A program made the translations under genes and the position numbers. Positions 1 to 64,000 of a stretch of 64,000 nucleotides of DNA are shown one piece after another. Positions within the stretch are counted from its first letter, which is position 1. The number at the start of each line of letters is the position of its first letter. The notes beneath the pieces are model-generated. The model did no database searches. It worked only from the letters and a program-made list of their open reading frames with translations, and was not told the DNA's origin. Source of the stretch: Candidatus Daviesbacteria bacterium (GTDB lineage Bacteria; Patescibacteriota; Microgenomatia; Daviesbacterales; UBA10151); the NCBI GenBank assembly GCA_016432425.1, contig CP066688.1, forward strand, positions 148,368-212,367, written 5' to 3'.

Positions 1-756
1 GGGGTAAAAAGTTATGGGGTATTTTGCTAAATCCTTTTTAATCTCTGCCAGCTCGTCCATTTCACTCTCATTAATATAACCGGCAATATGCAGACTCCAC
101 CCAGAAAGCAATTTTTGATCATATAATTTTTTAAAAGTATCAATTAAAACTTGATGCTTTTTGGGTTTTTTATATCCCAATAGTCGCCCGACCGTTAAAA
201 TATATTTTTTCTTTTCTGATGATTTTGTTGGTGAGGAAGATAGTTTAGCGATCTTTAAAACATCTACTGGCGGATAAACTATGGTCGTCTTAATCGGCCA
301 AGTTTTTTTAATAAACCCTTCAGTAAAAATTGAATTACAGATTCCTAAGTTCCAAGAAGAAAGTTTTTTCTTTCCCCAAATACCTTTATTTAAATTAGGT
401 AAGGGGGCTTGAAAATGAATTATACTATTTCTCGCTGTGGAATAAAAAACACTACCATCTGTCAGATAAAATAAAAAATCGTATTGTTTTAAAAAAAGTG
501 ACCTTTTAATCAAACTGCTACCTTTGCCCAAAGGAGCTTTAACTAAATTGACTTTAGATAAATTTAAGTTAAAACGTTTATTGCTTATTTTAATTAGTTC
601 GCAACTGCTCCAAGCGACAAGTTTATTATCTAATAAAATATCTACTTGATTATTCCGGGAAAGAAATTCTGCAATGGTCAGTATATACCTCTCTCCCCCA
701 CCGAAGGTATCAAGGTATGGTGTATATAATCCAATTCGCAAGTTGGTTTTGCTCAT
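1..756 (-). CDS. Glycosyltransferase family 4 (GT-B, group 1), partial; the gene runs off the left edge
   Basis: Hand translation of the minus strand from the ATG at 756 gives MSKTNLRIGLYTPYLDTFGGGERYILTIAEFL... and a later TVGRLLGYKKP motif. There is no in-frame stop down to position 1. The GGGERY and TVGRL motifs are typical of GT4 enzymes. The ORF track omits it because no stop lies in the window. Confidence 0.6.
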   Translation of the reverse strand, partial: MSKTNLRIGLYTPYLDTFGGGERYILTIAEFLSRNNQVDILLDNKLVAWSSCELIKISNKRFNLNLSKVNLVKAPLGKGSSLIKRSLFLKQYDFLFYLTDGSVFYSTARNSIIHFQAPLPNLNKGIWGKKKLSSWNLGICNSIFTEGFIKKTWPIKTTIVYPPVDVLKIAKLSSSPTKSSEKKKYILTVGRLLGYKKPKKHQVLIDTFKKLYDQKLLSGWSLHIAGYINESEMDELAEIKKDLAKYPITFYP

Positions 757-764
757 TTTCATTT

Positions 765-1577
765 TTAAAAATTAAACTCATTTTGGATAAGTTTTTTATC
801 AATATCATCATAAGTTTCTTGAAGAGATTTTTTTTGTTGGAGTTGCCATAACTTAACATAACTGATATACAAACTAAAAGCTTGCAGGAGAGAGTCAATT
901 ACCCCCACTGTGCCATTAAAAAATCCCTGGCGTAAAATTCCTTGATTAAAAATTTCACTAAATAAAATCTTTAAAAAGCGCCAGCTGCTCATCGGGGGAT
1001 GACCGCTGTCGTAACGCAACCTGGCATCAATGTTGGCCCAATCTAAACTTTTTAGAACCATGGAATCAATATCCCGATGGGTTAAATGTAAAAAGGAATT
1101 TTCTAATTTAGCTAGTTTTCCACTAAATTTTGGGCTTTCATGAACCTTTCCCTGCCAACATTGGAGAGATACCCTTTTGAATAAACGGATTACATAATCT
1201 GGCCAAAAAGCAGGGTATTTTTTCTCTGCTCCTAAAATAATATTCCGCCGGGAAATTGCCCAAGCTCCACTACCTTCTTTTGTTAAAATATTTTGGATTT
1301 CTTCTTTTAAGGGTTTAAGCACCCGCTCATCAGCATCTACATACAAGATCCAATCCCCTTTTGCCTCCTGCAGGCCTAAATTTCTCAATCTGGAAAAATC
1401 TTTTTCTGTAATTTGAGGACTAGAGACAATTTTTGCCCCCTCTGCCTTGGCGATTTTAATGGTGTCATCGGTTGACCCATCATCCACCACTACAATTTCA
1501 TCTGCCCATTTAACAGAAGACAGACAAGCTTTAATCATCTTTTCTTCGTCTTTAGTAATAATAATTACTGATAACAT
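765..1577 (-). CDS. Glycosyltransferase family 2 (GT-A)
   Basis: MLSVIIITKDEE...WADEIVVVDDGSTDDT...YVDADE. DxD and GT2 signature motifs are present. The start ATG abuts the stop of the next gene. Confidence 0.8.
   Translation of the reverse strand: MLSVIIITKDEEKMIKACLSSVKWADEIVVVDDGSTDDTIKIAKAEGAKIVSSPQITEKDFSRLRNLGLQEAKGDWILYVDADERVLKPLKEEIQNILTKEGSGAWAISRRNIILGAEKKYPAFWPDYVIRLFKRVSLQCWQGKVHESPKFSGKLAKLENSFLHLTHRDIDSMVLKSLDWANIDARLRYDSGHPPMSSWRFLKILFSEIFNQGILRQGFFNGTVGVIDSLLQAFSLYISYVKLWQLQQKKSLQETYDDIDKKLIQNEFNF
1447..1510. repeat. 64-nt tract identical to 6265..6328 (inside GT2 paralogs)
   Basis: TTGGCGATTTTAATGGTGTCATCGGTTGACCCATCATCCACCACTACAATTTCATCTGCCCATT occurs identically in both genes and encodes WADEIVVVDDGSTDDTIKIAK. 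Confidence 0.85.
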
Positions 1578-2432
1578 TTAAATGTTCCCTTCGTTAAAAT
1601 TGCCCATTAAAAAATCTAATAATGCTTTCCTTCTGGCAGGAATCCCCATATTTTTTAAAGCTTCTCGGAAAAGCGCAAACCTAGTTCTAAAAGGGGCAAA
1701 TTTAGAGGCAAAGAGCATTCTGTTGCGGGTGATGTAATAATCCTGGAGCGGAGAACCCAGTCCTGTAGAACGAGCATTTTTATGATGAATTAAAGAATTG
1801 GGCGTATACCAAACTTTAAACCCAGCTTGTTTTGCCCTCATGCAAAAATCAGCATCCTCATAGTATAAAAAATATCTCTCATCAAATAAACCTATTTTAT
1901 TAAACACTTTAGCAGAAATTAACATGGCGGCACCTGTCACATAATCAGTTTCCTCCGCTTGGTTATATTGACCGCTATCCAGCTCATCCACACCCCGATG
2001 TTTTCCTAATACATTTCTCATATCTAATATTCCCCCAGCATACCAAATTTTCTTACCGGTCCCAAAATATATTTTGGGACCGATTATCCCACTTTGATAT
2101 TTTTTGGTCTCATTTAATAAGTTCTCAACGGCATTTTTCTCTACCACTGTGTCAGGATTTAAAATTAAGATATACTCCGCTCCCCTCTCCAGCACATACT
2201 TAATTCCCACGTTATTACCCCCGGTAAAACCTAAATTTTTCTGAGTAACTATCAAAGGAATTTTAGGAAACTTTTTCTTGAGGGCCTCCACTGAACCATC
2301 GGCCGAGTTATTATCAATGACTAAAACTTTAAAATCTTTATTAAAACCGACACTTTTGGCAAGTGACTTAATACACTCTAAAACCTCCTTTTTTACTTTG
2401 TAGTTTAAAACTACGACGTAAGTTTTAATCAT
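1578..2432 (-). CDS. Glycosyltransferase family 2 (rhamnosyltransferase-like)
   Basis: VVLNYK...VIDNNSADGS...ILNPD...YYEDADF are GT2 motifs. It overlaps the downstream methyltransferase by 4 nt. Confidence 0.8.
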   Translation of the reverse strand: MIKTYVVVLNYKVKKEVLECIKSLAKSVGFNKDFKVLVIDNNSADGSVEALKKKFPKIPLIVTQKNLGFTGGNNVGIKYVLERGAEYILILNPDTVVEKNAVENLLNETKKYQSGIIGPKIYFGTGKKIWYAGGILDMRNVLGKHRGVDELDSGQYNQAEETDYVTGAAMLISAKVFNKIGLFDERYFLYYEDADFCMRAKQAGFKVWYTPNSLIHHKNARSTGLGSPLQDYYITRNRMLFASKFAPFRTRFALFREALKNMGIPARRKALLDFLMGNFNEGNI

Positions 2433-3064
2433 ATTTTCTGGGCAACAATTAGTTTCAGCATGCCTAAATGAAAAGTCTTAACTCCAATAATTTTAAAACC
2501 AATATTTTTGATTAATTGCTCCAGCAACCCACCGCTAAAATGTTGCACATGGGCATGGCTCCAATGGCGATAATACAGGGTCCACAAAAACCAAATTATT
2601 TGAAAAAGTTTATTTTCGCTGGGAACCAAAATATAAATTCTACTGCCTGCTTTAGCCACTCTTTTAATCTCCTTTAAAACTGCTCTCGGATCATCAACAT
2701 GCTCCATCATCTCCAAGCAAAAAATGCCTGAAAAAAAACTATTTTTAAATGGCAACTTCACTGCATCAGCTACTTCAAAATGACCAAAGGGGAGCCTTTT
2801 TTTAGCCAAAGCTATGGCTGAGCGGGAAACATCTATCCCATAAATATCCTGGCCGCCAATCTTTTTTAAGATTTGTTGAGTAAAAGTACCACTGTGGCAA
2901 CCCACATCTAATATAGGACCTTCAACTTCTTTAATGACTTTAAGTACTTCTACAAATCTTCGAAAATGCCAATATTTTTGGAATAAATTTTTCTTAATAC
3001 CCTGATCATAATGATCAGCCGGCACATCTTCATGTATCTCCAGTAATGATTTTTTCTTGGACAT
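2429..3064 (-). CDS. Class I SAM-dependent methyltransferase
   Basis: LDVGCHSGTFT matches motif I (GxGxG-like) of Rossmann-fold methyltransferases. The IYGIDVS and CLEMMEHV motifs follow. Confidence 0.75.
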   Translation of the reverse strand: MSKKKSLLEIHEDVPADHYDQGIKKNLFQKYWHFRRFVEVLKVIKEVEGPILDVGCHSGTFTQQILKKIGGQDIYGIDVSRSAIALAKKRLPFGHFEVADAVKLPFKNSFFSGIFCLEMMEHVDDPRAVLKEIKRVAKAGSRIYILVPSENKLFQIIWFLWTLYYRHWSHAHVQHFSGGLLEQLIKNIGFKIIGVKTFHLGMLKLIVAQKI

Positions 3065-3093
3065 CTATTATTTTTTTCCTCTCCTCTTAAAGA

Positions 3094-5505
3094 TTATGCT
3101 CGAAATGGCCTTTTCGATCTCCGAACTAAATAATAATAACCGGTCGTGACGAAAAGGCCAAATACTGCTAATAAGGATATCATTTTCCCTTTCTTAAAGC
3201 TATCTGGCTCGTACCTAATAATTACCCAATGATCTCCGGCCATTTTTATGGGCACAGCCATAAAAGTGTAATCTGCCTCAACTGGGGCAGTTAATTCTCC
3301 ATCTACATAAGCTTTCCATCCCGGGTAGAAAACCTGGGAAATAAAAAGTAACCCAGGTTGGTTAGTTTCCAGAGCAATTTCTTTTTGGCTAGCTTCATCT
3401 TTAATTATCCGAACTGTTCCCTGCCCTGGTTGAGGATGGAAATCTAAGTCCGTGTTAATAATTAGTTTTTTAGATAAATCGGACTCAAGCAAAAAACTTA
3501 AAATCTTTTGCTCATCCCTTTCTACTTGCCAATCATAAAACATCATTGCCCGGGGCAGTACTTTGGTATTTTCTAGCACCGCTACTGTTTTATCGGTAAA
3601 AACCGGTTTTAAAAATGGGGTCTTAAATCTGTCCGGTAAACTTCCTTGTGGGTCAGGTTTACCCTGGGAGTCTTTTTTCAAGGCTAAGATGTATTTAGCA
3701 TTAACTAGTGATAATAAGGGGGAATTGGGGTTGGAAACTGAGCCGTATCTGCCCATTGGGGTAGCTGCTGTATCCCCTGAATTTAACACCCCTAAAAATT
3801 TAGCATATTTAATTGGATAAACAGCATCATAACCTTCCACTGTTTCAATCCGATAATTCATTAAAAAATTAATCGGGATAACATCTTCTGCCATCACCCG
3901 GTAATGCTTTTGTTGGCGTAAAAATTCAATCACCGAGGTGGTGGGGAAAACTATCTCCGGAGAGGAAAAGGGGGTAAATTTCCAGCCAAAGCGGAATAGT
4001 TCCCCTATTGCCAAAACAATCAATATCAATACTAAAATTAATTTACTCCGTCCTTTGTTACCAAATTTATAATGACACCATAGGATTATCCCAGTTACTG
4101 TGAGTAAAATTGTTGGCAAAATTAAATTGCGCAAGGCCACTTTCAAATTAGCTAAAAATTTTAATGATTCTTCATTGATCAAAAAATGGTATTGAAAAAA
4201 TAAAAAAACTGACCCAGTCACCAAAAGGTAAGCCAGTAAAATAATGCCAGGCAAATAAAGGGCTCGTCTGATTTTCTCGAGTGTTAATTTATCTTTAAGT
4301 AAGCCGTCAATCCCAAAAGCGCCCAAAATGGCAACACCCAAATTAAATAAAATGAGCGCCCGATGAGCAGAAGCTGCCTGCAAACCCAATAAACCTGCCT
4401 CCTTAAAGGCTACTGAAATAGGGTTGGGCAGAGCAATAAACAAAGAAGCTAAACTTAAAACAAAAGCAAATTGGGCATACTTGTTTTTAAAATGAAACAG
4501 ATAACCCAACGATGCCAAAATCCCTACCACCACTCCTACAAAACCAGTGGTTAAAGTATAATCTGCCGGCCCCCAGTAATTATAAGTTGCATGATTGCCA
4601 AAATAGTCAGGGGCAAAAAAAGTTATAAGCAACTGCCATGGCAAAAAGGCCCAGCGGTTTAACACTATTTCTATACTTCTTTGTGAATGAGCTAATAATT
4701 CACCACCCGGCAAAAGTTGTACTCCTGCCAATCCCAAACCAATTAAAATTAAAAAACCGAAACTGAAAATTTTTTTAAAATTAAATAATAATTTAAAATC
4801 TAGTATGATAATTAACAGTAGTATAGACAAAAATTCATAAAGGATAATTTGCGGATAACCGGAAAAAATCTGCAGGCAAAGCGTTATTGGCAGCAAAAAT
4901 CCCGCCCAAACTTTTTCCTTAAAAAGAAATTTGATACTTAAAAATAAAATTGCCGGAAAAAAGGCAGCCACCAAGGAATGTCCATTCCACTGTAACCAAA
5001 CAGTGATAAACCCGGCAAAAGAGAAAAAAATTCCTCCGGCCATGGCAGCCAGTTTACTACGACCTATTTCTCTGAGTAGAAAATATAAAAATACTGCTGC
5101 CAACAGAGGCTGAAAAATTATTTGCCAGTTCCAAGCTGATAATTTTGGTAAGATAAAGTATAAAAAATTAGTGGGAGAAAAGGGAGCTGATTGAAAATTA
5201 GCCAGCAACGGTGTTCCTGCTAAAATTAAATTATTCCACAAAGGGATGTCGCCATTTTTTAATTGATCGATAGCAAACATCTGCATGGGGAAAATAAAAG
5301 ATACAACATCGGTGGTAATGGGATTTTTAACTGGAACTCCTGCTTCAAAACCCGCCCATTTATAATCTAACCAAGGATAGTAAACCCCCACTACAAAATC
5401 CGCTGGCAAAGGAATTTTACCCTGCAGCCAAACCGGATAAAAAAAGATCGCTACCACAACAACAATCGTCAAAACAGGCCATAGGATATTAAAGGCTCTT
5501 CTCAT
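3094..5505 (-). CDS. YfhO-like polytopic membrane protein (putative GT-C family glycosyltransferase)
   Basis: 803 aa. The N-terminal ~450 aa are rich in TM helices. A large soluble domain follows, then a single terminal TM helix (MISLLAVFGLFVTTGYYYLV). This architecture is typical of YfhO. Confidence 0.5.
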   Translation of the reverse strand: MRRAFNILWPVLTIVVVVAIFFYPVWLQGKIPLPADFVVGVYYPWLDYKWAGFEAGVPVKNPITTDVVSFIFPMQMFAIDQLKNGDIPLWNNLILAGTPLLANFQSAPFSPTNFLYFILPKLSAWNWQIIFQPLLAAVFLYFLLREIGRSKLAAMAGGIFFSFAGFITVWLQWNGHSLVAAFFPAILFLSIKFLFKEKVWAGFLLPITLCLQIFSGYPQIILYEFLSILLLIIILDFKLLFNFKKIFSFGFLILIGLGLAGVQLLPGGELLAHSQRSIEIVLNRWAFLPWQLLITFFAPDYFGNHATYNYWGPADYTLTTGFVGVVVGILASLGYLFHFKNKYAQFAFVLSLASLFIALPNPISVAFKEAGLLGLQAASAHRALILFNLGVAILGAFGIDGLLKDKLTLEKIRRALYLPGIILLAYLLVTGSVFLFFQYHFLINEESLKFLANLKVALRNLILPTILLTVTGIILWCHYKFGNKGRSKLILVLILIVLAIGELFRFGWKFTPFSSPEIVFPTTSVIEFLRQQKHYRVMAEDVIPINFLMNYRIETVEGYDAVYPIKYAKFLGVLNSGDTAATPMGRYGSVSNPNSPLLSLVNAKYILALKKDSQGKPDPQGSLPDRFKTPFLKPVFTDKTVAVLENTKVLPRAMMFYDWQVERDEQKILSFLLESDLSKKLIINTDLDFHPQPGQGTVRIIKDEASQKEIALETNQPGLLFISQVFYPGWKAYVDGELTAPVEADYTFMAVPIKMAGDHWVIIRYEPDSFKKGKMISLLAVFGLFVTTGYYYLVRRSKRPFRA

Positions 5506-6401
5506 TTCACTCTATTTGCCACTTTTTGTACAAATCTTTTAAGGGGATTTTTAGATAAATTGCCATATTTAAACCAATAATCTAAATCCTCACCGGATTT
5601 TTTCTTTAGTTGTCTAAGCTCAGTTAAGTCAATTTCTTTTGAAAAAAATTTCTCTTTTTCCCAAACTTTTAGATACATAATCAGAAAAGAAAAAGCTTGG
5701 AGCAAACTTAAAGATAGACCATGAAGGCCATCTTCAAAACCGCGGTTAGCAAAAAACCGGCTTAAAAATTCTGACAGCGGCTTAGTTAAAAGATCTGACC
5801 AACTAAATTTATAGCCATTTTCTATTAGCTCGTTTGCCTGAATTGTAGTATAACGATTTAATCGCTCCACGAATTCGTTAATTGTGCGATAGTGATGGTG
5901 AGTAATTGCCAACTCTTCCTTTAGCTCTAATTTCATTCCCTCCCCTGCCACATCTGGTGGACGATGAATTTTATTACTCCATTTAACCGCGCCTTTTCTA
6001 AAAAATCTAATGTTATAATCCGGCCACCACATAGAAGCTTTCATCCATTTGTTAAAGATGATATTTTTCCGAGGTATTTCTACATAGTTGATTTGCTCCA
6101 AATTTTTGCTAATATCGCGCAGTCTTTTTGCCAGTTCTGAAGAAATTTCTTCGTCGGTATCTAAAATTAAAATCCAATCACCACTGGCTTTAGAAATTGC
6201 CAGATTGCGGGCCGGCTCGACAAATCCAACACTTTTGTGTTTATATATTTTATTGGTATATTTTTTGGCGATTTTAATGGTGTCATCGGTTGACCCATCA
6301 TCCACCACTACAATTTCATCTGCCCATTGGACTGAAGTTAGGGCTGTTTCCAAATATAGGGCAGCATTTAAAGCATTAATCACCACAGAAATATTGGCCA
6401 T
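5502..6401 (-). CDS. Glycosyltransferase family 2
   Basis: ISVVINALN...WADEIVVVDDGSTDDTIKIAK...ILDTDEE. It shares a 64-nt identical tract with the GT2 gene at 765..1577. Confidence 0.8.
   Translation of the reverse strand: MANISVVINALNAALYLETALTSVQWADEIVVVDDGSTDDTIKIAKKYTNKIYKHKSVGFVEPARNLAISKASGDWILILDTDEEISSELAKRLRDISKNLEQINYVEIPRKNIIFNKWMKASMWWPDYNIRFFRKGAVKWSNKIHRPPDVAGEGMKLELKEELAITHHHYRTINEFVERLNRYTTIQANELIENGYKFSWSDLLTKPLSEFLSRFFANRGFEDGLHGLSLSLLQAFSFLIMYLKVWEKEKFFSKEIDLTELRQLKKKSGEDLDYWFKYGNLSKNPLKRFVQKVANRVK
6265..6328. repeat. 64-nt tract identical to 1447..1510
   Basis: See the partner feature at 1447..1510. Confidence 0.85.
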
Positions 6402-6422
6402 ATATGTATCTTAACGATTTTC

Positions 6423-7772
6423 TTACTCCTCTGCCACTTTTGTTATCGAAAACATTTTTATTATCTGGAAGAATAAAACTACATTAATTACAGAAAGTAG
6501 TCTGGCGATTAACCCCTCTTGCCAAATTAAAACTTGACGCAAAGGTTCGAGCCACTGGGGAAACCACCAACCGTGATAGAGATTAACCCAAAAAATTAAA
6601 CTCAAAATTAAGAAATATTTAATAAATCTGGGTCTGTAAATAGTAAGGAAAAATAAAGAGGCTATGGCAGCATATTCATATCTTTCCAACATGTTAGTTA
6701 AAAAAAGCCAACCGCTGAAAGAAACTAAAAACATTGCTTTAAAAATATTTTCTAAAGTTACTTTATTTAATAGTTTAAAAGCAAACAAATTAATTAAGGC
6801 GAAAATCCCATACCCCCAAAGCTTGGCTGGTAAAAATAGAAAAATGTAATCCTGGCCAAAAGCTTTATTACCTATCAAAATATGCCAAAAGTTAAAAGAG
6901 TTGGTAGAAAGTCTAAATTCTGCCCGATGCACTACTTTGGGAAAAAGATAAGTCTTAGTAAAAGTGACTACATCTAAATTAGTAAAGGGGACAATAATTA
7001 GATATGTCATTACCAGAGAAGCTATTATTCCTAGTCCTAATTGCCAAAGTTGAGTTTTTTGCTTAATCAGCAACCATAAAAAGAAAGGCAAAAAGACAAC
7101 TGCAGTGGGTTTAAAATGCAGTGCTAGACTTAGGAGTATGATAGAGAAAAAGATCTTCCTTTGGTAAAGCAGTAAAAAAGAAACCAGTACCAATAAAAAA
7201 TCTAAATTATCAGATTGACCCCAAAAGGAAGACAGATAAAAACTAAAAGGAGAAAGTAAAAAAAGCAGGGGCCAAATTAAAGGATATTTTATATGTTGTG
7301 ATTTAGCTAAATAGTAAGAAACAACTGCCAGCGCCAAATCGGCCAAAATTAAAGGCAGTTTAATTGTCATTAAAAAACCTGTTTTCAGGATCGTCACATC
7401 GTATTTTTGGATATCAAACCATTTTATAAAATCAAACCACCACACCATATGGCCAGGTGCCGTATGGGGAACAACATTAAAAGTTAAAAAGCGGAAAAAC
7501 TCCAAAATCTGCCAGTAAAGCCACCTGTCAAAACCAAAGAATAAACTCCCCAATGGCGGATAATTAGGCCAAGAATAAATCCAAATTTCAAAATTATAAA
7601 AACCCAAGGGGCCATGGTCAAAAATCCACTGGCCCCAAGCAGCCTGAGATAAAATATCGACATGAAAAACTAGATTACTCAAAAAAACTTTAACAAAAAA
7701 GGCCAACAGAATTATCAAAAATATCGGGGAAGTTTTTGCCTGTAAAAAAGCTATCTTAATTTTAGCAACCAT
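6423..7772 (-). CDS. Polytopic membrane protein, putative GT-C-like glycosyltransferase
   Basis: 449 aa with more than 10 predicted TM helices. It is embedded in the glycosylation operon. No motif is diagnostic. Confidence 0.4.
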   Translation of the reverse strand: MVAKIKIAFLQAKTSPIFLIILLAFFVKVFLSNLVFHVDILSQAAWGQWIFDHGPLGFYNFEIWIYSWPNYPPLGSLFFGFDRWLYWQILEFFRFLTFNVVPHTAPGHMVWWFDFIKWFDIQKYDVTILKTGFLMTIKLPLILADLALAVVSYYLAKSQHIKYPLIWPLLFLLSPFSFYLSSFWGQSDNLDFLLVLVSFLLLYQRKIFFSIILLSLALHFKPTAVVFLPFFLWLLIKQKTQLWQLGLGIIASLVMTYLIIVPFTNLDVVTFTKTYLFPKVVHRAEFRLSTNSFNFWHILIGNKAFGQDYIFLFLPAKLWGYGIFALINLFAFKLLNKVTLENIFKAMFLVSFSGWLFLTNMLERYEYAAIASLFFLTIYRPRFIKYFLILSLIFWVNLYHGWWFPQWLEPLRQVLIWQEGLIARLLSVINVVLFFQIIKMFSITKVAEE

Positions 7773-10700
7773 TAGAGATTTATATTTTGGAAAATTTCCA
7801 CTTCTTCATTTTTATAAATACTTTTTAAATCAAATTTCTGCTGGTCGGGAGTAAAATCAGCAATTTTGGGAGTATAGATATATTTAATTTTAAATTCCTG
7901 CAAATATCTTTTGACTATTTCTTCTTCCCGCAAGGCAAAGATATCTTTGGCAATTTGCAGCCGGCCCCTAAAATCTACCCCTAAAATGTTTAAGTTGACT
8001 GTATCAGCTAAAAATTCTCTCTGCCCGGAAAAAGCTCCCACATAACCGGTGGATTCATAAGCCAGCAGCGGAATCGGTTCCACAAATTTTTGTTTTAACC
8101 TTTCATCATAATAAAAATTTAAAACTACTCCTTGAGGAAGTTGTCTTAAAAAGTCCAGCGCTGCTAGTTCTGCCCTTGAAATTCTGGCAGGCGGACGCTG
8201 AGGCAAAAAGTGGTTTAGGGTATCAAAAGTAGTAGGAATAGTTAAAATTACAATGACCAGCGCAAATATTTTCCCCCAAGATTTAAATTGATTTATCAAA
8301 AAAGCTATTGATATTCCTGCCAGCAGATTAAAAATGAAAATAAAATAGTAGAAAAATTGGACAATATTAAAGCTGCCTCCTTTTTGAATAAACAAAAGTG
8401 GAATAGTTAAAGACAACCCTAAAAATATTCCCATAAACAGATTCCAACGGTTGAGTTTAAGGAATTTTGCGCCAGACAATAGGACAACTATTCTGGTACC
8501 TAAATTACCAATCACAAAAATAATTAATCCTAAAACTTCAGCGGCTAAGAATTTGAAGTAATTACCTGTTTCTAAACCATTCATTCTGGCTAAAGAAAGC
8601 CTGGCAAAATTCAATCGGTCAACCGAATCAACCATGGAATGAACTAACCAAAAAGGCGAAAAAATTAGCAAAGTCCCTCCGGCTAAATTGTTTGGCAAAA
8701 AAATCAAAGCTGATAAAATCAACATTGGCCCAGTCAGTTTAATTAAGTCATATTTTTGTTTAACTGTCTCTATTAAGGTAAGTAAAAATAAACTTGCCAA
8801 GACTAAAATTCCGCCGTAAACTTTAAATTCAATCAAACTCCCCCATAAGATTATTAATGGAATCATCAGCGCCTGCTGGCGTTTTTGGTCATTTAATTTT
8901 TGAAACAGTACCAGCCCGGCCAAAAACAGCAAAAGAGAAATTGCCAAAGGATGGTTTAATAGAGTAGAAATTGACTGCTGTGCCCAAAATAAACTTTCTC
9001 CTCCCAAGCTTTTTTCTTTGAAATAGGACAAAACCCATCCGAAACTACCACCAAAATAAACAAAAAACACAGACCATTTGGCTGCTAAACGAGAGTTGCT
9101 CCAAGCATTAACCAATAAATAAGTTAAGATACCAATAAAAATAGCTAAAACCAAAGGATATAATCTAAAATAAAGGTCATTGACAGAAATGCTTGTTAAC
9201 TGAGAAGTTACTCCCAAAAGCAGATCATAAAAATAATGATAGTTTGTCAAAACAGTATTGCTAAAATTAGGGCTCTGCAATGGTAAACCTTCTTTAACCC
9301 TCTCCGCTAAACTGAAATGCCAAATTGCATCATGTCCGTTAGGGCCCCAAAAACCCAAACCATAATCAAAAAGTAAACCATTCTTCACTGAAGTCAACAG
9401 CCAAACTACTGAAGCCCCAATGATTAATAAACTGGATATTAAAAATTCTCTTGACCAGCTAATTTTTGGCCGGATCAAATTTTTCTGAAGGTACAAAATT
9501 GAAATAAGCGGTATGGCAAGCAGCCCCCAATAAAATTTAACAAAACCTAGCAAAAAGGCTCCCAAAGTAAAAAGGCATATTCCCAAAGGGATGGATAAAA
9601 TAAATTTTTCATTATCCGTGAGGGTAGTTTTTCGCAAAACAGAGAGCCCGGGCAAATAGAAAAAAATCGCAGAAAAAATTAAAAATATCATTAAATTTTT
9701 AAGTTGTTTAAACAAAACTATAAAAATATTTTCATAAAGATAATTTTGAAAAGAGTGAGGCATTTTGGTAACTTGATGAGAAGAAGAAATCGCTTGAGAA
9801 ATAGCGACGGAAATTGGCCGGGAGATACCGTCTATTTTAATGTCATTTGGCAAAAACTCCAAAGTTCTTTTGGTATTGGCTTGATTTAAATAACTTATTT
9901 GCAAACCTAAAACAGTAGGCTTTACTTCTATTTGAGAAATTTTACCCTCATCAATTAGCCAGCGGTCGCCGAAGCTGACTTCATCTAAATTTTTGGTTTC
10001 CATCATGGCCAAATTTAAGCTGGCACAAGCCTGGATAAGACAGGGCTCGTCGTGACTGTCAAAGTATTCCCGTAAATCCCGAATCACACTACCATCTTTG
10101 GTATAAAACCAGCCTAGACGATATTTAGAAGTCTGGTACCAAACTACTGCCCCGCTCCCTCCCAGAGGATCTTGGGCAAAAATAATTTTTGGGGGGGAAG
10201 TGGTGGGGAAAAGCGCAGAGTAACGGCGGGCAAAATCGGACATAGTCACAACTTTGACCCCGGTCTTTTGCAAATTGGCTACCGTCTCTAACTGATTAAT
10301 ATATTCCTTACCATATTCAACCCAGGAAAAATCATTTTCCAAACCAACAGTGACTTGACCTAAACTGGAATAAGGATTATCTAAATAAATACGTAATAAT
10401 TTTTTAAAATAATCAGTAGTTAAATTATGATATTTAGGGTTAGCATAATCATTGGCTTGCACGGAGTAAGTGCTATCTAATACTCCGTTGCCGAAACTAT
10501 TATAGGGATCACGGGCAGCCCATTGGATAGTAAGGACGCCAATTTTTTGGTCTGCTCCAGAGGCAGGCACTAGCGCATTTCTAGAAGCCGGATAAAAAGG
10601 GGTGGAAAAGTATTGTCCCCAAACTTGATAATTATCAGTCGTATATTGATCAGCCACATCCAAGTTAGCCACAATTCCGTAATTTTGTTTCATAAAGATA

Positions 10701-11188
10701 AGCGAGTTGGCATCAATCCACCAAGCGCCTACTGACTGGGGTGAAAATTTGAGAATTTCTTTAAATTTTTTAAAAGCGCTGTCAATTAATTTACGGCGCT
10801 CTTCCAGCGAGTAGCCGGTTAGGAAAACAGAACCGGCATCATGCCAGTTTGTATTTTGATGATAAGTTATTCCCGCGGAAGTGGCCCAAGTGGGGGTTAC
10901 TTCCATTAATAATCCAATCTCATGTTCAGGAGGAATATTTTTTAAAAAATTAACTATTTCATCATCAAATAAAGCATCCGGTCTGACTAACCAGGTAGCC
11001 TCTAATCCCCTATCTTGAATAGCTTCAAATTGTTGTTTGGTAGTAGTGACTGGTTTTTGAGGCAAACTAAAGAAATCACTCCCCCTAATCGGATTAACAA
11101 TGGTGATAAATTTTTCCGAAGCTGCTGATACTGTATCGGCAGCAAAAAGGAAAATTAGACAAATTAGTAAACTAATTAGAAAACGCAC
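7772..11188 (-). CDS. Large exported/multi-TM protein of unknown function (1138 aa)
   Basis: It has an N-terminal signal peptide (MRFLISLLICLIFLFAADTVSAAS), a ~480 aa extracytoplasmic domain, a ~550 aa polytopic TM block and a C-terminal soluble domain. It overlaps the flippase gene by 17 nt. Confidence 0.5.
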   Translation of the reverse strand: MRFLISLLICLIFLFAADTVSAASEKFITIVNPIRGSDFFSLPQKPVTTTKQQFEAIQDRGLEATWLVRPDALFDDEIVNFLKNIPPEHEIGLLMEVTPTWATSAGITYHQNTNWHDAGSVFLTGYSLEERRKLIDSAFKKFKEILKFSPQSVGAWWIDANSLIFMKQNYGIVANLDVADQYTTDNYQVWGQYFSTPFYPASRNALVPASGADQKIGVLTIQWAARDPYNSFGNGVLDSTYSVQANDYANPKYHNLTTDYFKKLLRIYLDNPYSSLGQVTVGLENDFSWVEYGKEYINQLETVANLQKTGVKVVTMSDFARRYSALFPTTSPPKIIFAQDPLGGSGAVVWYQTSKYRLGWFYTKDGSVIRDLREYFDSHDEPCLIQACASLNLAMMETKNLDEVSFGDRWLIDEGKISQIEVKPTVLGLQISYLNQANTKRTLEFLPNDIKIDGISRPISVAISQAISSSHQVTKMPHSFQNYLYENIFIVLFKQLKNLMIFLIFSAIFFYLPGLSVLRKTTLTDNEKFILSIPLGICLFTLGAFLLGFVKFYWGLLAIPLISILYLQKNLIRPKISWSREFLISSLLIIGASVVWLLTSVKNGLLFDYGLGFWGPNGHDAIWHFSLAERVKEGLPLQSPNFSNTVLTNYHYFYDLLLGVTSQLTSISVNDLYFRLYPLVLAIFIGILTYLLVNAWSNSRLAAKWSVFFVYFGGSFGWVLSYFKEKSLGGESLFWAQQSISTLLNHPLAISLLLFLAGLVLFQKLNDQKRQQALMIPLIILWGSLIEFKVYGGILVLASLFLLTLIETVKQKYDLIKLTGPMLILSALIFLPNNLAGGTLLIFSPFWLVHSMVDSVDRLNFARLSLARMNGLETGNYFKFLAAEVLGLIIFVIGNLGTRIVVLLSGAKFLKLNRWNLFMGIFLGLSLTIPLLFIQKGGSFNIVQFFYYFIFIFNLLAGISIAFLINQFKSWGKIFALVIVILTIPTTFDTLNHFLPQRPPARISRAELAALDFLRQLPQGVVLNFYYDERLKQKFVEPIPLLAYESTGYVGAFSGQREFLADTVNLNILGVDFRGRLQIAKDIFALREEEIVKRYLQEFKIKYIYTPKIADFTPDQQKFDLKSIYKNEEVEIFQNINL

Positions 11189-12623
11189 TTTTAACCTCCT
11201 GAAGATTTTGGGAAATCTTATCTTTAGCTAAGATAATAATTAGTCCCAGATAAATTGCTGCCCCAGCTATAACCATTTCCAGCAGTGATAAAGTATCATA
11301 GACCAAAAATTGTGAAAAGTAAAAAACTATCGCCCCCATCACCATGCTGGCTACCAGTGGTTGCCAAATATTTTTCCAAATTTCCACTTCCACAAAACGC
11401 TTAACTATGATAATGGTAATAATGGAAGTAAAAGAGATCGCTGCCGAGGAAATCCCCACCCCTATAAAACCATATTTAATGGTTAACAAGGGTGTTAAGA
11501 TCCAGGTAATCACGGTCCAAAAAATCATCAATTTTAAAGTTAATTTTATTTGGCCAATGGCATTTAAAGTATTGGTAAAGGTGGTCGAAAGAGTGGCCCA
11601 AAAAGTAGAAACAGAAAAAAGGTAAAAAACCGGCAAAGCCGGCTGCCATTTATCTGAAACTACGTGGGCTACCAATGAGGGGGCCAGTGCCAGTAAGCCA
11701 AAAAACATCGGGTATAAAAAAAGGGTGGTTAAAAAAAGAGATTTTTCCACTGCCACCTTTAACATTTTTTGGTCTTCTTGTAACCTGGCAAAAGTGGGGA
11801 AACTGACCCGAATGACAATATTCATTACCTCCAGCGGCAAAAAAGCTAAATTTTGAGCCCAAGTGACATAACCTACTCCAACAGAACCAATCATCTTGGC
11901 AATCACCAGCGGTACTAAACGGTCTTTAAGTAAAGAAAGAAGTGAATTTAGTTGATAAGGTATCCCAAAATTAAGTAAAACTTTTGCAGAAGACCGGGAA
12001 AAACCAAAACCAATTTTCCAGGGAGCAAGCAGATAAATCGTCACCACCCCCACCATAGCTCGCAGTAGTGTAGCAGCGGAAAAAGCTGCCAAATCAGCTT
12101 TCATTAATACCAAAATTAGTAGTACCACATTGAAGGTAAGCGTTTCTAAAATCTCCACCCCTACTAAAGGATTAAACTTGAGCTCACGCTCCAATAAGAC
12201 CGAAGGGATCACTTTAAAGGAAGTGATTAAAAAAGATACTCCTAATGCCCTAATCAGCCACATCCCTTGATCATTCAGGTTATAAAGATGAGCTAAAAAT
12301 GGGGCAGAAAACCAAATAACTACCGTCAAAACTACAATCAAAGTTTCTTGAATAGTAAAAGTGGTTCGCAAATCCTCTGCCGTCACCTTATCTTTTTTTT
12401 GAATAATGGCTGCAGCTAAACCAATATCAGAAAAAAAGCTAAAAAAAGAAACAGCGGCGGTGGCAATATTAAAAATTCCCAAAGTACTGACAGATAAGAT
12501 GCGGGCCAGTATTAAGTTAATAGTGATAAAACTAATCGCCTGCAGCGCTACCCGACGGAAAGTTAAGCTTAAGGCTCCAGCCACAGCTCGTTTGGAAATT
12601 GTGGACAAATCCAACTGGTTCAT
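11172..12623 (-). CDS. Oligosaccharide/polysaccharide flippase (MOP/Wzx-like)
   Basis: 483 aa with roughly 12-14 TM helices. The N-terminal region (MNQLDLSTISKRAVAGALSLTFRRVALQAISFITINLILARIL) is typical of Wzx/polysaccharide-biosynthesis proteins. Confidence 0.65.
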   Translation of the reverse strand: MNQLDLSTISKRAVAGALSLTFRRVALQAISFITINLILARILSVSTLGIFNIATAAVSFFSFFSDIGLAAAIIQKKDKVTAEDLRTTFTIQETLIVVLTVVIWFSAPFLAHLYNLNDQGMWLIRALGVSFLITSFKVIPSVLLERELKFNPLVGVEILETLTFNVVLLILVLMKADLAAFSAATLLRAMVGVVTIYLLAPWKIGFGFSRSSAKVLLNFGIPYQLNSLLSLLKDRLVPLVIAKMIGSVGVGYVTWAQNLAFLPLEVMNIVIRVSFPTFARLQEDQKMLKVAVEKSLFLTTLFLYPMFFGLLALAPSLVAHVVSDKWQPALPVFYLFSVSTFWATLSTTFTNTLNAIGQIKLTLKLMIFWTVITWILTPLLTIKYGFIGVGISSAAISFTSIITIIIVKRFVEVEIWKNIWQPLVASMVMGAIVFYFSQFLVYDTLSLLEMVIAGAAIYLGLIIILAKDKISQNLQEVKSAFSN

Positions 12624-14311
12624 GGTTTTTTAATTAATTTGTATACAGCAATAAAAACAGCCGACAATGACAGGAAGGAAATAATATTCGCTAGGGAGCG
12701 AATTGGGCTGTCAAATAGTTTGGCAAAAACCGTATGTTTACCGGCAGGAACTACAAAGGTGGGTTGGCCCAAATCATTTTTGTTGTCAAAAGAAATTTGT
12801 TTTTGATCCAGAAAAACTTTCCAGATAGGAAAATCAATAACCGGCAACCTGACGGTAGCGCTAGAACTACTTTCTATATTAAAGAAAAGCCAATTAGTCC
12901 CCCGCTGAAAATTAGTTACCAGCGCCTGACCTTCTAGAATTTCTGCTGTTTCTAAAGCAGCAGATCCGGGTGGAAATTTGGCAGTTTTGGGTAAATAATC
13001 AAAAATGCCCGCTGTTCTCTGTAAATCCCACAAAGCTCCGGATAACTTTTCCTGATCAGTTAAAGGAATGGGCCGCTCGATCTTAAAGAAGCCCTGATAA
13101 AGCACCAATAAAGCCACCACCATTACTACTGCTAAACCTGATCGTAATTTTTTACTGAGAGGCAAAGCTACCAAGCTACCGGCCACAAAAGAGGAACTAA
13201 AAATAGTCACCGCCAAAAGCCTCCAGGGAAATTGCAAGGTTTGTAAAATTGTTATTTTTTCCCAAATAAAATTAGACCTAGGATGCATTAAAAAAGCCGC
13301 TCCCCAGAAACTTAAACCAAATAAAAATAATATTAAACTCATTTGCCGTTCTTTCCGCCACAGCAACGCTCCTGCGATTAAACAAGCTAAAACCGTACCC
13401 CAATGCAGCCAGCCAATTTGGAAACTCATGCCATCACTGGGCCCCCAAATTGACCCTCCATATCCCCAAAAGGTAGAAATAAATAATTGATTAAGATCTA
13501 CAAAATGAGCTAAATAATTAAAATAGCCAATAAATAAAGTCTCTAAATGAACGTTTTTTCCCTCCAGTAAAACCGGCAAAGAGAAAAAGGCCGAGAGCCC
13601 CCAGCCCCACAGGGCGGCAACCACTAATTTAATGATAACGGAAAGTTTACGCTCCTGCCAAATCCACAGTAGAGCCCAAACTGCCATCAGAGGCGTAAAA
13701 ACTAAAGCCATGGGGTTGTGAGAAGTTAAAAAAAGGCCAGTGGATACTGCTAAAAACAAGATATTTTTTAAAATTGGTTTTTGAATACTTAAATAAATGG
13801 CCAAAAAAACTGCCGGCGTCCAAGCCAGAGACCAGCTTTCGGCCATGGCCCCCCTGACATACACATCCACACTATGGTAAGGAGCATAAACATAAAATAG
13901 GGCTGAAAGTAGTCCCCCTAAATTACCCCAAAACTTTCGTCCCAAGAAAAACATAGATACTGCTGAAACCAGGAAACTTAAAATAAATAAAATTTTCACC
14001 GAAACAATTAAAGCCATTGTGTTAGTAAAAATAGAGACAAATTTATAGATTAGTTCTCCCAAATAATAGGGCATCACGGGATAAAAATTAAACAGGGGAT
14101 AACCGAAACCAAAACCCATATCCGGCACCCAGCGACAAGGTATCTGTCCGTCTCGGAAACAAAAATCCATTTCCCAAATTCTCATCACTTGCAGGTCATC
14201 GTGCATACCAAAATAGCCGGGCTGGAGCAGAGTGGAAAAAGAGGGAATGCTCAGCAGCAAAACCAACATTAACCATTTAAAAGTAGTTGTTTTAATTAAA
14301 TTACTGATCAT
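12620..14311 (-). CDS. Polytopic membrane protein, putative GT-C-like glycosyltransferase
   Basis: 563 aa, mostly TM, with a C-terminal soluble part. It is translationally coupled to its neighbours by 4-nt overlaps. Confidence 0.4.
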   Translation of the reverse strand: MISNLIKTTTFKWLMLVLLLSIPSFSTLLQPGYFGMHDDLQVMRIWEMDFCFRDGQIPCRWVPDMGFGFGYPLFNFYPVMPYYLGELIYKFVSIFTNTMALIVSVKILFILSFLVSAVSMFFLGRKFWGNLGGLLSALFYVYAPYHSVDVYVRGAMAESWSLAWTPAVFLAIYLSIQKPILKNILFLAVSTGLFLTSHNPMALVFTPLMAVWALLWIWQERKLSVIIKLVVAALWGWGLSAFFSLPVLLEGKNVHLETLFIGYFNYLAHFVDLNQLFISTFWGYGGSIWGPSDGMSFQIGWLHWGTVLACLIAGALLWRKERQMSLILFLFGLSFWGAAFLMHPRSNFIWEKITILQTLQFPWRLLAVTIFSSSFVAGSLVALPLSKKLRSGLAVVMVVALLVLYQGFFKIERPIPLTDQEKLSGALWDLQRTAGIFDYLPKTAKFPPGSAALETAEILEGQALVTNFQRGTNWLFFNIESSSSATVRLPVIDFPIWKVFLDQKQISFDNKNDLGQPTFVVPAGKHTVFAKLFDSPIRSLANIISFLSLSAVFIAVYKLIKKP

Positions 14312-15804
14312 GGCAAAACTTTATATAAGATAATTGCATCTGGGGCAAATTTGGGATTTAGTGGCTTAGCCTTAGGGTACTGCTTAAGAAGCACTCCTCC
14401 GGCTAAATTTTCTCCCACCCGACCTTTATTGGCCACAAAAAAGGTCTGGTTTTGTTTCGCACTGGCACGCAGCTGCGCCGAGATAGTCGCGCTTCCTCCT
14501 ACCACCCGAATATCTGCTTTGTCTAAATAGATATATAAACCATCCGGCAAGGTACCAAAAAATCCCTCCGTCCCCACCACTACCGGGCCGGATGCTTTTT
14601 GGGCTATTAAATAGTCAGCAATCTCTTTAAAATTATAGCCGGCAGTCCAATCTTCTAAATAGCCTCTTCTTTCTCCAGCCGGTAGATTAGCTTTTTCTGG
14701 TGCAGTTAATATCTGATAATCAAAACTTATCGGCAATGCTATTAAAGCTGCTACAGCAGCAAAAATTAACAACGGTTTTTTTAAGTTAAATCTTTGCCAA
14801 AAATTTTCTAAACCCAAGGCAGCGATAATTAAAAGAGGAGGGACAGAAAAAAGTAAATAGCGGGCAGTAAAAGTTTTCAAAATTGCCATTTGAATAATCA
14901 GCGGAATCAAAGCCCAAAGCAAAATAACTATTGCTAATTTTTGCCTTTTTAAAATAACGGATATTACCCCCCAGATGGTTAATAAAAAGAGGGGCAGGGT
15001 AAAAAGTTTACTGGCAAAATCTACTACATCGCGCAGATGTGGAACAAAAGGATCTAGAGGATGAGTCAATACCTCTGATAAAGAAAACATATAATCATTG
15101 TTGCGCAGTGACAGCTGTTGAAATTCCGGACCCAAACGCAGCAAATTATAAATAGTCAGAGCAATCCCCAAGGCTACCAGCCAAAAAATTAACAGTTTTG
15201 GGAAACTATTTTTTCTGATTTTTTTAAAATCAAGACCTAAGGCTGTAACAGGTAAAATCAGCAGATTCACCATGGCCGGAGTTTTGGTTAAAAGTCCCCC
15301 GCCCAATAGATATCCTAAAATCATTGCCACATCTAATCTTTGCTCCCGCAATAACCAAAGTGCAAAATACGCTGACCAAATAGAAAAAGCTGCCAACATC
15401 GAATCAACCAAAGCCATCCGGTCAAAAAAAACAGTGTAGGGTAAGACGACAAAAAATAAAGTTGCCAAAAGGGCCACTCTACTACCAAATATTTTTTTAC
15501 TTAAAAAAAATACTCCCAGTAAAGTTAAACAGCCAGAAATTACGGAAAGAAACCTACCGGCTAGCAACGGATCGGAGAAAATTTTAAATAAAGGCATCAT
15601 TAACCACATAAAAAGGGGGGTTTTACCATCGGATAAAGGCAAAAACCGCAAACCTGGTTCTGCTCTCATGATTTGTGCCCAACGGATATAAATAGCTTCA
15701 TCAGCAAAAATTGGCTGCAGGGTTAGATTTGGTAAACGGAGGGCAAAATATAAAATTATTAAACTTAAAAAAAATAGGTTAGTCTTGCTTTTCATTAAAC
15801 TCAT
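14308..15804 (-). CDS. GT-C glycosyltransferase, ArnT/PMT (GT39/GT83)-like
   Basis: An N-terminal ADEAIYIRWAQ motif (the DE motif in the first periplasmic loop of ArnT/PMT-family enzymes) is followed by ~11 TM helices. Confidence 0.6.
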   Translation of the reverse strand: MSLMKSKTNLFFLSLIILYFALRLPNLTLQPIFADEAIYIRWAQIMRAEPGLRFLPLSDGKTPLFMWLMMPLFKIFSDPLLAGRFLSVISGCLTLLGVFFLSKKIFGSRVALLATLFFVVLPYTVFFDRMALVDSMLAAFSIWSAYFALWLLREQRLDVAMILGYLLGGGLLTKTPAMVNLLILPVTALGLDFKKIRKNSFPKLLIFWLVALGIALTIYNLLRLGPEFQQLSLRNNDYMFSLSEVLTHPLDPFVPHLRDVVDFASKLFTLPLFLLTIWGVISVILKRQKLAIVILLWALIPLIIQMAILKTFTARYLLFSVPPLLIIAALGLENFWQRFNLKKPLLIFAAVAALIALPISFDYQILTAPEKANLPAGERRGYLEDWTAGYNFKEIADYLIAQKASGPVVVGTEGFFGTLPDGLYIYLDKADIRVVGGSATISAQLRASAKQNQTFFVANKGRVGENLAGGVLLKQYPKAKPLNPKFAPDAIILYKVLP

Positions 15805-15835
15805 AAGTTTTATTAATTATTATACAATCTTTTAC

Positions 15836-17281
15836 TTAAGGAAGATTAATCTGGTTTACCAGCAAAATTTTATCCCGATCAGTTCCAATGATAGTGTAAT
15901 CACTAGATTTAATTTTTTGTTCATCTAATCTCCATTGATAGGTGATTATTAAATTAATATTTTCTTCTTTTAAAATCTCAGTTAAAGTTCCCCGCTTAAT
16001 TTGCTGAACTACTTTTCCTGAGTAAAAATTAGCTGAAGGGATAAAATCCCCATCTATATATAAAGGGTCAGCAGAGCTGCTTTGCAAGTAAGAATACTCC
16101 GCTGCCTTTCTGGATAAAATCGCCTCATCCGAAACGTACTTAGAAACATCAATAAATTGGTACCAGGATATTTTTAATTGCATAAAGGAAATATAAATAC
16201 TTGCCAACAAAATTACCCCTATGGCCAATTTCTGCGAAAAAATCCTTTTAATGAATCCAAAAGTTAAACCCAAAGCAGCTAAGATTAGAATTGGGTGCAA
16301 AGGTATTAAATGCCAAATATGGCCTTTGTCAGAAAAAATAAAGGGCAGGAAAAAACTTAAGAAAAATAAAGACAATATCCAAAAACTTCTCGATCGAGAA
16401 AAAAATGGTCCGGCGAAAATTGCTGCTACCCCCGGCCAAAACCATTTTCCCACTCCACTATGCAGGTATTCTTTCATTAACCTTAAATTTTCCCCCAAAT
16501 TAGTTTCTGTCTTAATTCCGGGTAAACCTATCCCCAAATAATGATTTAAAAAATTAGGCTCTTTCGATAATTGATATAAAAACCAACCACCCACAATCAA
16601 AATAAACATCAGCAGCGGCCCCATAAATTCTTTAAAAGAGATCTTTGTTTTCCAGAAAATTAAAATTAAAGCCGGGATAATAGTTAAAGGAACTAAAGTT
16701 TTGGACAGAAAAAGAAAAGACAGGCTAATAAAAAATGGCGGCAAGAATTTAGAATTTTTAGCAGCTTTCAAAATCAGTAATAAACTCAGTAAAAAGAAAA
16801 AAGTCAGAGGAACATCTAAGTTCCCGGACCTGGCTCTGAATAAAAACCAGAAGGAGGAGGGGAGAGCAATGGCTGAGGCTAAACCTATCCAGCGGTTAAA
16901 TAACTCTTTACCTAAAAAGTATACTACTGCCAAACTTGCCAGCCCTAAAATCGCTGAAGTGGCCCGTACCCAAAACTCACTATCACCAAAAGTCTTGATC
17001 AAAACAGCCATTAAACTAAAAACAGCCGGGGGATGATCAAGATAAGAACTGCCATTCCAAGTTAAATTTATAAAATCTCCAGTTTGAGCAATGTTGCGGG
17101 CAATTGAGCCATACCAAGCTTCATCAAAACTGACTAAAGAAGAATCTCCTAATTTATAGAAAAAAAGCGGGGAGAAGATAAGTAGGACCAAGATAACTAG
17201 TAGATTAAATCTCTTCTCAATATTTACCATGTAAATCATTCCAGCGGATACGGAGGATATCATAAATCGCCGCCAAAGCAT
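15836..17281 (-). CDS. GT-C glycosyltransferase, ArnT/PMT-like
   Basis: FDEAWYGSIARNIAQTGDF is the conserved first-loop DE motif. The protein is polytopic. Confidence 0.6.
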   Translation of the reverse strand: MLWRRFMISSVSAGMIYMVNIEKRFNLLVILVLLIFSPLFFYKLGDSSLVSFDEAWYGSIARNIAQTGDFINLTWNGSSYLDHPPAVFSLMAVLIKTFGDSEFWVRATSAILGLASLAVVYFLGKELFNRWIGLASAIALPSSFWFLFRARSGNLDVPLTFFFLLSLLLILKAAKNSKFLPPFFISLSFLFLSKTLVPLTIIPALILIFWKTKISFKEFMGPLLMFILIVGGWFLYQLSKEPNFLNHYLGIGLPGIKTETNLGENLRLMKEYLHSGVGKWFWPGVAAIFAGPFFSRSRSFWILSLFFLSFFLPFIFSDKGHIWHLIPLHPILILAALGLTFGFIKRIFSQKLAIGVILLASIYISFMQLKISWYQFIDVSKYVSDEAILSRKAAEYSYLQSSSADPLYIDGDFIPSANFYSGKVVQQIKRGTLTEILKEENINLIITYQWRLDEQKIKSSDYTIIGTDRDKILLVNQINLP

Positions 17282-17951
17282 CTTTTAAAAATTGCACCCT
17301 CTCGGTATCCACATAATTCCACTCCACCGGCACTTCAGCAATTTTGAAACCATATTTTTTAGCCAAATATAAAATCTCCACATCAAAACCGGCATTAACT
17401 GCTCCTCCCCCGGTATGAACCACCCCCCATTCATCTTTTATTTGGGGGATAATTTTGGCAATGGCAGCCTGGTTAAAAGCTTTAAAACCGCATTGGGTAT
17501 CCCGGAAAGGCAGACCTAAAAATATCGTTCTGATCAGTGTCCAACCATTGGCCATTATTTTTCTGATTAGAGGCGCACCTTTTCTGCCGGCTCGGGAGCC
17601 AATGACAATATCAAAACCGCTCTCAAATTTGGGGAAGAATTTCTCAATCTGATTTAGCGGTGTAGCTTGGTCCATATCGGTAAAAAGAGCAAGCTCTCCT
17701 TTGGCAGAAAGCAGTCCAGTCATGACTGTAAAAGCCTTGCCTCCATGGCGATTTTCTATTAATTTAAAGTTTTTCATATTTTTCATCTGCTGTTTAGCCA
17801 CCGAGGCCGTGTTATCGGAAGAACCGTCATCTACCACCAAAACTTCATAAGGGTAATCCACAGTTTTTAAGTAATTATTAACTTCATTTAATACCCCATT
17901 TTTAATATTTTTCTCTTCATTATAGGCTGGTATAATTACTGATAATTTCAT
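17217..17951 (-). CDS. Polyprenol-phosphate sugar synthase (GT2, DPM1/GtrB-like)
   Basis: MKLSVIIPAYNEEKNI...VLVVDDGSSDNT...TDMDQ. A short soluble GT2 of 244 aa. Confidence 0.75.
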   Translation of the reverse strand: MKLSVIIPAYNEEKNIKNGVLNEVNNYLKTVDYPYEVLVVDDGSSDNTASVAKQQMKNMKNFKLIENRHGGKAFTVMTGLLSAKGELALFTDMDQATPLNQIEKFFPKFESGFDIVIGSRAGRKGAPLIRKIMANGWTLIRTIFLGLPFRDTQCGFKAFNQAAIAKIIPQIKDEWGVVHTGGGAVNAGFDVEILYLAKKYGFKIAEVPVEWNYVDTERVQFLKDALAAIYDILRIRWNDLHGKY

Positions 17952-20167
17952 GACCTAACCTTCCTCGACTCTGGCGGTTTCCCGCTAGGATTATGTATTA
18001 GTTTAAATACTTTTACACCTCTAAACTGTGACTCTTCTTCTACCTTAGCCCAACCAAAGTGGGAAATTTCTTGTTTGGGATGGCCAATTGGCTCACAGAC
18101 AGGATCTTCACAAACCACAAATAACTGCTCCGTTATTTCAAATGGTATTTGAGCTGGTTTGTATCCATACAAACCTAAATAAAATTGATATGCAGCATCA
18201 TAGTTGTTTTTAGCGATCAGGGCAAAATTAAATGGTTTGTCCGCTGATTTCTCAATTACATACTTGGCTATATCCTGTGTCCTCTGTAGTTGGTTATTGG
18301 GCGCAAGAGTTAAGGGGCTTTTTTGTAGATTAAAAACTGCCAGAACTACAATCAAAACCGCGGCTGATATTTTCATTAATTGTTTTAATGGGCCAGTGTA
18401 AAAAAATGCTAAACTATAAAAACTCCCCAGTAGGATAAATGGTACCGGACTGACAAACCCTAAATAGTGGGCATAAACATTTTGTTTATATAAAGCCAAA
18501 CCTAAAAGTGATCCTGCGAGCCAAACACCTAACATTAAATAGGGCCAAGATAAAATACCATCCTTAATTTTTCTCCCGAAAAACAATGCTAAAGGTATTA
18601 AAACTGCAACTGAGGTAATTAAAGTCAAGGTTTTCTCTTGGACTGTCAAGTAAGTGCCAATTAAAGATTCTTGGTAGAGAGGGACAATCCTAAACAGAGA
18701 GTTGACAGGGTTTAAGTTAACAGTAGCCTCCCTGTTACCAAAAAAATTTTGCAAGGCCTGAAAGTTCATAAAATTATGTTTTAAGTCAAAAAGTAGGAGC
18801 GGGGACATTAAAATTAAAAATACCAAAATAGCCAATATTGTTCCCGACCTCACATTTCCTAATTCCCTTTTTTGAGACTTACTATAAATTATTTGATGTA
18901 GCCATAAAACTGCTGCTATAGGAATTAAAATTAAAGCCAGATAATGCATTTGGACAACAAAAGCCAGCGCTCCCCCGCTTAAAATGAGCCAGCGGAAATT
19001 ACCTGTTTGATGGATTTTATATAAACCAAATATGCAAAGTAAGGCAAAAAATGGCGCCGGATTAGGATTCCAAGATGAGCGGGAATAGATGATATTGACC
19101 GGTGAAATACTATAAAGAAAGGCTGCTACCAAACCGGCCTGTTTGGAAAACCACTGGCTCGTTAGATGGTAAATCAACCAGACTGTTAAAATTCCAATGA
19201 CAGCTACCTGGTAAGCTGCCGCGACGGGATTTAGCCAAAAAATAGCCATGGGAATTGCCATCATATAGTAATAAAGGGGGCCTAAATAAATATTGCCAAT
19301 GGAGGTAGGTGGGCCAATAAATGGTAGGTCACGTTCCACTAATAATTTTTTAATTACCAAAGCATCTCTCCCTTCATCGCCCAAAAAGGTCATATATTCC
19401 GGTAGGCGGTAAAATCGCAAAATCGCCGTTAACCCTAAAAGTAACATCAAAATTAGAAATTCTTTTTTATCCAAAAGTACCCACCACAGTTTTAGTAAAT
19501 CTAAATAACTTTTAGCGACCACTTTTAAATTGGCTCCGGTTTGGGTACCGAATTTTCTCGGGTAATGGTGTACTCCCACCTCTAAAATTTTAAAACCCAT
19601 TCTTCGGGCTTTAACCAAAAACTCTATCTGGGTGACTTTTTCCTCCCCCACTAACGGTTGAACTTTTTCAAAAACTTGTTTTTTAATTAATTTAAATCCA
19701 CAAGAATAATCTCTGACATTTAAACCTAAAAGTAGTTTTGCCCCTACATTCCACACATAAGCTCCCACTATTCTGCTGAAAGAGTCCATTCTTTTAAGCC
19801 TATATCCCAAAACTAAATCTGCCTGATCAGCTTTTTCCAAAAGTTTTTTAATCTCGCCAAAGTCAAATTGGCCATCTGAATCGGCAAAAGCTACCCAGGA
19901 AAATTTAGCTGCCTTGAATCCGGTTTTTAGCGCTGCCCCATAGCCTAAATTGTGGGGGTGGGCCACCAATTTAATTTTTCTGTTTGTTTGCGAAAAATTC
20001 TCAACGATTTCTCTGGTTTTATCTTTTGATCCATCATCCACCACCACAATTTCATAATCTTCTAAGGTCAATCCTGTCAGAACTTTTACTGAGTCCGCAA
20101 TAGTTTTTTGGATATTAGCTTCTTCGTTAAAAGCCGGGAAGAAAACAGATAATTTGTCTACACTCAT
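17948..20167 (-). CDS. Fusion protein: N-terminal GT2 polyprenol-phosphate sugar synthase plus C-terminal polytopic GT-C-like domain
   Basis: The N-terminal ~230 aa carry SVFFPAFNEEANI...VVVDDGSKDKT...FADSDGQ. The C-terminal ~500 aa are multi-TM. Confidence 0.7.
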   Translation of the reverse strand: MSVDKLSVFFPAFNEEANIQKTIADSVKVLTGLTLEDYEIVVVDDGSKDKTREIVENFSQTNRKIKLVAHPHNLGYGAALKTGFKAAKFSWVAFADSDGQFDFGEIKKLLEKADQADLVLGYRLKRMDSFSRIVGAYVWNVGAKLLLGLNVRDYSCGFKLIKKQVFEKVQPLVGEEKVTQIEFLVKARRMGFKILEVGVHHYPRKFGTQTGANLKVVAKSYLDLLKLWWVLLDKKEFLILMLLLGLTAILRFYRLPEYMTFLGDEGRDALVIKKLLVERDLPFIGPPTSIGNIYLGPLYYYMMAIPMAIFWLNPVAAAYQVAVIGILTVWLIYHLTSQWFSKQAGLVAAFLYSISPVNIIYSRSSWNPNPAPFFALLCIFGLYKIHQTGNFRWLILSGGALAFVVQMHYLALILIPIAAVLWLHQIIYSKSQKRELGNVRSGTILAILVFLILMSPLLLFDLKHNFMNFQALQNFFGNREATVNLNPVNSLFRIVPLYQESLIGTYLTVQEKTLTLITSVAVLIPLALFFGRKIKDGILSWPYLMLGVWLAGSLLGLALYKQNVYAHYLGFVSPVPFILLGSFYSLAFFYTGPLKQLMKISAAVLIVVLAVFNLQKSPLTLAPNNQLQRTQDIAKYVIEKSADKPFNFALIAKNNYDAAYQFYLGLYGYKPAQIPFEITEQLFVVCEDPVCEPIGHPKQEISHFGWAKVEEESQFRGVKVFKLIHNPSGKPPESRKVRS

Positions 20168-20193
20168 CTTTAAAAGTATACTATACTTAGTTT

Positions 20194-21348
20194 ATGTCTA
20201 AAACCGGGAAAGATTTAGCAATAATTATCTTCACTATTTTATTTTCTACTTTTTTAGTTTGGTTACCACATTTATTAGCCCTCCCTAATTTTTGGAATTT
20301 AGATTTTTCAGCAGGATTTAATACTATTTACCGCAATTTTGATGGATTGGAATATATTATAATTGCTAAAACTTTTTACGATCCGGCATTGATTGCCGGC
20401 ATTCCCCAGGCTTTACCGGCCAATTATTTTGCCTCTCATTTTCCAGGCTTCCCTTTATTAATTTTCATATTTGCTCCCCTATTGGGATATTTAAAATCAA
20501 TGCTTTTGGTAACAGTTTTTTTTACAATTGCCTCTAGTTTAGCTTTTTATTTTTTGGTTAAAGATTTTAAACTAACTGTCCATCCCCTATTTTTAACTTT
20601 AGTCTTTCTATTCCTACCAGCCCGCTGGTTAATTGTCCGCTCTGTGGGTTCTCCTGAACCTATATTTATTTTTTTTGTAATTTTATCTATTTATTTTTTC
20701 TTACGAGCTACTAGTTACCAGCTACTAGTTACCGAATTCATCTGGATCTCAGCCATCTTTGCGGCCCTGGCTCAGTTAGTGAGACCTCCGGGGATGCTTT
20801 TAATGGCAGGTTTAGGATTATATGTTTTATGGCAAGCTTATAAACAAAAATCTATTCAATATTTTCTTTCCTTTTATCCGTTTTTAACAATTCCATTAAC
20901 CTTACTCGGCATTTTTTATTTTTATGGCATTCAATACGGGGACTTCTTGGCTTATTTCCATTCCGGAGACAACATCCATCTCACTTTCCCTCCGTTTCAG
21001 ATTTTTAACACTAAACAATATTGGGTAGAATCTATTTGGCTGGAGGATATAGTGTATATTTTTTTGTTAGGTTTTTTAGGGGGGCTGCTACTCTTTAAAG
21101 AAAAAGTTTACCCTGTGGCATTTTTTGTTTTAACTTATCTATTTGCTTCTATTTTTGTGGCCCATCGCGATATCAGTAGATATACCCTACCGATCGCTCC
21201 TTTTGTCATTATTGCATATGAGAAAGTAATTAATACTAAATATTTTAAGATTACTTTGGCTATTTTGGCTTTGGGAATTTATCTCTACTGCCAAAACTAC
21301 CTTATTAATAATATCGCTCCAGTGCCTGATTTATCTTTTTACGATTAA
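20194..21348 (+). CDS. Polytopic membrane protein of unknown function
   Basis: 384 aa, more than 10 TM helices. It is the only plus-strand gene in the locus. It is divergent from 17948..20167 with only 26 nt between the two start codons. Confidence 0.5.
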   Translation: MSKTGKDLAIIIFTILFSTFLVWLPHLLALPNFWNLDFSAGFNTIYRNFDGLEYIIIAKTFYDPALIAGIPQALPANYFASHFPGFPLLIFIFAPLLGYLKSMLLVTVFFTIASSLAFYFLVKDFKLTVHPLFLTLVFLFLPARWLIVRSVGSPEPIFIFFVILSIYFFLRATSYQLLVTEFIWISAIFAALAQLVRPPGMLLMAGLGLYVLWQAYKQKSIQYFLSFYPFLTIPLTLLGIFYFYGIQYGDFLAYFHSGDNIHLTFPPFQIFNTKQYWVESIWLEDIVYIFLLGFLGGLLLFKEKVYPVAFFVLTYLFASIFVAHRDISRYTLPIAPFVIIAYEKVINTKYFKITLAILALGIYLYCQNYLINNIAPVPDLSFYD

Positions 21349-22532
21349 TCTTCTTTTTTCCAGGTGACAAAATGGTTCATTAAAAAGTTCCAAGTCATTA
21401 CCGGGGGGATGGTGGCAAAGAAGTAAAAATTATTGTAAGCAATATGGATTTTGCTTATATAGATAAAGCCGTCTCCATATAAAGCATGCAGTAAATACAC
21501 TACCCCATAGCTAATTATTACTCCCCCTGAACTGACTAAATTAAATAGTAACCATCGTAATATTAGAGAATTTTTAGTTTTTCTCTTTTTGAAAGTCCAA
21601 ACATTGTTAAAGAAAAAATTATTTTGAATGGCCAAAATAGTAGAAATTAATTTGGCATTAGGGGGAGTAAAACCAAATTTGGCAATAAATAATTTATAAA
21701 AGATAAAATCTACCAACGTACCGGTAAAACCGACTGTCCCAAATTTGATGAAAGTTTTGCTACGCCTGGCCAAGAATAAAATTGGTAGATTCATTCCCCA
21801 TTTTGATAACCTCACTTCTATCGCATAACCAAAGATATCAATAATGTAGTTCATAATTTCGTTTTTCGACCGGTCTGCCCGACGGTTGCGAAAAATAATC
21901 GGTACTTCCGTCATTTTGGCCCCAGCCCGGGCAGCTTCTACTACTGCAGCCGGCTGGATTAAAAAGGTAGTGCCATGCCAGGGCACCGCCTGCCAATTCA
22001 TCCGCAAAAAAAGATTTTTGGTGTAGGCCTTATAGGAAGGAGTAAAATCGGTAATTTTCCAAATTCCGGTTAAAAGCCGCAAAACTAAATTTGCAAAAAT
22101 AGTAAACATCTGGCGAGAAAAGGCAATGTTATTCTTGCCGCCGGCAGTTAACCTGGAGCCTTGGACGTATTCATATCCCTCACTAATTTTTTGTAAAAAC
22201 TTAGGAATATCATTGGGGTCATGTTGTAAATCAGCATCTATTTGCATCAATACTTCAGCTTGTATTTTTTTTAAAGCATACTCATAACCTTTAATTATGG
22301 CTAGACCCAATCCCCGCTCAACCACATCTAGAAAATGTACCCGGGGATTTTTAGATACCAATTTTTTAGCTAACTCTCCCGTACCATCAGGCGAATGGCT
22401 GTCCGCTACTAACACATGAATATCGAAACCAGGCACCTTACCATTTTGTTCCAAAATAAGCCGGACAACCTTTTCTATACTACCCCGCTCATTGAAAGTC
22501 GGAGCAACTACAACTACTTTTTTTTCTTTCAT
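21345..22532 (-). CDS. GT2 polyprenol-phosphate sugar synthase fused to a GtrA-like C-terminal membrane domain
   Basis: N-terminal VVVAPTFNERGSI...VLVADSHSPDGT...IDADLQ is DPM1-like. The C-terminal ~120 aa have 4 TM helices (GtrA-like). Confidence 0.7.
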   Translation of the reverse strand: MKEKKVVVVAPTFNERGSIEKVVRLILEQNGKVPGFDIHVLVADSHSPDGTGELAKKLVSKNPRVHFLDVVERGLGLAIIKGYEYALKKIQAEVLMQIDADLQHDPNDIPKFLQKISEGYEYVQGSRLTAGGKNNIAFSRQMFTIFANLVLRLLTGIWKITDFTPSYKAYTKNLFLRMNWQAVPWHGTTFLIQPAAVVEAARAGAKMTEVPIIFRNRRADRSKNEIMNYIIDIFGYAIEVRLSKWGMNLPILFLARRSKTFIKFGTVGFTGTLVDFIFYKLFIAKFGFTPPNAKLISTILAIQNNFFFNNVWTFKKRKTKNSLILRWLLFNLVSSGGVIISYGVVYLLHALYGDGFIYISKIHIAYNNFYFFATIPPVMTWNFLMNHFVTWKKED

Positions 22533-22576
22533 GGCTTGATTGTATGGGAACTTAACTAACTTGGCAAGAAGTCAAG

Positions 22577-23158
22577 TTATTTTTTAAAAACTTGAGCAAA
22601 GGTAGGATTTTGCTGGTCTTTATCTGAGACTTGAGGACTATTTATTTGCCAATCGATATTTAAATCAGGATCGTTCCATAAAATCCCTGTCTCTTTTCCT
22701 GGTTCCCAAAGCTGGTCAGTTAAATAATGAAAATCTGAATCCTGGCTTAATGATAAAAAACCATGTCCACAACCAGCCGGGACAAATACCCTGACTCTAT
22801 TTTTTTCTCCCATGTTGACAGATAAATATTTTCCAAAAGTTGGCGAGTTAACTCTAAGGTCAACAATGATATCCTGCACTTCTCCCCTCATACAATAAAT
22901 TAGTTTATTCCAGGGGGCTTGATGGATACCTCGCAAGTACCCTTTTTTAGTACGGGAATGGTTATCCTGAGCTAAATTAAATTTAAAACCTAAATGATCT
23001 TCTAATTCCGACAAACGGAAAGTCTCCCGGAAAAACCCTCGCTCATCTTCAAAAGTAGGTGATTCTATAATCAAAACTCCTGGGATCTCAGTTTCGGAAA
23101 TTTTAGTTTTGGTATCAGCCATAATTTTAAATATAACTTTTTTGGACCACCCGATCAA
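22577..23158 (-). CDS. rfbC: dTDP-4-dehydrorhamnose 3,5-epimerase
   Basis: IPGVLIIE...FEDERGFFRETF...KGYLRGIHQ are conserved cupin RmlC motifs. Confidence 0.85.
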   Translation of the reverse strand: MIGWSKKVIFKIMADTKTKISETEIPGVLIIESPTFEDERGFFRETFRLSELEDHLGFKFNLAQDNHSRTKKGYLRGIHQAPWNKLIYCMRGEVQDIIVDLRVNSPTFGKYLSVNMGEKNRVRVFVPAGCGHGFLSLSQDSDFHYLTDQLWEPGKETGILWNDPDLNIDWQINSPQVSDKDQQNPTFAQVFKK

Positions 23159-24128
23159 CTATTGGCCGATCTTTCCTTAAAGGTCCCCACCACCACTCAT
23201 TTTCCTTAAACCATTGTACAGTTTTTTCCAACCACTTATCGAAATTATGCTTTTGTCTCCAGCCTAACTTTCTTATTTTTGATCCATCGTTGGCATAACG
23301 AAAATCATGTCCCAAACGATGGTCTACGTATTCAATATATGTTTCATTTAGCCTCAAAATTTCTAGAATTTTTTTGGTTACTTCCAAATTTGTTTTTTCT
23401 TCCCCATTAATTAAATAAGTTTCCCCTACTTTACCTTTTTGCAAGACCAAATCAATAGCCCGGGCATGGTCCTCTACATATAGCCATTCCCTAATGTTTT
23501 CTCCCCTACCCATCAAAGGTACTTTTTGCCCCAGTAATAGATTGGTAATAAAACGGGGTATTAATTTTTCCGGATCATGGTAGGGCCCAAAATTATTGGC
23601 GCAATTAGTAATGGTGACGGGCAGTCCATAAGTTTCAAAAAAGCTGCGGACTAAATGGTCTGATCCGGCTTTAGAAGCAGAATAAGGCGTCCTTGGCTGA
23701 TAAGGAGAATTTTCAGTAAAAGACGATTCATTTAACTGCAAATCCCCGTAAACTTCATCGGTGGAGATATGATGAAATCTTTTGACTTGATGTTTCAAAG
23801 CTGCATCCAGTAAAGTGGCTGTCCCCAAAACATTGGTTTTGACAAAAACCAAAGGATCAATCACGGAGCGGTCCACATGAGACTCAGCGGCAAAATGAAC
23901 TATTATATCAACTGTCGACATGGCTTGATCAACAGCTGCCGGGTCTGTAATATCTCCTTTAATAAAAAGGTAGCGAGGGTTTTGTTCAACATCACGCAAA
24001 CTTTCCAGATGACCGGCGTAAGTTAATTTATCAAAATTGACAACCGTATCTTGAGGATGGTTTTTTAAGTAATAACGAATAAAATTTGAACCAATAAAAC
24101 CCGCTCCCCCGGTAACCAAAATTTTCAT
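23127..24128 (-). CDS. rfbB: dTDP-glucose 4,6-dehydratase
   Basis: MKILVTGGAGFIGSNF is the Rossmann motif, and a YSASK catalytic motif is present. This is an extended SDR. Confidence 0.9.
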   Translation of the reverse strand: MKILVTGGAGFIGSNFIRYYLKNHPQDTVVNFDKLTYAGHLESLRDVEQNPRYLFIKGDITDPAAVDQAMSTVDIIVHFAAESHVDRSVIDPLVFVKTNVLGTATLLDAALKHQVKRFHHISTDEVYGDLQLNESSFTENSPYQPRTPYSASKAGSDHLVRSFFETYGLPVTITNCANNFGPYHDPEKLIPRFITNLLLGQKVPLMGRGENIREWLYVEDHARAIDLVLQKGKVGETYLINGEEKTNLEVTKKILEILRLNETYIEYVDHRLGHDFRYANDGSKIRKLGWRQKHNFDKWLEKTVQWFKENEWWWGPLRKDRPIVDRVVQKSYI

Positions 24129-24131
24129 AGA

Positions 24132-24998
24132 TTATTTTTGATTGATAAGATTTAATAAATATTCCCCATAACCGCTTTTCAAAAGGGGCTCTGCCAAAGC
24201 TTCTAACTGTGCTTTATTTATAAAACCTTCTCTAAAAGCCACTTCTTCCAGACAGCCGATTTTTAACCCCTGTCTTTCTTCGATCACTTGTACAAATTGG
24301 GAAGCTTGAGTCATACTGTTAAAAGTTCCTGTATCCAGCCAAGCAGTCCCCCGATCTAACAAACAAACTTTTAATTTACCTTTTTTAAGATAAGCATCTA
24401 AAACCGAGGTTATCTCCAGCTCTCCTCTGGAACTCGGTTCAACATTTCTGGCAATTTCTATAACATCATTATCACAAAAATAAAGTCCAGCATTAGCATA
24501 ATTTGATTTAGGAATAAGCGGTTTTTCTTCAATTGAAATAATATTCATTTTGTCATCAAACTCATAAACCCCGTATCTTTGTGGATCAGTTACTTGTGCT
24601 GCAAACCCCAAAGCTCCATCTATATCTGCATACTGCTTTAATTGCTTACCCATCTGAGTACCGTAAAAAATATTATCTCCTAAAATCATAGCTACCTTAT
24701 CACTACCTATAAAATCTGCCCCTAATATAAAAGCATCTGCTAAACCCCGCGGTGTTTTTTGTACTTTATAGGAAAATTTACAACCTAATTTTGAACCATC
24801 CCCTAAAAGTTCTTCAAATCTAGGAAGATCTTTTTCTGTAGAAATAATTAAAATGTCGTTGATACCAGCCAACATAAGGATTGATAGCGGGTAATAAATC
24901 ATCGGTTTATCATAAACCGGTAGCAGTTGTTTGCAAACATAAAGTGTGAGCGGGTATAGTCGGGTACCCAATCCTCCAGCTAGAACAATACCTTTCAT
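24132..24998 (-). CDS. rfbA: Glucose-1-phosphate thymidylyltransferase
   Basis: MKGIVLAGGLGTRLYPLT is the canonical RmlA N-terminus. Confidence 0.9.
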   Translation of the reverse strand: MKGIVLAGGLGTRLYPLTLYVCKQLLPVYDKPMIYYPLSILMLAGINDILIISTEKDLPRFEELLGDGSKLGCKFSYKVQKTPRGLADAFILGADFIGSDKVAMILGDNIFYGTQMGKQLKQYADIDGALGFAAQVTDPQRYGVYEFDDKMNIISIEEKPLIPKSNYANAGLYFCDNDVIEIARNVEPSSRGELEITSVLDAYLKKGKLKVCLLDRGTAWLDTGTFNSMTQASQFVQVIEERQGLKIGCLEEVAFREGFINKAQLEALAEPLLKSGYGEYLLNLINQK

Positions 24999-25150
24999 AA
25001 TAAGATGCTAAATAAAATAATTGCCACTAATGCGGCTGTTAAAATATACTCCAAGACAATTTCCCAAGTCAAACTTTTATCCCGGTGGTGGTGTTGCAGA
25101 GCCCAAAATAGATAGATCAAAATTAATCCAGTAGCAATTGCTATTTTCAT
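24995..25150 (-). CDS. Small membrane protein (51 aa), hypothetical
   Basis: Hand translation gives MKIAIATGLILIYLFWALQHHHRDKSLTWEIVLEYILTAALVAIILFSILL, two hydrophobic helices flanking HHHRD. Its start overlaps the stop of the upstream CAP gene (ATGA) and its stop overlaps the rfbA start (ATGA). It falls below the ORF-track size cutoff. Confidence 0.4.
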   Translation of the reverse strand: MKIAIATGLILIYLFWALQHHHRDKSLTWEIVLEYILTAALVAIILFSILL

Positions 25151-26019
25151 AAAATACTCCCTCCGCCGCTAGAAGCTAAAGTGGCTGCGGCCATAGAAAT
25201 CACTGCCAGATGGGCTAAATGATTGGATCTGACTTTAAGCACCCCTCTTTTTCGGATAATCAAAAGGTCTAAGATTACCAATATTGCTACAAAAGCTAAA
25301 ATTCCCAGTCCCGTAACTTTAGTTACAGATAAAGGATCCAACAAGGCCTTTTCTACCTTAGTATCTTGCAAGCCAGCTACCAATTGCGTTACCTGATTAT
25401 ATGAATCCTGGGGAACTGTTAATTTTTCCCCACCAACAGAAACTGTGGGAGCAGCAGCTAAGGTTTGGGTAGTACCAAATTCCTGGACCACTAAAGTAGT
25501 TTTTTGACCATTCAAAACTCCCTCTACTACAGCAATACCAATATCCTGATATTTAGGGTTTAGAATATTAGCCCGATGAGTAGGTGATTGCATCCAAGCA
25601 GTTACTACTTCATTTGACTGAGAAAAGCTTTTTGCTAAATTTTCACCGGCATAGGTAAATTTATAACCTGCACTCAAAATAAAATCCCAGGGAGTTTTAC
25701 CAGATGGTGCAAAGTGGGCCCAATAATTTTCTTGAAACATATTGGTTGCTTTCGCTGCAGCAGCTTGATTTAAGGCAGTATTTTCTCTTAAAGGGCTTAA
25801 ACCATTTTTTTGCCGCTCCTGGTTAGTTAATTCAATTAGTTGGTTTTGGGAAATAACGGATTCAACCCCTAAAATTCCTGGTTTATAAAAACTAAATACC
25901 AGGAAACTAATTTTTAAAAGCAAAAAGATTAAGCCGTAAATTAAAATTGCTTCCCAGGAAATTAAATGAGCTTTTTTATGAGTTTCGCGGTGGGGGATAA
26001 ATAAATTATGCCAAACCAT
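25147..26019 (-). CDS. CAP/SCP/PR-1 domain protein, membrane-anchored
   Basis: The central domain NQERQKNGLSPL...YWAHFAP...GENLA...WMQSPTHRANIL matches CAP-superfamily motifs. It is flanked by TM segments. Confidence 0.7.
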   Translation of the reverse strand: MVWHNLFIPHRETHKKAHLISWEAILIYGLIFLLLKISFLVFSFYKPGILGVESVISQNQLIELTNQERQKNGLSPLRENTALNQAAAAKATNMFQENYWAHFAPSGKTPWDFILSAGYKFTYAGENLAKSFSQSNEVVTAWMQSPTHRANILNPKYQDIGIAVVEGVLNGQKTTLVVQEFGTTQTLAAAPTVSVGGEKLTVPQDSYNQVTQLVAGLQDTKVEKALLDPLSVTKVTGLGILAFVAILVILDLLIIRKRGVLKVRSNHLAHLAVISMAAATLASSGGGSIL

Positions 26020-26024
26020 TAAAT

Positions 26025-26426
26025 CTAGTATACCAAGTTATCTTCTATTTTTTTACTGTTGACGGGAATACCCAGAGACAATCCTAGAGCATTGGCTACT
26101 GAAACTCCCACTCTCAAACCAGTAAAAGATCCCGGCCCAGTTTCTACCTCAATTCCAGTCAAAATTTTCCAATTTGAATTTGCACAATTTGCACTCCTGG
26201 TCTGTTTTTGAACCTGCACTCCCGGAGTGTAGGTTTGAAGTAACTTTTCTATTAGTGGCAGTAAAACTTGAGATCCATACTCATTTTCCTGGCTTAAACT
26301 AGCCATTACTTCCCCATCTTTTTTAAGAGAAACCTCCACCACTTTTTGGTCTTTGGTATTAATATGGAGTATCATCATAATACGAATTTTACCACGAGCA
26401 GGGATGACATCATACACGCTTGACAA
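26025..26426 (-). CDS. tsaB: tRNA t6A biosynthesis protein TsaB-like (short form); the true start may be the internal Met near 26378
   Basis: ...ILTGIEVETGPGSFTGLRVGVSVANALGLSLGIPV matches the conserved TsaB/YeaZ core (GPGSFTG(L/V)R). It carries a 45-nt in-frame repeat insertion (see finding). Confidence 0.55.
   Translation of the reverse strand: MSSVYDVIPARGKIRIMMILHINTKDQKVVEVSLKKDGEVMASLSQENEYGSQVLLPLIEKLLQTYTPGVQVQKQTRSANCANSNWKILTGIEVETGPGSFTGLRVGVSVANALGLSLGIPVNSKKIEDNLVY
26188..26232. repeat. In-frame palindromic repeat element (45 nt) inside tsaB
   Basis: TTGCACTCCTGGTCTGT is a 17/17 reverse-complement match to 48593..48609. AACCTGCACTCCCGGAGTG is an 18/19 match to 48563..48581. Confidence 0.6.
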
Positions 26427-26453
26427 ATGCTATAGGACATAGTATAATTATTT

Positions 26454-26962
26454 TCATGGAATCAGAGATTAACCGGGCTTCGGTTAAAGATCGTGTAAAA
26501 ACAAAACACATAAAATCATTTGCTCGCTTAGGAATAAGCGCCCTAGTTATTGCCGCTCCTATATTAGAACAAAGTTTTGTCCAAGCCGGCGGATGTTTAT
26601 TACCAGAAGCCCCTGGACATTTAAGAATTTGGGCAGAACCAATTCACATGCATGCGGGGAGTTCTGATGAACCTTTGCCAGATCACTCTCATCTCTTTAG
26701 ATTTTTATGGGAACCAGCCCTAGGAGCTAGCGGATATGAATTTAGATTGGATGATCCAACTACCACCGGTATCATTAATGGCGTTAATAAAGAACCAGAT
26801 GTGGAAGGTCTTTTACCGCGTACTGGAATTGATGTTGATTTGCAAAACCCGACTACCTATAACTGGAGTGTAAGTTCTGTAAATGAATGCGGCGAAAGCG
26901 TCGAAGCGGTAGGCCCAAACCTGACCATCGCTGGATACACTATTAATCCTACTGTTCAATAA
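26454..26962 (+). CDS. Hypothetical small secreted/membrane-anchored protein
   Basis: An ORF starting MESEINRASV has one TM helix (LGISALVIAAPIL). It lies in the otherwise empty gap upstream of prfB. No homology is recognised. Confidence 0.3.
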
Positions 26963-27092
26963 TAATTACTGCACATCCAGATATAATAATTGACAGAATC
27001 TTTAAATTCATTTTGTCACAATTCGTACTACGATCGTTGAATGAATTGTTATAGATTTAGTTTTTCCAGCTTTTGTTGGTATAATTTCAGCT

Positions 27093-28202
27093 ATGGATGA
27101 AATACTAGATAAACTAAATTCTTTACAGGAAAGATTTCAAAAAATATCTGACTCTTTGGATCGGGAGAAATTGCATGGAGAAATTAAAGAACTAGAAACC
27201 CAAACCATGAAAAAAGGCTTTTGGAATGATCCCCAACAAGCATCTATTGTTAGTCAAAGATTAGCAGATAAACAAAAAACTCTCAGCAGTTTAGAGATGG
27301 TAGAAAATAGACTTCGGGATGCAAATAGCCTTTATGAAGAAAGCAATCAAACTACCATTGGATGGACTACAGATGACACTCAATTATTAGTCACGGAGAT
27401 TAGGGACTTAGAGGAAATATTAGATAAATTAGAGCTAAAGCTATTTTTATCCAATCCCCATGATTCTGCTGAGGCCATTTTATCCATCCATGCCGGCACC
27501 GGGGGAGTAGAAGCGATGGACTGGGCAGCCATGCTTTCTCGGATGTACCAGCGGTATTTTGATAAAATTGGCTGGAAATTTGAATTAGGTGATGAAAGCG
27601 TGGGTGAAGAAGCAGGCATTAAATCCATCTCTTTCATTGTCCATGCCCCTTTTGCCTATGGGTACTTAAAAGGAGAGAGCGGCACCCATCGACTGGTGCG
27701 CCAATCCCCCTTTAATGCTGACAACTTACGCCAAACTTCCTTTGCAGCCGTGGAAGTTTTACCGATCATTGAAGACCAAAATGAGGTAACTATTAACCCA
27801 ACAGATATAGAATTTTCAAGCTTTAGGGCTGGTGGAGCAGGAGGACAAAATGTTAATAAAGTTTCAACTGCAGTCAGACTTAAACATCTTCCTACAGGAC
27901 TCGTAGTGACAGCTCAGACAGAAAGATCACAGCTGCAGAATAGAGAAAATGCATTGCGGATACTGCGAGCTAAGCTCTGGGTGCTCCAACAAACACAGCT
28001 CGCCGAGGAAAAAGCAGAACTTAGAGGTAGTTACCAAAAAGCTAGTTGGGGCAGCCAAATCCGCTCTTATGTTTTGCACCCCTACCATTTAGTCAAAGAC
28101 CTAAGGACAGGAGTGGAAATTTCCGATACCGAGGGAGTCCTGGATGGGGAGTTGAACCAGTTTATTGAGGCAAACTTGAGGCTGGACAAAGATAGATTAT
28201 AA
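27093..28202 (+). CDS. prfB: Peptide chain release factor 2
   Basis: The SPF tripeptide (RF2-specific) and the GGQ motif ([17 protein letters not shown]) are present. It is one continuous 369-aa ORF. Confidence 0.9.
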
Positions 28203-28225
28203 CTGTTACTATTATTTAAGTAATT

Positions 28226-28663
28226 ATGGAAAACTCCACTGCCGATAATTTAATTAAACCCTTAGCCAAAAGTTCCCAAACTGTTAAAATAATGGTGGCT
28301 GTACTTATCTCAACAATTGCTTTAGGAGGAATTACCGGTTATTTAATGGCGAATAAAAATCCCATTTCCAACCTTTCCACCGGCATTAACGGTACCCCTC
28401 CTAAATCTGCCCAACAGGACAGTAAAACTTTTCGTGATTTTGCCGAAGGAGTAATTAAACCCAAATCAACCGAATCAGATAACTACAGTGAGGGCACCCA
28501 TATTTTGCAACGGGACAACAACCCTACTCCGGTAGCCTTAACTTCTTCCGTGGTTGATTTGTCGCAATATGAAGGCAAAAAAGTGCGAATTTACGGAGAA
28601 ACCCAAAAGGCTGTGACTGAAGGATGGTTAATGGATGTAGGCAAAGTTGAGATTATCAAATGA
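28226..28663 (+). CDS. Hypothetical membrane-anchored protein
   Basis: 145 aa with an N-terminal TM helix (VKIMVAVLISTIALGGITGYL). It is immediately upstream of ftsE. Confidence 0.45.
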   Translation: MENSTADNLIKPLAKSSQTVKIMVAVLISTIALGGITGYLMANKNPISNLSTGINGTPPKSAQQDSKTFRDFAEGVIKPKSTESDNYSEGTHILQRDNNPTPVALTSSVVDLSQYEGKKVRIYGETQKAVTEGWLMDVGKVEIIK

Positions 28664-28669
28664 TAACCG

Positions 28670-29350
28670 ATGATCAAATTCGAAAATGTTAGCAAAAAGT
28701 TTAGCTCCTCCATCATCGCCCTGGATGACATTAATTTAGAAATTTCCCAGGGAGAATTCATTTTTCTGGTCGGCCCTTCGGGTGCTGGCAAATCCACCCT
28801 ACTTCGGATTTTAACCAGAGAAATTACTCCCACTAGCGGCCAGGTCTCCCTTGATAAAGTAGATATTACTAAAATTAAAGAGTCAGAAGTTTTTAAACTG
28901 CGCCGCAAAATAGGCTTTGTTTTTCAAGATTTTAAATTGCTAGATGATCGGACAGTTTTCGAAAATGTCGCCTTAACCCTGGAAGCTTTGGGCAAAGACG
29001 ATGATGAAATCCGCAAACAAGTTGAACATACCTTAAAATTAGTAGAGATTTGGGACCGCCGGAATTTGTTCCCCCGTCAGCTTTCCGGAGGAGAAGCTCA
29101 ACGCACAGCCATGGCCCGGGCTATCATTGGCAAACCGGAAATTTTACTGGCTGATGAACCAACCGGTGATTTAGACCCTAAAACTGCCTGGGGAGTTATC
29201 CAACTATTAAATGAGATTAACTCTTGGGGAACTACAGTTTTAATGGCCACTCACAACTCCGAAATTGTCAATTCTCTAAAGCGGCGCGTAGTTACCTTAA
29301 AAGGGGGTAAAATTATCAAAGACAGCAAAGAAGGGAAGTACGATCTTTAA
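28670..29350 (+). CDS. ftsE: Cell division ATP-binding protein FtsE
   Basis: Walker A is GPSGAGKST. The ABC signature LSGGEAQR and Walker B LLADEPTGDLD are also present. Confidence 0.9.
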   Translation: MIKFENVSKKFSSSIIALDDINLEISQGEFIFLVGPSGAGKSTLLRILTREITPTSGQVSLDKVDITKIKESEVFKLRRKIGFVFQDFKLLDDRTVFENVALTLEALGKDDDEIRKQVEHTLKLVEIWDRRNLFPRQLSGGEAQRTAMARAIIGKPEILLADEPTGDLDPKTAWGVIQLLNEINSWGTTVLMATHNSEIVNSLKRRVVTLKGGKIIKDSKEGKYDL

Positions 29351-29355
29351 AAATT

Positions 29356-30228
29356 ATGGGAAAATATTTACAATACGCCAAAAGAAATATCCGCCGCACC
29401 CCCTTCCAGGCGATTGCTGCTTCCATGGTCATGTTTTTGACTTTTTTTGCCTTGCTGATTTTTTTAACTTTAGCAGCCGGTTCACAGGAAATCTTAAGAT
29501 TCTATGAAAGCAAACCTCAGGTAATCATTTTTTTTAAAGACAACACTAGCGCTGCCGATGTTAATGCTATCCAAAATGCCCTATCTCAAGAAGCCAGAGT
29601 CGCCAGTACCAATTATGTTTCCCAAGAAGAAGCCCTACAAATTTACAAAGAGCGCAATAAAAGTGACCCTGCCCTACTGGAGCTGGTGACAGCTAATATT
29701 TTACCGGCTTCACTGGAAATATCTGCTAAAACTCCAGAAGATCTTGGCCCAATTGCAGAACTGATGAGCAAAGAACCGGTGGTCGACCAAGTCTTGGTAC
29801 CAAAAGAAGTAGTCGCCAACCTTACTGCTGCCACTAGAGTAATCCGCATAGTAGGGCTGACCACCGTTACCTTCTTAACTGCTTTTTCTTTGCTGATTAT
29901 TTTAATGATTATTGGTTTTAAAATTCGCTTAAAAAGAAGTGAAATTGAAATCATGATGTTAATTGGGGCGCCAAATTCTCTTATCCGCATGCCTTTTATT
30001 TTGGAGGGAATTTTTTATGCTGCGGCCGGGGCGCTATCAGCCTGGGTTATTACTTATACCCTGCTTTGGTATTTCTCCCCCTTCTTACAAAATTATCTGG
30101 GGGAAGTTCAACTCTTACCAGTTAACCCTTTATTTATGCTCTCACTCTTAGGGGTCAGTCTAGTCATTTCTTTTATAATCGGAGGGATTGGTTCGCTAAT
30201 GGCTGTCAGACGTTATCTTCGTATTTAA
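29356..30228 (+). CDS. ftsX: Cell division permease FtsX
   Basis: 290 aa with 4 TM helices and a large periplasmic loop. It is immediately downstream of ftsE. Confidence 0.8.
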   Translation: MGKYLQYAKRNIRRTPFQAIAASMVMFLTFFALLIFLTLAAGSQEILRFYESKPQVIIFFKDNTSAADVNAIQNALSQEARVASTNYVSQEEALQIYKERNKSDPALLELVTANILPASLEISAKTPEDLGPIAELMSKEPVVDQVLVPKEVVANLTAATRVIRIVGLTTVTFLTAFSLLIILMIIGFKIRLKRSEIEIMMLIGAPNSLIRMPFILEGIFYAAAGALSAWVITYTLLWYFSPFLQNYLGEVQLLPVNPLFMLSLLGVSLVISFIIGGIGSLMAVRRYLRI

Positions 30229-30236
30229 GGACTCAT

Positions 30237-31448
30237 ATGAGCTTCAAAAACAAATTCACCACATTTTTGGTGACTTTATTTCTACTTACTCTCAGCTTAT
30301 CACTAGTTATTAACATCTATGCAGAGTCCTCTGATGATCTTTCAAAACAGTTACAAGAAAAATCCGTTCAAATCCAGCAATATGAAGGACAACTCCGTCA
30401 AGCCCAATCTCAGGAGAAAACTTTAAAATCCCAATTAAATATTATCGATTCCCAGGCTAAAATTACCCAGTTAAAAATTGAGGAGACTAATTTAAAAATT
30501 GAGCAGTTGGGAAGACAAATCAACGACCTCTCCGGACGGATTGACCGTATTTCTTCTTCCGTAGATACCTTGTCTCAGATTTTACTGGACCGCATCATTA
30601 AAACTTATAAATACGGCAATATCTCCACTATTGATCTATTATTTTCTTCTGCCGGTTTTTCTGATTTATTGGAAAGATTAAAATATATTCAGGTAGTACA
30701 AGCTAATGACAAAAAAGTTCTCTACCAACTTCAAGCTACCAAGGCTGCTTACTATGACCAAAAACAAGACAAGGAAACCCGCCAGGCGCAAGCAGAACAA
30801 CTTAAAAAAGACCTTGATGTTTACCAACAACAATTAACAAGTCAAAAAGCAGTAAAAAATCAGCTATTAAAAGCTACCCAAAATGACGAGCAAAAATATC
30901 AAACATTACTAGCACAAGCAAGAGCTGAATTCTTAGCTATTCAAGGAATAGTTGCAGGGAAGGGAATAGAAACTGAAGTAGGACCAGTAAGTCAGGGTCA
31001 AAAAATTGCTACCATTATAAATGGACCTTCTTGTAACTCAGGTGGCGCACATCTACATTTCACAGTTGTAAAAGATAACTTAGCCCTAAACCCATTTAAC
31101 TATTTAAGATCAATTGATAACCAAAACTGCTCTGGTTCTTCTTGTGGAAGTGGTGATGGAGATCCGTTTAGCCCTGTAGGGAGTTGGGATTGGCCAATTA
31201 GTGGACCTATACAATTAAATCAAGGATATGGCAGCACTTGGGCTGTAAGGAATACATGGGTCGGAAGAATTTATAACTTTCATAATGGACTTGATATAAT
31301 CGGACCATCTTTGGAAGTAAGAGCTGTTAAAGCTGGAATACTCTTGAGGGGGACTTATACTGGAGAAGAAGGATGTAGTTTACCATATGTACGTGTTAGG
31401 CACAGCGAAGACGGATTAGATACTTTATATCTTCACGTGTATTATTAG
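30237..31448 (+). CDS. EnvC-like coiled-coil protein with a C-terminal M23/LytM domain
   Basis: It has an N-terminal signal/TM segment and a long Q-rich coiled coil, then GGAHLHFTV and HNGLD motifs (M23 HxH / HxxxD). It is positioned after ftsEX as EnvC is. Confidence 0.65.
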   Translation: MSFKNKFTTFLVTLFLLTLSLSLVINIYAESSDDLSKQLQEKSVQIQQYEGQLRQAQSQEKTLKSQLNIIDSQAKITQLKIEETNLKIEQLGRQINDLSGRIDRISSSVDTLSQILLDRIIKTYKYGNISTIDLLFSSAGFSDLLERLKYIQVVQANDKKVLYQLQATKAAYYDQKQDKETRQAQAEQLKKDLDVYQQQLTSQKAVKNQLLKATQNDEQKYQTLLAQARAEFLAIQGIVAGKGIETEVGPVSQGQKIATIINGPSCNSGGAHLHFTVVKDNLALNPFNYLRSIDNQNCSGSSCGSGDGDPFSPVGSWDWPISGPIQLNQGYGSTWAVRNTWVGRIYNFHNGLDIIGPSLEVRAVKAGILLRGTYTGEEGCSLPYVRVRHSEDGLDTLYLHVYY

Positions 31449-31452
31449 ACTA

Positions 31453-32715
31453 GTGAGAATAAAACTTGTAGTTCTTATTCTGCTTTTCCTCTTTTTTGGG
31501 GCAAGTCCTGTATTTGCAGCTTCGGTCATCATCAATGAAATAATGTATGATCTAGAAAATTCTGACACTGGGAGGGAATGGGTTGAATTGTTTAACGAGG
31601 GAACAGATGTAGATCTAACTAATTGGCGGTTTGAGGAGGGTGGTATGCAACACACACTAACCCTAAAACAAGGCAACTCCGTGATGTCTAATGGACAGTA
31701 TGTAGTAATTGTTGATGATTACACAAAATTCCTTCAAGACTATCCAGGATTTTCGGGAACAGTTTTTGACAGTACATTCTCTTTGTTAAACACCGAAGAA
31801 AATTTAAAAATTAGAGATAGTTCCAACGGTAATATTATAAACGAAGTAACTTATACCTCTAGTCAGGGAGCTTCTGGAGATGGCAATTCATTACAAAGAA
31901 AATCTGACGGTAATTGGATTGCAGTTTCCCCCACGCCTGATGTTCAAAATGCAAGTAGCCTTCCAGCTTCTAGTCCATTAAATAACTCTCCGTCTCCAGC
32001 ACCTAGCATCTCCTCAACAACCTCTACTTCTTTCAGTTTTACCATTTCAAATATTCCTTCAAATATCAATTCAGACCAATCTTTTAGTGTATCTATCACA
32101 TTATCCCTGTTAAACAGTCAGAATACTGATTACTATTTAAAAGGGGCTTTTAAAATAAAAGACGGCACCAGATATTTAGGACTGACTAAAGTAAATGGAG
32201 ATTGGATAGAATACGGTGATGATAATACTGACCAGTACAAAATTACCACAGACTCATCCGGTAACTGGTCCGGCAGTATAGATGTAAAACCAGATGTAAA
32301 TGATAAAGATTATAAAGGGTCTGGTGATTATATTTTTAAAGTTGGTCGGCTAACATCTTCAAGCTCAAGCCCTACTTGGAGTAATGAATCAAATATCCAA
32401 ATCAATACCAAAGAGATCTTTGATAAAAATTCAAATACTCTTGAACTGACAAATAACTCACCCACTAACAAAGACAGTTCCTTTGTTGTATATGATCAAG
32501 ATTTATCGGATGAAGTATATTCTCTGGAAAAATACCGACACATTGCCAGTATAGCTGGAACTGCCACCGCCAGTCCCCTAGTGAAGGTTAGTTCCCAAAA
32601 ACAAGGTAATTTTTCTCCATTAATCTTTTTGGGTGGAGGGTTAATTTTAGCAGCTTTTTCTTATATAATTTATGAAATTATTAAACATCGAAAATTAAAA
32701 AATGATAGTCTTTAA
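31453..32715 (+). CDS. Lamin-tail-domain (LTD) surface protein with an S/T-rich region and a C-terminal TM anchor
   Basis: SVIINEIMYDLENSDTGREWVELFNEGTDVDLTNWRF matches the LTD signature. The middle is S/T-rich low complexity. The C-terminal TM is FLGGGLILAAFSYIIY. Confidence 0.65.
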   Translation: MRIKLVVLILLFLFFGASPVFAASVIINEIMYDLENSDTGREWVELFNEGTDVDLTNWRFEEGGMQHTLTLKQGNSVMSNGQYVVIVDDYTKFLQDYPGFSGTVFDSTFSLLNTEENLKIRDSSNGNIINEVTYTSSQGASGDGNSLQRKSDGNWIAVSPTPDVQNASSLPASSPLNNSPSPAPSISSTTSTSFSFTISNIPSNINSDQSFSVSITLSLLNSQNTDYYLKGAFKIKDGTRYLGLTKVNGDWIEYGDDNTDQYKITTDSSGNWSGSIDVKPDVNDKDYKGSGDYIFKVGRLTSSSSSPTWSNESNIQINTKEIFDKNSNTLELTNNSPTNKDSSFVVYDQDLSDEVYSLEKYRHIASIAGTATASPLVKVSSQKQGNFSPLIFLGGGLILAAFSYIIYEIIKHRKLKNDSL

Positions 32716-33166
32716 GCAGAGCTTGAAAATTTCTAAAGAAATTTATAAATCAAATTCACCTTCTCAAACCCAAAAAATTGCTGCTGGCTTAGCAGCCAAA
32801 ATTAAATCCGGAGTTATTGCTTTAACCGGTAGCTTGGGAGCCGGCAAGACAACTTTTACCCAAGGTTTTGCCAAAGGTTTGGGAATTACAGAGAAGGTGG
32901 CTTCGCCAACCTTCATGTTAATCAGGCAACACCCCATTCCTAAACTTGAAAAAAATCTTTATCATATTGATCTTTACCGATTGGAAGACCCCATTGATAT
33001 TAAATCATTGGGGATCGAAGAAATTATAAATAATCCAGAGAATTTGAGTTTGATTGAATGGGCAGAAAAAATTAAAGACCAACTTCCTCAAAATACTATT
33101 TTTGTAAACATCAAAATTATTGCTGGGGAGAAACGGGTTATTGAAGTTGAATCAGGTCTTGTCTAG
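32702..33166 (+). CDS. tsaE: tRNA t6A biosynthesis ATPase TsaE
   Basis: GSLGAGKTTFTQGFAKGLGI (P-loop) and HIDLYRL are conserved TsaE/YjeE motifs. Confidence 0.8.
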   Translation: MIVFKQSLKISKEIYKSNSPSQTQKIAAGLAAKIKSGVIALTGSLGAGKTTFTQGFAKGLGITEKVASPTFMLIRQHPIPKLEKNLYHIDLYRLEDPIDIKSLGIEEIINNPENLSLIEWAEKIKDQLPQNTIFVNIKIIAGEKRVIEVESGLV

Positions 33167-34682
33167 TTTCTACAATTATAACTCCAATATTTTCTGTAGA
33201 TATTAAAGGTAAATTCTTAAAACTATTTTCCCATAAATGACGCTGACCAATTTGATCCGGCTCTTTAATTAAAAAAACTAAACCAGAATCAGGAGGGTTG
33301 CTACCGGTATTAAGTTTTTCTTTTTGGGAAATGTAGGTTGGTTTATTTGGCAAATAAGCATAATCTTTTGGCACAAATCCGTATTTTTTTAAACCTCTCC
33401 ACCAATAGAGATATTGATAGGGATAATCAATCACTGAGGGCATATAAACATAAACTTTAAAATTTTTACCATTTGCTTTTTGGTAAGTATAATCAACTAC
33501 CGCCAACTCATTTCTTAAAACTGAGTTACCATTATCCCCAACTTGAAAAGCTTTCAGATAATCTGCCATATTTTTAATCGCAAAAATTAATAATACACTA
33601 ACTAAAATTACAGAGATAATCTTTCCCAAGGAAGAAATCTTTTGCAGCACAAAAAAGACAAATCCCACCAAGATTATTGAAACTACTAATACCTCGTTTA
33701 AATACCAGCTAGCCAGTCCTAATTTTAGGAATACAACTCCTACCAGCGGCACAAACAAAAGCAGTAAAGTAATTAAGGTAAAATTATCTTTTTTAAATTT
33801 TTTTAAATAAATTAATAAAGTAACCGGAAAAAGAAAAGTCATCAGTTTAGTAAAAAATTCAAAATTCATAAAGGTAGGCAGTAGACTATTATAAAATCCG
33901 TTATATACTTCAATTATTCTTGGGAGAGAGGCTGTTTTTATATCCCCATGGGAAGTAGATTTATAATCAAGGATGGCTTTAACTAAAGAAGAGCCATGTT
34001 TAAGGTTAAATAAAATTTGGGGAATAAAAGTTGCCAGAAAAACTAATACCCCCAGATAAAAACTTTTTTTCTTAAATAAATCCCATCTTTTCGCTAAAAT
34101 TACCGTCAATAATAATATTACCGGCATAAATACCCCCACTGCCACCTCAAAATGGAAAAAGATCCCAGCTAAAAACCAGGCCAATAAATTAGCCCAAATT
34201 TTTCCTGTTTCTAAATATTTCCATAAAGCAAAAATAAAAACCGGAGTTAGAAAAAGTATCGGATTGGGGTTTAAGGCATATTGGCTACCCAGTAATATAT
34301 AATTAGAGGCAATCCAAAGCGCCGCCACTCCTACCATAGCCATCCTGCCATAAAATTTATTAACTAAATAGAGGAGAAAATAGCCACCTACAGCCCAAAG
34401 AAAAATTTCCAGTAAGATTGCAGCGTAAGGGTGACCGCCAGATAAGATAAACGGAATTGATAAAAGATAGTACCATCCCGGGCCGTAAAACAAACCTTCA
34501 ATAGAAGTTGTTTGGCCGATTAAACGCGGTTTTTGCAAAACCACCATCTCCCGGACATCCACCATGTCCCGAGCATTATCCATGTTAAAAATAAAATTAT
34601 TATTACTGCTTAAAATTAAACGGTAAATAAGTCCAATTAAAATTAGCAACAAAATAATTACCTGATTTTTGCTTAATCTCAT
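33138..34682 (-). CDS. Polytopic membrane protein, GT-C-like (a paralog of the next gene)
   Basis: 514 aa. It has an N-terminal NMDNARDMVDV first-loop motif and ~11 TM helices, then a C-terminal soluble domain. Confidence 0.45.
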   Translation of the reverse strand: MRLSKNQVIILLLILIGLIYRLILSSNNNFIFNMDNARDMVDVREMVVLQKPRLIGQTTSIEGLFYGPGWYYLLSIPFILSGGHPYAAILLEIFLWAVGGYFLLYLVNKFYGRMAMVGVAALWIASNYILLGSQYALNPNPILFLTPVFIFALWKYLETGKIWANLLAWFLAGIFFHFEVAVGVFMPVILLLTVILAKRWDLFKKKSFYLGVLVFLATFIPQILFNLKHGSSLVKAILDYKSTSHGDIKTASLPRIIEVYNGFYNSLLPTFMNFEFFTKLMTFLFPVTLLIYLKKFKKDNFTLITLLLLFVPLVGVVFLKLGLASWYLNEVLVVSIILVGFVFFVLQKISSLGKIISVILVSVLLIFAIKNMADYLKAFQVGDNGNSVLRNELAVVDYTYQKANGKNFKVYVYMPSVIDYPYQYLYWWRGLKKYGFVPKDYAYLPNKPTYISQKEKLNTGSNPPDSGLVFLIKEPDQIGQRHLWENSFKNLPLISTENIGVIIVETRQDLIQLQ

Positions 34683-34703
34683 AATGAAATTAGAAGGTTC
34701 CCT

Positions 34704-36290
34704 TCATATCTTTATTCTCTTTTGCACTACTATGCTACCAAATTTTTTTTCCTCAATTACTTTGGTAAAATAGCCTTCTTCCCTTAAATAATCATTAATT
34801 AAATGGGTGGCAATTCCTCTGGTTGGCTCAACAATAACATATCTACTTTCTGGCAAACCTTCCTGCTTTTCCTGTACCGTTAAATTACCGGGGTAACCCA
34901 AAGCATTTTTGCCATTCCATAAAGGGAGATATCCATACTTATTTTTTCCATACCATTCAAATAAATAACTCCAGGTAGTGTTGACAAAAAAAGGTAAAGT
35001 CACTGCTTTTACCGCAAAGGGTTCTCCCCTGGCATCAGTGTATAAAAAATCCAGACTTTTTTTCTGGTCCCCCAAGAGCATCCCTTGTTGAACATCTATT
35101 TCTGATATCGTTCCTTGAGGATTTAAAGTTTGAATTAAATTAAAATTATTTAAGAATATTAAAATTAAAAGTATTACTCCGGCAATAAAATATTTTTCAA
35201 AAATAAACCCCAATAAAAAGGCCACAAAAATCAGTAAGGCCAAGGATACCCCGACATTGGGATAAAAAAGCGGGATATCGCGTTGCAGGTTTTCTACACC
35301 CCCATGGATAACAAAAGTTACAAAAATACTAAAAAACCAAATTCCTAAAAATATTAGCTGTTTTGGAAAATGACCTTTCCATAAGACCCACAAAAATACT
35401 AATCCCAAAATAGTTGCTAAAATGGTATTAAAATTTTCGCTGAAGTTAAAAGTTAACATCCGAGAAACTGTATAAAAATAAGTTTGCCAAATATTCACCA
35501 GGGTTTTTTGAGTATTAAAATTAGAGAGCCCTAAAAGGCCTTGTAGCATAGGGAAACCAAATTTAACTTCAGCCAGGACAAAAGTAGCCACAGTTAAAAA
35601 TCCTGTCCCTAAACTTAATAACCAAAGTTTAATTGGCACACTCTTAAAATCCTTATAAAAAATAACTACAATCAAGAAAAAAGGTAAAGTCAAATAAAGC
35701 AGAGCAAATTGAAATTGAATGGAAAATCCCAAACCCAAAAAGGTAAGCGGCAAACCATGATAGTTTTTCGCAAAAATTACAGCAGCTAGCCCTAGGTACA
35801 TTAACAAAACAGATATCACGGCGGGAGCAGGGTTACCCATATAAATGGCAAATTGAGTCTGCTCAAAAGAAATGGCAAAAAGAATGGCCGATAATAATCC
35901 TATTTTTTTATTAAAAAGAATTTTTCCCAGATAAAAAATTAAAAATACACCTAAAGCATTTAAAATCCGCAAGATTAAAGCCGTAAACTCCGGGCTCATA
36001 TTTCCTAAAAAGTAAAACGGGGAAAGCAAATAATAATATAGCACTCCATGGAATAAACCAGGAAAAGAAGTTGACGGTCCGATTATTTTTAAATTACCCC
36101 CAGCAATTTCTAAAGCCTGATAAGCGTCTCTGGCCTGATCAAAACCAAAATAAATATTATTTGGAAAATAAAGCAGTCTTAAAAACAAAGCCCCCAGAAA
36201 AATTATTAATAACAATGTCTTCACTATATGGATAATAACATTTTCCAGAATTAAATTAATATACTTTCTAATAAACTTCCGCACACTCAA
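34704..36290 (-). CDS. Polytopic membrane protein, GT-C-like
   Basis: 528 aa. It carries a GFDQARDAYQALEI first-loop motif and has the same architecture as 33138..34682. Confidence 0.45.
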   Translation of the reverse strand: MSVRKFIRKYINLILENVIIHIVKTLLLIIFLGALFLRLLYFPNNIYFGFDQARDAYQALEIAGGNLKIIGPSTSFPGLFHGVLYYYLLSPFYFLGNMSPEFTALILRILNALGVFLIFYLGKILFNKKIGLLSAILFAISFEQTQFAIYMGNPAPAVISVLLMYLGLAAVIFAKNYHGLPLTFLGLGFSIQFQFALLYLTLPFFLIVVIFYKDFKSVPIKLWLLSLGTGFLTVATFVLAEVKFGFPMLQGLLGLSNFNTQKTLVNIWQTYFYTVSRMLTFNFSENFNTILATILGLVFLWVLWKGHFPKQLIFLGIWFFSIFVTFVIHGGVENLQRDIPLFYPNVGVSLALLIFVAFLLGFIFEKYFIAGVILLILIFLNNFNLIQTLNPQGTISEIDVQQGMLLGDQKKSLDFLYTDARGEPFAVKAVTLPFFVNTTWSYLFEWYGKNKYGYLPLWNGKNALGYPGNLTVQEKQEGLPESRYVIVEPTRGIATHLINDYLREEGYFTKVIEEKKFGSIVVQKRIKI

Positions 36291-36390
36291 GAGTCCGCGG
36301 TTTTCTGTGATTTAAGTTTACAAACTTACAAGAAAACCCTACCAAAATTTTCCCCCAACCCCGCGGAAGTGTGTAATTACTTTTCAGTTG

Positions 36391-36422
36391 AACCCCGCTT
36401 TGAGAAAGCGGGGTTTTCTTGT
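36391..36422 (+). terminator. Rho-independent terminator-like hairpin (T-tract on the plus strand only)
   Basis: AACCCCGCTTT-gaga-AAGCGGGGTT followed by TTCTT. The flanking genes are both on the minus strand, so its role is unclear. Confidence 0.3.
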
Positions 36423-36482
36423 AATTATAAATTTATTTAAAATAGCACCAAACTTTATACTATCGTGGGGACTTTGGCATAA

Positions 36483-39191
36483 TTAGTTCGGGTAGTGACA
36501 CTTTTTATATTTTTTACCAGATCCACAATAGCAGGGATCATTGCGGCCAATTTTACCATGGGCCTTATTTAATTGTCCCCTCTCCCCATAGATTTTTTCA
36601 TCCACAATTTCCCCATTTCTCTCAATAGTCACCTTTGTTTGCCCACTACGATCTTCTTTATCTAAAGCAGAAATTAACTCCCCAGTATTTTCAATCATCG
36701 CATCTTCATCCAAAGCTTCCTCATGTATTTCCACCGCTCGGCTTAAATCAACTGGTGCTGGCTGGCTAACTTGCCCTTGCAGTGAAAATTTATAAATCCG
36801 ATGAACCACCTCATAGTCAATTTGTGCCACTAATTTTTCAAATAAATCAAATGCCTCTCTCTTGTATTCAACCAAGGGGTCTCTCCCGGCGTAACCCCGC
36901 AACCCAATTCCTGCCCTCAAATCATCAATGGTGTCTAAATGTTCAACCCACAGCGTATCAATAGTATTTAAATAAACAAAACTTTCCATTTGACGCATTA
37001 CTTCTGAGCTCACTTGGTTTTCTTTTTGCTGATAAAAATCCCGCGAGAGATTAATTAAAAATTCTCTAATTTCGCCTGTCGATTTAAATTCCTCTAATTT
37101 TTTCTGCAAATCTTTTTGGCTTGTTTCATCCAGCGGGACAATGGCGCTATAATCTTGGACAATTTTTTTAAGATCTATTTCTCCCTCTGCTAATACATCC
37201 ACGATAATTGTAACTTCATTTTGAATTTTTTCCCAGATTAAATCTTTTAAATTATTTTCTCTACTGTTTCCTACTTCTAAAATTTGATCCCGCAAACCAT
37301 AAATAATCTGGCGCTGTTGGTTCATCACATCATCGTATTCTACGGTACTTTTACGAATATCAAAGTTGCGGGATTCAACTTTTTTCTGCGCCCCTTCCAA
37401 AGCTTTACTTACCATCCCGTGTTCAATGGGAGTATCTTCACTCATCTTTAAAAAACCCATCACCCTGGCTACCTGATCACCTCCAAAAATTCGCATCAAA
37501 TCATCCTCCAGGGAAACAAAAAAGCGCGAAGCCCCCAGATCACCTTGGCGGCCAGACCGGCCCCGTAATTGATTGTCAATCCGCCGCGATTCATGGCGTT
37601 CTGTCCCAATGACATATAATCCCCCCACTTTATCTACTCCTTTACCTAGCTTAATATCAACTCCCCGACCAGCCATATTGGTGGCTACAGTCACCGCTCC
37701 TTTTTCCCCGGCCTTCGAGATAATCTCCGCTTCTTTTTCATGATTTTTGGCATTTAACAGGGCATGGGAAATACCTTTTCTTTTCAGCAACTCGGATAAA
37801 AATTCATTTTTTTCAATGGAGGTAGTACCAACTAAAACCGGCTGGCCATTTTGGTACAACTCCGACACTAAATTAGCCACCGCAGTATATTTGGCAGTTT
37901 GAGTTTTATAAACAGTATCCGGATGATCAATTCTGACCATTGGTTTGTTAGTGGGAACTACTACCACATCTAATTTATAAATTTTATGGAACTCTTCTGC
38001 TTCTGTGACCGCTGTTCCGGTCATGCCGGCTAATTTTTCATACATGCGGAAATAATTTTGAAAAGAGACTGTGGCTAAAGTTTGGCTTTCCTGCTGAATT
38101 TCTACCCCCTCTTTTGCTTCAATGGCTTGATGCAGTCCTTCTGAATAACGCCGCCCCGGCATCAGTCTGCCGGTAAATTCATCCACAATAATCACTTGTC
38201 CGTCTTTGACCACGTAATCGCGGTCTTTTTGGAATAAGGCTTTAGCTTTTAGAGCCTCTTCCAGATGATGCAAGGTAGAAAAATCCCGCTCATACAAATT
38301 ATCTACTCCCAACATTTTTTCAATTTTGACCACTCCATGCTCAGTTAAATTGGCAGTCCGCAATTTTTCATCAATCACAAAATCAGTTTCCGAAGAAAGG
38401 GTATCAATAATTTTGGAAAATTGTTTATATTTTTCTGTCGGTTCCTGAGCCGGAGCGGAAATAATTAAGGGAGTTCTGGCTTCATCAATTAAAATTGAGT
38501 CTACCTCATCAACTACGGTAAAAAAATGTCCGCGCTGCACTTTATCAGCCAGTCTCAAAACCATGTTGTCCCGCAAATAATCAAAACCAAATTCATTGTT
38601 AGTACCATAGGTAATATCAGCTCTATAAGCCTCCTGGCGAGAGATAGGTTTTAAGTGTTGCAAACGAGGATCGCTGTGTTTGGGGTCTTTGAATTTGGGA
38701 TCATAGACAAAAGCTTCTTCATGGACGATAGCGGCACAGCTGGCACCTAAACAAAAGTAAATAGGCCCCATCCAACCGGCATCTCGTTTGGCCAAATAAT
38801 CATTTACCGTCACTAAATGAACGCCATTGCCGGCTATGGCATTTAAAAATAGGGCGGGGGAGGCAGATAAAGTTTTACCTTCACCGGTTCTTTGCTCGGC
38901 AATCTTACCTTGGTGTAAAGTAATGGCTGCCAAAAGTTGCACGTCAAAATGTCGCTCCTTATTAACTCTTAAAGAAGCTTCCCTAACGCAGGCAAAAACT
39001 TCCGGCAAAAGCTCATCTAAACTCTCCCCTTTTTTCAACCTACCTTGAAATTCAGCAAATTTTCCTCGAAGTTGACTAGGGGTTAGCTTAGAAACTTTTT
39101 TTTCCAGCTGATTAATTTTTTCAATTAGAGGTTTTAATTTATTAACCTCCCGTTCATTAGAATCAATTAACTTACCAAATAATCCCAACAT
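36483..39191 (-). CDS. secA: Preprotein translocase ATPase SecA
   Basis: 902 aa with DEAD-like motor motifs. The C-terminal zinc-binding tail is CYCGSGKKYKKCH. Confidence 0.95.
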   Translation of the reverse strand: MLGLFGKLIDSNEREVNKLKPLIEKINQLEKKVSKLTPSQLRGKFAEFQGRLKKGESLDELLPEVFACVREASLRVNKERHFDVQLLAAITLHQGKIAEQRTGEGKTLSASPALFLNAIAGNGVHLVTVNDYLAKRDAGWMGPIYFCLGASCAAIVHEEAFVYDPKFKDPKHSDPRLQHLKPISRQEAYRADITYGTNNEFGFDYLRDNMVLRLADKVQRGHFFTVVDEVDSILIDEARTPLIISAPAQEPTEKYKQFSKIIDTLSSETDFVIDEKLRTANLTEHGVVKIEKMLGVDNLYERDFSTLHHLEEALKAKALFQKDRDYVVKDGQVIIVDEFTGRLMPGRRYSEGLHQAIEAKEGVEIQQESQTLATVSFQNYFRMYEKLAGMTGTAVTEAEEFHKIYKLDVVVVPTNKPMVRIDHPDTVYKTQTAKYTAVANLVSELYQNGQPVLVGTTSIEKNEFLSELLKRKGISHALLNAKNHEKEAEIISKAGEKGAVTVATNMAGRGVDIKLGKGVDKVGGLYVIGTERHESRRIDNQLRGRSGRQGDLGASRFFVSLEDDLMRIFGGDQVARVMGFLKMSEDTPIEHGMVSKALEGAQKKVESRNFDIRKSTVEYDDVMNQQRQIIYGLRDQILEVGNSRENNLKDLIWEKIQNEVTIIVDVLAEGEIDLKKIVQDYSAIVPLDETSQKDLQKKLEEFKSTGEIREFLINLSRDFYQQKENQVSSEVMRQMESFVYLNTIDTLWVEHLDTIDDLRAGIGLRGYAGRDPLVEYKREAFDLFEKLVAQIDYEVVHRIYKFSLQGQVSQPAPVDLSRAVEIHEEALDEDAMIENTGELISALDKEDRSGQTKVTIERNGEIVDEKIYGERGQLNKAHGKIGRNDPCYCGSGKKYKKCHYPN

Positions 39192-39257
39192 AACTTCATA
39201 TTATACCTAAATAATTGACAATTTTATACTCTTTCCTTTACACTTAACTCACTGCCT

Positions 39258-40265
39258 ATGGATCCACAAAATCCCAATAGTACTGACCCAAATAATCCAA
39301 ATATTCCCGCCTCTGGCCCAGGTGCTATCCCTCCTCCGCCTGTTACTCCTGTCCCGGTTCAGCCTGATTTAAGCAGTGCCTTAGGTCCTACTCCTCCACC
39401 AGTAGAACCTATTCCTACCCCAGACTCTAATCAGGTAAATATTCCACCTACTCCACCTACTCCAGACTTCAACCCCACACTTACCTATACCCCTCCTAGT
39501 TGGATGAATCCTTCTGCTACTACTCCTGCTAGTGATCCACTAATTCAAAATCCACTATCTGATGTTAATCCACCCGTACCCGCTCCCTTAGATAATCCCA
39601 TTGCGCCGCCGCCTACCCCTAGCGTTCCTCCGGTTGACCAGCCTATCGCACCCACTGAACCCACTCCAGCCGCTCCTCCACCGGTAGAGCCAATCCCCAC
39701 TTACATCCCTCCAGTCACTCCTATACCAGAAACATCTCCACCACCTCCACCGGCAGAACCTACTCCCGTAGGACCTAATCCCATTACTGAATCTAATTTA
39801 TCTCAAGGCGCACCGGTGGATTTATCTCAATTAATTAGCAATGCTCAACAGCAAGTCCAAACGGAAAATCCTGGTGGAATACCTGCCAGTCCCATCCCTA
39901 CGTCTACTGAGGGAGTTGTCAACGCCACCTCTGGGGTTATTACCGACACTGCTGTTTCTGGTAATGAACAAAGTTCTTCTATGAATAAAGGTTTGCCTAA
40001 ATGGCTAATTGGGGTAGCAGTAGGGCTGCTCATATTGGTTATCGGAGCCTCTGCTTATTTTATTTTAGGAATTGGTCAAAGTAATACCCAAACTTCACTG
40101 CCGGCTACTCAAAATACTGGGCAGTTGTCTACTCCGGCTCCCATCTCTTCACCTCGCAGTGTAGTTGCTCCTTCCTCATCTACTTCCTCTGGCCAACCAA
40201 CTGTGATTACACCACCAGCCACCTCAGCCGCAGATTTAATTAGACAAAGACAACAAGAACAATAA
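39258..40265 (+). CDS. Proline-rich surface-anchored low-complexity protein
   Basis: The first ~190 aa are extremely Pro-rich (PPVEPIPTP repeats). A single TM helix (WLIGVAVGLLILVIGASAYFILGI) is followed by an S/T-rich tail. Confidence 0.5.
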   Translation: MDPQNPNSTDPNNPNIPASGPGAIPPPPVTPVPVQPDLSSALGPTPPPVEPIPTPDSNQVNIPPTPPTPDFNPTLTYTPPSWMNPSATTPASDPLIQNPLSDVNPPVPAPLDNPIAPPPTPSVPPVDQPIAPTEPTPAAPPPVEPIPTYIPPVTPIPETSPPPPPAEPTPVGPNPITESNLSQGAPVDLSQLISNAQQQVQTENPGGIPASPIPTSTEGVVNATSGVITDTAVSGNEQSSSMNKGLPKWLIGVAVGLLILVIGASAYFILGIGQSNTQTSLPATQNTGQLSTPAPISSPRSVVAPSSSTSSGQPTVITPPATSAADLIRQRQQEQ

Positions 40266-40276
40266 GTTATGTGCAT

Positions 40277-41542
40277 TTATTTAGGTCGGATTTCAGCAAA
40301 ACCTGTGTATTTTTGTAACACTTCCGGGATTTTGACAGAGCCATCCTCTTGTTGAAAATTTTCTAAAATAGCAATAATCATCCTACCAATAGCAAAAGCG
40401 GTTCCGTTTAATATATGCACAAATTTTTTCTCTGCACCGTCTTGATACTTAATATTAAGTCTTCTGGATTGGAAATCGGTCGTTGTAGAGATAGAATGTG
40501 TCTCCCTATATCTACCTTGAGAAGGAATCCATGTTTCAATATCAATGGTTTCAGCTGAAGGAAAACCTAAATCACTACTGGCTAATTGAACCACCTGATA
40601 AGGGAGACCAAGTGTTTTAACTAACCCTTCTGTAATCGTAAGCATTTTTCTCCTTGCATTTTGATCATCTTCTGGTTTTACAAACTGCACCATTTCTACT
40701 TTATCAAATTGATGTACTCTAAGTATCCCTCTCGTATCTTTACCATAAGAACCAGCTTCTCTTCTAAAACACGTTGAAAATGCAGCATATCTTTTTGGTA
40801 ATTCGTCTTTTTCTAAAGTTTCATCCATATGCATAGGCACAATCGAATGTTCTCCAGTTCCAATTAAATAAAGATCTAGAGGTTGGCCCTTTTCATCTCC
40901 CTCTAACTCAAAATCCCTAACAAAATAATAGTTTTCATTACCTCCACCGTGCCAATATCCTAAACCTTCAGTAATGTCTTTCTTAATTAATACGGGGGGT
41001 ATTACTGGTGTAAAACCTTCTTTTACTAAAGCTTCCATTGCATACTGAACTAAAGCTAATTCTAAAATTACTCCTTCATTTTTAAGATAAGAAAATCTGG
41101 TACCAGATATTTTTGTGGCTCTAGATATATCAATAATATCTAAAAGCTCTCCTAACTCCACATGATCTTTAGGAGTGGCGATTTCAGGGGTAATTCCTAT
41201 TTGTCTTAAAACCTTATTTTTAGTTTCATCTCCCTGAGGAACATCTTCAAGAGGAATATTCGGTATTTGCAGCTCAGTTTTTCTATAAGCCTCCCACGCT
41301 TTAAAATTTTCTTCTTCAGCCTTTTTAATTTTATCCTTTAGAACTCTTCCTTCTTCAGATAATTCTTTTCTTTTTGCTATTTCATTTCTCTTGTGTCTAA
41401 GCTCATCATATATCTTTAATTTCTCAGTCCAGATACTATAATATTTCAAAAGTTGATCTACTAAAGTAGGATCTACACCTTTTGATTCTACTCCTTTTTT
41501 TACTTTCTCTGGGTTATTTCTAACAAAATTAATGTCCAACAT
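40277..41542 (-). CDS. serS: Seryl-tRNA synthetase
   Basis: It has the N-terminal coiled-coil arm (MLDINFVRNNPEKVKKG) and class II motifs (FRRE, GTAFAIGR). Confidence 0.9.
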   Translation of the reverse strand: MLDINFVRNNPEKVKKGVESKGVDPTLVDQLLKYYSIWTEKLKIYDELRHKRNEIAKRKELSEEGRVLKDKIKKAEEENFKAWEAYRKTELQIPNIPLEDVPQGDETKNKVLRQIGITPEIATPKDHVELGELLDIIDISRATKISGTRFSYLKNEGVILELALVQYAMEALVKEGFTPVIPPVLIKKDITEGLGYWHGGGNENYYFVRDFELEGDEKGQPLDLYLIGTGEHSIVPMHMDETLEKDELPKRYAAFSTCFRREAGSYGKDTRGILRVHQFDKVEMVQFVKPEDDQNARRKMLTITEGLVKTLGLPYQVVQLASSDLGFPSAETIDIETWIPSQGRYRETHSISTTTDFQSRRLNIKYQDGAEKKFVHILNGTAFAIGRMIIAILENFQQEDGSVKIPEVLQKYTGFAEIRPK

Positions 41543-41545
41543 AAC

Positions 41546-42136
41546 TTACAATCCTAGTTCAGATGATATACCTTGCATAGCCTTTAAAGCAATGTCGACA
41601 AATTCTTCCAGGGGGATATTTAACTCTTTCTCACAAGTTTTAATTTGCTCCCGATTTGCTCCAGCAGCAAAAGATTTCTGAGGAAATTTTTTCATGATTG
41701 AGGTCACTGTTACGGAGGACAATTTCCTATCAGGCATAACTAATGCTACCGCAGTGATTAACCCAGCAAGTTCATCAGTAGCATAAATCGCTTTTTCCAT
41801 TAAATTTTCTCTAGTGGGCTTTACTCCTTCGTGATGAGCTTTTATTCCATTAATAACTCTCTCAGATATCCCACCCATCTGTCTTAACTTTTCCTCAGTT
41901 ACCAAGGTATGCCTCTGTGGATCTTTTTCCACCAGCTCATAATCGCCGTCGTGAAGTAAACCTACGATAGCCCACTCTTCTTCATTAAACTCTGTTTCAT
42001 TTTGTTTACGATCGTGAACATTTTGAAAATATCTACACAATTCCCTCATTATTGCTTCCACTGCCAAACCATGTCTTTGTAAATTCTTGCTTCTGAGCAT
42101 CTCAATCATTAAATTGTAGGCCTCATGTCTGGTCAT
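41546..42136 (-). CDS. HD-domain phosphohydrolase
   Basis: The H...HD motif is present (LLHDGDYELVEKDPQRH). Confidence 0.7.
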   Translation of the reverse strand: MTRHEAYNLMIEMLRSKNLQRHGLAVEAIMRELCRYFQNVHDRKQNETEFNEEEWAIVGLLHDGDYELVEKDPQRHTLVTEEKLRQMGGISERVINGIKAHHEGVKPTRENLMEKAIYATDELAGLITAVALVMPDRKLSSVTVTSIMKKFPQKSFAAGANREQIKTCEKELNIPLEEFVDIALKAMQGISSELGL

Positions 42137-43611
42137 TAATTTTTTACCTTTATTCTAAGTGGTTTTTTCTCTGGACGGAGCATCGGAAAAGCAATTACAT
42201 CCGCAATGGCAGGGGAGTCAGTTAACACCATCACCCACCGATCCAGCCCCGGACCGATCCCGGAGGTGGGCGGCATGCCATATTCCAGTGCTTCCAAAAA
42301 ATCTTTATCTAATTTTTGAGCTTCTGGGTTACCCTTTTTTTGTTTTTTCCGCTCAGCCAGCCAAGCCTCTTTTAGAACCTGCGGATCATTTTGCTCGCTA
42401 TAATTAGTCCCCATCTCCATTCCCGCCACATAAATATCGAAGCTTTCCACAAATTTGGGATCATCTTCTTTTCTTTTAGCTAAAGGGTAAAAATCAGCCG
42501 GGTAATCGTAGATAAAAGTTGGCTGGATCAGCTGATCTGTACATTTTTTTTCAAAAATTTCCAGGAGAATTTCTCCATCCGTCATGTAATCATGAATTTC
42601 TACTCCCAATTTTTTGGCCAAAGTAGTGGCTTTTTCCAAAGTATCAATTTCACGAAAATGCACTCCGGTGTGTTTTTTAAACAAATCAGTTAATTTAATT
42701 CTGGCCCAAGGTCTTTTAAAATCCAAATCTTTTCCCTGGTAAGAAATTTTTAATCTTCCCAGCACTTGTTTGATCACATATTCAAACATCTCTTCCACCA
42801 AGTTCATGTTGTCCTCATAGTCGGCATAAGCCTCCATAGTTTCCAACATGGTAAACTCCGGGTTATGATTGCGATCCATACCTTCATTGCGAAAAGTGTG
42901 GCCTATTTCAAAAACCTTTTCCATTCCTCCCACAATTAATTTCTTAAGATACAGCTCATTAGAAATCCGCAAATATAAATTCATGTCTAAACTGTTGTGA
43001 TGAGTTTTAAAAGGCCGAGCTCGGGTTCCACCATAAATTGGCTGCAAAACAGGATTTTCTATTTCCACGTAACCTTTTTTATTAATGAGAAAATTTCGAA
43101 TGGCAGCAGTAATTTGGGAACGGGTTTCCATAATTTTCCGTACCTGTGGATTCATAATCATATCCACATAGCGGCGGCGATAGCGTTCCTCCACATCTTT
43201 CAGCCCATACCAAAAGGAAGGCAGGGGACGCATAGATTTAGAGAGAATTGTAAAATCAGAAATGGCTACCGTCGTCTCACCTGCTTGGGTTTTGATTATT
43301 TCCCCCGAGGCGCCAATAAAATCACCTAAATCTAAATTCACCAGTAAATCATATTTATCACCCGAGATGCCGTCTTGGCGAAACAGTAATTGGATTTTAC
43401 CGCTGGCATCTTCAATATCAGCAAAGCTAATTTTGCCATGGGGCCGCAGAGACCGTAGTCTCCCTGCCACTGTCACTTTTTTGTTCATTAATTTTAATGC
43501 CTCAGCAACAGTATGTTTGCGCAGGAATTTAGCAGGATAAGGATTCAACCCCAATTTTTTTAAGTTTTTAAGTTTTTTAATTCTTTCTTTTTGCAAGCTT
43601 TGCAGTGCCAT
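42136..43611 (-). CDS. lysS: Lysyl-tRNA synthetase (class II)
   Basis: An OB-fold N-terminus is followed by class II motifs (FRNEG, FTMLETMEAYADY, GIGPGLDR). Confidence 0.9.
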   Translation of the reverse strand: MALQSLQKERIKKLKNLKKLGLNPYPAKFLRKHTVAEALKLMNKKVTVAGRLRSLRPHGKISFADIEDASGKIQLLFRQDGISGDKYDLLVNLDLGDFIGASGEIIKTQAGETTVAISDFTILSKSMRPLPSFWYGLKDVEERYRRRYVDMIMNPQVRKIMETRSQITAAIRNFLINKKGYVEIENPVLQPIYGGTRARPFKTHHNSLDMNLYLRISNELYLKKLIVGGMEKVFEIGHTFRNEGMDRNHNPEFTMLETMEAYADYEDNMNLVEEMFEYVIKQVLGRLKISYQGKDLDFKRPWARIKLTDLFKKHTGVHFREIDTLEKATTLAKKLGVEIHDYMTDGEILLEIFEKKCTDQLIQPTFIYDYPADFYPLAKRKEDDPKFVESFDIYVAGMEMGTNYSEQNDPQVLKEAWLAERKKQKKGNPEAQKLDKDFLEALEYGMPPTSGIGPGLDRWVMVLTDSPAIADVIAFPMLRPEKKPLRIKVKN

Positions 43612-43654
43612 ACGAGCTTAAGTATACCTGGAGAAAGTTTTTTTGACAATTAGA

Positions 43655-44878
43655 CTAAGCTGTTTTTTGTTGTTCTATAAAAGAGGCCAATTCAGAATAA
43701 CCAGGTTGATGGTTATAAGCATAAGTAATAACTCTCCTTCTCTGCTCATCAGTCATATCCTCAGCCTCTTTTCTTAATTCATGAGAGCCACTGTAGCTGT
43801 AATAATAACTTCTATAACGAGGATCATCTCTTCTTAAGGGTATAAATTCTGAAACAATCTTTTCTGGCGGTTGGCCTGGGAGATAATCGAGTGTATAGGC
43901 CTTGATCCATTCATCACTATATCCATCAGCATTGGCAAAAATTAAAGCATTTCTATTTAACACCATATCCCGCAGCACACCATATTCTAGAGCAAACCTC
44001 CCATAAGGAGACATTCTCTCTAGAATCTCTGGAACAAAAAATGGCATCGCTTGGGCCATACTTTCATTAGGCATTTGTTCTATGCCAGGAATAGTAGTAA
44101 TAGCATAATCTCTAGATAAAACACCGCTTCTAATATTTTCCCTCAGGCAAAGGGCTTGTACTAAATGATAAACCAATTCATGTGCTTCCAAAGGTTCTTC
44201 TAACCCCATAAAATATCTAAATCTATTTCTGGGATGGAAGTTTATTTCATGGCTAAACCGATCGGGACCACCAATAATTCTACTGATCCATGGCCGATTT
44301 CGACGAACTACTCTAGTGTCAAAATCTAAAGGCAAGTCAGACCTATTGATAGTCTCGAGTACTATCGGGATAACTCTTTGCTCTGCATCTAACACTGCGG
44401 CTTTTGTTTTCTCTCTTGTGGGAGGTTCCGCTTCCTGATAACGGCGCCAACCAGCTTCATTAAAAGCAAAGCCTAAATTAGAAAATAAACCGACCACCCT
44501 ATCTCTCTGTTCACGAATTTCGCTATCAGGGATAGCTGCAGGAGTAACACCTAAAGTTCTAGAAAGATAAACACCCAGCGACTCTCTTTTCCCTAATACT
44601 GCTTCACTAAAAGCTAACAGCCCGTCACATCTTTGAGCATGTTTTACTCCGGCAGAATTTGGCGGAGTTCTGGCAATATGGTCCTCTAACCAATTCTTAA
44701 CACTTTCTCTGTCGGGAAAATTATCTTCTTCCCCAGGCTCGATCTCAAGTAATTTCAAATCTACAACCTGATTACCATTTCTCAAAGTATCCTCCAGACG
44801 TTGCCAAGCTACCATCCTGCGCAGGAATTCATCACTTAACTCTGTATCTAATTTAGACTCTGATTCCATCACCATCAT
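43655..44878 (-). CDS. Hypothetical protein (407 aa)
   Basis: No recognisable family. It contains HEINFH and HELVYH (HExxxH) strings. It is co-oriented with the next gene with an 18-nt gap. Confidence 0.45.
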   Translation of the reverse strand: MMVMESESKLDTELSDEFLRRMVAWQRLEDTLRNGNQVVDLKLLEIEPGEEDNFPDRESVKNWLEDHIARTPPNSAGVKHAQRCDGLLAFSEAVLGKRESLGVYLSRTLGVTPAAIPDSEIREQRDRVVGLFSNLGFAFNEAGWRRYQEAEPPTREKTKAAVLDAEQRVIPIVLETINRSDLPLDFDTRVVRRNRPWISRIIGGPDRFSHEINFHPRNRFRYFMGLEEPLEAHELVYHLVQALCLRENIRSGVLSRDYAITTIPGIEQMPNESMAQAMPFFVPEILERMSPYGRFALEYGVLRDMVLNRNALIFANADGYSDEWIKAYTLDYLPGQPPEKIVSEFIPLRRDDPRYRSYYYSYSGSHELRKEAEDMTDEQRRRVITYAYNHQPGYSELASFIEQQKTA

Positions 44879-44896
44879 AGATATTTAAGGTTTGTA

Positions 44897-46231
44897 TTAT
44901 CGGGTAAAATTAGGTAATTTGTCAAGGTTACCATATCTGCTGATAAAAATCTCTGCATCTTCCCTGTTTCCTTGATAGAGCATTCTTTCTAAAACTGAGG
45001 CTAACTCATCCAGCGACATAAATATTTTCATGAAATTGGGCCAGGAAACTCCATCGTCCAACCTAATGGCTCCACTTTCACTTAGATAATTAATTAAAAT
45101 CGCTGCCCCCAGGATATAATGCATCCTAGCCGTATTACTTTTTCCTTGGGTCACCAGATAAAAACTCCGAGCTAAATGCGCCAACATAATAGCCTCTAGT
45201 TGTTTTTGGCTCATGATATCTTTAAGTATCAGTGGTCCACACACTTTCATACCCATCACTGAAGCACTAAGCTCATCAATAACCGGGAATAAATCTTTTA
45301 AATTTTTTTCAGAATTGCGGTAACGCAGATAGGTATGAGCCAATTCGTGTAAAATCACCCCATACAGACAACCGTCTTCCAATTCTCGAGGAGAAAATTC
45401 TTTTTTAAAAGCTGGAGAAAAAAATTTATTAAAAAGAGGCAACACTTCCTCTTTGACCCGTTGATGATTAGCTTGTCTAAAAACAGTAATTTCTGAACCA
45501 TATTTTTCCATCAACAGGGGATCATTGGGTAAATTAATCCCCACGGGCAAAGTTCTAGCGATTCGCCCGCTATAAATAATAGCGTTATCAACTCGGGTTT
45601 GAACTTTATCATAATAATCTACTTTTTCTGAAGGCATGATAATTTTGCGACGAGAGGCGAGGATAATGGGCCGATATCTATTGAAAATATCAGTATAATC
45701 TTTATCCATCACTCCTACCCAAGCCTGATAGGCAGTTTTAACGAAAAATATTCTGTCATCATACCTTTCAATGGGGCCAATTACGATATTAAATTTATAG
45801 GGCTTAGCACCCATCCAATAAATATCTGCCTCTTTATAGTTACCGTTGAGTAAAGCTTGAGCTTGTTTTTCTAACCCTTTACCGAATTCACTGTTTTCAG
45901 TTAATTTTGCTGCCTGTTGTAATTTTGCGACCACAGGTTTTAACAGCTTAGCGTATTTAACATGATAGGGAGTAGCTACCAGCTTTCCACCCTTTTTCTC
46001 AACTATCGTATAAGGCGATAATATCTCCGAATCAGTTTTGTTAGCTTTTTCTACCTCTTCTCTACTGATATTTTTGGGGTAGAAATTTGCCCCTGGCTGG
46101 TTACGGTTTTCCTGCAACTCATATATAGGTACAATTAATTTAGCTGCCTCTATTAAAAGCTTTAGAACTTGCTTTTCGTTAACATCCAGTTTGGGTAGCT
46201 TAGTTTTAAATATTACTAAAGGTTTTGCCAT
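44897..46231 (-). CDS. Hypothetical protein with an HExxH motif, a putative zincin-like metallopeptidase (444 aa)
   Basis: GVILHELAHTYL contains a canonical HExxH. The rest of the sequence is unrecognised. Confidence 0.45.
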   Translation of the reverse strand: MAKPLVIFKTKLPKLDVNEKQVLKLLIEAAKLIVPIYELQENRNQPGANFYPKNISREEVEKANKTDSEILSPYTIVEKKGGKLVATPYHVKYAKLLKPVVAKLQQAAKLTENSEFGKGLEKQAQALLNGNYKEADIYWMGAKPYKFNIVIGPIERYDDRIFFVKTAYQAWVGVMDKDYTDIFNRYRPIILASRRKIIMPSEKVDYYDKVQTRVDNAIIYSGRIARTLPVGINLPNDPLLMEKYGSEITVFRQANHQRVKEEVLPLFNKFFSPAFKKEFSPRELEDGCLYGVILHELAHTYLRYRNSEKNLKDLFPVIDELSASVMGMKVCGPLILKDIMSQKQLEAIMLAHLARSFYLVTQGKSNTARMHYILGAAILINYLSESGAIRLDDGVSWPNFMKIFMSLDELASVLERMLYQGNREDAEIFISRYGNLDKLPNFTR

Positions 46232-46758
46232 TATTTAATCTCCAATACTTTACACCTGTATCTCACTATGGGAGTAGCCACCTCTATTGTCTCCCCTACT
46301 TTTGCCCCCAGTAGCGCTCCCCCCATAGGGGACTCATTAGAAATTTTCTTTTTCGAAGGGTCAGCTTCCATTTTACCCACAATGGTAAACTCATCTACTT
46401 GCCCATCTAGTTCAATAGCAACTGTAGAACCAATTACCACAAAATCACTGTTAGTTTTTTCCTCTTTAATGATTTGAACATTTTTTAACAGTCCTTCCAG
46501 TTCGGCAATCCTGCTTTCAGTTAAATTATGCTCTTCTAAGGCAGAGTCATATTCAGAATTTTCTGACAGATCACCAAATTCCCGGGCTCGCTGGATTCGC
46601 TCAGTTACTTCTTTCCTTTTAATTTTCCTTAAATAATCCAATTCGGATTCTGCCTCTTGTAGACCTTTGGAGGTGAAATAATTTTTTTTCTGTCTAATAA
46701 TTTTACTAGCCATTTTTTTCTCTGGCAGCCATTTGCAAAATTTTAATTTCTTTTGCAA
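46231..46758 (-). CDS. greA: Transcription elongation factor GreA
   Basis: The GDLSENSEYDSALEE acidic fingertip motif is present, and there is a C-terminal FKBP-like domain. Confidence 0.85.
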   Translation of the reverse strand: MQKKLKFCKWLPEKKMASKIIRQKKNYFTSKGLQEAESELDYLRKIKRKEVTERIQRAREFGDLSENSEYDSALEEHNLTESRIAELEGLLKNVQIIKEEKTNSDFVVIGSTVAIELDGQVDEFTIVGKMEADPSKKKISNESPMGGALLGAKVGETIEVATPIVRYRCKVLEIK

Positions 46759-46822
46759 GGAAAGTCAATTATATACTTGTGCTACCTAAAAGTCTATGGA
46801 TTTAGTATAATTTCCTCATCAA

Positions 46823-46898
46823 GCCGCGTTCGTCTAGTGGCCTAGGACATCGGATTCTCATTCCGAAAATCAGGGGTTCAAATCCCCTACGCGGTACC
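46823..46898 (+). tRNA. tRNA-Glu (anticodon CUC)
   Basis: A manual cloverleaf fold gives a 7-bp acceptor stem (GCCGCGU/ACGCGGU), a D-arm GUCUAGUGGCCUAGGAC, an anticodon stem UCGGA/UCCGA with loop UUCUCAU, and a T-arm AGGGGUUCAAAUCCCCU. The discriminator is A and CC is encoded. It is closely similar to canonical bacterial tRNA-Glu. Confidence 0.85.
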
Positions 46899-46906
46899 GA
46901 GCGATC

Positions 46907-46949
46907 CTACAAATTTAACCTGCAAACCTGCACTCCTGGAGTGAAATCG
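46907..46949. repeat. 43-nt direct repeat, copy 1 (half-element of the palindromic repeat family)
   Basis: CTACAAATTTAACCTGCAAACCTGCACTCCTGGAGTGAAATCG is identical to 48545..48587. Confidence 0.8.
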
Positions 46950-47135
46950 TTTAAGAACAGAAAGAGACCGACTAATCAATTACTTGAGTGAAAGTCAAAG
47001 ATATAAATAACTAGAAGTTTCTTGAAGATGGGTTCCCTTTCCCAGAGCAGAGAATAAACGCACTTCCAGGATAGTAAAAACGACCTCCTTTAACGGTTAT
47101 TTCTGCAGAGGGGAGGCCACCATACCCCATAGGTA

Positions 47136-47163
47136 TTGACTTTATGAGTCTAATGCATATAAT
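47136..47163 (+). promoter_or_regulatory. Near-consensus sigma70 promoter (TTGACT-N16-TATAAT)
   Basis: TTGACT is at 47136..47141 and TATAAT at 47158..47163, about 22 nt upstream of the ATG at 47185. Confidence 0.5.
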
Positions 47164-47184
47164 TTAACAATCTGCCTAATAAAT

Positions 47185-47949
47185 ATGGCTACTGAAGGTC
47201 AACCAACACCAATTCCAAATTTAATTATTGCCCATGTCAACGAAAATCTTTTATTAACCCATGTTAGGACTGTTTCAGATCCTAAGTCTTTACTAGATCG
47301 AAACACCATACATGGAGATCCCTATTTACATAACGTTAAACTTTTCGCAGCCTTTAAAGAACCAGAATATGATCCTGCTAAGATGACTGCTGCTTTAAAT
47401 GAATTAATCACAGCACTAAGATCTTATGAATTTAAAGGAAGTGCTATGGGAAGTAGAATAGATCGTTTTTGGCATGGGGCTGGCAATTTAGTTCCTGGAG
47501 TATTATTTCTTCACGAGCCAATGGGTATAAGAGTAGAAACAAGTACTTGGAGTTTTAAACCCAACAATGAATATGCCAGAGGAGTTATGGCTCAAGCAGG
47601 AATGGAAGAGGGACAAGAGCATACAAAAGTTGAAGAAAAACCTATGTGGAGACAGGTTTCTACTACTATTCTCCCTTCGATCCCCTTAGCAAACTTAGCT
47701 GCAACTAATGAAGAAATGAGTAATATTCCAAAACAGGAGGACAGACCATTTCCTGTTAAAAATTCCTTATATGCGTATCATGGGGTATTAAGCCTGGGAG
47801 ACCTTGAGAAGCTTAAACAAGATCCAACTTATGTACAGGAGATGGCTGATAAAGCATTAGTGGGTTACAGAGTTCCAGGAATAACTAGAAGACCAGGAAG
47901 AATTGAAAGAATAGCTCAAACTTTTGGTTTTCTGCCTTCTCAAGGTTAA
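47185..47949 (+). CDS. Hypothetical protein (254 aa) in the tRNA-adjacent islet
   Basis: This is an ORF with a strong upstream promoter. No family is recognised. Confidence 0.5.
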   Translation: MATEGQPTPIPNLIIAHVNENLLLTHVRTVSDPKSLLDRNTIHGDPYLHNVKLFAAFKEPEYDPAKMTAALNELITALRSYEFKGSAMGSRIDRFWHGAGNLVPGVLFLHEPMGIRVETSTWSFKPNNEYARGVMAQAGMEEGQEHTKVEEKPMWRQVSTTILPSIPLANLAATNEEMSNIPKQEDRPFPVKNSLYAYHGVLSLGDLEKLKQDPTYVQEMADKALVGYRVPGITRRPGRIERIAQTFGFLPSQG

Positions 47950-48353
47950 CTCTTTTTAGCTTCTTTAATTTTATCAGTTATTTCTTTTTTTGAATATTCC
48001 TTATCTATTCTGAAAAAGATTGTGTAACTTTTCTTCTTTAATGGATTTGGATAAATAAAAATACAGACTTCAGGGATATAACCTCCATTTTTAATCTTTT
48101 TAGATTTATGCCATTTGTAGAGTCTTATCAGTAATTTCTCAATTTGGCTAGCTAGAAGGCTAGAAAATACTCCTAACCAGAATTCCTTCATGGTTAGCCA
48201 AGCCACTACAATTTCCTTTATCTCAGCTTCGCCGCCCCCACCCATTTGACCAGCTTTATATTTAAAACCTAGCTTTTCTAGTTCTTGAGCAAGAGAAGAA
48301 GAGGCAGGCTTATTATAGATATAAGGGTCTTCTCTTACAGAGTAGTATTTCAT
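47946..48353 (-). CDS. Hypothetical protein (135 aa), convergent with and overlapping the previous gene by 4 nt
   Basis: The ORF is K-rich at its C-terminus and has a hydrophobic segment (WLGVFSSLLAS). No family is recognised. Confidence 0.4.
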   Translation of the reverse strand: MKYYSVREDPYIYNKPASSSLAQELEKLGFKYKAGQMGGGGEAEIKEIVVAWLTMKEFWLGVFSSLLASQIEKLLIRLYKWHKSKKIKNGGYIPEVCIFIYPNPLKKKSYTIFFRIDKEYSKKEITDKIKEAKKS

Positions 48354-48481
48354 TGATTGTATTATAATGGTTTTAATCTCTAATGGTAGTTATACGCCAG
48401 ATTTGGCTTGAAGCTGGAATTGAGGAGATTTGCCCAAGCTTGCAATGAAGCTAGAAGCTGGTTCCAATTCTCAATCATTTG

Positions 48482-48494
48482 GGGTACCGAGCGA
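48482..48494. repeat. Duplicated 13-nt copy of the tRNA-Glu 3' end (GGTACCGAGCGAT), a candidate att-site remnant
   Basis: It is an exact match to 46893..46905, which spans the tRNA 3' end and 9 nt beyond. The upstream ~30 nt (GGTTCCAATTCTCAATCATTTGGG) loosely resembles a degraded T-arm. Confidence 0.55.
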
Positions 48495-48544
48495 TTACAT
48501 TATCACATAATGAGTCTTTTAAGTATTAAATATTTATTTTCCAA

Positions 48545-48608
48545 CCTACAAATTTAACCTGCAAACCTGCACTCCTGGAGTGAAATCGAATTGACAGACC
48601 AGGAGTGC
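48545..48608. repeat. Palindromic repeat element, full copy (43-nt direct repeat plus an inverted arm forming an 11-bp stem)
   Basis: 48545..48587 equals 46907..46949. TGCACTCCTGG (48567..48577) pairs with CCAGGAGTGCA (48598..48608) around a 20-nt loop. Confidence 0.7.
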
Positions 48609-48694
48609 AAGTTCAGACTGAAATGCACAAATCTAGTTTAGTAATTAGGTTTGGTAATTAGGGATAATATGATATCCGCTCTCTTGTTTATTCA

Positions 48695-50713
48695 TTATGA
48701 TTTTAAAAATGGTACTAACAATAATGCCACAATATTAACTACCTTTATCATAGGGTTAATAGCTGGGCCGGCGGTATCTTTATAGGGGTCTCCCACTGTA
48801 TCCCCTGTGACTGCTGCTTTGTGAGCCTCCGAACCCTTTCCCCCAAATTTTCCGCTTTCAATATATTTCTTGGCATTATCCCAAGCTGCTCCACCAGTAG
48901 TCATAGAGATCGCTACAAAAAGACCCGTCACAATACTTCCTACTAACATTCCTCCCAAAGTAACTGGTCCTAGTACCAACCCTACAATTACCGGAGCCAG
49001 TACTGGAATCAAAGCCGGTACTAACATCTCTTTTTGCGCTTCTTTGGTAACAATGGAAACTGCTGCGCCGTAGTCCGGTTTGGCTGTTCCTTCCATAATT
49101 CCTTTAATAGTCTTAAATTGGCGACGCACTTCTTCCACCACTGCCCCACCGGCTCGCCCCACTGCCTCCATGGCATATGAGGCAAAAAGATATGGCAGTG
49201 CTCCTCCAATAAAAAGTCCTACCAACACATTAGGATCAGACAGAGAAAAACTTAAGCTATTACCAAATTCCTGTGCGTAAGAGGCAAACAAAACCATGGC
49301 TGCCAGTCCGGCTGAAGCAATGGCATAACCTTTAGTCACGGCTTTGGTAGTATTCCCTACCGCATCCAAAGGATCAGTCACGTTGCGTACTTTTTCCGGT
49401 AAATTAGCCATCTCGGCAATTCCCCCGGCATTATCAGTAATGGGACCAAAAGCATCAATTGCCACCACTATCCCGGCCAAAGACAACATCGCCACAGCTG
49501 CCACGGCAATTCCGTACAGACCGGCCAGAGAAAAGCTTAGCAGTACTGCTGCAGAAATTAGCAGCACCGGGAAAAAGGTAGACTTCATAGAAACTGCCAA
49601 ACCGGCAATCAAATTGGTGGCATGTCCTGTTCTGGAAGCAGAGGCAATATGCTGGACAGGTGAATACTGTGTCCCGGTATAATATTCAGTTAAATAAACC
49701 ATACCCGCTGTCACCAAAATTCCCACTATGGCACTTAAATATAAATTCATGACAGTAAAGCTGGCATTTGCCCCCATTAAATAATTTGTTAGAGGATAAA
49801 ACAGGATCACACACAAAACCGTAGTGGAAATTAAACCTTTATATAAGGCTCCCATAATATTTTTGGAAGAACTGGAATTACTACTAAGTCTGACAAAAAA
49901 GCTCCCCGCCACTGAGGCAAAAATCGCTGAAGCCATTAAGCTTAAAGGGTAAAGATAGGCATTTCCAAAATTTGGCAGCAGCAGATTTCCTAAGATAATG
50001 GCGGCCACGGCTGTGATCACATAAGTTTCAAAAATATCAGCCGCCATCCCGGCATCATCTCCCACATTATCCCCCACATTATCAGCAATAACAGCCGGAT
50101 TGCGGGGGTCATCTTCCGGAATTCCAGCCTCCACTTTACCCACTAAATCTGCGCCCACATCTGCTCCCTTGGTATAAATTCCTCCGCCTAAACGGGCAAA
50201 AACAGAGATCAGCGATCCTCCAAAACCCAAACCAATTAGCCCTTTAATATCGCCGCCCGTATATTGATAAAACCCATAGACTGCTCCCAAAGCCAAACCT
50301 ACCACCAAAAATCCGGTCACTGCTCCTCCCTTATAAGCTAAGGTAAAGGCCTGAGACAATCCATGTTTGGCTGCCTCAGCTACCCTGACATTACTGCGCA
50401 CTGCCACACTCATGCCGATAAAACCAGCCAAAGCTGACAAAACTGCCCCAATAAAAAATCCCAATGCTGTGTTAAGTCCCAAAAACTGGTAGATTAAAGC
50501 AATCAATATCAAAGCCACTACTGCCACCACAGAGTATTGTCTCTTCAGATAAGCATTAGCGCCCTCTTGGATTGCCAAGGCAATTTCTTGCATTTTTTCA
50601 TCACCAGCCCCCCGGCGTAAAATTTCCGTCACCAACCAACCACCATAAATTAAAGAAAGGGCCACCGCGGCCCAAATAATTAAGTTAATATTACCCAAAA
50701 TCTCTACCATCAC
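48695..50713 (-). CDS. hppA: Membrane-bound proton-translocating pyrophosphatase
   Basis: 672 aa and polytopic. The H+-PPase signature GADLVGKVE...DNVGDNVGD is present. Confidence 0.9.
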
Positions 50714-50783
50714 CTTGGAATTTACACTAATAAGTAGTTATCGTCAAGATACAACTATGGAAACTAATTGTGTCAAGGGGAAG

Positions 50784-53210
50784 TTAGGCCAAAGCCGGAG
50801 CCGGGCCCAATGGTATACTCTTGCGGGCGGCTGATTGAGGAGGACGGGTTAGCGCCACTTTGATCGCTTCATCAATGTGTTTAACGAACACAAATTTAAT
50901 ATCTTTAAAAATGTAGTTTGGGATATCTTCTAAATCTTTGCGATTATCTTCTGGAGCAATAATTATTTTTACTCCCGCCCGGTGAGACGCAATTACTTTT
51001 TCTTTTAAGCCTCCAATTTCTAAAATGCGGCCCCTTAAGGTAATTTCTCCGGTCATGGCCACATCTTTTTTGACAGGAACTCTAGTAAAAGCCGAGATAA
51101 TGGCCAAAGTCAACGCTCCTCCAGCTGAAGGCCCGTCTTTAGGCTGAGCCCCTTCGGGAACATGGATATGAACATCAACTTTGTGGAAAAACTTTTCCGG
51201 CAGCCCTAGCTCTCTCCAATGGGAACGGACATAGCTCATAGCGGCGTGGGCACTTTCTTTCATTACTTCACCTAGCTGCCCGGTTAGCTGAACCGAGCCT
51301 TTACCCGGCATTAAATTAACTTCAATAAACATGATCGACCCTCCCACTTCACTCCAGGCCATGGCAGTTGAGACTCCCACTGTATCTTCAATTTCTGCCA
51401 GCTCCGGCAAGAATTTAACCGGTCCCAAGTATTCATTGAGATCTCGCTGTGTTATTTTAAAACTTTTATTTTTATTGCCCTCGGCAATTTTGCGGGCAAT
51501 TTTTCTCATCACTCCGGAAATTTCTCTCTCTAAATTGCGGACTCCAGCCTCTCTGGTATATTGCTGGATAATGGCATTAACCGCCTCTGCAGTAAAGTTA
51601 GTTTCAGTTTTACCCAAACCATTAGCCCCAATTTGTTTGGGGATTAAAAAGTTTTTGGCAATATGGAATTTTTCATCCTGGGTATAGCCGGCATAACGAA
51701 TCACCTCTAGCCGATCTCTAAGAGCCGGAGGAATGGTATCTAAAATATTGGCGGTGGTAATAAACATAACGTTCGATAAATCATAAGGTACTTCTAAATA
51801 ATGGTCGGAAAAAGCATTGTTTTGTTCCGGATCCAAAGCCTCCAGCAGGGCAGCCGAAGGGTCACCGCGGTAATCAGCACCAATTTTGTCAATCTCATCC
51901 AGCATAAAAACCGGATTGACAGCCCCGGCCTGTTTAATAGCCTGGATAATACGTCCGGGCATTGACCCGACATAAGTCCTTCTGTGTCCCCGAATTTCTG
52001 CCTCATCACGAATTCCTCCCAAAGAAACTTTGACAAATTTTCGCCCCAAGGCTTTGGCAATAGATTTACCAATGGAGGTTTTACCGGTGCCAGGAGGACC
52101 CACAAAACATAAAATTGGGCCGTGTACCTTACCGGAAAGTTTATGAACTGCCAAATATTCAATAATTCTTTCTTTAACCTTTTTTAAACCATAATGATCA
52201 GCATCCAAAATCTGTTGAGCATTCTTCAGGTCAATTCTTTTGCCCTTACTTAATCTCCAAGGTAAATCAGTTAACCATTCAAGATAATTTCTAATATAAC
52301 CGGCCTCGGGGTTATAAGAACTCATCTTGGCTAGGCGATTTAACTCTTTGTGGGCTTTGTTTAAAACTTCTTTGGGCATACCGGCCTTTTTAATTTTAAG
52401 TTCCAACTCTTTAATCTCTACATTCTCGCCATTTTCCCCCAGTTCTTCTTCAATGCTGCGCATTTGCTCACGCAAAATAGCTTCTTTAGTCATCCGAGAA
52501 ACTCTCTCTTGAGTTTGAGAGGAAATTTTTTGTTGAATTTCTAAGATGCGAATCTCTTTTGAGAGCAGATCAGAAATACGCTGTAAGCGCTCTTGGGCTG
52601 ACACCATCTCCAAAATTTGTTGCTTATCAATAGTTTTAAAATCTATAGCTTGAGCAATGGAGTTCACCAACTGGTTGGGATCATCACTGTAGGTAAAAAG
52701 ACTCCAATTTACCAAACTACCTTGATCAAAAAAGGGATTGCCACCTAGTTCCAGATATCTTTTGAGTTGATCCCGAACAGCCCTAATGAGAGCTTCTGTT
52801 TGTTCGCTTTTTTCATATAGTTCCGGGATTTCTTCAATTTCTGCTTCCAAATACGGTTCTGTTCGGACAAAATTTTTGACAAAAACCCGAGCCAAACCTT
52901 CTGCCTGGAGGGTATATTCCCCTTCGGTATTAATGACGGCCCGACGGATCAGGCAAACTGTCCCCACTTTATATAAATCTTTTTCAGCCGGATCTTCAAT
53001 CTTGGGATTTTTTTGGGTCACAAAAAGAACTAATTTATCGCTATTCCAAGCTAAATCCAAAGCAGCTTTGGATTTAGAACGACCGGAAATAATGGGTACG
53101 GAATTACCCGGGAAAATTACCGTATCCCGCAGCGGCCCCACAGGAATGGTAGGTTTTAGTTTAATAGGCTCTTGTAGAATATTTTTTGAATTTCCTGGTA
53201 CAAAATTCAT
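50784..53210 (-). CDS. lon: ATP-dependent Lon protease
   Basis: The N-terminal LON domain is followed by an AAA+ Walker A (GPPGTGKTS) and the C-terminal Ser-Lys protease motif (PKDGPSAG). Confidence 0.9.
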   Translation of the reverse strand: MNFVPGNSKNILQEPIKLKPTIPVGPLRDTVIFPGNSVPIISGRSKSKAALDLAWNSDKLVLFVTQKNPKIEDPAEKDLYKVGTVCLIRRAVINTEGEYTLQAEGLARVFVKNFVRTEPYLEAEIEEIPELYEKSEQTEALIRAVRDQLKRYLELGGNPFFDQGSLVNWSLFTYSDDPNQLVNSIAQAIDFKTIDKQQILEMVSAQERLQRISDLLSKEIRILEIQQKISSQTQERVSRMTKEAILREQMRSIEEELGENGENVEIKELELKIKKAGMPKEVLNKAHKELNRLAKMSSYNPEAGYIRNYLEWLTDLPWRLSKGKRIDLKNAQQILDADHYGLKKVKERIIEYLAVHKLSGKVHGPILCFVGPPGTGKTSIGKSIAKALGRKFVKVSLGGIRDEAEIRGHRRTYVGSMPGRIIQAIKQAGAVNPVFMLDEIDKIGADYRGDPSAALLEALDPEQNNAFSDHYLEVPYDLSNVMFITTANILDTIPPALRDRLEVIRYAGYTQDEKFHIAKNFLIPKQIGANGLGKTETNFTAEAVNAIIQQYTREAGVRNLEREISGVMRKIARKIAEGNKNKSFKITQRDLNEYLGPVKFLPELAEIEDTVGVSTAMAWSEVGGSIMFIEVNLMPGKGSVQLTGQLGEVMKESAHAAMSYVRSHWRELGLPEKFFHKVDVHIHVPEGAQPKDGPSAGGALTLAIISAFTRVPVKKDVAMTGEITLRGRILEIGGLKEKVIASHRAGVKIIIAPEDNRKDLEDIPNYIFKDIKFVFVKHIDEAIKVALTRPPQSAARKSIPLGPAPALA

Positions 53211-53271
53211 AGCTCACTTCGCTCCCTGATTCTTTCAAAAATAAAACATTAGCAGTTTAGCTTAGAGACTG

Positions 53272-53802
53272 CTAAAAGTCAATACCTTTCTTTGCTATAA
53301 GCCCTTTCTTAAAGGGGTGTCTAACCTCTCTCATCTCTGTCACCAAATCAGCCTTTTTAATAAGCTGCATGGGCGCCTGGTGACCGGTTAATACTAAATC
53401 CAATTGTTGGGGTTTTTGATCAATAAGTTGTAACAGTTGAGTAAGAGGTAAAATTTTACTGGCTACTGCCCCCACAATCTCATCAGCTACTATAATATCC
53501 CATTTCCCTGACATTATTTCCTTAGATAATAGAGTGTAAGTTTCTTGGGCTGCTTTTTTATGAATTGAAAGAGGAACTTTGCTACCCAAAATATCTAAAA
53601 AACCTTTTCCTCCTTGAATGATTTTTACTCCCGGTCCCAATTTTTTAATTCCCACCAGCTCTCCCGTAAACCAAGCTTTACCAAATTGAACTATTAAACA
53701 TTTTTTCTTATAACCCACCGCCCGCAGCACCAAACCGAGCGCGGCCGTAGTTTTCCCCTTCCCCTCACCTGTATAAATAATAACCAGCCCCTTTTCTTCC
53801 AT
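53272..53802 (-). CDS. Cob(I)yrinic acid a,c-diamide / corrinoid adenosyltransferase (CobA/BtuR family)
   Basis: GLVIIYTGEGKGKTTAALGLVLRAVGY...CLIVQFGKAW carries the P-loop and the conserved core of CobA/CobO/BtuR. Confidence 0.7.
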   Translation of the reverse strand: MEEKGLVIIYTGEGKGKTTAALGLVLRAVGYKKKCLIVQFGKAWFTGELVGIKKLGPGVKIIQGGKGFLDILGSKVPLSIHKKAAQETYTLLSKEIMSGKWDIIVADEIVGAVASKILPLTQLLQLIDQKPQQLDLVLTGHQAPMQLIKKADLVTEMREVRHPFKKGLIAKKGIDF

Positions 53803-53826
53803 GAACCCATTCTACCAAACCCTTCT

Positions 53827-54570
53827 CAATTTATATTTCCACATCGGGAGTGGAATTATATTGACACATCGGTAAAATTGAGATACACTCAGCTGTAAAT
53901 GCCAGCAAGAACTACTCCTCTGGTAAATGAACAAATTTATCATATATATAATCGGGGTACAGAGAAAAGAAGAATCTTTGATAATAAAAGGTGTTATTCA
54001 AGATTCATACAGACTATTAGATATTATCAGCTAGAAGGCCCTAAACCTAAGTTTTCTAACTTTATTAAACAGAAGTTATTTAATCCTGATCCCGAGAAGA
54101 AGATAGTTGAAATAATCTGTTATTGTTTAATGCCAAATCACTTTCACTTATTGGTTAAACAATTAAAAGATGGGGGAATTAGTGAATTTATGAGAAAACT
54201 AAGTGATAGCTATACTAAATACTACAATATTAAATTTGAAAGAGTAGGAGCTTTATTACAAGGTCCATTTAAAGCAGTTTTAATAGAAACTGATGAACAG
54301 CTCACACATGTGTCCCGCTACATTCATTTAAATCCACTAGTGTCTTTTTTGGTAAAGGATTTAGCTCAATACGAATGGTCATCTTATGAAGAATACATTA
54401 ATAATAAATCAATTGGTATTTGTGTTAAAGAAAATGTGTTAGGTTTTTTCAAATCACCAGAGGATTATAAACAATTTGTCCTAGACCAAGCAGGTTATGG
54501 TCAACAACTAGAATTAATCAAACACCAATTAGTAGATGAATAATTTTGAGCCTACACATCGGGAGTGGAA
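53827..54570 (+). mobile_element. IS200/IS605-like or RAYT-type HUH Y1 transposase unit with 16-nt flanking direct repeats
   Basis: The transposase ORF is bracketed by CACATCGGGAGTGGAA at 53830..53845 and 54555..54570. Each repeat sits within a short inverted repeat (TTCCAC...GTGGAA). Confidence 0.7.
53899..54543 (+). CDS. REP-associated tyrosine transposase / IS200-family HUH transposase (COG1943-like)
   Basis: YHIYNRGTEKRRIF...CYCLMPNHFHLLVKQ (HUH motif)...YTKYYN...GALLQGPFKAV...SRYIHLNPL (catalytic Tyr helix). 214 aa. Confidence 0.8.
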   Translation: MPARTTPLVNEQIYHIYNRGTEKRRIFDNKRCYSRFIQTIRYYQLEGPKPKFSNFIKQKLFNPDPEKKIVEIICYCLMPNHFHLLVKQLKDGGISEFMRKLSDSYTKYYNIKFERVGALLQGPFKAVLIETDEQLTHVSRYIHLNPLVSFLVKDLAQYEWSSYEEYINNKSIGICVKENVLGFFKSPEDYKQFVLDQAGYGQQLELIKHQLVDE

Positions 54571-54576
54571 AGCTAA

Positions 54577-54834
54577 TTGGATACCCCTTGCAACTACTTG
54601 TATAATCAAATCATGAATGATATAGCTTATACATTAAATCCTCAGCTTATTGATGTAAAAATTAATAAGGATCTGCAAGATAATCAGCTTTTAAGTCTCT
54701 ATGAAGTTAATAAGATTTGTAGAAAAGTTATTACCAGCCAAGATATTTTTAATAAAGAGTTAAATTTACAAGAAAAATATAAAGGTTATATTGCTAATTT
54801 CATCTTTGAGGAAGTCAAAAAACTTAACACTTAG
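54577..54834 (+). CDS. Hypothetical small protein (85 aa), possible transposon cargo
   Basis: The ORF lies immediately after the right repeat. Its 3' end overlaps the nrdJ stop region convergently. Support is weak. Confidence 0.25.
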   Translation: MDTPCNYLYNQIMNDIAYTLNPQLIDVKINKDLQDNQLLSLYEVNKICRKVITSQDIFNKELNLQEKYKGYIANFIFEEVKKLNT

Positions 54835-57535
54835 AATATCCGCAGGAGAGGCATTTTTGGCAACCTTCCATAAAGACAAAACTGGCTGTACCACACTCCG
54901 GACAAAAATCTGCTGTATCCGAGGTTGACAGGGGGAGGCTAGGAGTGATACTACTTTCATCGACAGTCAAATTTAGTGGCACTATCTCCCCAGCTTCAGA
55001 GTGGTCATTAAGAGATAAATCTTCACTGAGCGCTTTGGCAATAGCATCAGCCAAACTCATCACCCGGTCTTTACCAAATCCAATTTGAGAGGCACCCCCA
55101 ATCCCCTTAAGCTGCGAGACAATCTTTTTGGCCACCTCTTGTGAGTGAGGACGGGAAATCCGCAGAGAGAGGGAAATTAACCGGCCAATTGCTTCTGCAT
55201 CAGCACCGGTATGCATACCCGCTTTACCAATGGTCACAAATACCTCAAATGGATTATCACTATTGTCACGGTTAATCGTAATAAACGCTTCCCCCACCGG
55301 AGTATTAATTTTGTAGGTCCGACCCCGCAAAATTACTGGCCGCTGGCCCAAAGTATCACTAGTTGTGGCAGATGGGACCACATCAGGACTGCCCAATACC
55401 TTTTCCTCGCCTACCTTAAAGTTGGTTCCTCCCGCCAGCTGGTCATAATAAGAGTTATCTTTTTTAACCTCCAACACCTGTTTTTCCCGGGAACCATCAC
55501 GGTAAATGGTAATCCCTTTGCAACCCAGCTCATAAACCATCATATAGGCCCGTCTGACATCTTCTACTGTAGCGCCGTGCGGGAAATTGATTGTTTTGGA
55601 AATAGCATTGTCTACATGGGCTTGAAAAGCGGCTTGGATTCTAACATGATCTTCAGGAGCAATATCGTGAGTAACCACAAATACTTTTTGCCATTTTTCG
55701 GGAACTTCCGAGAGTCTCTGGACTGACCCATGATTTTGCTCAATTTTTTCCAGTAGCTTCTCTGAGTAGAAACCTTCATCTTGGGCTACCTTTAAAAAAT
55801 AGGGGTTGGTATTAAAAAGCCTTTTCCCTTCAATAGTATTTTTGGCATAGGATAAACCAAAAATAGGCTCAATTCCAGAGGAAGCATCAGCCAGCATCGA
55901 GATAGTACCGGTAGGAGCAATGGTAGTCACGGCTGCATTCCTAATTTTAAGTTCTTCTCCTAAAAAGTAGGAACTTTGGGGATCAAAAATTGACCCTGCC
56001 CAAGCCGGAAAAACACCACGAATTTTAGCCAACTCCACGCTCGCTTCTTTAGAGGCTTTTTGGATACACTCCATAACATCTTCAGCAATTTGGCGCCCCT
56101 CCGGGGTGTTATACCCAATCCCCAGTTGATAAAGTAAGTCAGCAAAACCCATGATACCAAGTCCCACCCTTCTAATTTTCCTGGTCATCTCAAAAATTTC
56201 TGGAATCGGGTAATTGTTCATATCTAAGACATTATCCAAAAAATGCACTGCTTGTTTGGTTACTTCTGTCATTTGCGGATAGTCAATTACCCCATCTTTA
56301 ACAAACTTACCTACATTAATTGATCCCAAAGTACAAGCATCATAAGACAGTAACGGTTGCTCGCCACAGGGGTTTGTGGCTTCAATTTGGCCTAAATTAG
56401 GAGTGGGATTAGCTCCGGAAGCATTAATCCGGTCAATCATAATCATCCCCGGGTCACCATAATGCCAAGCCAGCTGGGTAATAAGCAAAAACACTTTTTT
56501 GGCATTGAGTCGATCAGTCACCTGGTCATTGCGGGGGTTAATCAGTTCATAACCTTCCCCTTTTTCTTTTGCCCGTACCAAGTCATAAAGTTTAGCCACT
56601 CCATCTTCTACCTTTTTTAGTTTCAAATCCACATCCCGGATCGCTTGAGCCAGTTTGATCTCTTCAATAATTTCTTCCCAGTTAGGCTCTGCTGTCACAA
56701 ATTTACTGTCTTTTTCTACCTGCCTCATCCACTCTTCAGTGACGGTAACGGAAATATTAAAATTAGTGAGAGAAAATTCATCCACCTTCATGACGGCAAA
56801 GCGGAGGATATCCGGATGGGTAATATGCATGATCCCCATGTTGGCGCCACGTCTGACTCCACCCTGTTTAACTTGGGAAGTAACGTCATTGTAGGCTTGG
56901 AGAAATGAGGTGGGCCCCACCGTACTGCCGCCGGAAGAGCGGATCACATCTCCATAAGGGCGCAGCCGGGAGAAAGAAAAACCTGTTCCCCCCCCAGATT
57001 TGTGGATCATCACCATATCAACTAAAGTTTTGGCGATTGAATGCATATCATCTTCCACCGGCAGAACAAAACAAGCTGACAACTGCTGCATCGGTCGGCC
57101 GGCATTTAACATGGTGGGAGTATTGGGAATAAACTTTTGGGAAACCATCAGGGCATAAAACTCCTTGGCAACTTTGAGCATATTATCTTTATCAGGATCA
57201 AATAATAAATTTGCCGCGGCAATATTGTAGGCCACCCGCCAAAACATTTCTTTAGCGCTCTCAACGGGTTTACCATCTTCATCCCGGCGGGCATAACGGG
57301 TTTTGCCAATATATAAAGCATTTTCGGATAGGTTTGGTTGCGGTAAATCCAGCGGAGGAGGGGGGATCGTCCGGCCAATTTCCCAAACTTGCTCTATCTT
57401 GTAGTGCAACTTACCGCTAATATGGACCCCGTTACTTTTTCTTTTCTTGGGGGTCGGGGCGGAAACTACTTGAAGCACCGCGGCTGATTTGAGGGAAGTT
57501 TTCTTTTTCATAGTCCTCCAGGATTTTGTGGACAT
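54824..57535 (-). CDS. nrdJ: Adenosylcobalamin-dependent ribonucleotide reductase (class II)
   Basis: 903 aa. It has conserved RNR ten-strand barrel motifs and active-site cysteines. The C-terminal Cys-rich zinc ribbon is CPECGTASFVFMEGCQKCLSCGYSKC. No NrdB/NrdF partner is adjacent. Confidence 0.85.
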   Translation of the reverse strand: MSTKSWRTMKKKTSLKSAAVLQVVSAPTPKKRKSNGVHISGKLHYKIEQVWEIGRTIPPPPLDLPQPNLSENALYIGKTRYARRDEDGKPVESAKEMFWRVAYNIAAANLLFDPDKDNMLKVAKEFYALMVSQKFIPNTPTMLNAGRPMQQLSACFVLPVEDDMHSIAKTLVDMVMIHKSGGGTGFSFSRLRPYGDVIRSSGGSTVGPTSFLQAYNDVTSQVKQGGVRRGANMGIMHITHPDILRFAVMKVDEFSLTNFNISVTVTEEWMRQVEKDSKFVTAEPNWEEIIEEIKLAQAIRDVDLKLKKVEDGVAKLYDLVRAKEKGEGYELINPRNDQVTDRLNAKKVFLLITQLAWHYGDPGMIMIDRINASGANPTPNLGQIEATNPCGEQPLLSYDACTLGSINVGKFVKDGVIDYPQMTEVTKQAVHFLDNVLDMNNYPIPEIFEMTRKIRRVGLGIMGFADLLYQLGIGYNTPEGRQIAEDVMECIQKASKEASVELAKIRGVFPAWAGSIFDPQSSYFLGEELKIRNAAVTTIAPTGTISMLADASSGIEPIFGLSYAKNTIEGKRLFNTNPYFLKVAQDEGFYSEKLLEKIEQNHGSVQRLSEVPEKWQKVFVVTHDIAPEDHVRIQAAFQAHVDNAISKTINFPHGATVEDVRRAYMMVYELGCKGITIYRDGSREKQVLEVKKDNSYYDQLAGGTNFKVGEEKVLGSPDVVPSATTSDTLGQRPVILRGRTYKINTPVGEAFITINRDNSDNPFEVFVTIGKAGMHTGADAEAIGRLISLSLRISRPHSQEVAKKIVSQLKGIGGASQIGFGKDRVMSLADAIAKALSEDLSLNDHSEAGEIVPLNLTVDESSITPSLPLSTSDTADFCPECGTASFVFMEGCQKCLSCGYSKC

Positions 57536-57536
57536 A

Positions 57537-57583
57537 ACATATCACATCCACAACAGCCCCTGTCAATATATCAGATCTTTAAA
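57537..57583 (-). promoter_or_regulatory. Candidate promoter and Shine-Dalgarno site for nrdJ
   Basis: The minus strand reads TTGACA-N16-TGATAT ... GGAGGA-N3-ATG. Confidence 0.3.
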
Positions 57584-58231
57584 TTATTTTAAGGGAGTAA
57601 TAGTAATCTTTTGCATCACATCTCCCGCTTTGATTTGATCTATCACTTCCAGCCCGGAGATCACCTTACCAAAAATAGTGTATTTAGGTTGCAGGGGAGT
57701 ATCGCGTTTTAAAATAAAAAATTGGGAACCATTAGTGTTGGGACCAGAGTTAGCCATAGCCAAAGTTCCCCGCAGGTAGGGTTTGGTAACCGGCTCATCG
57801 GCAAATTTATAACCCGGTCCCCCAGTCCCGTTTCCCAAGGGATCTCCTCCTTGAATAACCCAATCTTCCACCCGATGAAAAATCAGACCATCATAGAATC
57901 CATCTTTGGAGAGGAAAATAAAATTAGAAGCAGCTTTGCTGGCTTCAGGATAAATTTCCAGTTCAATTTGACCCTTTGAAGTTTGGATAATGGCTTTTTT
58001 ATTAGTGAGCTCCGCCGGAGAGAATTCTCCCGGAAATTGCCTATACTCCTTAACTGATTTAGCTGAGGGGGCAGGAGAGGGAGAATTTTGAAATTGTAAA
58101 TTTAAAGCAGGAGATGAAGCCGGTTGCTCCTCAGGAATAACCACCGCTCCTTTAATTTTTTGCGACACCCAATAGATAGTGGCAAATACTATCAAAGCTG
58201 CTACCATAACCATTAACCACTTGTTTTCCAT
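57584..58231 (-). CDS. Peptidyl-prolyl cis-trans isomerase, cyclophilin-type, membrane-anchored
   Basis: An N-terminal TM helix is followed by the cyclophilin core (HRVEDWVIQGGDPLGNGTGGPGYKFADE ... GTLAMANSGPNTNGSQFFI). Confidence 0.85.
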   Translation of the reverse strand: MENKWLMVMVAALIVFATIYWVSQKIKGAVVIPEEQPASSPALNLQFQNSPSPAPSAKSVKEYRQFPGEFSPAELTNKKAIIQTSKGQIELEIYPEASKAASNFIFLSKDGFYDGLIFHRVEDWVIQGGDPLGNGTGGPGYKFADEPVTKPYLRGTLAMANSGPNTNGSQFFILKRDTPLQPKYTIFGKVISGLEVIDQIKAGDVMQKITITPLK

Positions 58232-58347
58232 CCATCTTTATATACCATTAAAATAACCTTCAAGCAAGTATTTTTTAAAATGCCTCTTGACGGCTATTCA
58301 ATCTTTCCTCCACAATTAAATTGTGAGGTAGACGGCTCACGTTCATT

Positions 58348-59055
58348 ATGTGGCCCCGTTTACTACCTGTCCTATTAATACTTATTAGTCTTACCTACTC
58401 AGTAGCTAATTTTGCCAGTCTTCGCCGTGAGCTAGCCTACAAATTGGGTATTTCCGGTGATCCCACTACTGCCTGTTGCAAGGTGGATGATATTTTAAAA
58501 TCAGACGGTAGTTTTAATGAAAGTGCGAACCTGGCTATTTTTAATAGCCAACAAGTAGATTATCCCAAAACTTCCCTGGCCTATGGCAGTGATTTTTCCG
58601 ATGACCTCTCCCAAATCTTGGGAACTACTAACTCTAGCGGGGAAGAAAAATGGATTGAAGTTTCCCTCTCAGAGCAACATCTGTGGGCCAGAGAAGGCAA
58701 TAAGGTGGTGATAGATTTTCCCATCTCTTCTGGTAAATGGGCCCCCACCCCAAAGGGTACTTTTAATATTTGGTACAAAACCCGCTATCAAAGCATGATT
58801 GGGGGGAATAAAGATTTGGGGACTTATTATAATCTACCCAATGTCCCTAATAACATGTTTTTCTATCAGGGTTATGCCATCCACGGGGCTTATTGGCACA
58901 ATAACTTTGGCCAACCCATGTCCCATGGTTGCGTCAATTCTCCTCTAAGTAGCGTGGCAGCTTTATTTGAATGGGCAGGCCCCAATGTGCCTCCTAATCA
59001 GAATACTGTTCGGGCCACGGCTGAAAATCCCGGCACCCGAGTTTGGGTCCACTAA
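58348..59055 (+). CDS. L,D-transpeptidase (YkuD domain)
   Basis: A signal peptide is present. The catalytic motif HGAYWHNNFGQPMSHGCVN carries the conserved His and Cys of L,D-transpeptidases. Confidence 0.8.
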   Translation: MWPRLLPVLLILISLTYSVANFASLRRELAYKLGISGDPTTACCKVDDILKSDGSFNESANLAIFNSQQVDYPKTSLAYGSDFSDDLSQILGTTNSSGEEKWIEVSLSEQHLWAREGNKVVIDFPISSGKWAPTPKGTFNIWYKTRYQSMIGGNKDLGTYYNLPNVPNNMFFYQGYAIHGAYWHNNFGQPMSHGCVNSPLSSVAALFEWAGPNVPPNQNTVRATAENPGTRVWVH

Positions 59056-59066
59056 ATTTTTATTTA

Positions 59067-60032
59067 TTAAGGTTTCTTAATGGGTGTGAGGGGACTCTGG
59101 CCTGAAAGAACAGCAATAATATTTTTGGCAGCTAGTTCTCCCATAGCGGAACGCGCTTCAGTAGTGGCAGAAGCAATGTGGGGAGTTAACACCACATTAG
59201 CTAAATTCTCCAAACCAGGGGAGAGTCGGGGTTCATTTTCAAACACATCTAAAGCCGCTCCTTTAATCACTCCAGATTTTAAACTTTGAGTTAAAGCTAC
59301 CTCGTCAACTACCGGACCCCGGGAGGTGTTTATTAAGTAGGAGGTAGGTTTCATCATTTTGAGCCTTTCGGCGTTAATCAGATGTTTAGTGGAATTAAGT
59401 AGGGGAACATGAATTGAGACTATATCTGAGACTGCCAGTAGTTCTTCAGGTGTGATTTTAAAAATAGCCCCTACTTTAGATTCAAATTCACTATTTTTCT
59501 TAACATCATAATAAGCTACTTCCATACCCACAGCTTTGCCTATTTCTGCCACTCGGGAACCAATTCTCCCCAAACCCAAAATCCCTAAGGTTTTTCCATT
59601 TAGCTCCATCCCTAAAAGCACTGAGGGCCCAAACTCTAAAGTTTGAGAACGGGCTAATTTATCAGCCTCCACAATTCGTCGGCTGATAGCAAAAATTAAA
59701 GCAATAGTGTGTTCTGCCACCGCTTCAGTTAAAACATCCGGGGTATTGGTGGCCACAATATTGTGCGACAAGAGGGCAGGGAGGTCCAAATTATCAAATC
59801 CCACCGCAAAATTGGCTACCACTTTTAAATTTGCTCCGGCAGCGCTGATAAAACTTTCATCCACCTTATCATTAAGTTGGGTGAGTACCCCATCTGCTCC
59901 CTGGATAAAATTTAACAATTCATTGCGGGCCAAAACCCGATCTTGGGGAGATACTGCCACTTCAAAGCCGGCCTCTTGCAGCATCTTAATACCACTACCG
60001 GGAATTTTGCGGGTCACCACCACTTTGGCCAT
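59067..60032 (-). CDS. D-isomer-specific 2-hydroxyacid dehydrogenase (glyoxylate/hydroxypyruvate reductase-like)
   Basis: The NAD-binding motif GILGLGRIGSRVAEIGKAVGMEV is present, along with the catalytic RGPVVDE...H triad region. Confidence 0.8.
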   Translation of the reverse strand: MAKVVVTRKIPGSGIKMLQEAGFEVAVSPQDRVLARNELLNFIQGADGVLTQLNDKVDESFISAAGANLKVVANFAVGFDNLDLPALLSHNIVATNTPDVLTEAVAEHTIALIFAISRRIVEADKLARSQTLEFGPSVLLGMELNGKTLGILGLGRIGSRVAEIGKAVGMEVAYYDVKKNSEFESKVGAIFKITPEELLAVSDIVSIHVPLLNSTKHLINAERLKMMKPTSYLINTSRGPVVDEVALTQSLKSGVIKGAALDVFENEPRLSPGLENLANVVLTPHIASATTEARSAMGELAAKNIIAVLSGQSPLTPIKKP

Positions 60033-60034
60033 AA

Positions 60035-60877
60035 TTAAATATTAACAATTTCAGAGAGAGTTTTAAACCGTGTTGGTAAAGTGTCAGAGAAAAACTCTTC
60101 TTGTTTTGTCCCCTGTAAAGTTAACCCTTCTTGCCAAAGGGCCCGGCCAGCCAAAAATCCCCGGGCCCCAGCTTTGGTAGCTACTGCCAGTTGCAATTTA
60201 AATTCTTCAAAACTAACACCACCCGTCAACAGTATCCAGGGGGTCTTTCCCACCAAATGAGAAATTTCCCGGCAGGCATCCTCATCTCCTGGATATTCCA
60301 ATTTCCAAACATCTGGTATTACTCCTACCTCTATAAAAGACCTGACTGATTCAATCACCATCCCAGCTTTTGAATCTACACTCCCGATGTGGAATTGTAC
60401 CTGCACATCGGGAGTGTAAGTTACAATTTCTAAAAAGAAAGGCAAATTATTTTGCTGACAATCTTTTAAAACCTGTTTAGCTGTTTCTAGCTGCACTTTT
60501 GCACTCCCTAATTGAGGATTAAAATAGACCAGTAATTTCGCTCCTGAGGCTCCTAAGTTTTTAACCTGCTCTACAGAATATTCTAATTCCGTAATTCTTT
60601 CTCTCTCCTGATCAAGAAAACCGCTTTTTTCTACAGGAAGCAGAAATGGTTTTAGTTGACAAGCTTCTTTGCAAGCTTCTAGACCAAAACGCTCGTCAAT
60701 CAAAAGCCCACTCATTTCATTGACCAAAGAATTAATGATTTTATTTTTTAGATCAATAATTTGCTCTTCTGTAACCTCCTGGGGGTTTCCCGGATTAACT
60801 ATTTTTTTAAAACTATCCCGATGATCCAAAGCCAACATTAAAAACTTACCGTTTTTTTGGAATTTAATGGTATTCAT
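60035..60877 (-). CDS. Class I aldolase, tagatose-1,6-bisphosphate aldolase (LacD)/DhnA-like, carrying an in-frame palindromic insert
   Basis: LMLALDHRDSF resembles the LacD-family N-terminal motif. The (beta/alpha)8 pattern runs through ...LLTGGVSFEEF. Confidence in the exact family is moderate. Confidence 0.55.
   Translation of the reverse strand: MNTIKFQKNGKFLMLALDHRDSFKKIVNPGNPQEVTEEQIIDLKNKIINSLVNEMSGLLIDERFGLEACKEACQLKPFLLPVEKSGFLDQERERITELEYSVEQVKNLGASGAKLLVYFNPQLGSAKVQLETAKQVLKDCQQNNLPFFLEIVTYTPDVQVQFHIGSVDSKAGMVIESVRSFIEVGVIPDVWKLEYPGDEDACREISHLVGKTPWILLTGGVSFEEFKLQLAVATKAGARGFLAGRALWQEGLTLQGTKQEEFFSDTLPTRFKTLSEIVNI
60377..60418. repeat. Perfect 15-bp-stem palindromic element (42 nt) lying in-frame inside the aldolase gene
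   Basis: TACACTCCCGATGTG-gaattgtacctg-CACATCGGGAGTGTA. The arms match the transposase-flanking repeat CACATCGGGAGTG. Confidence 0.75.
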
Positions 60878-61864
60878 TTATATTTCTTGGGCTTGAATTT
60901 TTAAATTAGCTTTTAACTTCTCCTGCATTTTATCATAAGTTAACAGCCCTGCCTGGGGGCCAATCTGCTCAACCACCGAGGCCCCGTTAGCTGCCCCCCA
61001 CCTCATGGCCTCAGCTAAATTTTTACCATAAGATAAGGCTGCACAAACTGCCGTAGCATAAGCATCCCCTGAGCCTGTCATCTCCAAAAGATCTGCCTTA
61101 AATATTCCCAGCTTAAAAAACTTTTCCCCGTCAAACCCGTATGAGCCTTCTGCCCCATCGGTAATAACTGCCATCCTGGGCCCTAAGTCCGCAATGCCTT
61201 TAAGAAGTTTTTTAATCTCCACCTTCCTCCCCTCATCAAAACCTAAAATTAATTTTGCCTCCTCCAGATTAACAATAAAGACTTCTGTTAAAGAGAGTAG
61301 CCTGGCATTTTTCTTCACCCCCAATTTAATTTGGAAAGTGCCCGGGTTAAACAGCAGTTTTGTGCCTGTCCTTTCCAGATAATTTATTAAATCCGGCACT
61401 AAGTTTGACTCAACATAAGTGGGGCCTAAAGAAGTAAAATAAACCCAGCGGGTTTTGTCCAAATCAGGCAGTTGATAGCTCCAGGGCTGGTGATAAATTA
61501 AGATGGTCCTGTCCCCTTTAAAGTTTAAAACAATATGGTGGTTGGAAGGCAGGTTTTTATCATGCATGATATATCTGGTATCTACCTTTTCCAGTTTAAA
61601 TTTAGCCACAATCCGTTGGTCATACTCTTCCTCATCTTTATCACCCACATAGGTAAAAACGGCAGTTTTAAGCCCTAAGCGGGAGGATCCCACCGCATTA
61701 TTGGCAGCATTACCGGCCACCAGGGAGGTAGAGGGCCCAACCGGAATTTTATCCCCATACCTTAAAATCAGCTTTCTTTCTCCCTGCTTTTGCTCCAGCC
61801 GGGCATCCTCCAGCGGGATAAAAGTATCCACCACCGAGTCTCCAATGGAAATTAAGTCAAACAT
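60878..61864 (-). CDS. PfkB-family carbohydrate kinase (ribokinase/tagatose-6-phosphate kinase-like)
   Basis: N-terminal ISIGDSVVDTF and the C-terminal PfkB signature EMTGSGDAYATAV. Confidence 0.8.
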   Translation of the reverse strand: MFDLISIGDSVVDTFIPLEDARLEQKQGERKLILRYGDKIPVGPSTSLVAGNAANNAVGSSRLGLKTAVFTYVGDKDEEEYDQRIVAKFKLEKVDTRYIMHDKNLPSNHHIVLNFKGDRTILIYHQPWSYQLPDLDKTRWVYFTSLGPTYVESNLVPDLINYLERTGTKLLFNPGTFQIKLGVKKNARLLSLTEVFIVNLEEAKLILGFDEGRKVEIKKLLKGIADLGPRMAVITDGAEGSYGFDGEKFFKLGIFKADLLEMTGSGDAYATAVCAALSYGKNLAEAMRWGAANGASVVEQIGPQAGLLTYDKMQEKLKANLKIQAQEI

Positions 61865-61895
61865 GGGTTCTGTATTAAGTATTATGTATTAAGGG

Positions 61896-62114
61896 TTAGG
61901 AATCAAGAGGAACAGCCGAATAGCCTGATTTTTTGATGGTTGCTAAAATTTGCTGCTCATCCAATTTATTGGGATCAAACTCTATCTCAGTTTCCCCTTT
62001 AGCATAACTGGTTTTAGCTGCCTTCACTCCCTCTAAATCCTCTAAGTTCATATCAATGGTTAAGGCACAGGATGAGCAGTGCATATCTGTAATTTTAAAT
62101 TTCTTTTTAATCAT
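61896..62114 (-). CDS. Heavy-metal-associated (HMA) domain metallochaperone, MerP/CopZ-like
   Basis: 72 aa with the metal-binding motif MHCSSC (MxCxxC). It overlaps the upstream permease gene by 4 nt. Confidence 0.8.
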   Translation of the reverse strand: MIKKKFKITDMHCSSCALTIDMNLEDLEGVKAAKTSYAKGETEIEFDPNKLDEQQILATIKKSGYSAVPLDS

Positions 62115-63130
62115 ATGACCTCTATCACCCCCCGATACATTCCCATAGAACAGCTAAAGGGAATCTGGCCTTTTTGTGTGGGGGTGAAAGCAACCAATTG
62201 AGTATCATTAGGCTGTAAATTCCTGTTGATACCTAAAGAGGGAATCCTAAAAGATAAAGCACAGCTGTAAGCATTAACACTCTTCAAAGTTAAATTCACA
62301 GCTTCCCCTGCCTTTACCCTAACATAATTAGGGCCATAGCCAGAAGAAGTAATGAGTATTTGTGGGTTTTGGGTAACAGGGATATTGGTTTGAGTATTGC
62401 CTCCTGTATACCCACCATTACCACTCAAATCTACTGTAATAGAGGGCAAACTAATGGGTGAGCCTGCAGCCACTAAAGCCCCATTGGCTGAAATAATCCC
62501 TAAATAAAGCACCAGTAACCCGGCCAGCCTTAAAAACCTGCCCTGGAAATTATCACCTAAAATTGTGGTTAAAAAACCTACCCCAAAAAATAAAGGCATA
62601 GTGCCTAAAACAAAAGCAGCCATAATAGCAGCACCCCAAAAAGCATTGGCAGAGGAAATGGCCAAAGTCTCCATGGCCAACGTTGTGCCGCAGGGAATAA
62701 AGATAGTCATTGCTCCCAAAAAGGCCGGAGCAAAAATTTCCCTGCTTCTGGCCTGGTTTCTGACCATTTTGGTTAAAAACCTGGGCGGCTGGATAAGCGC
62801 ATATCTAAAAATAGGGTGAACTTTTAATAAATCTAAAGCTATAGCAATCATATACAGCCCGGCTATAAGCTGCATGAAAATCTGCACATTTGAGCTGATA
62901 TTTAAAGCCCCTCCAAAAGATCCCAGGATAAAACCTAAGATGGTATAAGCTGCTAACTTTGCAAGAAGAAAAGCAACGGTGGCAAAAATAGTATGTTTTC
63001 TCCTGCTGCCGCCTTCCAAGTCCTCCTCTTCCCTGACAGCAATGGTAGAGGCCAAAAGCCCTCCCTGCACAGCCAGACAAGTCAGCCCTCCCACAGTTAA
63101 ACCGGTTATAAAGATTAGCCAAAGATCCAT
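62111..63130 (-). CDS. Polytopic permease (TauE/DsbD_2-like) with a C-terminal cupredoxin-like soluble domain; putative metal-ion transporter of the mer-like operon
   Basis: 339 aa. The first TM carries a Cys (LTVGGLTCLAVQGG). The C-terminal ~100 aa (VRVKAGEAVNLTLKSV...FSCSMGMYRG) are beta-rich with Cys/Met. Confidence 0.45.
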   Translation of the reverse strand: MDLWLIFITGLTVGGLTCLAVQGGLLASTIAVREEEDLEGGSRRKHTIFATVAFLLAKLAAYTILGFILGSFGGALNISSNVQIFMQLIAGLYMIAIALDLLKVHPIFRYALIQPPRFLTKMVRNQARSREIFAPAFLGAMTIFIPCGTTLAMETLAISSANAFWGAAIMAAFVLGTMPLFFGVGFLTTILGDNFQGRFLRLAGLLVLYLGIISANGALVAAGSPISLPSITVDLSGNGGYTGGNTQTNIPVTQNPQILITSSGYGPNYVRVKAGEAVNLTLKSVNAYSCALSFRIPSLGINRNLQPNDTQLVAFTPTQKGQIPFSCSMGMYRGVIEVI

Positions 63131-63143
63131 TTTAAATATTATA

Positions 63144-64000
63144 CTAAATACAACAGCTTAATTTGGATATGTCCTTGGTAAATGAAAGCGCTGCAATCTT
63201 GATGCTCTCAGAAAGGGTGGGAAACATAGGCAGTGAGGTTACCACATCATCAATGGTATTTTTATTTTTAATAAGCCATATTGCTTGAGCAATCAATTCT
63301 CCTGCATTAGGTGCTAAAATATGGACTCCAAGAATTACTTTTGTTTCAGGGTGGATAACCATTTTAATTAAGCCTTCTGTACGGTTCATGATAATGGCTT
63401 TTGGTACATCGGCAAAAGAAACAGTGCGGCATAAGCATCTTCCTAATTGCTTAACCTCCTGTTCCTCAGTAAGTCCTACTCCTGCAAGCTGTGGGTCAGT
63501 AAAGATTGTCCAAGGGACAGTATTATAATCAATACTATTTTGAGTATTATTTAATGCATTATCAACTGCTAAGGTACCTTCTCGTCCTGCTGTTGGTTCT
63601 TGTCTGATAGACAGATTTATTACATCACCCACTGCATAAATATGAGGTTGAGAAGTTTGAAATTGTGGGCTTACTTTAATGGCCTGTTTCTCATCAATCT
63701 CCACTCCTGCTTTATCAAGGGCTAATCTTTTGGTATTTGGAGTTTTACCTGTTGCAAGCAGTATCTCATCTGCTTGAACCTGCTCTTGTTTATCTCCTAT
63801 CATGTAGGTGAGGATTTTCTTGCTACCTTCTTTTCTAGCAGATTTGACTTGAATATCGGTCTTAATGATTATTCCTTCTTTGGTAAGTATCTCTGCAAGT
63901 CTATTAGTTAATTCTCTTTCAGCTGGAGGGAAGATAGAAACATTTCTTTGTAAGATGGCAACTTTCGTCCCAAATCTGGCATACATTTGGGCAAATTCTA
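63144..64000 (-). CDS. merA: Mercuric reductase MerA, C-terminal portion (the gene continues beyond the right edge)
   Basis: ...EFAQMYARFGTKVAILQRN aligns with Tn501 MerA ELAQAFARLGSKVTVLARN. The C-terminus FTKDISKLSCCI carries the MerA-specific vicinal Cys pair (…KQLSCCAG in Tn501). The reading frame is open through position 64000. Confidence 0.8.
   Translation of the reverse strand, partial: EFAQMYARFGTKVAILQRNVSIFPPAERELTNRLAEILTKEGIIIKTDIQVKSARKEGSKKILTYMIGDKQEQVQADEILLATGKTPNTKRLALDKAGVEIDEKQAIKVSPQFQTSQPHIYAVGDVINLSIRQEPTAGREGTLAVDNALNNTQNSIDYNTVPWTIFTDPQLAGVGLTEEQEVKQLGRCLCRTVSFADVPKAIIMNRTEGLIKMVIHPETKVILGVHILAPNAGELIAQAIWLIKNKNTIDDVVTSLPMFPTLSESIKIAALSFTKDISKLSCCI

Follow-up and report, generated by a model that had tools for sequence, protein, structure and literature searches.

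A Candidatus Daviesbacteria locus that probably unites two lipid-carrier routes for an envelope glycan

Described systems and the Daviesbacteria locus

The three-component systems include GtrA/GtrB/GtrV in enterobacteria, CsbB/GtcA/YfhO and GtlA/GtlB in Bacillus, Listeria and Staphylococcus, CsdAB/CflA in Lactococcus and GacI/GacK/GacL in Streptococcus pyogenes (PMC8035078; PMC11127046). The locus described here shares with them a membrane-associated GT2 protein expected to make a polyprenyl-phosphate sugar, a flippase of the GtrA family or Wzx type, and a multi-spanning GT-C protein, of the PMT_2, YfhO or no Pfam family, whose first outside loop has an acidic residue; in both cases the genes adjoin. 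It differs in that three synthases and eight GT-C modules are found in one locus (ten modules in 36 kb), in the fusion of one synthase to a GT-C module (g13) and another to a GtrA domain (g15), and in the host, a CPR bacterium whose genome is ~1 Mb or smaller.

The window analyzed is a 64-kb stretch of DNA. Proteins encoded in it are 100% identical to "Candidatus Daviesbacteria bacterium" proteins (locus tags HYW45_007xx), which confirms the CPR host suggested by the initial annotation. Positions 1–24998 contain 19 tightly packed genes, 18 on the minus strand and g14 alone on the plus strand. We think it somewhat probable that these genes make up the greater part of a conserved Candidatus Daviesbacteria locus for envelope-glycan assembly, one that unites two known lipid-carrier routes. 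The parts are of familiar kinds, and the GT-C set of this tiny-genome CPR bacterium is unusually large. In its component logic the locus agrees with three-component systems and Wzx pathways already described (PMC8035078; PMC11127046; PMC9574508). The features are as follows.

1–762, minus strand: g0, GT4-type glycosyltransferase, C-terminus cut by the window edge (weak Glycos_transf_1 and ALG11_N matches)
765–1577, minus strand: g1, soluble GT2 (PF00535, 6e-20)
1578–2432, minus strand: g2, soluble GT2, rhamnosyltransferase-like (PF00535, 8e-19)
2429–3064, minus strand: g3, class I SAM-dependent methyltransferase (Methyltransf_23, _11 and _25, ~1e-19)
3094–5505, minus strand: g4, 803-aa YfhO-like GT-C (orthologs match YfhO; ~14 hydrophobic segments)
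5502–6401, minus strand: g5, soluble GT2 (PF00535, 2e-21)
6423–7772, minus strand: g6, 449-aa GT-C, ALG6/PimE/GT87-like (AF2 fold)
7772–11188, minus strand: g7, 1138-aa protein (AF2 fold, Foldseek, hhalign)
11172–12623, minus strand: g8, Wzx-type MOP flippase (Polysacc_synt_3, 1e-54)
12620–14311, minus strand: g9, 563-aa GT-C, PTPS_related family (1.3e-5, just under the cut-off)
14308–15804, minus strand: g10, PMT_2/ArnT-like GT-C (PMT_2, 1.4e-15; D35 E36)
15836–17281, minus strand: g11, PMT_2/ArnT-like GT-C (PMT_2, 2.2e-16; D53 E54)
17217–17951, minus strand: g12, 244-aa DPM1/ArnC/PgfS-like GT2, putative polyprenyl-phosphate sugar synthase (PF00535, 1e-24)
17948–20167, minus strand: g13, 739-aa fusion of a DPM1/ArnC-like GT2 and a PMT_2 GT-C (PF00535, 4e-34; PMT_2, 9e-12)
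20194–21348, plus strand: g14, 384-aa PMT_2-like GT-C (orthologs P0211 and P0316 above the PMT_2 cut-off)
21345–22532, minus strand: g15, GT2 (AglJ/PgfS/DPM-like) with a GtrA-family transmembrane domain (PF00535, 9e-23; PF04138, 4.8e-19)
22533–22576, no strand: 44-nt gap, the slot for rmlD in relatives, often with a gmd-like gene
22577–23122, minus strand: rmlC, dTDP-4-dehydrorhamnose 3,5-epimerase (TIGR01221, 176.8 bits, cut-off 155.75)
23127–24128, minus strand: rmlB, dTDP-glucose 4,6-dehydratase (TIGR01181, 458.5 bits, cut-off 365.1)
24132–24998, minus strand: rmlA, glucose-1-phosphate thymidylyltransferase (TIGR01207, 435.4 bits, cut-off 360.65)
33138–36290, minus strand: two more GT-C paralogs (514 and 528 aa; weak PMT_2 matches), beyond the reported interval

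Four-nucleotide overlaps are present at five same-strand junctions (g2/g3, g4/g5, g8/g9, g9/g10 and g12/g13). Other junctions show overlaps of 1 nt or 17 nt, the latter where g8 overlaps the start of g7, or gaps of 0–2 nt. The g14 gene is divergent from g13 with a 26-nt gap, and convergent with g15 with a 4-nt overlap. The initial annotation had described a single-strand super-operon of nineteen consecutive minus-strand genes. The gene number stands, but g14 is on the opposite strand and breaks the run, and the region therefore consists of at least three transcription units and not one operon. These would be rmlA through g15, g14 singly on the other strand, and g13 through g0 and beyond. Nor does the locus end at coordinate 1, which is the window edge and truncates g0. 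Full-length g0 orthologs are 365–367 aa long and have PF00534 (L003, L004), and in these two relatives the cluster goes on past g0, with one GT87-like gene, a pair of GT2 genes and one more gene of PMT_2 or AsnB type.

Synteny is kept in 85 related loci drawn from many metagenomes, and the g14 homolog is opposite in strand to g13 and g15 in all 85 that were mapped. The g14 sequence is the most conserved in the locus, with 2380 homologs, the best 120 of which are 60–80% identical.

The rhamnose loci of Gram-positive cocci (rgp, gac, cwps, epa) are similar in that they group rml genes with GT2/GT4 rhamnosyltransferase-like genes, a flippase of the Wzx type and GT-C transferases for side chains, and in that side-chain genes vary strongly between strains (PMC9574508; PMC10821137). 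The architecture of g7 has no counterpart in the locus descriptions of these two papers. The Daviesbacteria locus also differs in having no RgpCD-type ABC exporter, no TagO/GacO-type primer, no LCP ligase and no rmlD.

In mycobacterial arabinogalactan and LAM synthesis, the Emb, Aft and PimE/GT87 GT-C enzymes extend the glycan outside the membrane from polyprenyl-monophosphate sugars. Large mycobacterial GT-C proteins have extra exported domains, and Ppm1 is a synthase fused to another membrane enzyme. The GT-C battery, extra exported domain and synthase fusion are common to both, and Foldseek finds the mycobacterial enzymes AftA, EmbB and PimE as matches. There is no orthology at the sequence level, however, and in g7 the extra domain is a DUF3863-type one at the N-terminus, whereas that of the mycobacterial proteins is a C-terminal carbohydrate-binding module.

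Nucleotide-sugar genes and the rmlD slot

The rmlA, rmlB and rmlC (rfbA, rfbB, rfbC) assignments are sound, all three products scoring above NCBIfam equivalog cut-offs. An alignment to 2IXI shows that RmlC has kept the catalytic H, K, Y and D residues. The absence of rmlD (rfbD) noted for the locus extends to the entire 64 kb, where the gene was not found by phmmer with RmlB as query, by tblastn with a relative's RmlD, or by a custom HMM of 29 RmlD sequences (--max). An independent Logan assembly (L080) made from this sample shows the rmlD-less junction too. In L003 and L004, the 5–6 kb past the GT4 gene contain no rmlD.

Among related loci the slot between rmlC and g15 contains rmlD in ~29 and lacks it in ~10. 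The commonest order is rmlA-B-C-D adjoining the GT2–GtrA gene, and the absence does not characterize the system as a whole. The gene has been lost from this slot in at least four lineages, including the genome analyzed here. The missing rmlD is a repeated lineage-specific loss and not a new pathway. It would have been deleted from the ancestral slot, where the 44-nt gap now displays a palindrome and a sequence that resembles a -35/-10 promoter. Since rmlA, rmlB, rmlC and the rhamnosyltransferase-like GT2 are intact, the reductase would most likely come from another part of the 0.82-Mb contig.

The locus probably uses rhamnose, as suggested by sequence similarity of g2, whose top NCBIfam match is the rhamnosyltransferase subfamily TIGR01556 (3e-27, under the cut-off). 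All GT2 equivalog matches in the locus are under their cut-offs. The loss of rmlD may leave the rhamnose arm without function. Across relatives the nucleotide-sugar block consists of a gmd-like gene with rmlABCD, of rmlABC, of rmlAB, or is missing.

Synthases, flippase and GT-C proteins

Three DPM1/ArnC-like GT2 sequences (g12, the N-terminal half of g13, and g15) correspond to the three polyprenol-phosphate sugar synthases predicted in the initial annotation and are putative synthases on sequence similarity. NCBIfam matches of g12 are PgfS (7.5e-22), ArnC (3.7e-18) and Dol-P-hexose transferase (2.9e-17), all under cut-offs. In g13 the GT2 domain spans positions 1 to ~225 and the PMT_2 GT-C positions ~235–739; the two halves are fused in 44 related loci and are two overlapping genes in 21. 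The GtrA-like domain said to be fused to one synthase is present in g15 (PF04138, 69 bits), which has AglJ (TIGR04182, 2.5e-17) as its best NCBIfam match. The four soluble GT2/GT4 enzymes and the methyltransferase of the earlier description are three GT2 proteins, one GT4 and one SAM methyltransferase; g1 is a paralog of g5 (36% identity, blastp).

At least six GT-C membrane proteins had been proposed. This number is exceeded, with eight modules in the interval and two more at 33–36 kb, and the GT-C assignments hold, partly via orthologs, folds and hhalign. The DE motif, previously ascribed to two ArnT/PMT-like proteins, is found in g10 and g11 but also in a third, g13 (D264 E265). The first outside loop has DE or DD in g9, g10, g11 and g13, and an invariant acidic residue in g6 (D39), g14 (D50) and g7 (D620).

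The g4 sequence, described as YfhO-like, has no direct Pfam match, and the description is upheld by its orthologs: those in L004 (57% identity to g4) and L003 score 67.6 and 45.1 bits for YfhO against a cut-off of 28.5 bits. The AlphaFold2 (AF2) model of g6 (pLDDT 92.1) matches ALG6 in Foldseek (8.6e-5, TM 0.63) and also PIG-U, GPI-MT-I, ALG3, PimE, ALG9 and ArnT. GT87 is matched by 3 of 45 g6 homologs, and in L003 and L004 the g7 and g5 orthologs have no g6 between them. For g9, the GT-C assignment rests on borderline Pfam scores together with hhalign (98% to the PMT_2 family of g13, 95% to YfhO-like g4), and relatives have one to four copies in tandem. TIGR03663 (Agl23-like) matches g10 at 9e-11 and ArnT (NF009784) matches g11 at 3e-9. 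The g11 gene is often absent among relatives; its called start overlaps g12 by 65 nt, and translation probably begins 40–50 nt downstream of 17281.

The annotation of g8 as a Wzx-like MOP flippase agrees with its NCBIfam matches, i.e. MOP flippase (3e-49), TuaB and O-glycosylation flippase. Adjacent to it in every case, and following it, is g7. This protein has a cleavable-looking signal peptide (…VSA/AS), a DUF3863-type domain at ~25–470, three linker transmembrane helices, and a GT-C module with a small C-terminal domain at ~580–1138. As judged from the model (pLDDT 87.4), g7 is an exported, hydrolase/deacetylase-like DUF3863 domain fused to an STT3/ArnT-like GT-C. Foldseek matches are 3LM3 (1e-10), AglB (3e-9) and STT3 (1e-8 to 1e-7), then DPY19, ArnT, AftA and CE4 deacetylases, with low query-normalized TM-scores of 0.27–0.30. 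The g7 family aligns with the PMT_2 family of g13 (hhalign, 88%), and invariant residues include H619, D620, K789, D857 and R858. Positive charges are beside loops predicted to be inside; with the signal peptide, this pattern puts both the H619–D620 loop and the DUF3863 domain on the outer side in the predicted topology.

Fusions of Wzx and g7-like sequences are present in two divergent relatives: P0034 (55% identical to g7, 41% to g8) and P0327 (39% and 40%). On the basis of gene order, the two fusion proteins and fold similarity, g7 is a candidate extracytoplasmic enzyme that would use the Wzx-flipped intermediate.

Proposed routes and alternatives

In the first route, RmlA, RmlB and RmlC, identified by homology, would give a dTDP-6-deoxyhexose. 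The g0, g1, g2 and g5 transferases and the g3 methyltransferase would assemble an oligosaccharide on polyprenyl phosphate at the cytoplasmic face, and Wzx (g8) would turn it outward. The GT-C module of g7 may then transfer or polymerize the glycan, and its exported domain may bind or trim it. In the second route, g12, the N-terminal half of g13 and g15 would make polyprenyl-monophosphate sugars. These would be flipped by the GtrA domain of g15, possibly also by Wzx, and g4, g6, g9, g10, g11, the C-terminal half of g13 and g14 would add single sugars outside the membrane. This scheme corresponds to that of the three-component systems in Gram-positive bacteria. By analogy with the proposal for GacK, Wzx could instead flip a monophosphate-linked sugar (PMC8035078).

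The initial annotation held that the locus has the full toolkit and complete lipid-carrier logic. This is not the case, as primer, polymerase and ligase were not found in the 64 kb. Scanned open reading frames, i.e. nearly all of those of at least 130 aa in the window, contain no phosphoglycosyltransferase (PF02397, PF00953), no Wzy_C and no LCP/WaaL-type ligase. In the clusters of relatives (L003, L004), likewise, no priming phosphoglycosyltransferase, recognizable Wzy polymerase or ligase was found. The first route is therefore incomplete as encoded here.

A possible but rather unlikely alternative is general protein glycosylation as in archaeal Agl systems. A DPM1-like GT2 would prime polyprenyl monophosphate, and the glycan would be extended, methylated and flipped by Wzx. 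It would then be transferred en bloc by g7 onto secreted proteins (S-layer, pilin or others), and the PMT-like GT-Cs would add further sugars to the protein. Priming in this manner makes a phosphoglycosyltransferase unnecessary, which fits the absence of one in the window. Archaeal Agl systems also have DPM1-like GT2s, soluble glycosyltransferases and a large GT-C with an exported domain, and Haloferax Agl clusters contain methyltransferase, Wzx and rhamnose genes, as does this cluster. The membrane part of g7 best matches the AglB and STT3 oligosaccharyltransferase structures. AglJ is the best match of g15, TIGR03663 is matched by g10, g11 and g13, and protein O-mannosyltransferases belong among the PMT_2 families. 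However, g7 has no Pfam STT3 match, no WWDYG motif and, among conserved columns of the C-terminal domain, neither WWDYG nor DK. Unlike AglB, STT3 and PglB, its globular domain is N-terminal and hydrolase/deacetylase-like. The Agl-type NCBIfam matches are far under cut-offs, and the PMT_2 and YfhO enzymes of monoderm bacteria act chiefly in decorating teichoic acids and polysaccharides of the wall (PMC8035078).

It is quite improbable that the locus is instead an island of independent modules that decorate different polymers, with a decaying rhamnose arm and no L-rhamnose made here. Copy number of g9, the variable presence of g6 and g11 and the changing nucleotide-sugar block would agree with this, as would the restriction–modification system inserted in L003 and the strand switching that interrupts the operon. 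Three synthases with eight GT-Cs also resemble the several separate GT-A/GT-C pairs of B. subtilis and L. lactis (PMC8035078). Yet rmlA, rmlB and rmlC are full length with equivalog scores, the RmlC catalytic residues are intact and g2 is kept. Core gene order is strongly conserved, and translational coupling is apparent at many junctions.

It is very doubtful that another enzyme converts dTDP-4-keto-6-deoxy-L-mannose, made by RmlC, or the product of RmlB to a sugar other than L-rhamnose, making rmlD unneeded: at least four separate lineages lost rmlD while rmlABC stayed, and relatives with rmlAB only (L120, L161, L162) or without rmlC (L121) indicate varied use of the 4-keto intermediate across the group, but no aminotransferase, alternative ketoreductase, dehydratase or other sugar-modifying SDR was found in the 64 kb, the sole extra tailoring enzyme is a generic methyltransferase, and the gmd-like gene of other rmlD-less loci is absent here.

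The two GT-C paralogs at 33–36 kb are similar to the GT-C half of g13 (blastp, 9e-21 and 3e-14).

Organization and conservation of the locus

Positions 1–24998 of the window are densely coding and contain 19 genes, numbered from the left as g0 to g18, of which g0 is cut by the window edge. The initial annotation described nineteen consecutive minus-strand genes, however only 18 of the 19 are on the minus strand and g14 is on the plus strand. The g14 sequence is not a spurious open reading frame, as it has 2380 homologs with identities up to 80%. The 4-nt overlaps, previously reported as many, are found at five same-strand junctions (g2/g3, g4/g5, g8/g9, g9/g10 and g12/g13), and the remaining same-strand junctions include 1-nt or 17-nt overlaps, or gaps of 0–2 nt. 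Features referred to by position are as follows.

6423–7772, minus strand: g6, membrane protein
7772–11188, minus strand: g7, 1138-aa protein
20194–21348, plus strand: g14, 384-aa GT-C protein
25147–26019, minus strand: membrane-anchored CAP/SCP-domain protein, adjoining the rml block
31453–32715, plus strand: 420-aa lamin-tail-domain protein, beside a PcsB-like M23 peptidase and FtsEX
33138–34682 and 34704–36290, minus strand: two further GT-C paralogs, adjoining secA
53899–54543, plus strand: IS200/Y1 transposase-like open reading frame (PF01797, 1.4e-8), between a corrinoid adenosyltransferase gene and a ribonucleotide reductase gene

The neighborhood of the lamin-tail protein, the PcsB-like peptidase and FtsEX looks like a region for cell division and the cell surface.

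The g6, g7 and g14 proteins are 100% identical to HYW45_00715, HYW45_00720 and HYW45_00755, annotated as hypothetical proteins on an 820,589-bp contig of a Candidatus Daviesbacteria bacterium MAG. Thus the attribution of this DNA to a CPR organism, proposed from the sequence alone, is correct.

The locus was compared with L003, the closest relative among those compared (g7 78% identical), with L004/L079, and with 80 metagenome loci around g14 homologs. The common order is g9 (one to four copies)-g10-(g11)-g12-g13-g14-g15, followed by nucleotide-sugar genes and the CAP protein. Loci that reach far enough then show g8-g7-g5-g4-g3-g2-g1-g0 and further glycosyltransferases. The strand of g14 is opposite to that of g13 and g15 in every locus compared, and g14 is the most conserved gene, i.e. 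the best 120 of its 2380 homologs are 60–80% identical. The g13 sequence joins an N-terminal GT2 synthase to a C-terminal PMT_2 GT-C. This fusion is seen in 44 loci, and in 21 the two halves are encoded by separate, overlapping genes, which links the synthase to its GT-C partner.

Nearly all related loci that continue beyond rml have the CAP/SCP-domain gene beside the rml block, and in related loci without rml genes it directly follows g15. In the glycosylation cluster of L003 (positions 1837–3889) the g12 and g11 orthologs are separated by an inserted restriction-modification pair, which consists of an EcoO109I-like endonuclease with a DNA methylase.

GT-C modules and the g7 protein

Eight GT-C modules are encoded in positions 1–24998. 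At least six had been proposed; the GT-C assignments hold, and the count is higher. Direct PMT_2 matches together with a DE pair are displayed by g10, g11 and the C-terminal half of g13, thus three PMT-like modules carry the motif where two had been noted, and the one YfhO-like protein, g4, is recognized through its orthologs. Direct searches with the other large membrane proteins were nearly empty. The g4, g6 and g7 proteins have no match in Pfam, NCBIfam or PDB sequence searches, and the sole match of g14 is to the NCBIfam AZOBR_p60025 family at 8e-7, far below the cut-off. Assignment needed orthologs, profile-profile comparison and structure prediction.

The g4 protein, without a direct family match, is 57% identical to its L004 ortholog, which matches YfhO at 67.6 bits; the L003 ortholog matches at 45.1 bits (cut-off 28.5 bits). 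Orthologs of g14 are above the PMT_2 cut-off. A PTPS_related match of g9 is just under the cut-off, and in hhalign comparisons the g9 family gives a probability of 98% against the g13-type PMT_2 family and 95% against the YfhO-like g4. The GT-C assignment of g6 and g7 is based on predicted fold. The AlphaFold2 (AF2) model of g6 has a pLDDT of 92 and its best PDB match is ALG6 (8.6e-5, TM 0.63), with PIG-U, GPI mannosyltransferase I, ALG3, PimE, ALG9 and ArnT also matched.

L003 and L004 have no g6 gene at this place; in both, a homolog comes after the GT4 gene instead. Thus GT-C genes move or duplicate within the locus. The two GT-C paralogs at 33138–36290 share 26–30% identity with the GT-C half of g13 and bring the total to ten modules in 36 kb.

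The AF2 model of g7 was built with 42 homologs as input and has a pLDDT of 87.4. It displays, in order, a signal peptide, an alpha/beta domain (approximately residues 25–470), three linker helices, a membrane core of many helices and a small C-terminal domain. The best Foldseek match of the N-terminal domain is 3LM3 (1e-10), a structure of DUF3863 whose annotation reads "putative glycoside hydrolase/deacetylase". CE4 deacetylases are weaker matches, and the N-terminal domain is closer to DUF3863 than to CE4, with DUF3863 (PF12979) sequence matches of this type of domain being weak or faint. It is not a canonical CE4 deacetylase, as the Asp-His-His triad (TFDD, H-S/T-x-x-H) is absent. Residues 1–470 have no invariant His; H116 and H254 are near-invariant only and far apart.

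The membrane part of g7 matches AglB (3e-9) and more than 10 STT3 chains (1e-8 to 1e-6) in Foldseek, at a probability of 1.0 but with query-normalized TM-scores of 0.27–0.30. DPY19, ArnT, AftA and ALG12 are further matches. By hhalign the g7 family and the g13-type PMT_2 family align with 88% probability; g7 has no DE pair, and in this alignment its invariant H619-D620 falls on the conserved R-D that follows the DE motif. Comparison with the g14 family gives no signal (4%), the link to g7 coming only from the g13-type PMT_2 family. The question had been raised earlier of whether g7 is closer to deacetylases or to glycan polymerases; the AF2 and Foldseek results answer with a predicted fusion in which a hydrolase/deacetylase-like ectodomain is joined to a GT-C transferase.

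The g7 family is large: a set of 50%-identity representatives contains 1906 matches (E ≤ 1e-3), and the N-terminal and GT-C halves are also found alone. The gene for the Wzx flippase, g8, always comes before g7, with a 17-nt overlap in the window. In two divergent lineages Wzx is fused to the N-terminus of a g7-like protein (P0034, 1615 aa, and P0327, 1639 aa). This adjacency, the overlap and the two fusions tie Wzx to g7.

Lipid-carrier functions and pathway

A PF00535 (GT2) domain is present in g12, in the first 225 aa of g13 and in g15, the three putative polyprenyl-phosphate sugar synthases. In NCBIfam they come closest to ArnC, PgfS, dolichyl-phosphate hexose transferase, AglJ and PpgS, with all scores far below the equivalog cut-offs, and sequence similarity supports a GtrB/CsbB/DPM1/ArnC-type GT2 synthase in type only, not in sugar specificity. 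The C-terminal end of g15 is a GtrA domain (PF04138, 69.1 bits versus a 26.1-bit cut-off) and g8 is a Wzx-type MOP flippase (Polysacc_synt_3, 1e-54). Soluble glycosyltransferases are g1, g2 and g5 (GT2) and g0 (GT4), and g3 is a SAM methyltransferase. The best NCBIfam match of g2 is the rhamnosyltransferase subfamily TIGR01556 (3e-27, below its cut-off). These parts of the initial annotation are thus sound: three DPM1/GtrB-like synthases (in type), one of them fused to GtrA, a Wzx-like flippase, four soluble GT2/GT4 enzymes and a methyltransferase.

The toolkit had also been called complete, and this is not the case. No initiating phosphoglycosyltransferase (WbaP/PF02397 or WecA/PF00953) was found in the window open reading frames scanned or in the Pfam lists of the relatives, and Wzy_C and LytR_cpsA_psr gave no match in the window, although HMMs detect Wzy proteins poorly. 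Compared with the Wzx/Wzy pathway, the locus has Wzx but differs in that no primer, Wzy polymerase or WaaL/LCP-type ligase was found.

Published schemes describe a Wzx-dependent lipid-linked oligosaccharide route and three-component systems of GT2 synthase, flippase and GT-C (PMC8035078, PMC11127046, PMC9574508). By analogy with these, the best-supported reading is that the locus combines the Wzx-dependent route with several three-component systems. The parts of the latter are present, i.e. the GT2 synthase type, a GtrA-family and a Wzx-type flippase, and adjoining multi-spanning GT-C proteins. Under this combined scheme a lipid-linked oligosaccharide would be flipped by Wzx, and the three-component systems would add sugars outside the cytoplasm by way of polyprenyl-phosphate sugar intermediates. 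Gene order, the two fusions and the predicted fold suggest that g7 uses the Wzx-flipped donor, and g7 may serve in the Wzy polymerase/ligase role.

A rival reading is an Agl-like protein glycosylation system. The g7 membrane core is predicted to be an STT3-like GT-C fold, which resembles the STT3/AglB/PglB oligosaccharyltransferases. It differs from them in having no Pfam STT3 match (Pfam at 0.01) and, in the exported domain at its C-terminus, no WWDYG: the invariant columns beyond residue 990 include nothing of the WWD type, and the sole WW(I)D is in the N-terminal DUF3863 domain.

It is also conceivable, but improbable in our view, that the g7 family is an undescribed GT-C class that replaces Wzy, WaaL or the oligosaccharyltransferase and is physically and functionally coupled to Wzx. 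Such an enzyme would take the flipped lipid-linked glycan and transfer or polymerize it outside the cell while the DUF3863 domain processes the glycan. A DPM1-like GT2 would prime the pathway on polyprenyl monophosphate, in the manner of Archaea, and therefore no phosphoglycosyltransferase would be needed. If true, an Agl-like, phosphoglycosyltransferase-independent route of envelope glycosylation would be typical of Microgenomates-group CPR bacteria.

The genomes of CPR bacteria are very small, and the evidence to date indicates a life attached to other cells, so that host recognition and sensitivity to phages are probably decided by the chemistry of the cell surface. To our knowledge almost nothing is known of this chemistry. 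Here one CPR lineage spends approximately 25–35 kb, a few per cent of a ~0.8 Mb contig, on lipid-carrier glycosylation, with an exceptional number of outward-facing GT-C enzymes. Three testable links are offered, a synthase fused to its GT-C, Wzx coupled to, and sometimes fused with, a hydrolase/deacetylase-like plus GT-C enzyme of 1138 aa, and a nucleotide-sugar block of changing content across lineages. All components are from known families and there is no new protein fold among them. That CPR genomes abound in glycosyltransferases and rml genes has been published before (PMC5220378). Literature searches (DUF3863; Patescibacteria with GT-C; Daviesbacteria with glycosyl) gave no description of the locus, of the g7 architecture or of DUF3863.

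Nucleotide-sugar genes and rmlD

The g16, g17 and g18 genes encode RmlC, RmlB and RmlA. All three are above the NCBIfam equivalog cut-offs, as expected from the earlier identification of rfbC, rfbB and rfbA: RmlA has 435.4 bits to TIGR01207 (cut-off 360.65), RmlB 458.5 bits to TIGR01181 (cut-off 365.1) and RmlC 176.8 bits to TIGR01221 (cut-off 155.75). Alignment to 2IXI shows that the catalytic His, Lys, Tyr and Asp of RmlC are kept. An RmlC search of genome contigs showed only loci of Bacteroidota, Cyanobacteria and similar organisms, with at most 46% identity.

The window differs from the RmlABCD pathway in having no RmlD; no RmlD-like protein is encoded in its 64 kb. Where relatives have rmlD and a gmd-like gene, only a 44-nt gap separates rmlC from g15 here (22533–22579). 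The same junction is seen in an independent assembly (L080); the gap is thus no artefact of assembly, and the absence of rmlD from the locus is real. Within the gap lies a palindrome (stem of 9 bp), and after it a T run on the plus strand. A −35/−10 promoter-like site for g15 overlaps the palindrome, but the promoter and terminator scan was not informative, with 33 promoter-like sites where 32.9 are expected.

In L079 an RmlD-family gene is found between rmlC and g15 (best match TIGR01214, 3.6e-37; all PDB matches are RmlD). The rmlC-rmlD-g15 order prevails among the relatives and is present in about 29 surveyed loci, often with a gmd-like gene as well. The rmlD gene is missing in about 10 surveyed loci, the window included; L083/L085, L115, L126, L132, L150 and L159 also belong here. 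Other loci keep rmlAB only or have no rml genes. A rough tree of g14 splits the loci without rmlD into four or more groups, and loci that have the gene branch among them. The lack of rfbD, noted initially, is therefore correct for this locus but is not a feature of the system; it is a recurrent loss in a variable nucleotide-sugar block and not a design feature. This block varies between lineages as serotype loci do. The GT-C density and the Wzx-g7 coupling are worth pursuing, and the "no rfbD" claim is not.

The loss of rmlD, and the shifted position of the g6 homolog, would also be compatible with a rival reading in which the locus is an island made up of independent modules and its rhamnose arm is in decay; the gene order common to the relatives fits it less well. 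The weakest alternative, that the 4-keto intermediate is put to a different use, would accommodate RmlA, RmlB and RmlC without RmlD.

The gmd-like gene of the relatives does not replace rmlD, as it co-occurs with rmlD in most loci. It encodes 340–350 aa, is located between g15 and rml in L083, L086, L115, L120 and others, and is absent from the window. It resembles GDP-mannose 4,6-dehydratase (TIGR01472, 310 bits, below the 415-bit cut-off), which suggests a second 6-deoxyhexose supply in those lineages. At L159:12714–14918 the gmd-like gene beside g15 is split by an intein with a LAGLIDADG homing endonuclease.

What the first reader, a model, noticed from the sequence alone, without database searches (positions are those of the whole stretch)
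26188..26232. Second in-frame copy of the same repeat family inside tsaB, encoding the same 'TYTP-VQVQ' peptide
The 45 nt at 26188..26232 make up 15 codons. They contain TTGCACTCCTGGTCTGT, a 17/17 reverse-complement match to 48593..48609, and AACCTGCACTCCCGGAGTG, an 18/19 match to 48563..48581. On the coding (minus) strand the segment reads TACACTCCGGGAGTGCAGGTTCAA, against TACACTCCCGATGTGCAGGTACAA in the aldolase. It is translated as LQTYTPGVQVQKQTRSANCANSN, placed just before the conserved GPGSFTG core of TsaB, where canonical TsaB has a short linker. So two unrelated housekeeping genes carry the same element in the same frame and orientation, giving a shared TYTP[G/D]VQVQ peptide. This suggests insertion that is frame- or orientation-selective, or selection for it, as seen for RPE-1.
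Basis: seen in the sequence. Interest (0 to 1): 0.7.

Follow-up and report, generated by a model that had tools for sequence, protein, structure and literature searches.

The report
Mobile palindromic repeat translated inside tsaB
A short GC-rich palindromic repeat, of the kind that flanks a REP-associated (RAYT-like) transposase gene 27 kb away, sits in frame in a surface loop of the tRNA-modification gene tsaB of a Daviesbacteria (CPR) genome, and related genomes hold their own versions of it in the same loop, so it is a known kind of element in a new host with an unusual habit of living inside genes.

Summary
The tsaB segment is a two-unit palindromic repeat: a 13-nt arm, a 12-nt loop and a 13-nt arm at 26192-26229. 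It shares 17/17 and 18/19 nt with an intergenic copy at 48564-48613. It has the same layout as a copy inside a DeoC/LacD aldolase (60379-60416).

The same repeat brackets a Y1 HUH transposase gene (53899-54543). That protein's only NCBIfam hit and best PDB matches are REP-associated tyrosine transposases (RAYT). The element is therefore REP/REPIN-like.

Of 156 distinct Daviesbacteria TsaB sequences, 61 have a plain 21-aa linker. The rest carry inserts in the same loop. The insert arms differ between lineages but stay complementary: 7 of 15 pairs show compensatory changes. In one other genome the arms match the repeats flanking that genome's own RAYT gene.

A tree of the flanking genes mixes filled and empty alleles, which implies repeated gain or replacement. 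Every canonical intragenic copy found, in three different genes, has one orientation and one reading frame. That frame encodes a polar, Cys-free peptide.

Intragenic REPs and Rickettsia RPEs are precedents. This is a new member of a known kind, in a new phylum.

The parts
26025..26378 (-). tsaB coding sequence: a short, N-terminal-domain-only TsaB of 117 aa
   Evidence: ORF listed. Pfam TsaD scores 37.4 bits against a cutoff of 24.8. TIGR03725 TsaB scores 60.5 bits, below its cutoff of 69.3. The ORF is 100% identical to the annotated 117-aa Daviesbacteria protein P0001.
26192..26229 (-). Core of the repeat inside tsaB. On the coding strand it reads: left arm CACTCCGGGAGTG (26229-26217), loop CAGGTTCAAAAA (26216-26205), right arm CAGACCAGGAGTG (26204-26192). 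It is translated as part of YTPGVQVQKQTRS.
   Evidence: The arms are only 10/13 complementary. As single-stranded DNA, only the self-palindromic left unit folds, with z about -2.3.
26177..26194 (-). Tandem 9-nt duplication, GTGCAAATT twice, at the 3' edge of the element. It belongs to a 15-nt expansion (codons NCANS) that the closest available allele, L091, lacks.
   Evidence: Sequence. Comparison with L091.
26181..26240 (-). Full stretch of similarity to the intergenic copy, flanks included (CTTCAAACCTAC...GTGCAAATT)
   Evidence: Local alignment of the tsaB minus strand with 48545-48630 on the plus strand scores 54 and runs through both arms and both flanks.
48564..48613 (+). Intergenic two-unit copy: CACTCCTGGAGTG, a 12-nt loop, then CAGACCAGGAGTG. 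This is the closest relative of the tsaB copy.
   Evidence: Folds as a hairpin with 15-bp arms at -14.7 kcal/mol, z -5.5.
46906..46949 (+). A 44-nt exact duplicate of 48545-48588, containing one repeat unit, immediately 3' of tRNA-Glu
   Evidence: (family D4).
53837..53872 (+). Repeat module upstream of the transposase gene: hairpin TTCCACATCGGGAGTGGAA, spacer TTATATTGA, then half unit CACATCGG
   Evidence: The orthologous module in L167 has the identical core.
53899..54543 (+). RAYT-like Y1 HUH transposase gene, 214 aa. HUH motif is NHFHLL; catalytic Tyr lies in SRYIHLNP.
   Evidence: Pfam Y1_Tnp scores 35.3 against a cutoff of 23. NCBIfam REP_Tyr_transpos is the only hit, at 53.3 bits against a cutoff of 80. 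Motifs. Best PDB hits are 4ER8.
54551..54570 (+). Repeat unit immediately downstream of the transposase gene (CTACACATCGGGAGTGGAA)
60379..60416 (-). Canonical 13+12+13 copy inside the aldolase gene (60035-60877, minus strand), translated as YTPDVQVQFHIGSV
   Evidence: The arms are perfectly complementary. Folds at -16.4 kcal/mol, z -5.95. The 13-mer is identical to the unit flanking the transposase gene.

Best explanation
The tsaB segment is a copy of a REP/REPIN-like element. Such an element is two inverted 13-nt GC-rich units around a 12-nt loop, plus short conserved flanks. The master copies bracket RAYT-like Y1 HUH transposase genes in the same genome.

By analogy with RAYT and IS200/IS605 enzymes, the transposase is inferred to recognise the hairpin in single-stranded DNA and to cut and rejoin it. 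That would spread copies around the genome.

In this very compact, AT-rich genome, a copy persists only where it does no harm. Here that place is the surface loop between helix alpha1 and the GPGSFTG strand of a short TsaB. The copy keeps the reading frame, has no stop codon, and is translated into about 16 extra polar residues.

The single orientation and frame seen in tsaB, the aldolase and a third gene is best explained by selection. That frame gives a Pro/Gly/Ser/Gln/Thr-rich peptide without Cys or Trp. Two of the three reverse frames usually hit a stop codon in the loop.

Shown here: family membership, linkage to the RAYT-like gene, in-frame status, variable presence among homologues, hairpin covariation, and placement in a loop. 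Inferred: mobilisation by the RAYT-like protein, and selection as the cause of the frame bias.
For: Repeat family and its significance.

Transposase linkage:
- The Y1 HUH transposase gene is flanked on both sides by the repeat.
- The orthologue in L167 (78% identical, same CobA-RAYT-RNR synteny) has the identical flanking core.
- Other paralogues have their own cognate cores. The RAYT1 orthologues at L081 10001-10651 and L163 10001-10651 are both flanked by CCACCCTTGGGGTGG. L081 RAYT2 has CAAACCSGGTTTG, and L165 RAYT-b has CACCTGGAAGGTG.
- In GCA_028712705 the tsaB insert, CAATCCCGGTTTG...CAAACCGGGATTG, matches the RAYT2-flanking type.
- The PQVS-type tsaB inserts are the reverse complement of the RAYT1-flank module.
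- The profile search of PDB sequences gives 4ER8 (TnpA_REP) as best hit at E 0.065. Foldseek gives 4ER8 as best hit at E 3.2e-4, TM 0.61.

Insertion status:
- The TsaB linker is 21 aa in 61 of 156 distinct sequences and up to 56 aa in the rest.
- The AF2 model has pLDDT below 50 at residues 57-67, between helix 39-50 and strand 73-80.

Hairpin covariation:
- 93% of cells are paired.
- 7 of 15 pairs show changes on both sides.
- 0 of 500 shuffles reach the observed covariation score.
- Sliding the partner columns destroys the signal.

Frame:
- All 16 canonical intragenic doublets are in phase 2 with the same loop orientation. They lie in tsaB, the aldolase and a Pyr_redox_2 gene.

Aldolase: 18 of 120 homologues, besides the window's own protein, carry the same peptide types in the same loop. 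In 23 the loop is short.
Against: - The tsaB copy in this window is a poor hairpin. Its arms are 10/13 complementary and the long stem is not predicted. It may no longer be mobile.
- No RAYT gene of the subfamily closest to the tsaB copy is present in the window. Its expected position holds an unrelated 1.6-kb segment.
- The RAYT assignment is below NCBIfam's cutoff, and the structural model is low-confidence at pLDDT 59.6.
- The canonical 5' GT[AG]G tag of REPs is not clearly present.
- Copy number looks low. In the 20-kb samples of other genomes, the main repeat types have no dispersed copies beyond the RAYT flanks and the intragenic sites; only the CACCTCGnAGGTG type shows further sites. 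High-copy dispersal is therefore not shown.
- The 16 same-frame copies represent only three genes and an unknown number of independent events.
- Selection alone does not explain why the tsaB loop is occupied in so many lineages.
Confidence: 0.75

Rival explanations
1. Targeted insertion. The element is directed by its transposase to a specific sequence or DNA structure in the tsaB loop, and in the aldolase loop, with a fixed polarity. On this view the shared site, orientation and frame come from the insertion mechanism, not from selection on the peptide.
For: - Filled and empty alleles are interspersed in a flanking-gene tree. There are six well-supported mixed clades, with bootstrap 75-99.
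- L082 (filled) is 92% identical in the TsaB core to L134, which has the ancestral-type 21-aa linker.
- At least four structurally different insert classes occupy the same loop.
- Random insertion into one 20-nt loop of a genome of about 0.8 Mb (estimated from the 820,589-nt contig) several times over is very unlikely.
- IS200/IS605-type enzymes are known to be target- and strand-specific (established knowledge).
Against: - Insert boundaries differ between lineages. N-side examples: KLL-RT, KLL-KRT, KLL-SHLSHV. C-side: W-K-x-L versus G-K-L.
- No common target motif was found immediately 5' of the element in the three genes.
- Native codons are replaced, not simply interrupted.
- The tree rests on two flanking genes and neighbour joining only.
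Confidence: 0.3
2. One ancient insertion per gene, inherited vertically. The arms were then kept complementary and updated in place, for example by repair within the hairpin or by gene conversion from the genome's current repeats. Empty alleles would arise by loss or by allele exchange.
For: - The 12-nt loop (TCAAnTCAAAAC) and the flanks are conserved while the arms co-vary.
- Window and L091 share the same asymmetric right arm, CAGACCAGGAGTG.
- P0058 has two tandem copies, which suggests additions at an already occupied site.
Against: - Loss of the element cannot regenerate the conserved 21-aa ancestral-type linker found in sister lineages.
- The PQVS-type and single-palindrome inserts have a different architecture from the 13+12+13 type.
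- The sister lineages WIN and L136 carry different arm types.
Confidence: 0.25
3. The insert has been co-opted. Either the RNA or DNA hairpin regulates tsaB (pausing, mRNA stability, a protein-binding site), or the extra peptide loop has a function in the TsaB-TsaD complex. On this view it is retained by positive selection.
For: - About 60% of distinct TsaB homologues are occupied.
- Pairing in the arms is strictly maintained.
- The encoded peptide class is the same in three genes.
Against: - Many lineages do well without the insert.
- Insert length and sequence vary widely, from 19 to 56 aa linkers.
- The window's own copy has lost the long hairpin.
- The same element in unrelated enzymes argues against a protein-specific role.
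- The AF2 model shows a low-confidence loop.
Confidence: 0.1
4. The transposase genes are ordinary mobile IS200-type insertion sequences. On this view the short repeats are their ends or MITE-like derivatives, not a domesticated RAYT/REP system.
For: - The Pfam hit is to the IS200-like family.
- The repeat modules on the two sides of the gene are in direct orientation, as the ends of IS200/IS605 elements are.
- Several paralogues occur per genome.
Against: - The gene keeps its position (CobA-RAYT-RNR) in three genomes that differ by 22-33% at the protein level.
- The homologues diverge about as much as TsaB does, which is what single-copy vertically inherited genes do.
- The protein has the long region after the catalytic Tyr that aligns with TnpA_REP (YI..NP...W.SS).
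- The best sequence-profile and fold matches are 4ER8, ahead of IS608 and ISDra2.
- The only NCBIfam hit is the RAYT model.
Confidence: 0.12
5. The extra residues are a native, conserved TsaB linker, and the nucleotide similarity to other loci is chance.
For: None beyond the fact that the ORF is intact.
Against: - Homologues without the insert are common.
- There are 17/17 and 18/19 nt matches, and 0 of 100 shuffles reach the observed count.
- The element occurs in unrelated genes and next to the transposase gene.
Confidence: 0.01

Closest known systems
REP/REPIN-RAYT systems (REPtrons) of Escherichia, Pseudomonas and others (Nunvar 2010; Bertels and Rainey 2011, PMC3116915; Ton-Hoang 2012; Quentin 2018, PMC6006769)
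   Same: - Short GC-rich palindromic units, often as inverted doublets that fold into a hairpin.
- A Y1 HUH transposase gene bracketed by its own repeat type.
- One repeat type per transposase paralogue.
- A transposase gene held in a conserved position and diverging like a housekeeping gene.
   Different: - The host is a CPR/Patescibacteria lineage, and I found no paper describing this.
- The units are very short: 13 nt with a 12-nt loop.
- The 5' GT[AG]G tag is not evident.
- The flanking modules are in direct orientation.
- Copy number appears low.
- The canonical two-unit copies found away from the transposase loci are all intragenic, not extragenic.
Intragenic GTAG/CGTC REPs ('REP-decorated proteins'; Di Nocera et al. 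2013, PMC3733652)
   Same: - REP singlets and dimers sit in frame inside genes for known proteins and encode about 20-30 aa.
- Different REPs lie at about the same site of recB in two Xanthomonas species.
   Different: Here one loop of tsaB is occupied in roughly 60% of the distinct homologues examined. All canonical copies share one frame and orientation. The arms co-vary with the genome's own RAYT-flanking repeats.
Rickettsia palindromic elements (RPE; Ogata et al. 2000, 2002; summarised in PMC10969869)
   Same: - Palindromic repeats inserted in frame into unrelated housekeeping genes of a small genome.
- They are translated and sit at sites compatible with the protein fold.
   Different: - RPE-1 is about 150 bp, and no transposase has been linked to it.
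- The present element is 38-60 nt and is linked to a RAYT-like gene.
- Sequence similarity to RPEs was not tested.
IS200/IS605 insertion sequences (IS608, ISDra2)
   Same: - The same enzyme fold and HUH/Tyr chemistry.
- Subterminal hairpins recognised as single-stranded DNA.
   Different: - The gene here is syntenic and not evidently mobile.
- The protein is 214 aa, with a region after the catalytic Tyr that aligns with TnpA_REP.
- The dispersed copies are 40-60-nt hairpins without the gene.

Membership tests
REP/REPIN-RAYT system | A Y1 HUH transposase with the HUH motif and a catalytic tyrosine | tested here: met
   Pfam PF01797 scores 35.3 bits against a cutoff of 23. The motifs NHFHLL and SRYIHLNP are invariant in 16 homologues.
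REP/REPIN-RAYT system | The transposase belongs to the RAYT (TnpA_REP) branch rather than to IS200 TnpA | tested here: inconclusive
   NCBIfam NF047646 is the only hit but scores 53-56 bits against a cutoff of 80. The PDB profile search puts 4ER8 first at E 0.065. Foldseek puts 4ER8 first at E 3.2e-4, but the model has pLDDT 59.6.
REP/REPIN-RAYT system | The transposase gene is flanked by the same palindromic repeat that is dispersed elsewhere in the genome | tested here: met
   Units at 53840-53852 and 54555-54567 flank the gene. The identical 13-mer lies at 60404-60416, and related units lie at 26217, 46931 and 48570.
REP/REPIN-RAYT system | Each transposase paralogue has its own repeat type | tested here: met
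   Four cognate pairs were seen in the window, L081, L163, L165 and L167.
REP/REPIN-RAYT system | Repeats occur as inverted doublets that fold into a long hairpin (REPIN) | tested here: met
   Aldolase copy z -5.95. Intergenic copy z -5.5. tsaB copies in L165 and L001 z -4.0 and -6.0. Covariation. The window's own tsaB copy is degenerate, with arms 10/13 complementary.
REP/REPIN-RAYT system | A conserved 5' GT[AG]G tetranucleotide at the foot of the hairpin | tested here: inconclusive
   Some copies are bracketed by CTAC...GTAG (for example 60376-60420), but there the tag is part of the stem, with the opposite polarity to the E. coli arrangement. Other copies lack it.
REP/REPIN-RAYT system | Tens to hundreds of mostly extragenic copies per genome | not testable with these tools
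   Only 64 kb of the 820,589-nt contig is available. It holds six sites, two of them intragenic. The 20-kb samples of other genomes show few copies.
REP/REPIN-RAYT system | The transposase gene is single-copy per type and vertically inherited | tested here: met
   The same CobA-RAYT-RNR neighbourhood occurs in the window, L081 and L167. Identity is 65-78% across Daviesbacteria, similar to TsaB. Copy number in the whole genome was not testable.
REP/REPIN-RAYT system | The transposase binds, cleaves and rejoins its repeat as single-stranded DNA | not testable with these tools
   This needs biochemistry.
Rickettsia palindromic elements (RPE) | In-frame insertion of a palindromic repeat into unrelated housekeeping genes, read through by translation | tested here: met
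   The ORFs of tsaB, the aldolase and the Pyr_redox_2 gene are intact across the element. No filled allele has a stop or a frameshift. Translation itself is inferred.
Rickettsia palindromic elements (RPE) | Element of roughly 100-150 bp belonging to the RPE sequence families | tested here: not met
   The element is 38 nt at its core and about 60 nt with flanks. RPE is about 150 bp according to PMC10969869. Sequence similarity was not tested.
TsaB/YeaZ | ASKHA-type N-terminal domain with the GPGSFTG motif | tested here: met
   Pfam and TIGR03725 hits. The motif is invariant in alignment A1.
TsaB/YeaZ | Full two-domain protein of about 210-230 aa | tested here: not met
   The TIGR03725 match covers only profile positions 1-88 of 212. 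Daviesbacteria homologues are 100-151 aa.

The most novel reading that the evidence does not exclude
In Daviesbacteria, REPIN-like elements are repeatedly and independently delivered to the same loops of a few housekeeping genes (tsaB, a DeoC-type aldolase, a Pyr_redox_2 flavoprotein), in one orientation and one reading frame. That would imply a site- and polarity-specific integration activity of a RAYT-like enzyme. It would also imply a repeat family whose dispersed copies sit mainly inside genes.
Probability: 0.25. Interest if true: 0.8.

Novelty: new member of a known kind. Interest (0 to 1): 0.55.

Why it matters
RAYT/REPIN systems have been characterised mostly in Proteobacteria and are defined as extragenic. 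Here a related system appears in a CPR bacterium from a MAG whose largest contig is 820,589 nt.

In the DNA sampled, the canonical two-unit copies away from the transposase loci all lie inside genes. They are translated into short polar loops.

The tsaB loop offers a natural series of filled, differently filled and empty alleles. That series can be used to test three things:

- how RAYT-type enzymes choose their targets;
- how hairpin symmetry is maintained;
- how proteins absorb mobile DNA.

There is also a practical point. These inserts explain length variation in CPR housekeeping proteins and could mislead alignments and phylogenies.

Tried and rejected
- **Genome-contig scan with the full TsaB alignment.** It was swamped by generic TsaB/TsaD matches and yielded only five close loci. 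A second scan, of metagenomes with an N-terminal-only alignment, worked.
- **Neighbour-joining tree of the ~95-aa TsaB core.** It was unresolved, so I used the flanking genes RF2 and CAP instead. The first bootstrap run timed out. It was repeated with a faster distance calculation.
- **Search for each genome's tsaB arm sequence elsewhere in its own 20-kb locus.** It found almost nothing, apart from L002 and L112, each with a copy just upstream of tsaB. The own-genome match therefore had to be tested at RAYT loci.
- **Single-sequence PDB search with the transposase.** It found only ISDra2, weakly. The profile search was needed to reach 4ER8.
- **AF2 model of the transposase.** It is low-confidence, so the fold match is supportive only.
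- **Rfam.** It found nothing except the tRNA.
- **Pfam, PHROGs and NCBIfam on the two ORFs in the 1.6-kb segment between the repeat copies.** No hits.
- **Removal or bypass of the insert (intein-like or translational bypass).** Rejected: every filled allele keeps the frame and lacks stop codons.
- **A restriction or methylation site as the explanation for the CC-N-GG core.** Rejected: the conserved feature is the long inter-arm pairing and the linkage to the transposase gene.
Full report
**The observation**

The window comes from a Candidatus Daviesbacteria MAG. The tsaB product is 100% identical to the annotated protein HYW45_00790, which sits on a contig of 820,589 nt.

On the minus strand, tsaB (26025-26378, 117 aa) reads ...EKLLQTYTPGVQVQKQTRSANCANSNWKILTGIEVETGPGSFTG....

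- TTGCACTCCTGGTCTGT lies at 26189-26205. It is the exact reverse complement of 48594-48610.
- AACCTGCACTCCCGGAGTG lies at 26211-26229 and matches 48564-48582 at 18/19.

The interval 26188-26232 is not in codon register. The 15 codons YTPGVQVQKQTRSAN are 26231..26187.

The 11-nt core, allowing one mismatch, occurs five times in the window against 0.5 expected. None of 100 dinucleotide-preserving shuffles reached five.

**Anatomy of the family**

The window has six sites:
- the tsaB copy;
- a single unit 3' of tRNA-Glu (46931-46943, inside a 44-nt exact repeat at 46906-46949);
- an intergenic doublet (48564-48613);
- one module on each side of ORF 53899-54543;
- a doublet inside the DeoC/LacD-type aldolase gene (60379-60416).

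The canonical form is a 13-nt arm, a 12-nt loop and the reverse-complementary 13-nt arm. The two units are therefore in 25-nt register.
- The aldolase copy is perfect. It reads CACTCCCGATGTG-CAGGTACAATTC-CACATCGGGAGTG on the coding strand and folds at -16.4 kcal/mol, z -5.95.
- The intergenic doublet folds at z -5.5.
- The tsaB copy has the same 13+12+13 layout: CACTCCGGGAGTG-CAGGTTCAAAAA-CAGACCAGGAGTG at 26229..26192. Its arms are only 10/13 complementary, so only the self-palindromic left unit folds, at z about -2.3.
- The tsaB copy shares its unusual right arm and both flanks with the 48.6-kb copy.
- A tandem 9-nt duplication (GTGCAAATT twice, 26177-26194) lies at the 3' edge of the tsaB copy, within a 15-nt expansion (five codons, NCANS) relative to the closest allele available, L091.

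**Link to a transposase**

ORF 53899-54543 (214 aa) is a Y1 HUH transposase.
- Pfam PF01797 scores above its cutoff.
- The HUH motif is NHFHLL. The catalytic Tyr lies in SRYIHLNP.
- Its only NCBIfam hit is the REP-associated tyrosine transposase model, at 53 bits against a cutoff of 80.
- A profile of 16 homologues hits E. coli TnpA_REP (4ER8) first among all PDB sequences, at E 0.065. The alignment runs from the HUH motif through the region after the Tyr (YI..NP...W.SS).
- A low-confidence AF2 model (pLDDT 59.6) also finds 4ER8 first (E 3.2e-4, TM 0.61), ahead of IS608 and ISDra2.

The gene is bracketed by TTCCACATCGGGAGTGGAA upstream and CTACACATCGGGAGTGGAA downstream. The 13-mer in these modules is identical to the right arm of the aldolase copy.

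The pattern repeats in related genomes.
- L167: the orthologue is 78% identical, lies in the same CobA-RAYT-RNR neighbourhood, and has the identical flanking core.
- L081 and L163: the RAYT1 orthologue is flanked on both sides by TCCACCCTTGGGGTGGA.
- L081: a second paralogue is flanked by CAAACCSGGTTTG.
- L165: a third paralogue is flanked by CACCTGGAAGGTG.

One repeat type per transposase paralogue, with the gene itself held in place, is the signature described for RAYT/REP systems (PMC6006769; PMC5581495).

**Is the tsaB segment an insertion?**

Yes. Among 156 distinct Daviesbacteria TsaB sequences, the segment between GSQVLLPLI and GPGSFTG was classified as follows:
- 61 have a plain linker of 15-22 aa, almost all 21 aa (for example EKILKQEKLDFKDLKGIEVET);
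- 37 are TPGV-type, as in the window;
- 25 are NPGL/KPGL/RPGL-type;
- 9 are PQVS...HPxGG-type;
- 4 carry a single palindrome with no net gain in length;
- 20 are other.

At the DNA level the inserts are the same 13+12+13 element with different arms. L165, for example, reads TACAATCCCGGATTG-TCAAGTCAAATC-CAATCCGGGATTGGA.

The PQVS-type inserts are the reverse complement of the module that flanks RAYT1 genes. In L118, CCGCAGGTGTCAATACAAGTACACCCCAAGGGTGTAC compares with CCGCAGGTGTCAATACCAATCCACCCCAAGGGTGGAC from the L081 flank.

In GCA_028712705 the tsaB insert (CAATCCCGGTTTG...CAAACCGGGATTG) matches the repeat flanking that genome's second RAYT. A compensatory A/T exchange keeps the two arms complementary.

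An AF2 model places the window's insert in a low-confidence loop (pLDDT below 50 at residues 57-67) between helix 39-50 and strand 73-80.

**Hairpin covariation**

I aligned ten tsaB inserts from different lineages with the window's aldolase insert. They align without gaps. For the 15-bp inter-arm helix:
- 93% of cells pair;
- all 13 inner pairs pair in every sequence;
- 7 of 15 pairs show changes on both sides;
- the covariation score is 0.33 against 0.12 in shuffles, and 0 of 500 shuffles reach it;
- sliding the partner columns by 1-3 positions destroys the signal.

The conserved feature is therefore pairing between the two units. Several arms are not self-palindromic.

**Other genes, and the frame**

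In aldolase homologues, the loop after FLEIVTY carries TP[DGE]V...HIGS, NPGL...QSGI or PQV...HPxG peptides in 18 of 120 homologues besides the window's own protein. It is short in 23.

In L166 (GCA_964360965.1) the aldolase has the element. A Pyr_redox_2 flavoprotein gene 1.7 kb downstream has another copy, translated as HTPDVSAQSHIGSGS.

I scanned about 0.9 Mb of Daviesbacteria DNA for canonical doublets, finding 19 in all.
- 16 canonical intragenic copies turned up, in three genes. All are in the same phase and have the same loop orientation.
- The two intergenic ones, both next to RAYT positions, have the loop the other way round.
- One further intragenic doublet, in a cation ATPase gene of L166, has a 15-nt loop, belongs to a different repeat type and lies in a different frame.

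The six-frame table shows what each frame would encode.
- The frame in use gives Pro/Gly/Ser/Gln/Thr-rich peptides without Cys or Trp.
- The two other forward frames are open but contain Cys, Arg and Trp.
- Two of the three reverse frames usually contain a stop codon in the loop.

Selection for a harmless peptide is thus a sufficient explanation of the shared frame. The number of independent events is unknown, so an insertion bias cannot be excluded.

**History of the tsaB site**

I built a neighbour-joining tree from the two genes flanking tsaB, RF2 and a CAP-domain protein (34 loci, 626 columns, 100 bootstraps). Filled and empty alleles are interspersed, with six well-supported mixed clades:

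| Clade | Bootstrap |
|---|---|
| L095, L102 empty with L108/L109 filled | 99 |
| L096 empty with L001 filled | 80 |
| L114 filled with L106, L127, L129 empty | 75 |
| L087 empty with L156 filled | 76 |
| L087, L156 plus L125 empty and L002 filled (the clade enclosing the one above) | 97 |
| L121 single palindrome with L148, L151 empty | 82 |

Further observations:
- The window (TPGV-type) is sister to L136 (NPGL-type) at 92.
- Outside the linker, L082 (filled) is 92% identical to L134, which has the ancestral-type 21-aa linker.
- Where the two can be aligned, the element replaces about seven native codons rather than simply interrupting them.
- Insert boundaries vary between lineages.

Loss of the element cannot regenerate the conserved 21-aa linker. 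These data therefore point to several independent gains or replacements in the same loop. Why this loop is hit so often is unexplained. The possibilities are a target motif, re-insertion or conversion at a resident repeat, or allele exchange. I rate the targeted-insertion reading at about 0.25-0.3.

**Comparison with what is known**

- The system works like a REP/REPIN-RAYT system and meets most of the defining features that I could test.
- Three features remain open: the transposase's membership of the RAYT branch is supported but below curated thresholds; the GT[AG]G tag is not evident; and high copy number could not be tested.
- Intragenic, in-frame REPs are documented. Dimers encode 20-30 aa, and different REPs lie at the same site of recB in two Xanthomonas species (PMC3733652).
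- REPs inserted in frame within tnpA_REP genes are documented too (PMC6006769).
- Rickettsia RPEs are the classic case (PMC10969869).
- I found no paper linking RAYT or REP elements to CPR/Patescibacteria.

**Verdict**

It is a new member of a known kind. Two points have some novelty: the host phylum, and the repeated in-frame occupation of the same protein loops.

Noticed in passing
window 46887-48588: A 1.6-kb segment is bracketed by direct repeats. The repeats are GGTACCGAGCGAT (the 3' end of tRNA-Glu plus 9 nt) at 46887 and 48483, and a 44-nt exact repeat carrying one REP unit at 46906-46949 and 48545-48588. The segment holds two ORFs (47185-47949 on the plus strand, 47946-48353 on the minus strand) with no Pfam, PHROGs or NCBIfam hit. 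It lies upstream of the H+-PPase gene, at the position where GCA_028712705 (L081) has a second RAYT gene. It may be an insertion into, or a replacement of, a RAYT2 locus.
   Followed up: partly
window 26025-26378, and homologues P0001-P0120: Daviesbacteria TsaB is only 100-151 aa. It matches only positions 1-88 of the 212-position TIGR03725 TsaB profile, so the C-terminal domain of canonical TsaB/YeaZ is missing across the clade.
   Followed up: partly
L166 11833-12888 and 13829-16432: A Pyr_redox_2 flavoprotein gene carries a canonical element (12549-12586) in the same frame as tsaB and the aldolase. A cation ATPase gene carries a different palindrome pair (CACCTCGCAGGTG...CACCTGCAAGGTG, 14967-15007) in a different frame, belonging to another repeat type (CACCTCGnAGGTG). 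That type also occurs at L166 10851 and 20287.
   Followed up: partly
L087, L094, L139 and similar loci (tsaB linker): A subset of 21-aa 'empty' linkers (KLLRTTNxELKTL) contains CGAACTAC and CTCAAAAC. These resemble the 5' flank and the loop of the element. These alleles tend to be sister to filled ones in the flank-gene tree. Whether they are a preferred target or a scar is unresolved.
   Followed up: no
L081 3600-3641 versus L160 131-190; window 48564-48613 versus 26185-26237: The element flanks (AACCTRC...TGTAAAGCTAA) are collinear between a RAYT-flanking master copy and a tsaB copy. The 12-nt loop, however, is in the opposite orientation, as if the spacer had flipped between the inverted arms.
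   Followed up: no
window 53856-53890; L081 9960-10000: The repeat module upstream of the RAYT gene carries TTGACA, followed 17 nt later by TACACT (TATGCT in L081). That is a sigma-70-like promoter layout, so the repeat may supply the transposase gene's promoter.
   Followed up: no
window 26420-26962 (+): A 180-aa ORF fills the 715-nt gap between tsaB and prfB and has no Pfam or PHROGs hit. In L082 the same gap is only about 120 nt. The ORF may be lineage-specific or spurious.
   Followed up: no
window 1447-1519 and 6265-6337: A 73-nt direct repeat, 96% identical, lies inside two different minus-strand ORFs. A third, 63% identical copy lies at 20001-20073. These probably mark paralogous genes.
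   Followed up: no
L167 10651-10843: Downstream of the RAYT1 orthologue, two different repeat types sit side by side: CCACATCGGGAGTGG and CCCACCCTTGGGGTGG. The second is the type that flanks RAYT1 in L081 and L163.
   Followed up: no

Follow-up and report, generated by a model that had tools for sequence, protein, structure and literature searches.

How a segment of only 1.6 kb that holds two convergent hypothetical genes and no integrase came to lie between direct repeats, directly 3' of an intact tRNA-Glu gene, is the question raised by this locus of a Candidatus Daviesbacteria chromosome. We analysed it within a stretch of 64,000 nucleotides (the window). A preliminary description had regarded the duplicated tRNA 3' end as the classic attL/attR footprint of site-specific integration, and had mentioned as an alternative that the repeats themselves mediated the event. 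Its account of the gene content was borne out: the islet contains just two open reading frames of at least 60 aa, here called p254 and p135, neither of which has a recombinase match in Pfam, PHROG, NCBIfam or PADLOC. Regarding its origin, we tentatively favour, at somewhat less than even confidence, that a small gene module was captured in the spacer between tRNA-Glu and hppA, by catalysis in trans or through repair, and that 57 bp of the target were duplicated. The features of the locus are collected in Table 1.

Table 1. Features of the tRNA-Glu/hppA region, in window positions
Feature	Position	Strand	Basis or remark
tRNA-Glu (anticodon CTC), intact	46823..46898	+	ARAGORN; last 6 nt GGTACC (G70-C75) open repeat copy 1
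Direct repeat copy 1, 13-mer GGTACCGAGCGAT	46893..46905	+	two perfect matches, expectation 0.04
Direct repeat copy 1, 44-mer	46906..46949	+	truncated 6 nt after palindrome CACTCCTGGAGTG; folds only into a 5-bp hairpin
Unique insert leader	46950..47135	+	matches nothing else in window or fetched loci
Predicted sigma-70-type promoter of p254 gene, TTGACT-16-TATAAT	47136..47163	+	11/12 positions
p254, 254-aa orphan protein (HYW45_00890 in a Candidatus Daviesbacteria MAG)	47185..47949	+	ORF
p135, 135-aa orphan protein	47946..48353	-	ORF; convergent with p254, 4-nt overlap
Box1 TAATCTCTAATGGTAGTTAT, conserved non-coding motif accompanying p254 homologues	48374..48393	+	motif comparison
Box2 TTCTCAATCATTTGGGGTACC, second conserved motif	48468..48488	+	its final 6 nt open repeat copy 2
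Direct repeat copy 2, 13-mer GGTACCGAGCGAT	48483..48495	+	exact match
AT-rich unique 49-nt segment	48496..48544	+	splits copy 2; absent from copy 1
Direct repeat copy 2, 44-mer	48545..48588	+	within complete REPIN
Complete REPIN-type hairpin	48562..48615	.	arms 48564-48578 and 48599-48613, 20-nt loop; DNA fold z = -3.8
hppA (H+/Na+-pyrophosphatase), conserved right-hand neighbour	48695..50713	-	ORF, synteny
RAYT-like Y1 transposase locus	53831..54570	+	gene 53899-54543; same-orientation REPs 53831-53855 and 54546-54570

The repeats are far beyond chance. Even when one mismatch is allowed, shuffles give the low expectation for the 13-mer listed in Table 1, and for the 43-mer none is expected. 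The two exact copies of the 13-mer had been recognised before, but the second one lies 1 nt further right than described (not at 48482-48494), and the assignment of 4 nt to the tRNA and 9 nt to the downstream sequence has to be replaced by 6 and 7 nt, as follows from the tRNA end determined with ARAGORN. The identical 43-mers (46907-46949 and 48546-48588, the second formerly placed at 48545) also stand, but with the preceding C the true block comprises 44 nt. Each 13-mer had been described as followed by the 43-mer; in copy 1 the 13-mer and the 44-mer indeed form one contiguous block of 57 nt, whereas in copy 2 they are split by the unique 49-nt segment. The copies are spaced 1590-1639 nt apart and agree in 57 of 57 nt, suggesting a recent event. 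No copy of the 49-nt segment was found elsewhere in the window and the fetched loci compared. A weak likeness to the p254 promoter (13 nt, 85% identity, E = 2) was considered and rejected as not significant.

The 44-mer consists of 17 nt of unique spacer and the left half of a REPIN-type hairpin. It had been assigned to a palindromic family of the window, and this membership is confirmed, but only for half a REPIN and not for a whole repeat unit. The CACTCCNGGAGTG-type core of this family (D2) occurs at 9 sites in the window against 0.72 expected, and a second REPIN hairpin, at 60377-60418, folds with z = -6.4. At the islet the REPIN is intact only on the hppA side; the half REPIN of the tRNA-side copy has a z of only -0.6. 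The right end of the duplication (48588|48589) coincides with the exact loop centre of the intact hairpin.

About 5 kb from the islet lies a RAYT-like gene whose product matches Pfam Y1_Tnp above the cutoff (1.4e-8) and NCBIfam REP_Tyr_transpos with 2.7e-14, yet with 53 bits where the cutoff is 80. This transposase is probably the trans-acting partner of the repeat family. It is the repeat family, and not the islet as a whole, that has the make-up of a REPIN-RAYT system: a palindromic family, an inverted hairpin doublet and a Y1 gene with cognate REPs. With the systems described by Bertels and Rainey (PMC3337134, PMC3116915) it shares the short palindromes, the inverted doublets folding into long hairpins, the single IS200-related Y1 gene between its REPs, and the intergenic position downstream of genes. 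REPINs are, however, non-coding and roughly 50-100 nt long (PMC3337134, PMC3116915), whereas here the duplication comprises half a REPIN and 30 nt of non-repeat sequence and flanks a coding stretch of 1.5 kb; the subthreshold NCBIfam score and the host, a CPR bacterium, differ as well. No report of REPINs or RAYTs from CPR bacteria was found in the literature searched.

The surroundings of the islet were compared in related genomes. Seven relatives with a readable spacer retain the order Lon-hppA-[spacer]-tRNA-Glu(ctc)-GreA-M49, the nearest of them with only 47-68% identity in the M49 protein. Their spacers measure 110, 437, 484, 610, 892, 949 and 1140 nt compared with 1796 nt here, differ in content from relative to relative where there is any content, and contain no homologue of p254 or p135. 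The only near relative in a genome scan with hppA (79% identity) shows a different arrangement, and exact look-ups of hppA with either of two candidate start codons gave no record. Another relative has a RAYT within the same spacer. Rearrangement of the spacer was seen in all relatives, and the tRNA also changes its orientation. Because the spacers differ and never hold these two genes, the insert can be seen as lineage-specific cargo in a hotspot. The proposal of an accessory insertion beside tRNA-Glu is thereby supported, and the finding that would have spoken for ancestral genes, the same pair without repeats, was not made in the seven relatives.

The two genes themselves are orphans. For p254 a fold is predicted with confidence, and the predicted fold has no significant structural match. 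Homologues of p254 are extremely rare, with 7 representatives among 1.84 billion proteins, and are situated in genomic contexts unrelated to this locus; the sole homologue of p135 lies in yet another context, beside a PDC-S14 candidate defence gene. A phage or plasmid origin was rejected, since neither a p254 relative nor Box1 is present in IMG/VR and tblastn gave no match in PLSDB or INPHARED. Repeat-flanked cargo was seen neither in the spacers of the relatives nor around the distant p254 homologues. The comparison of composition with the flanks, which had been proposed as a check, gave a divided result: the overall GC content of the islet (0.33-0.38) is inside the range of the window and lends little support for a foreign origin; a low value was obtained only for the GC3 of p254 (0.224 versus 0.334 +/- 0.053 for the window genes, about 2 SD below the mean).

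The gene for p254 and those of its two closest homologues (loci L007 and L008) have the promoter and a bipartite Box1...Box2 motif in common. At 46 to about 115 nt in length, the motif varies in its middle while its ends are conserved, and it is known from three loci only. In L008 it occurs on both sides of the homologous gene (p251), once upstream of it and once in the interval to the following gene. The end of Box2, GGTAC(C), coincides exactly with the start of the repeat in the window. Folding of either strand gave z values from -2.1 to +2.2 and no common structure, so that a structured RNA is not supported.

On the reading that we favour, the 1.6-kb segment would be recently acquired accessory DNA, composed of the promoter-bearing p254 module with its Box1/Box2 tail and the p135 gene, and would have been captured in the hypervariable tRNA-Glu/hppA spacer. 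On insertion 57 bp of the target spacer would have been duplicated, with the left edge of the duplication at the GGTACC common to the tRNA 3' end and the Box2 end of the module, and the right edge at the loop centre of the resident REPIN. Two routes are conceivable. First, a circle of about 1.64 kb already carrying this short sequence may have entered by a Campbell-type single crossover; second, break repair or template switching may have begun at the REPIN hairpin, possibly after a nick by the nearby RAYT. Since the islet carries no recombinase, the event would have been catalysed in trans. The repeats and their anatomy, the lack of both genes in the relatives, the REPIN/RAYT nature of the repeat and the Box motifs are observations; the direction of the event, namely insertion, its recency and its enzymology are what we infer, and we tie the event to no specific enzyme.

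The exact 13-nt and 44-nt repeats around both genes argue for this capture, and so do the variable spacers of the relatives without either gene, the rarity and unrelated contexts of the p254 homologues, the promoter and boxes shared by the two closest of them, the separate context of the p135 homologue, the half REPIN, the RAYT genes near the islet and in the spacer of one relative, and the low GC3 of p254. Against it stand the 49-nt difference between the copies, which a simple target duplication does not predict, and the identity that continues rightward of the core at either junction, which a crossover at GGTACC does not predict. The alternative raised in the preliminary description, that the repeats themselves took part, is strengthened because one breakpoint is at the loop centre of a REPIN and a RAYT gene is close by. 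REP sequences are known as join-points of recombination, as in REP-mediated tandem duplications, and as targets of IS elements. The islet resembles such join-points in that one breakpoint is inside a REP-type hairpin and a duplication resulted; it differs in that the other breakpoint has no second REP but 6 bp identical to the tRNA end, and in that the copies enclose foreign coding DNA.

Classic site-specific integration at the tRNA-Glu 3' end, with the 13-mer or GGTACC as core, a tyrosine integrase encoded elsewhere or lost, and the islet as a satellite or remnant island, appears unlikely to us. As in the tDNA islands catalogued by Islander (PMC4383910), accessory genes missing from the relatives lie directly 3' of an intact tRNA in a recurrent hotspot, the direct repeat begins within the tRNA 3' end, and the second copy is downstream of the tRNA in the same orientation. 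The termination of Box2 in the same GGTACC, like an attP core, and the Box repeats on both sides of the gene in L008 would also fit. However, known crossovers use one of three subsites (anticodon loop, T loop or T/acceptor junction), and the displaced tDNA fragment spans from the subsite to the 3' end (PMC4383910) and would thus be much longer than the 6 tRNA nt (GGTACC) repeated here. At the right end no displaced tDNA fragment was detected by ARAGORN or Rfam (E <= 1), and the tRNA 3' part aligned locally to this region no better than shuffles did (p = 0.10). The possibility that the 13-nt match belongs to a second, degraded tRNA was rejected likewise: ARAGORN found none in the window or in the assembled islet contig L001, Rfam (E <= 1) found none in L001, L007 and L008, and aligning the tRNA 3' part with the Box regions yielded p values of 0.03-0.33 relative to shuffles. 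An integrase is missing from the islet, and no integrase or recombinase was found among 25 other window proteins scanned against Pfam. The 1.6 kb are outside the 2-200 kb of Islander islands (PMC4383910) and smaller than any self-sufficient island. Finally, crossover within the tRNA predicts neither a repeat made up mostly of spacer and half a REPIN, nor the additional 7 + 44 nt of identity past the core, nor the 49-nt indel. The interpretation as a classic attL/attR pair is therefore not upheld.

We also considered that nothing was imported at all, both genes being old residents of a fast-evolving spacer and the repeats having arisen by local duplication of the tRNA-proximal 57 bp through REP-mediated unequal exchange or slippage. 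The flank-like overall GC content, the rearrangement of the spacer including the tRNA orientation in every relative, and the role of REP sequences as join-points of duplications are consistent with this. We nevertheless hold it to be quite unlikely, as both genes are missing from all seven readable spacers, the homologues of p254 and p135 reside in unrelated contexts, the Box motifs accompany p254, and the left edge of the repeat coincides with the end of Box2.

The p254 gene and its Box1...Box2 tail might also be a mini-cassette of a new kind, which lacks an integrase and changes its chromosomal site in CPR bacteria. The Box would serve as recombination site, a host RAYT or Xer-type enzyme would act on it, and secondary sites such as the GGTACC at the tRNA 3' end beside the REPIN would be usable, leaving long duplications. 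We consider this distinctly improbable. Integron cassettes, CALINs, Xer-dependent dif modules and IMEXs are integrase-less cassettes that use recombinases in trans. The p254 module resembles them as a gene unit of about 1 kb without recombinase, with a conserved bipartite site that has a variable middle and, in L008, stands upstream of the p251 gene and again before the next gene. It differs from them in having its own promoter, in being known from three loci only, and in its boxes, which on inspection contain neither core of an attC site (RYYYAAC...GTTRRRY); nor was an IntI or other recombinase found among the 25 other window proteins scanned. Dif-like sites comprise 28 bp, with two 11-bp arms and a 6-bp centre. 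By inspection Box1 shows only a loose symmetry (...TAA-6 nt-TTA...).

Mobilisation of the islet by the RAYT in trans, as a composite of single-stranded DNA between two REP hairpins, is very unlikely in our view. The same REP palindrome is present in the same orientation in both 44-mers, although identity between the copies reaches far beyond the hairpin, and the RAYT gene likewise has same-orientation REPs on either side. Y1 transposases such as that of IS608 cleave at an offset similar to the 6 nt past the palindrome at which identity stops in both copies. But IS200/IS605 elements insert without target duplication, and this leaves the duplicated 13-mer and the 17 unique, non-REP nt unexplained; the islet also has no Y1_Tnp (tnpA) gene. 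In addition, the right copy sits in a canonical REPIN and so looks resident and not imported, the REPs of the islet are of the CACTCCTGGAGTG subtype and those around the RAYT of the CACATCGGGAGTG subtype, and movement of cargo is not known for RAYTs (PMC3337134).

An assembly ambiguity, in which the 1.64-kb unit would exist as a free circle or stem from another strain and the integrated order would be due to the path of the assembler through the 44-nt repeat, is highly improbable: the Logan contig L001 (k = 31; window 46920-48574) does terminate within the 44-mer at either end in 4 samples, a graph that fits a circle plus an empty site equally well, but the repeat is shorter than ordinary reads and large assembler k-mers, so that the published 820-kb contig should have resolved it, the Box2-13-mer-49-nt-44-mer junction is contiguous real sequence, and the unit has no recognisable replication gene. 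An empty site could not show up in the Logan contigs, which end within the tRNA and within the 44-mer.

As one case in one metagenome-assembled genome, the capture that we favour carries modest weight. If it is true, very small promoter-bearing modules carrying no recombinase would enter the reduced CPR genomes at a conserved hotspot beside a tRNA gene, and a resident REPIN hairpin would mark one of the breakpoints. The locus is concrete and testable at its four junctions, and a REPIN/RAYT system, of a kind as yet unreported for CPR in the literature searched, would be tied to the gain of accessory genes.

Two direct repeats bracket the 1.6-kb islet between tRNA-Glu and hppA, the H+/Na+-pyrophosphatase gene. 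The 13-mer (GGTACCGAGCGAT) occurs in exactly two copies in the window, compared with 0.04 matches expected by chance (shuffles, one mismatch permitted). Its duplication, claimed in the preliminary description, is therefore real, the coordinates of the second copy being shifted by 1 nt. It consists of six nucleotides of the tRNA (GGTACC, G70-C75) and seven downstream nucleotides, not of four and nine as first described. The duplicated 43-mer at 46907-46949 and 48546-48588 (0 expected) was likewise confirmed, and the identity comprises 44 nt once the preceding C is included. On the tRNA side (copy 1) the 13-mer and the 44-mer abut in a single 57-nt block; on the hppA side (copy 2) they are split by a unique AT-rich segment of 49 nt.

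Features of the islet and of the transposase gene of the window
Feature	Position	Strand	Remarks
tRNA-Glu(CUC)	46823-46898	+	sole tRNA gene of the window
13-mer, copy 1	46893-46905
44-mer, copy 1	46906-46949
Leader			186 nt, unique, between the repeat copies
Promoter, near-consensus	47136-47163		11/12 positions
p254 ORF	47185-47949	+	254 aa
p135 ORF	47946-48353	-	135 aa, convergent with the p254 ORF
Non-coding stretch			~130 nt, between the repeat copies alongside leader, promoter and both ORFs
Box1	48374-48393
Box2	48468-48488
13-mer, copy 2	48483-48495
AT-rich segment	48496-48544		49 nt, unique
44-mer, copy 2	48545-48588
RAYT-like Y1 transposase gene	53899-54543	+	Pfam Y1_Tnp, NCBIfam, flanking REPs

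Nine sites of the window (0.72 expected) carry short palindromes whose core is of the CACTCCNGGAGTG type. Several of them are inverted doublets that form long hairpins when folded as single-stranded DNA (fold z-scores of -3.8 for 48562-48615 and -6.4 for 60377-60418). The 43-mer had been assigned to this palindromic family. Judged against the paralogous copy (26165-26245), this holds for the final 27 nt of the 44-mer, whereas its first 17 nt (CCTACAAATTTAACCTG), like the 13-mer, are ordinary spacer. In copy 2 the 44-mer sits in a complete REPIN, the inverted doublet of the family (arms 48564-48578 and 48599-48613, 20-nt loop). Copy 1 is truncated after the left half of the REPIN and folds only as a 5-bp hairpin. 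The identity of the copies stops after 46949 and 48588, 10 nt into the 20-nt loop, which is its exact centre. Two independent REP insertions were considered and rejected, as the identity runs past the REP and ends at the centre of the REPIN loop. Because the 17 nt and the 13-mer are spacer and the identity ends in mid-loop, the bracketing repeats are one segmental duplication, extending from the last six nucleotides of the tRNA to the REPIN hairpin tip.

The copy at 26165-26245 is a degenerate REP doublet within a short TsaD-like ORF (26025-26426, - strand). The REPIN hairpin with z = -6.4 (60370-60419) lies at about amino acids 153-170 of an intact DeoC/LacD-family aldolase ORF (60035-60877, - strand). 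Since alignment of this ORF with PDB 8tnf showed no net insertion at the hairpin, the palindrome is coding sequence of a variable loop, with no obvious added segment. Elsewhere, a 73-nt repeat is present at 1447-1519, 6265-6337, and 20001-20073 (copies 1 and 2 96% identical, the third 63%); because all three copies fall within long ORFs, it suggests paralogous genes.

Scanning metagenomes with the adjacent M49-like peptidase yielded 18 loci; the relatives with a readable spacer are distant (47-68% M49 identity). By tRNA scans and tblastn the order Lon-hppA-spacer-tRNA-Glu(ctc)-GreA-M49 was found to be conserved. The spacer, from the hppA stop to the tRNA, differs in each of seven relatives. 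It is empty in L105 (110 nt), contains a response regulator in L093 (437 nt) and L095 (484 nt), one ORF in L104 (610 nt), other genes in L100 (892 nt) and L098 (949 nt), and a RAYT (REP-associated Y1 transposase) gene between 23-nt REPs in L099 (1140 nt); in the window it measures 1796 nt and holds p254 and p135. The relatives compared encode no relative of either protein and lack direct repeats involving the tRNA end. Three relatives carry the tRNA gene in inverted orientation (groups L095, L099, and L105 versus L093, L098, L100, and L104). At a further locus (L109, region beyond tRNA-Glu) the spacer region carries a 20-26 nt repeat (AGTTCGAAAATCGTCCCATT...) in triplicate. As the spacer varies, the tRNA flips, and the relatives are devoid of p254 and p135, the hppA/tRNA-Glu spacer is a turnover hotspot with p254 and p135 as lineage-specific cargo. 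Composition, proposed as a check, was otherwise of little help: GC is 0.382 for p254 and 0.326 for p135 (window 0.386), and only the GC3 of p254 deviates (0.224 versus 0.334 +/- 0.053). The most deviant codon usage of the window (KL 0.49) belongs to a 335-aa ORF at 39258-40265 (+ strand; GC 0.485 versus 0.386), which had no Pfam match.

Both cargo proteins are orphans, with no family in Pfam, PHROG, PADLOC, or NCBIfam. For p254 (HYW45_00890 of a Candidatus Daviesbacteria MAG, 820,589-bp contig) only seven relatives turned up when 1.84 billion representatives were searched with a profile. The AlphaFold2 model from seven sequences is confident (pLDDT 82.4, pTM 0.75), and Foldseek found nothing significant for it in PDB and BFVD (best E = 7e-3, TM 0.2-0.3). 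The contexts of the family are mutually unrelated: one homologue (L110) has RuvX/YceG on one side and a BrnT/BrnA toxin-antitoxin pair on the other, another (L112) is flanked by a deacetylase and an amino-acid kinase. A third (L111, 1-1130) is probably a pseudogene because of a stop at codon 4; ~11-nt TAACGGCAAGC-type repeats precede it and a REP-like palindrome (TTCCACCCCGGGGGTGGAA) adjoins it downstream. The single homologue of p135 (67% identity; L089, 347-1596) overlaps with the beginning of a candidate defence gene of family PDC-S14 (PADLOC 9.8e-83; C-terminus DUF4357).

The closest p254 homologues (L007 and L008, 64-65% identity) have the promoter and two non-coding boxes in common with the window, Box1 (TAATCCCTAATGGTAGTTAT) and Box2 (TTCTGAAACATTTGGGGTACC), with 10-80 nt of unrelated sequence between them. 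The boxes occur at p254 loci only, and in L008 the motif flanks the gene on both sides. Since Box2 ends with the six nucleotides that open the right-hand 13-mer, the left boundary of the duplication coincides with the conserved end of the module-borne Box2, which happens to equal the GGTACC of the tRNA. A second, degraded tRNA was sought at the right-hand end of the islet and rejected; the boxes had no significant RNA fold, no Rfam match, and no significant likeness to tRNA.

The transposase ORF at 53899-54543 matches Pfam Y1_Tnp (IS200-like; 1.4e-8, above cutoff) and the NCBIfam 'REP-associated tyrosine transposase' with 2.7e-14 and 53 bits, under the 80-bit cutoff. Family repeats in the same orientation lie on both sides of it (53831-53855 and 54546-54570). 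It is 60.6% identical to the transposase-like ORF of L099, a 217-aa RAYT located in the same hppA/tRNA-Glu spacer (~709-1849) between direct 23-nt REPs (CAATCCCGGATTGGAAAGTTAAA). Palindromes, hairpin doublets, and a REP-flanked Y1 transposase gene have the same anatomy as the REPIN/RAYT system described by Bertels and Rainey (PMC3337134). The repeat family and the RAYT-like gene together form a REPIN/RAYT system in a genome of the CPR (Daviesbacteria); in the literature searched we found no paper linking REPIN/RAYT to Patescibacteria.

How did the islet arise? We hold it most likely, at a little under even chances, that the p254 module and p135 were captured into the spacer, whereby 57 bp of the target were duplicated. 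The two joints would correspond to the GGTACC identity and to the REPIN hairpin tip. The capture could have proceeded through a single crossover of a small circle already bearing the short sequence; alternatively, the hairpin could have been the site of break repair or template switching, possibly following nicking by the RAYT. The enzymology is our inference. The 49-nt indel between the copies fits no simple model considered. An IS200/IS605-like transfer of a REP-bracketed composite would account for the hairpins in the same orientation but leaves the duplicated non-REP sequence unaccounted for. It is unlikely that the islet is a Box-bounded, integrase-less mini-cassette exploiting host recombinases. 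An assembly artefact is less probable still, since normal reads should resolve a 44-nt repeat, although the Logan k=31 contigs end inside the tRNA and inside the 44-mer and their graph would fit a 1.64-kb circle beside an empty site just as well; the contig in question (L001, window 46920-48574) is present in four samples.

Classic integration at a tRNA att site, by which the duplicated tRNA 3' end had been explained as attL/attR, fails its defining tests: the repeat covers just six tRNA nucleotides, no tRNA-like fragment was found, and neither the islet nor the scan of 25 other window proteins yielded an integrase. Crossovers in tRNA genes are known from the anticodon loop, the T loop, and the T/acceptor junction, and islands as defined by Islander are longer than 2 kb and contain an integrase (PMC4383910), in contrast to the 1.6-kb islet. 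Moreover, after a crossover at GGTACC the two junctions should differ in the sequence that follows the core on the right; instead they share 7 further nucleotides and, past the 49-nt indel, 44 more.

Like other tRNA-linked islets, the one described here, from a single CPR MAG and with orphan cargo, is tRNA-adjacent; its bracketing repeat, however, consists for the most part of spacer and one REPIN half, not of a tRNA att site, and as in REP-associated rearrangements it ends within a REPIN hairpin. Of the proposed integration beside tRNA-Glu the att reading falls and the insertion stands, the genes being missing from the relatives: judged by sequence comparison, the islet is a true accessory insertion of small size, in a hotspot adjoining the tRNA gene.
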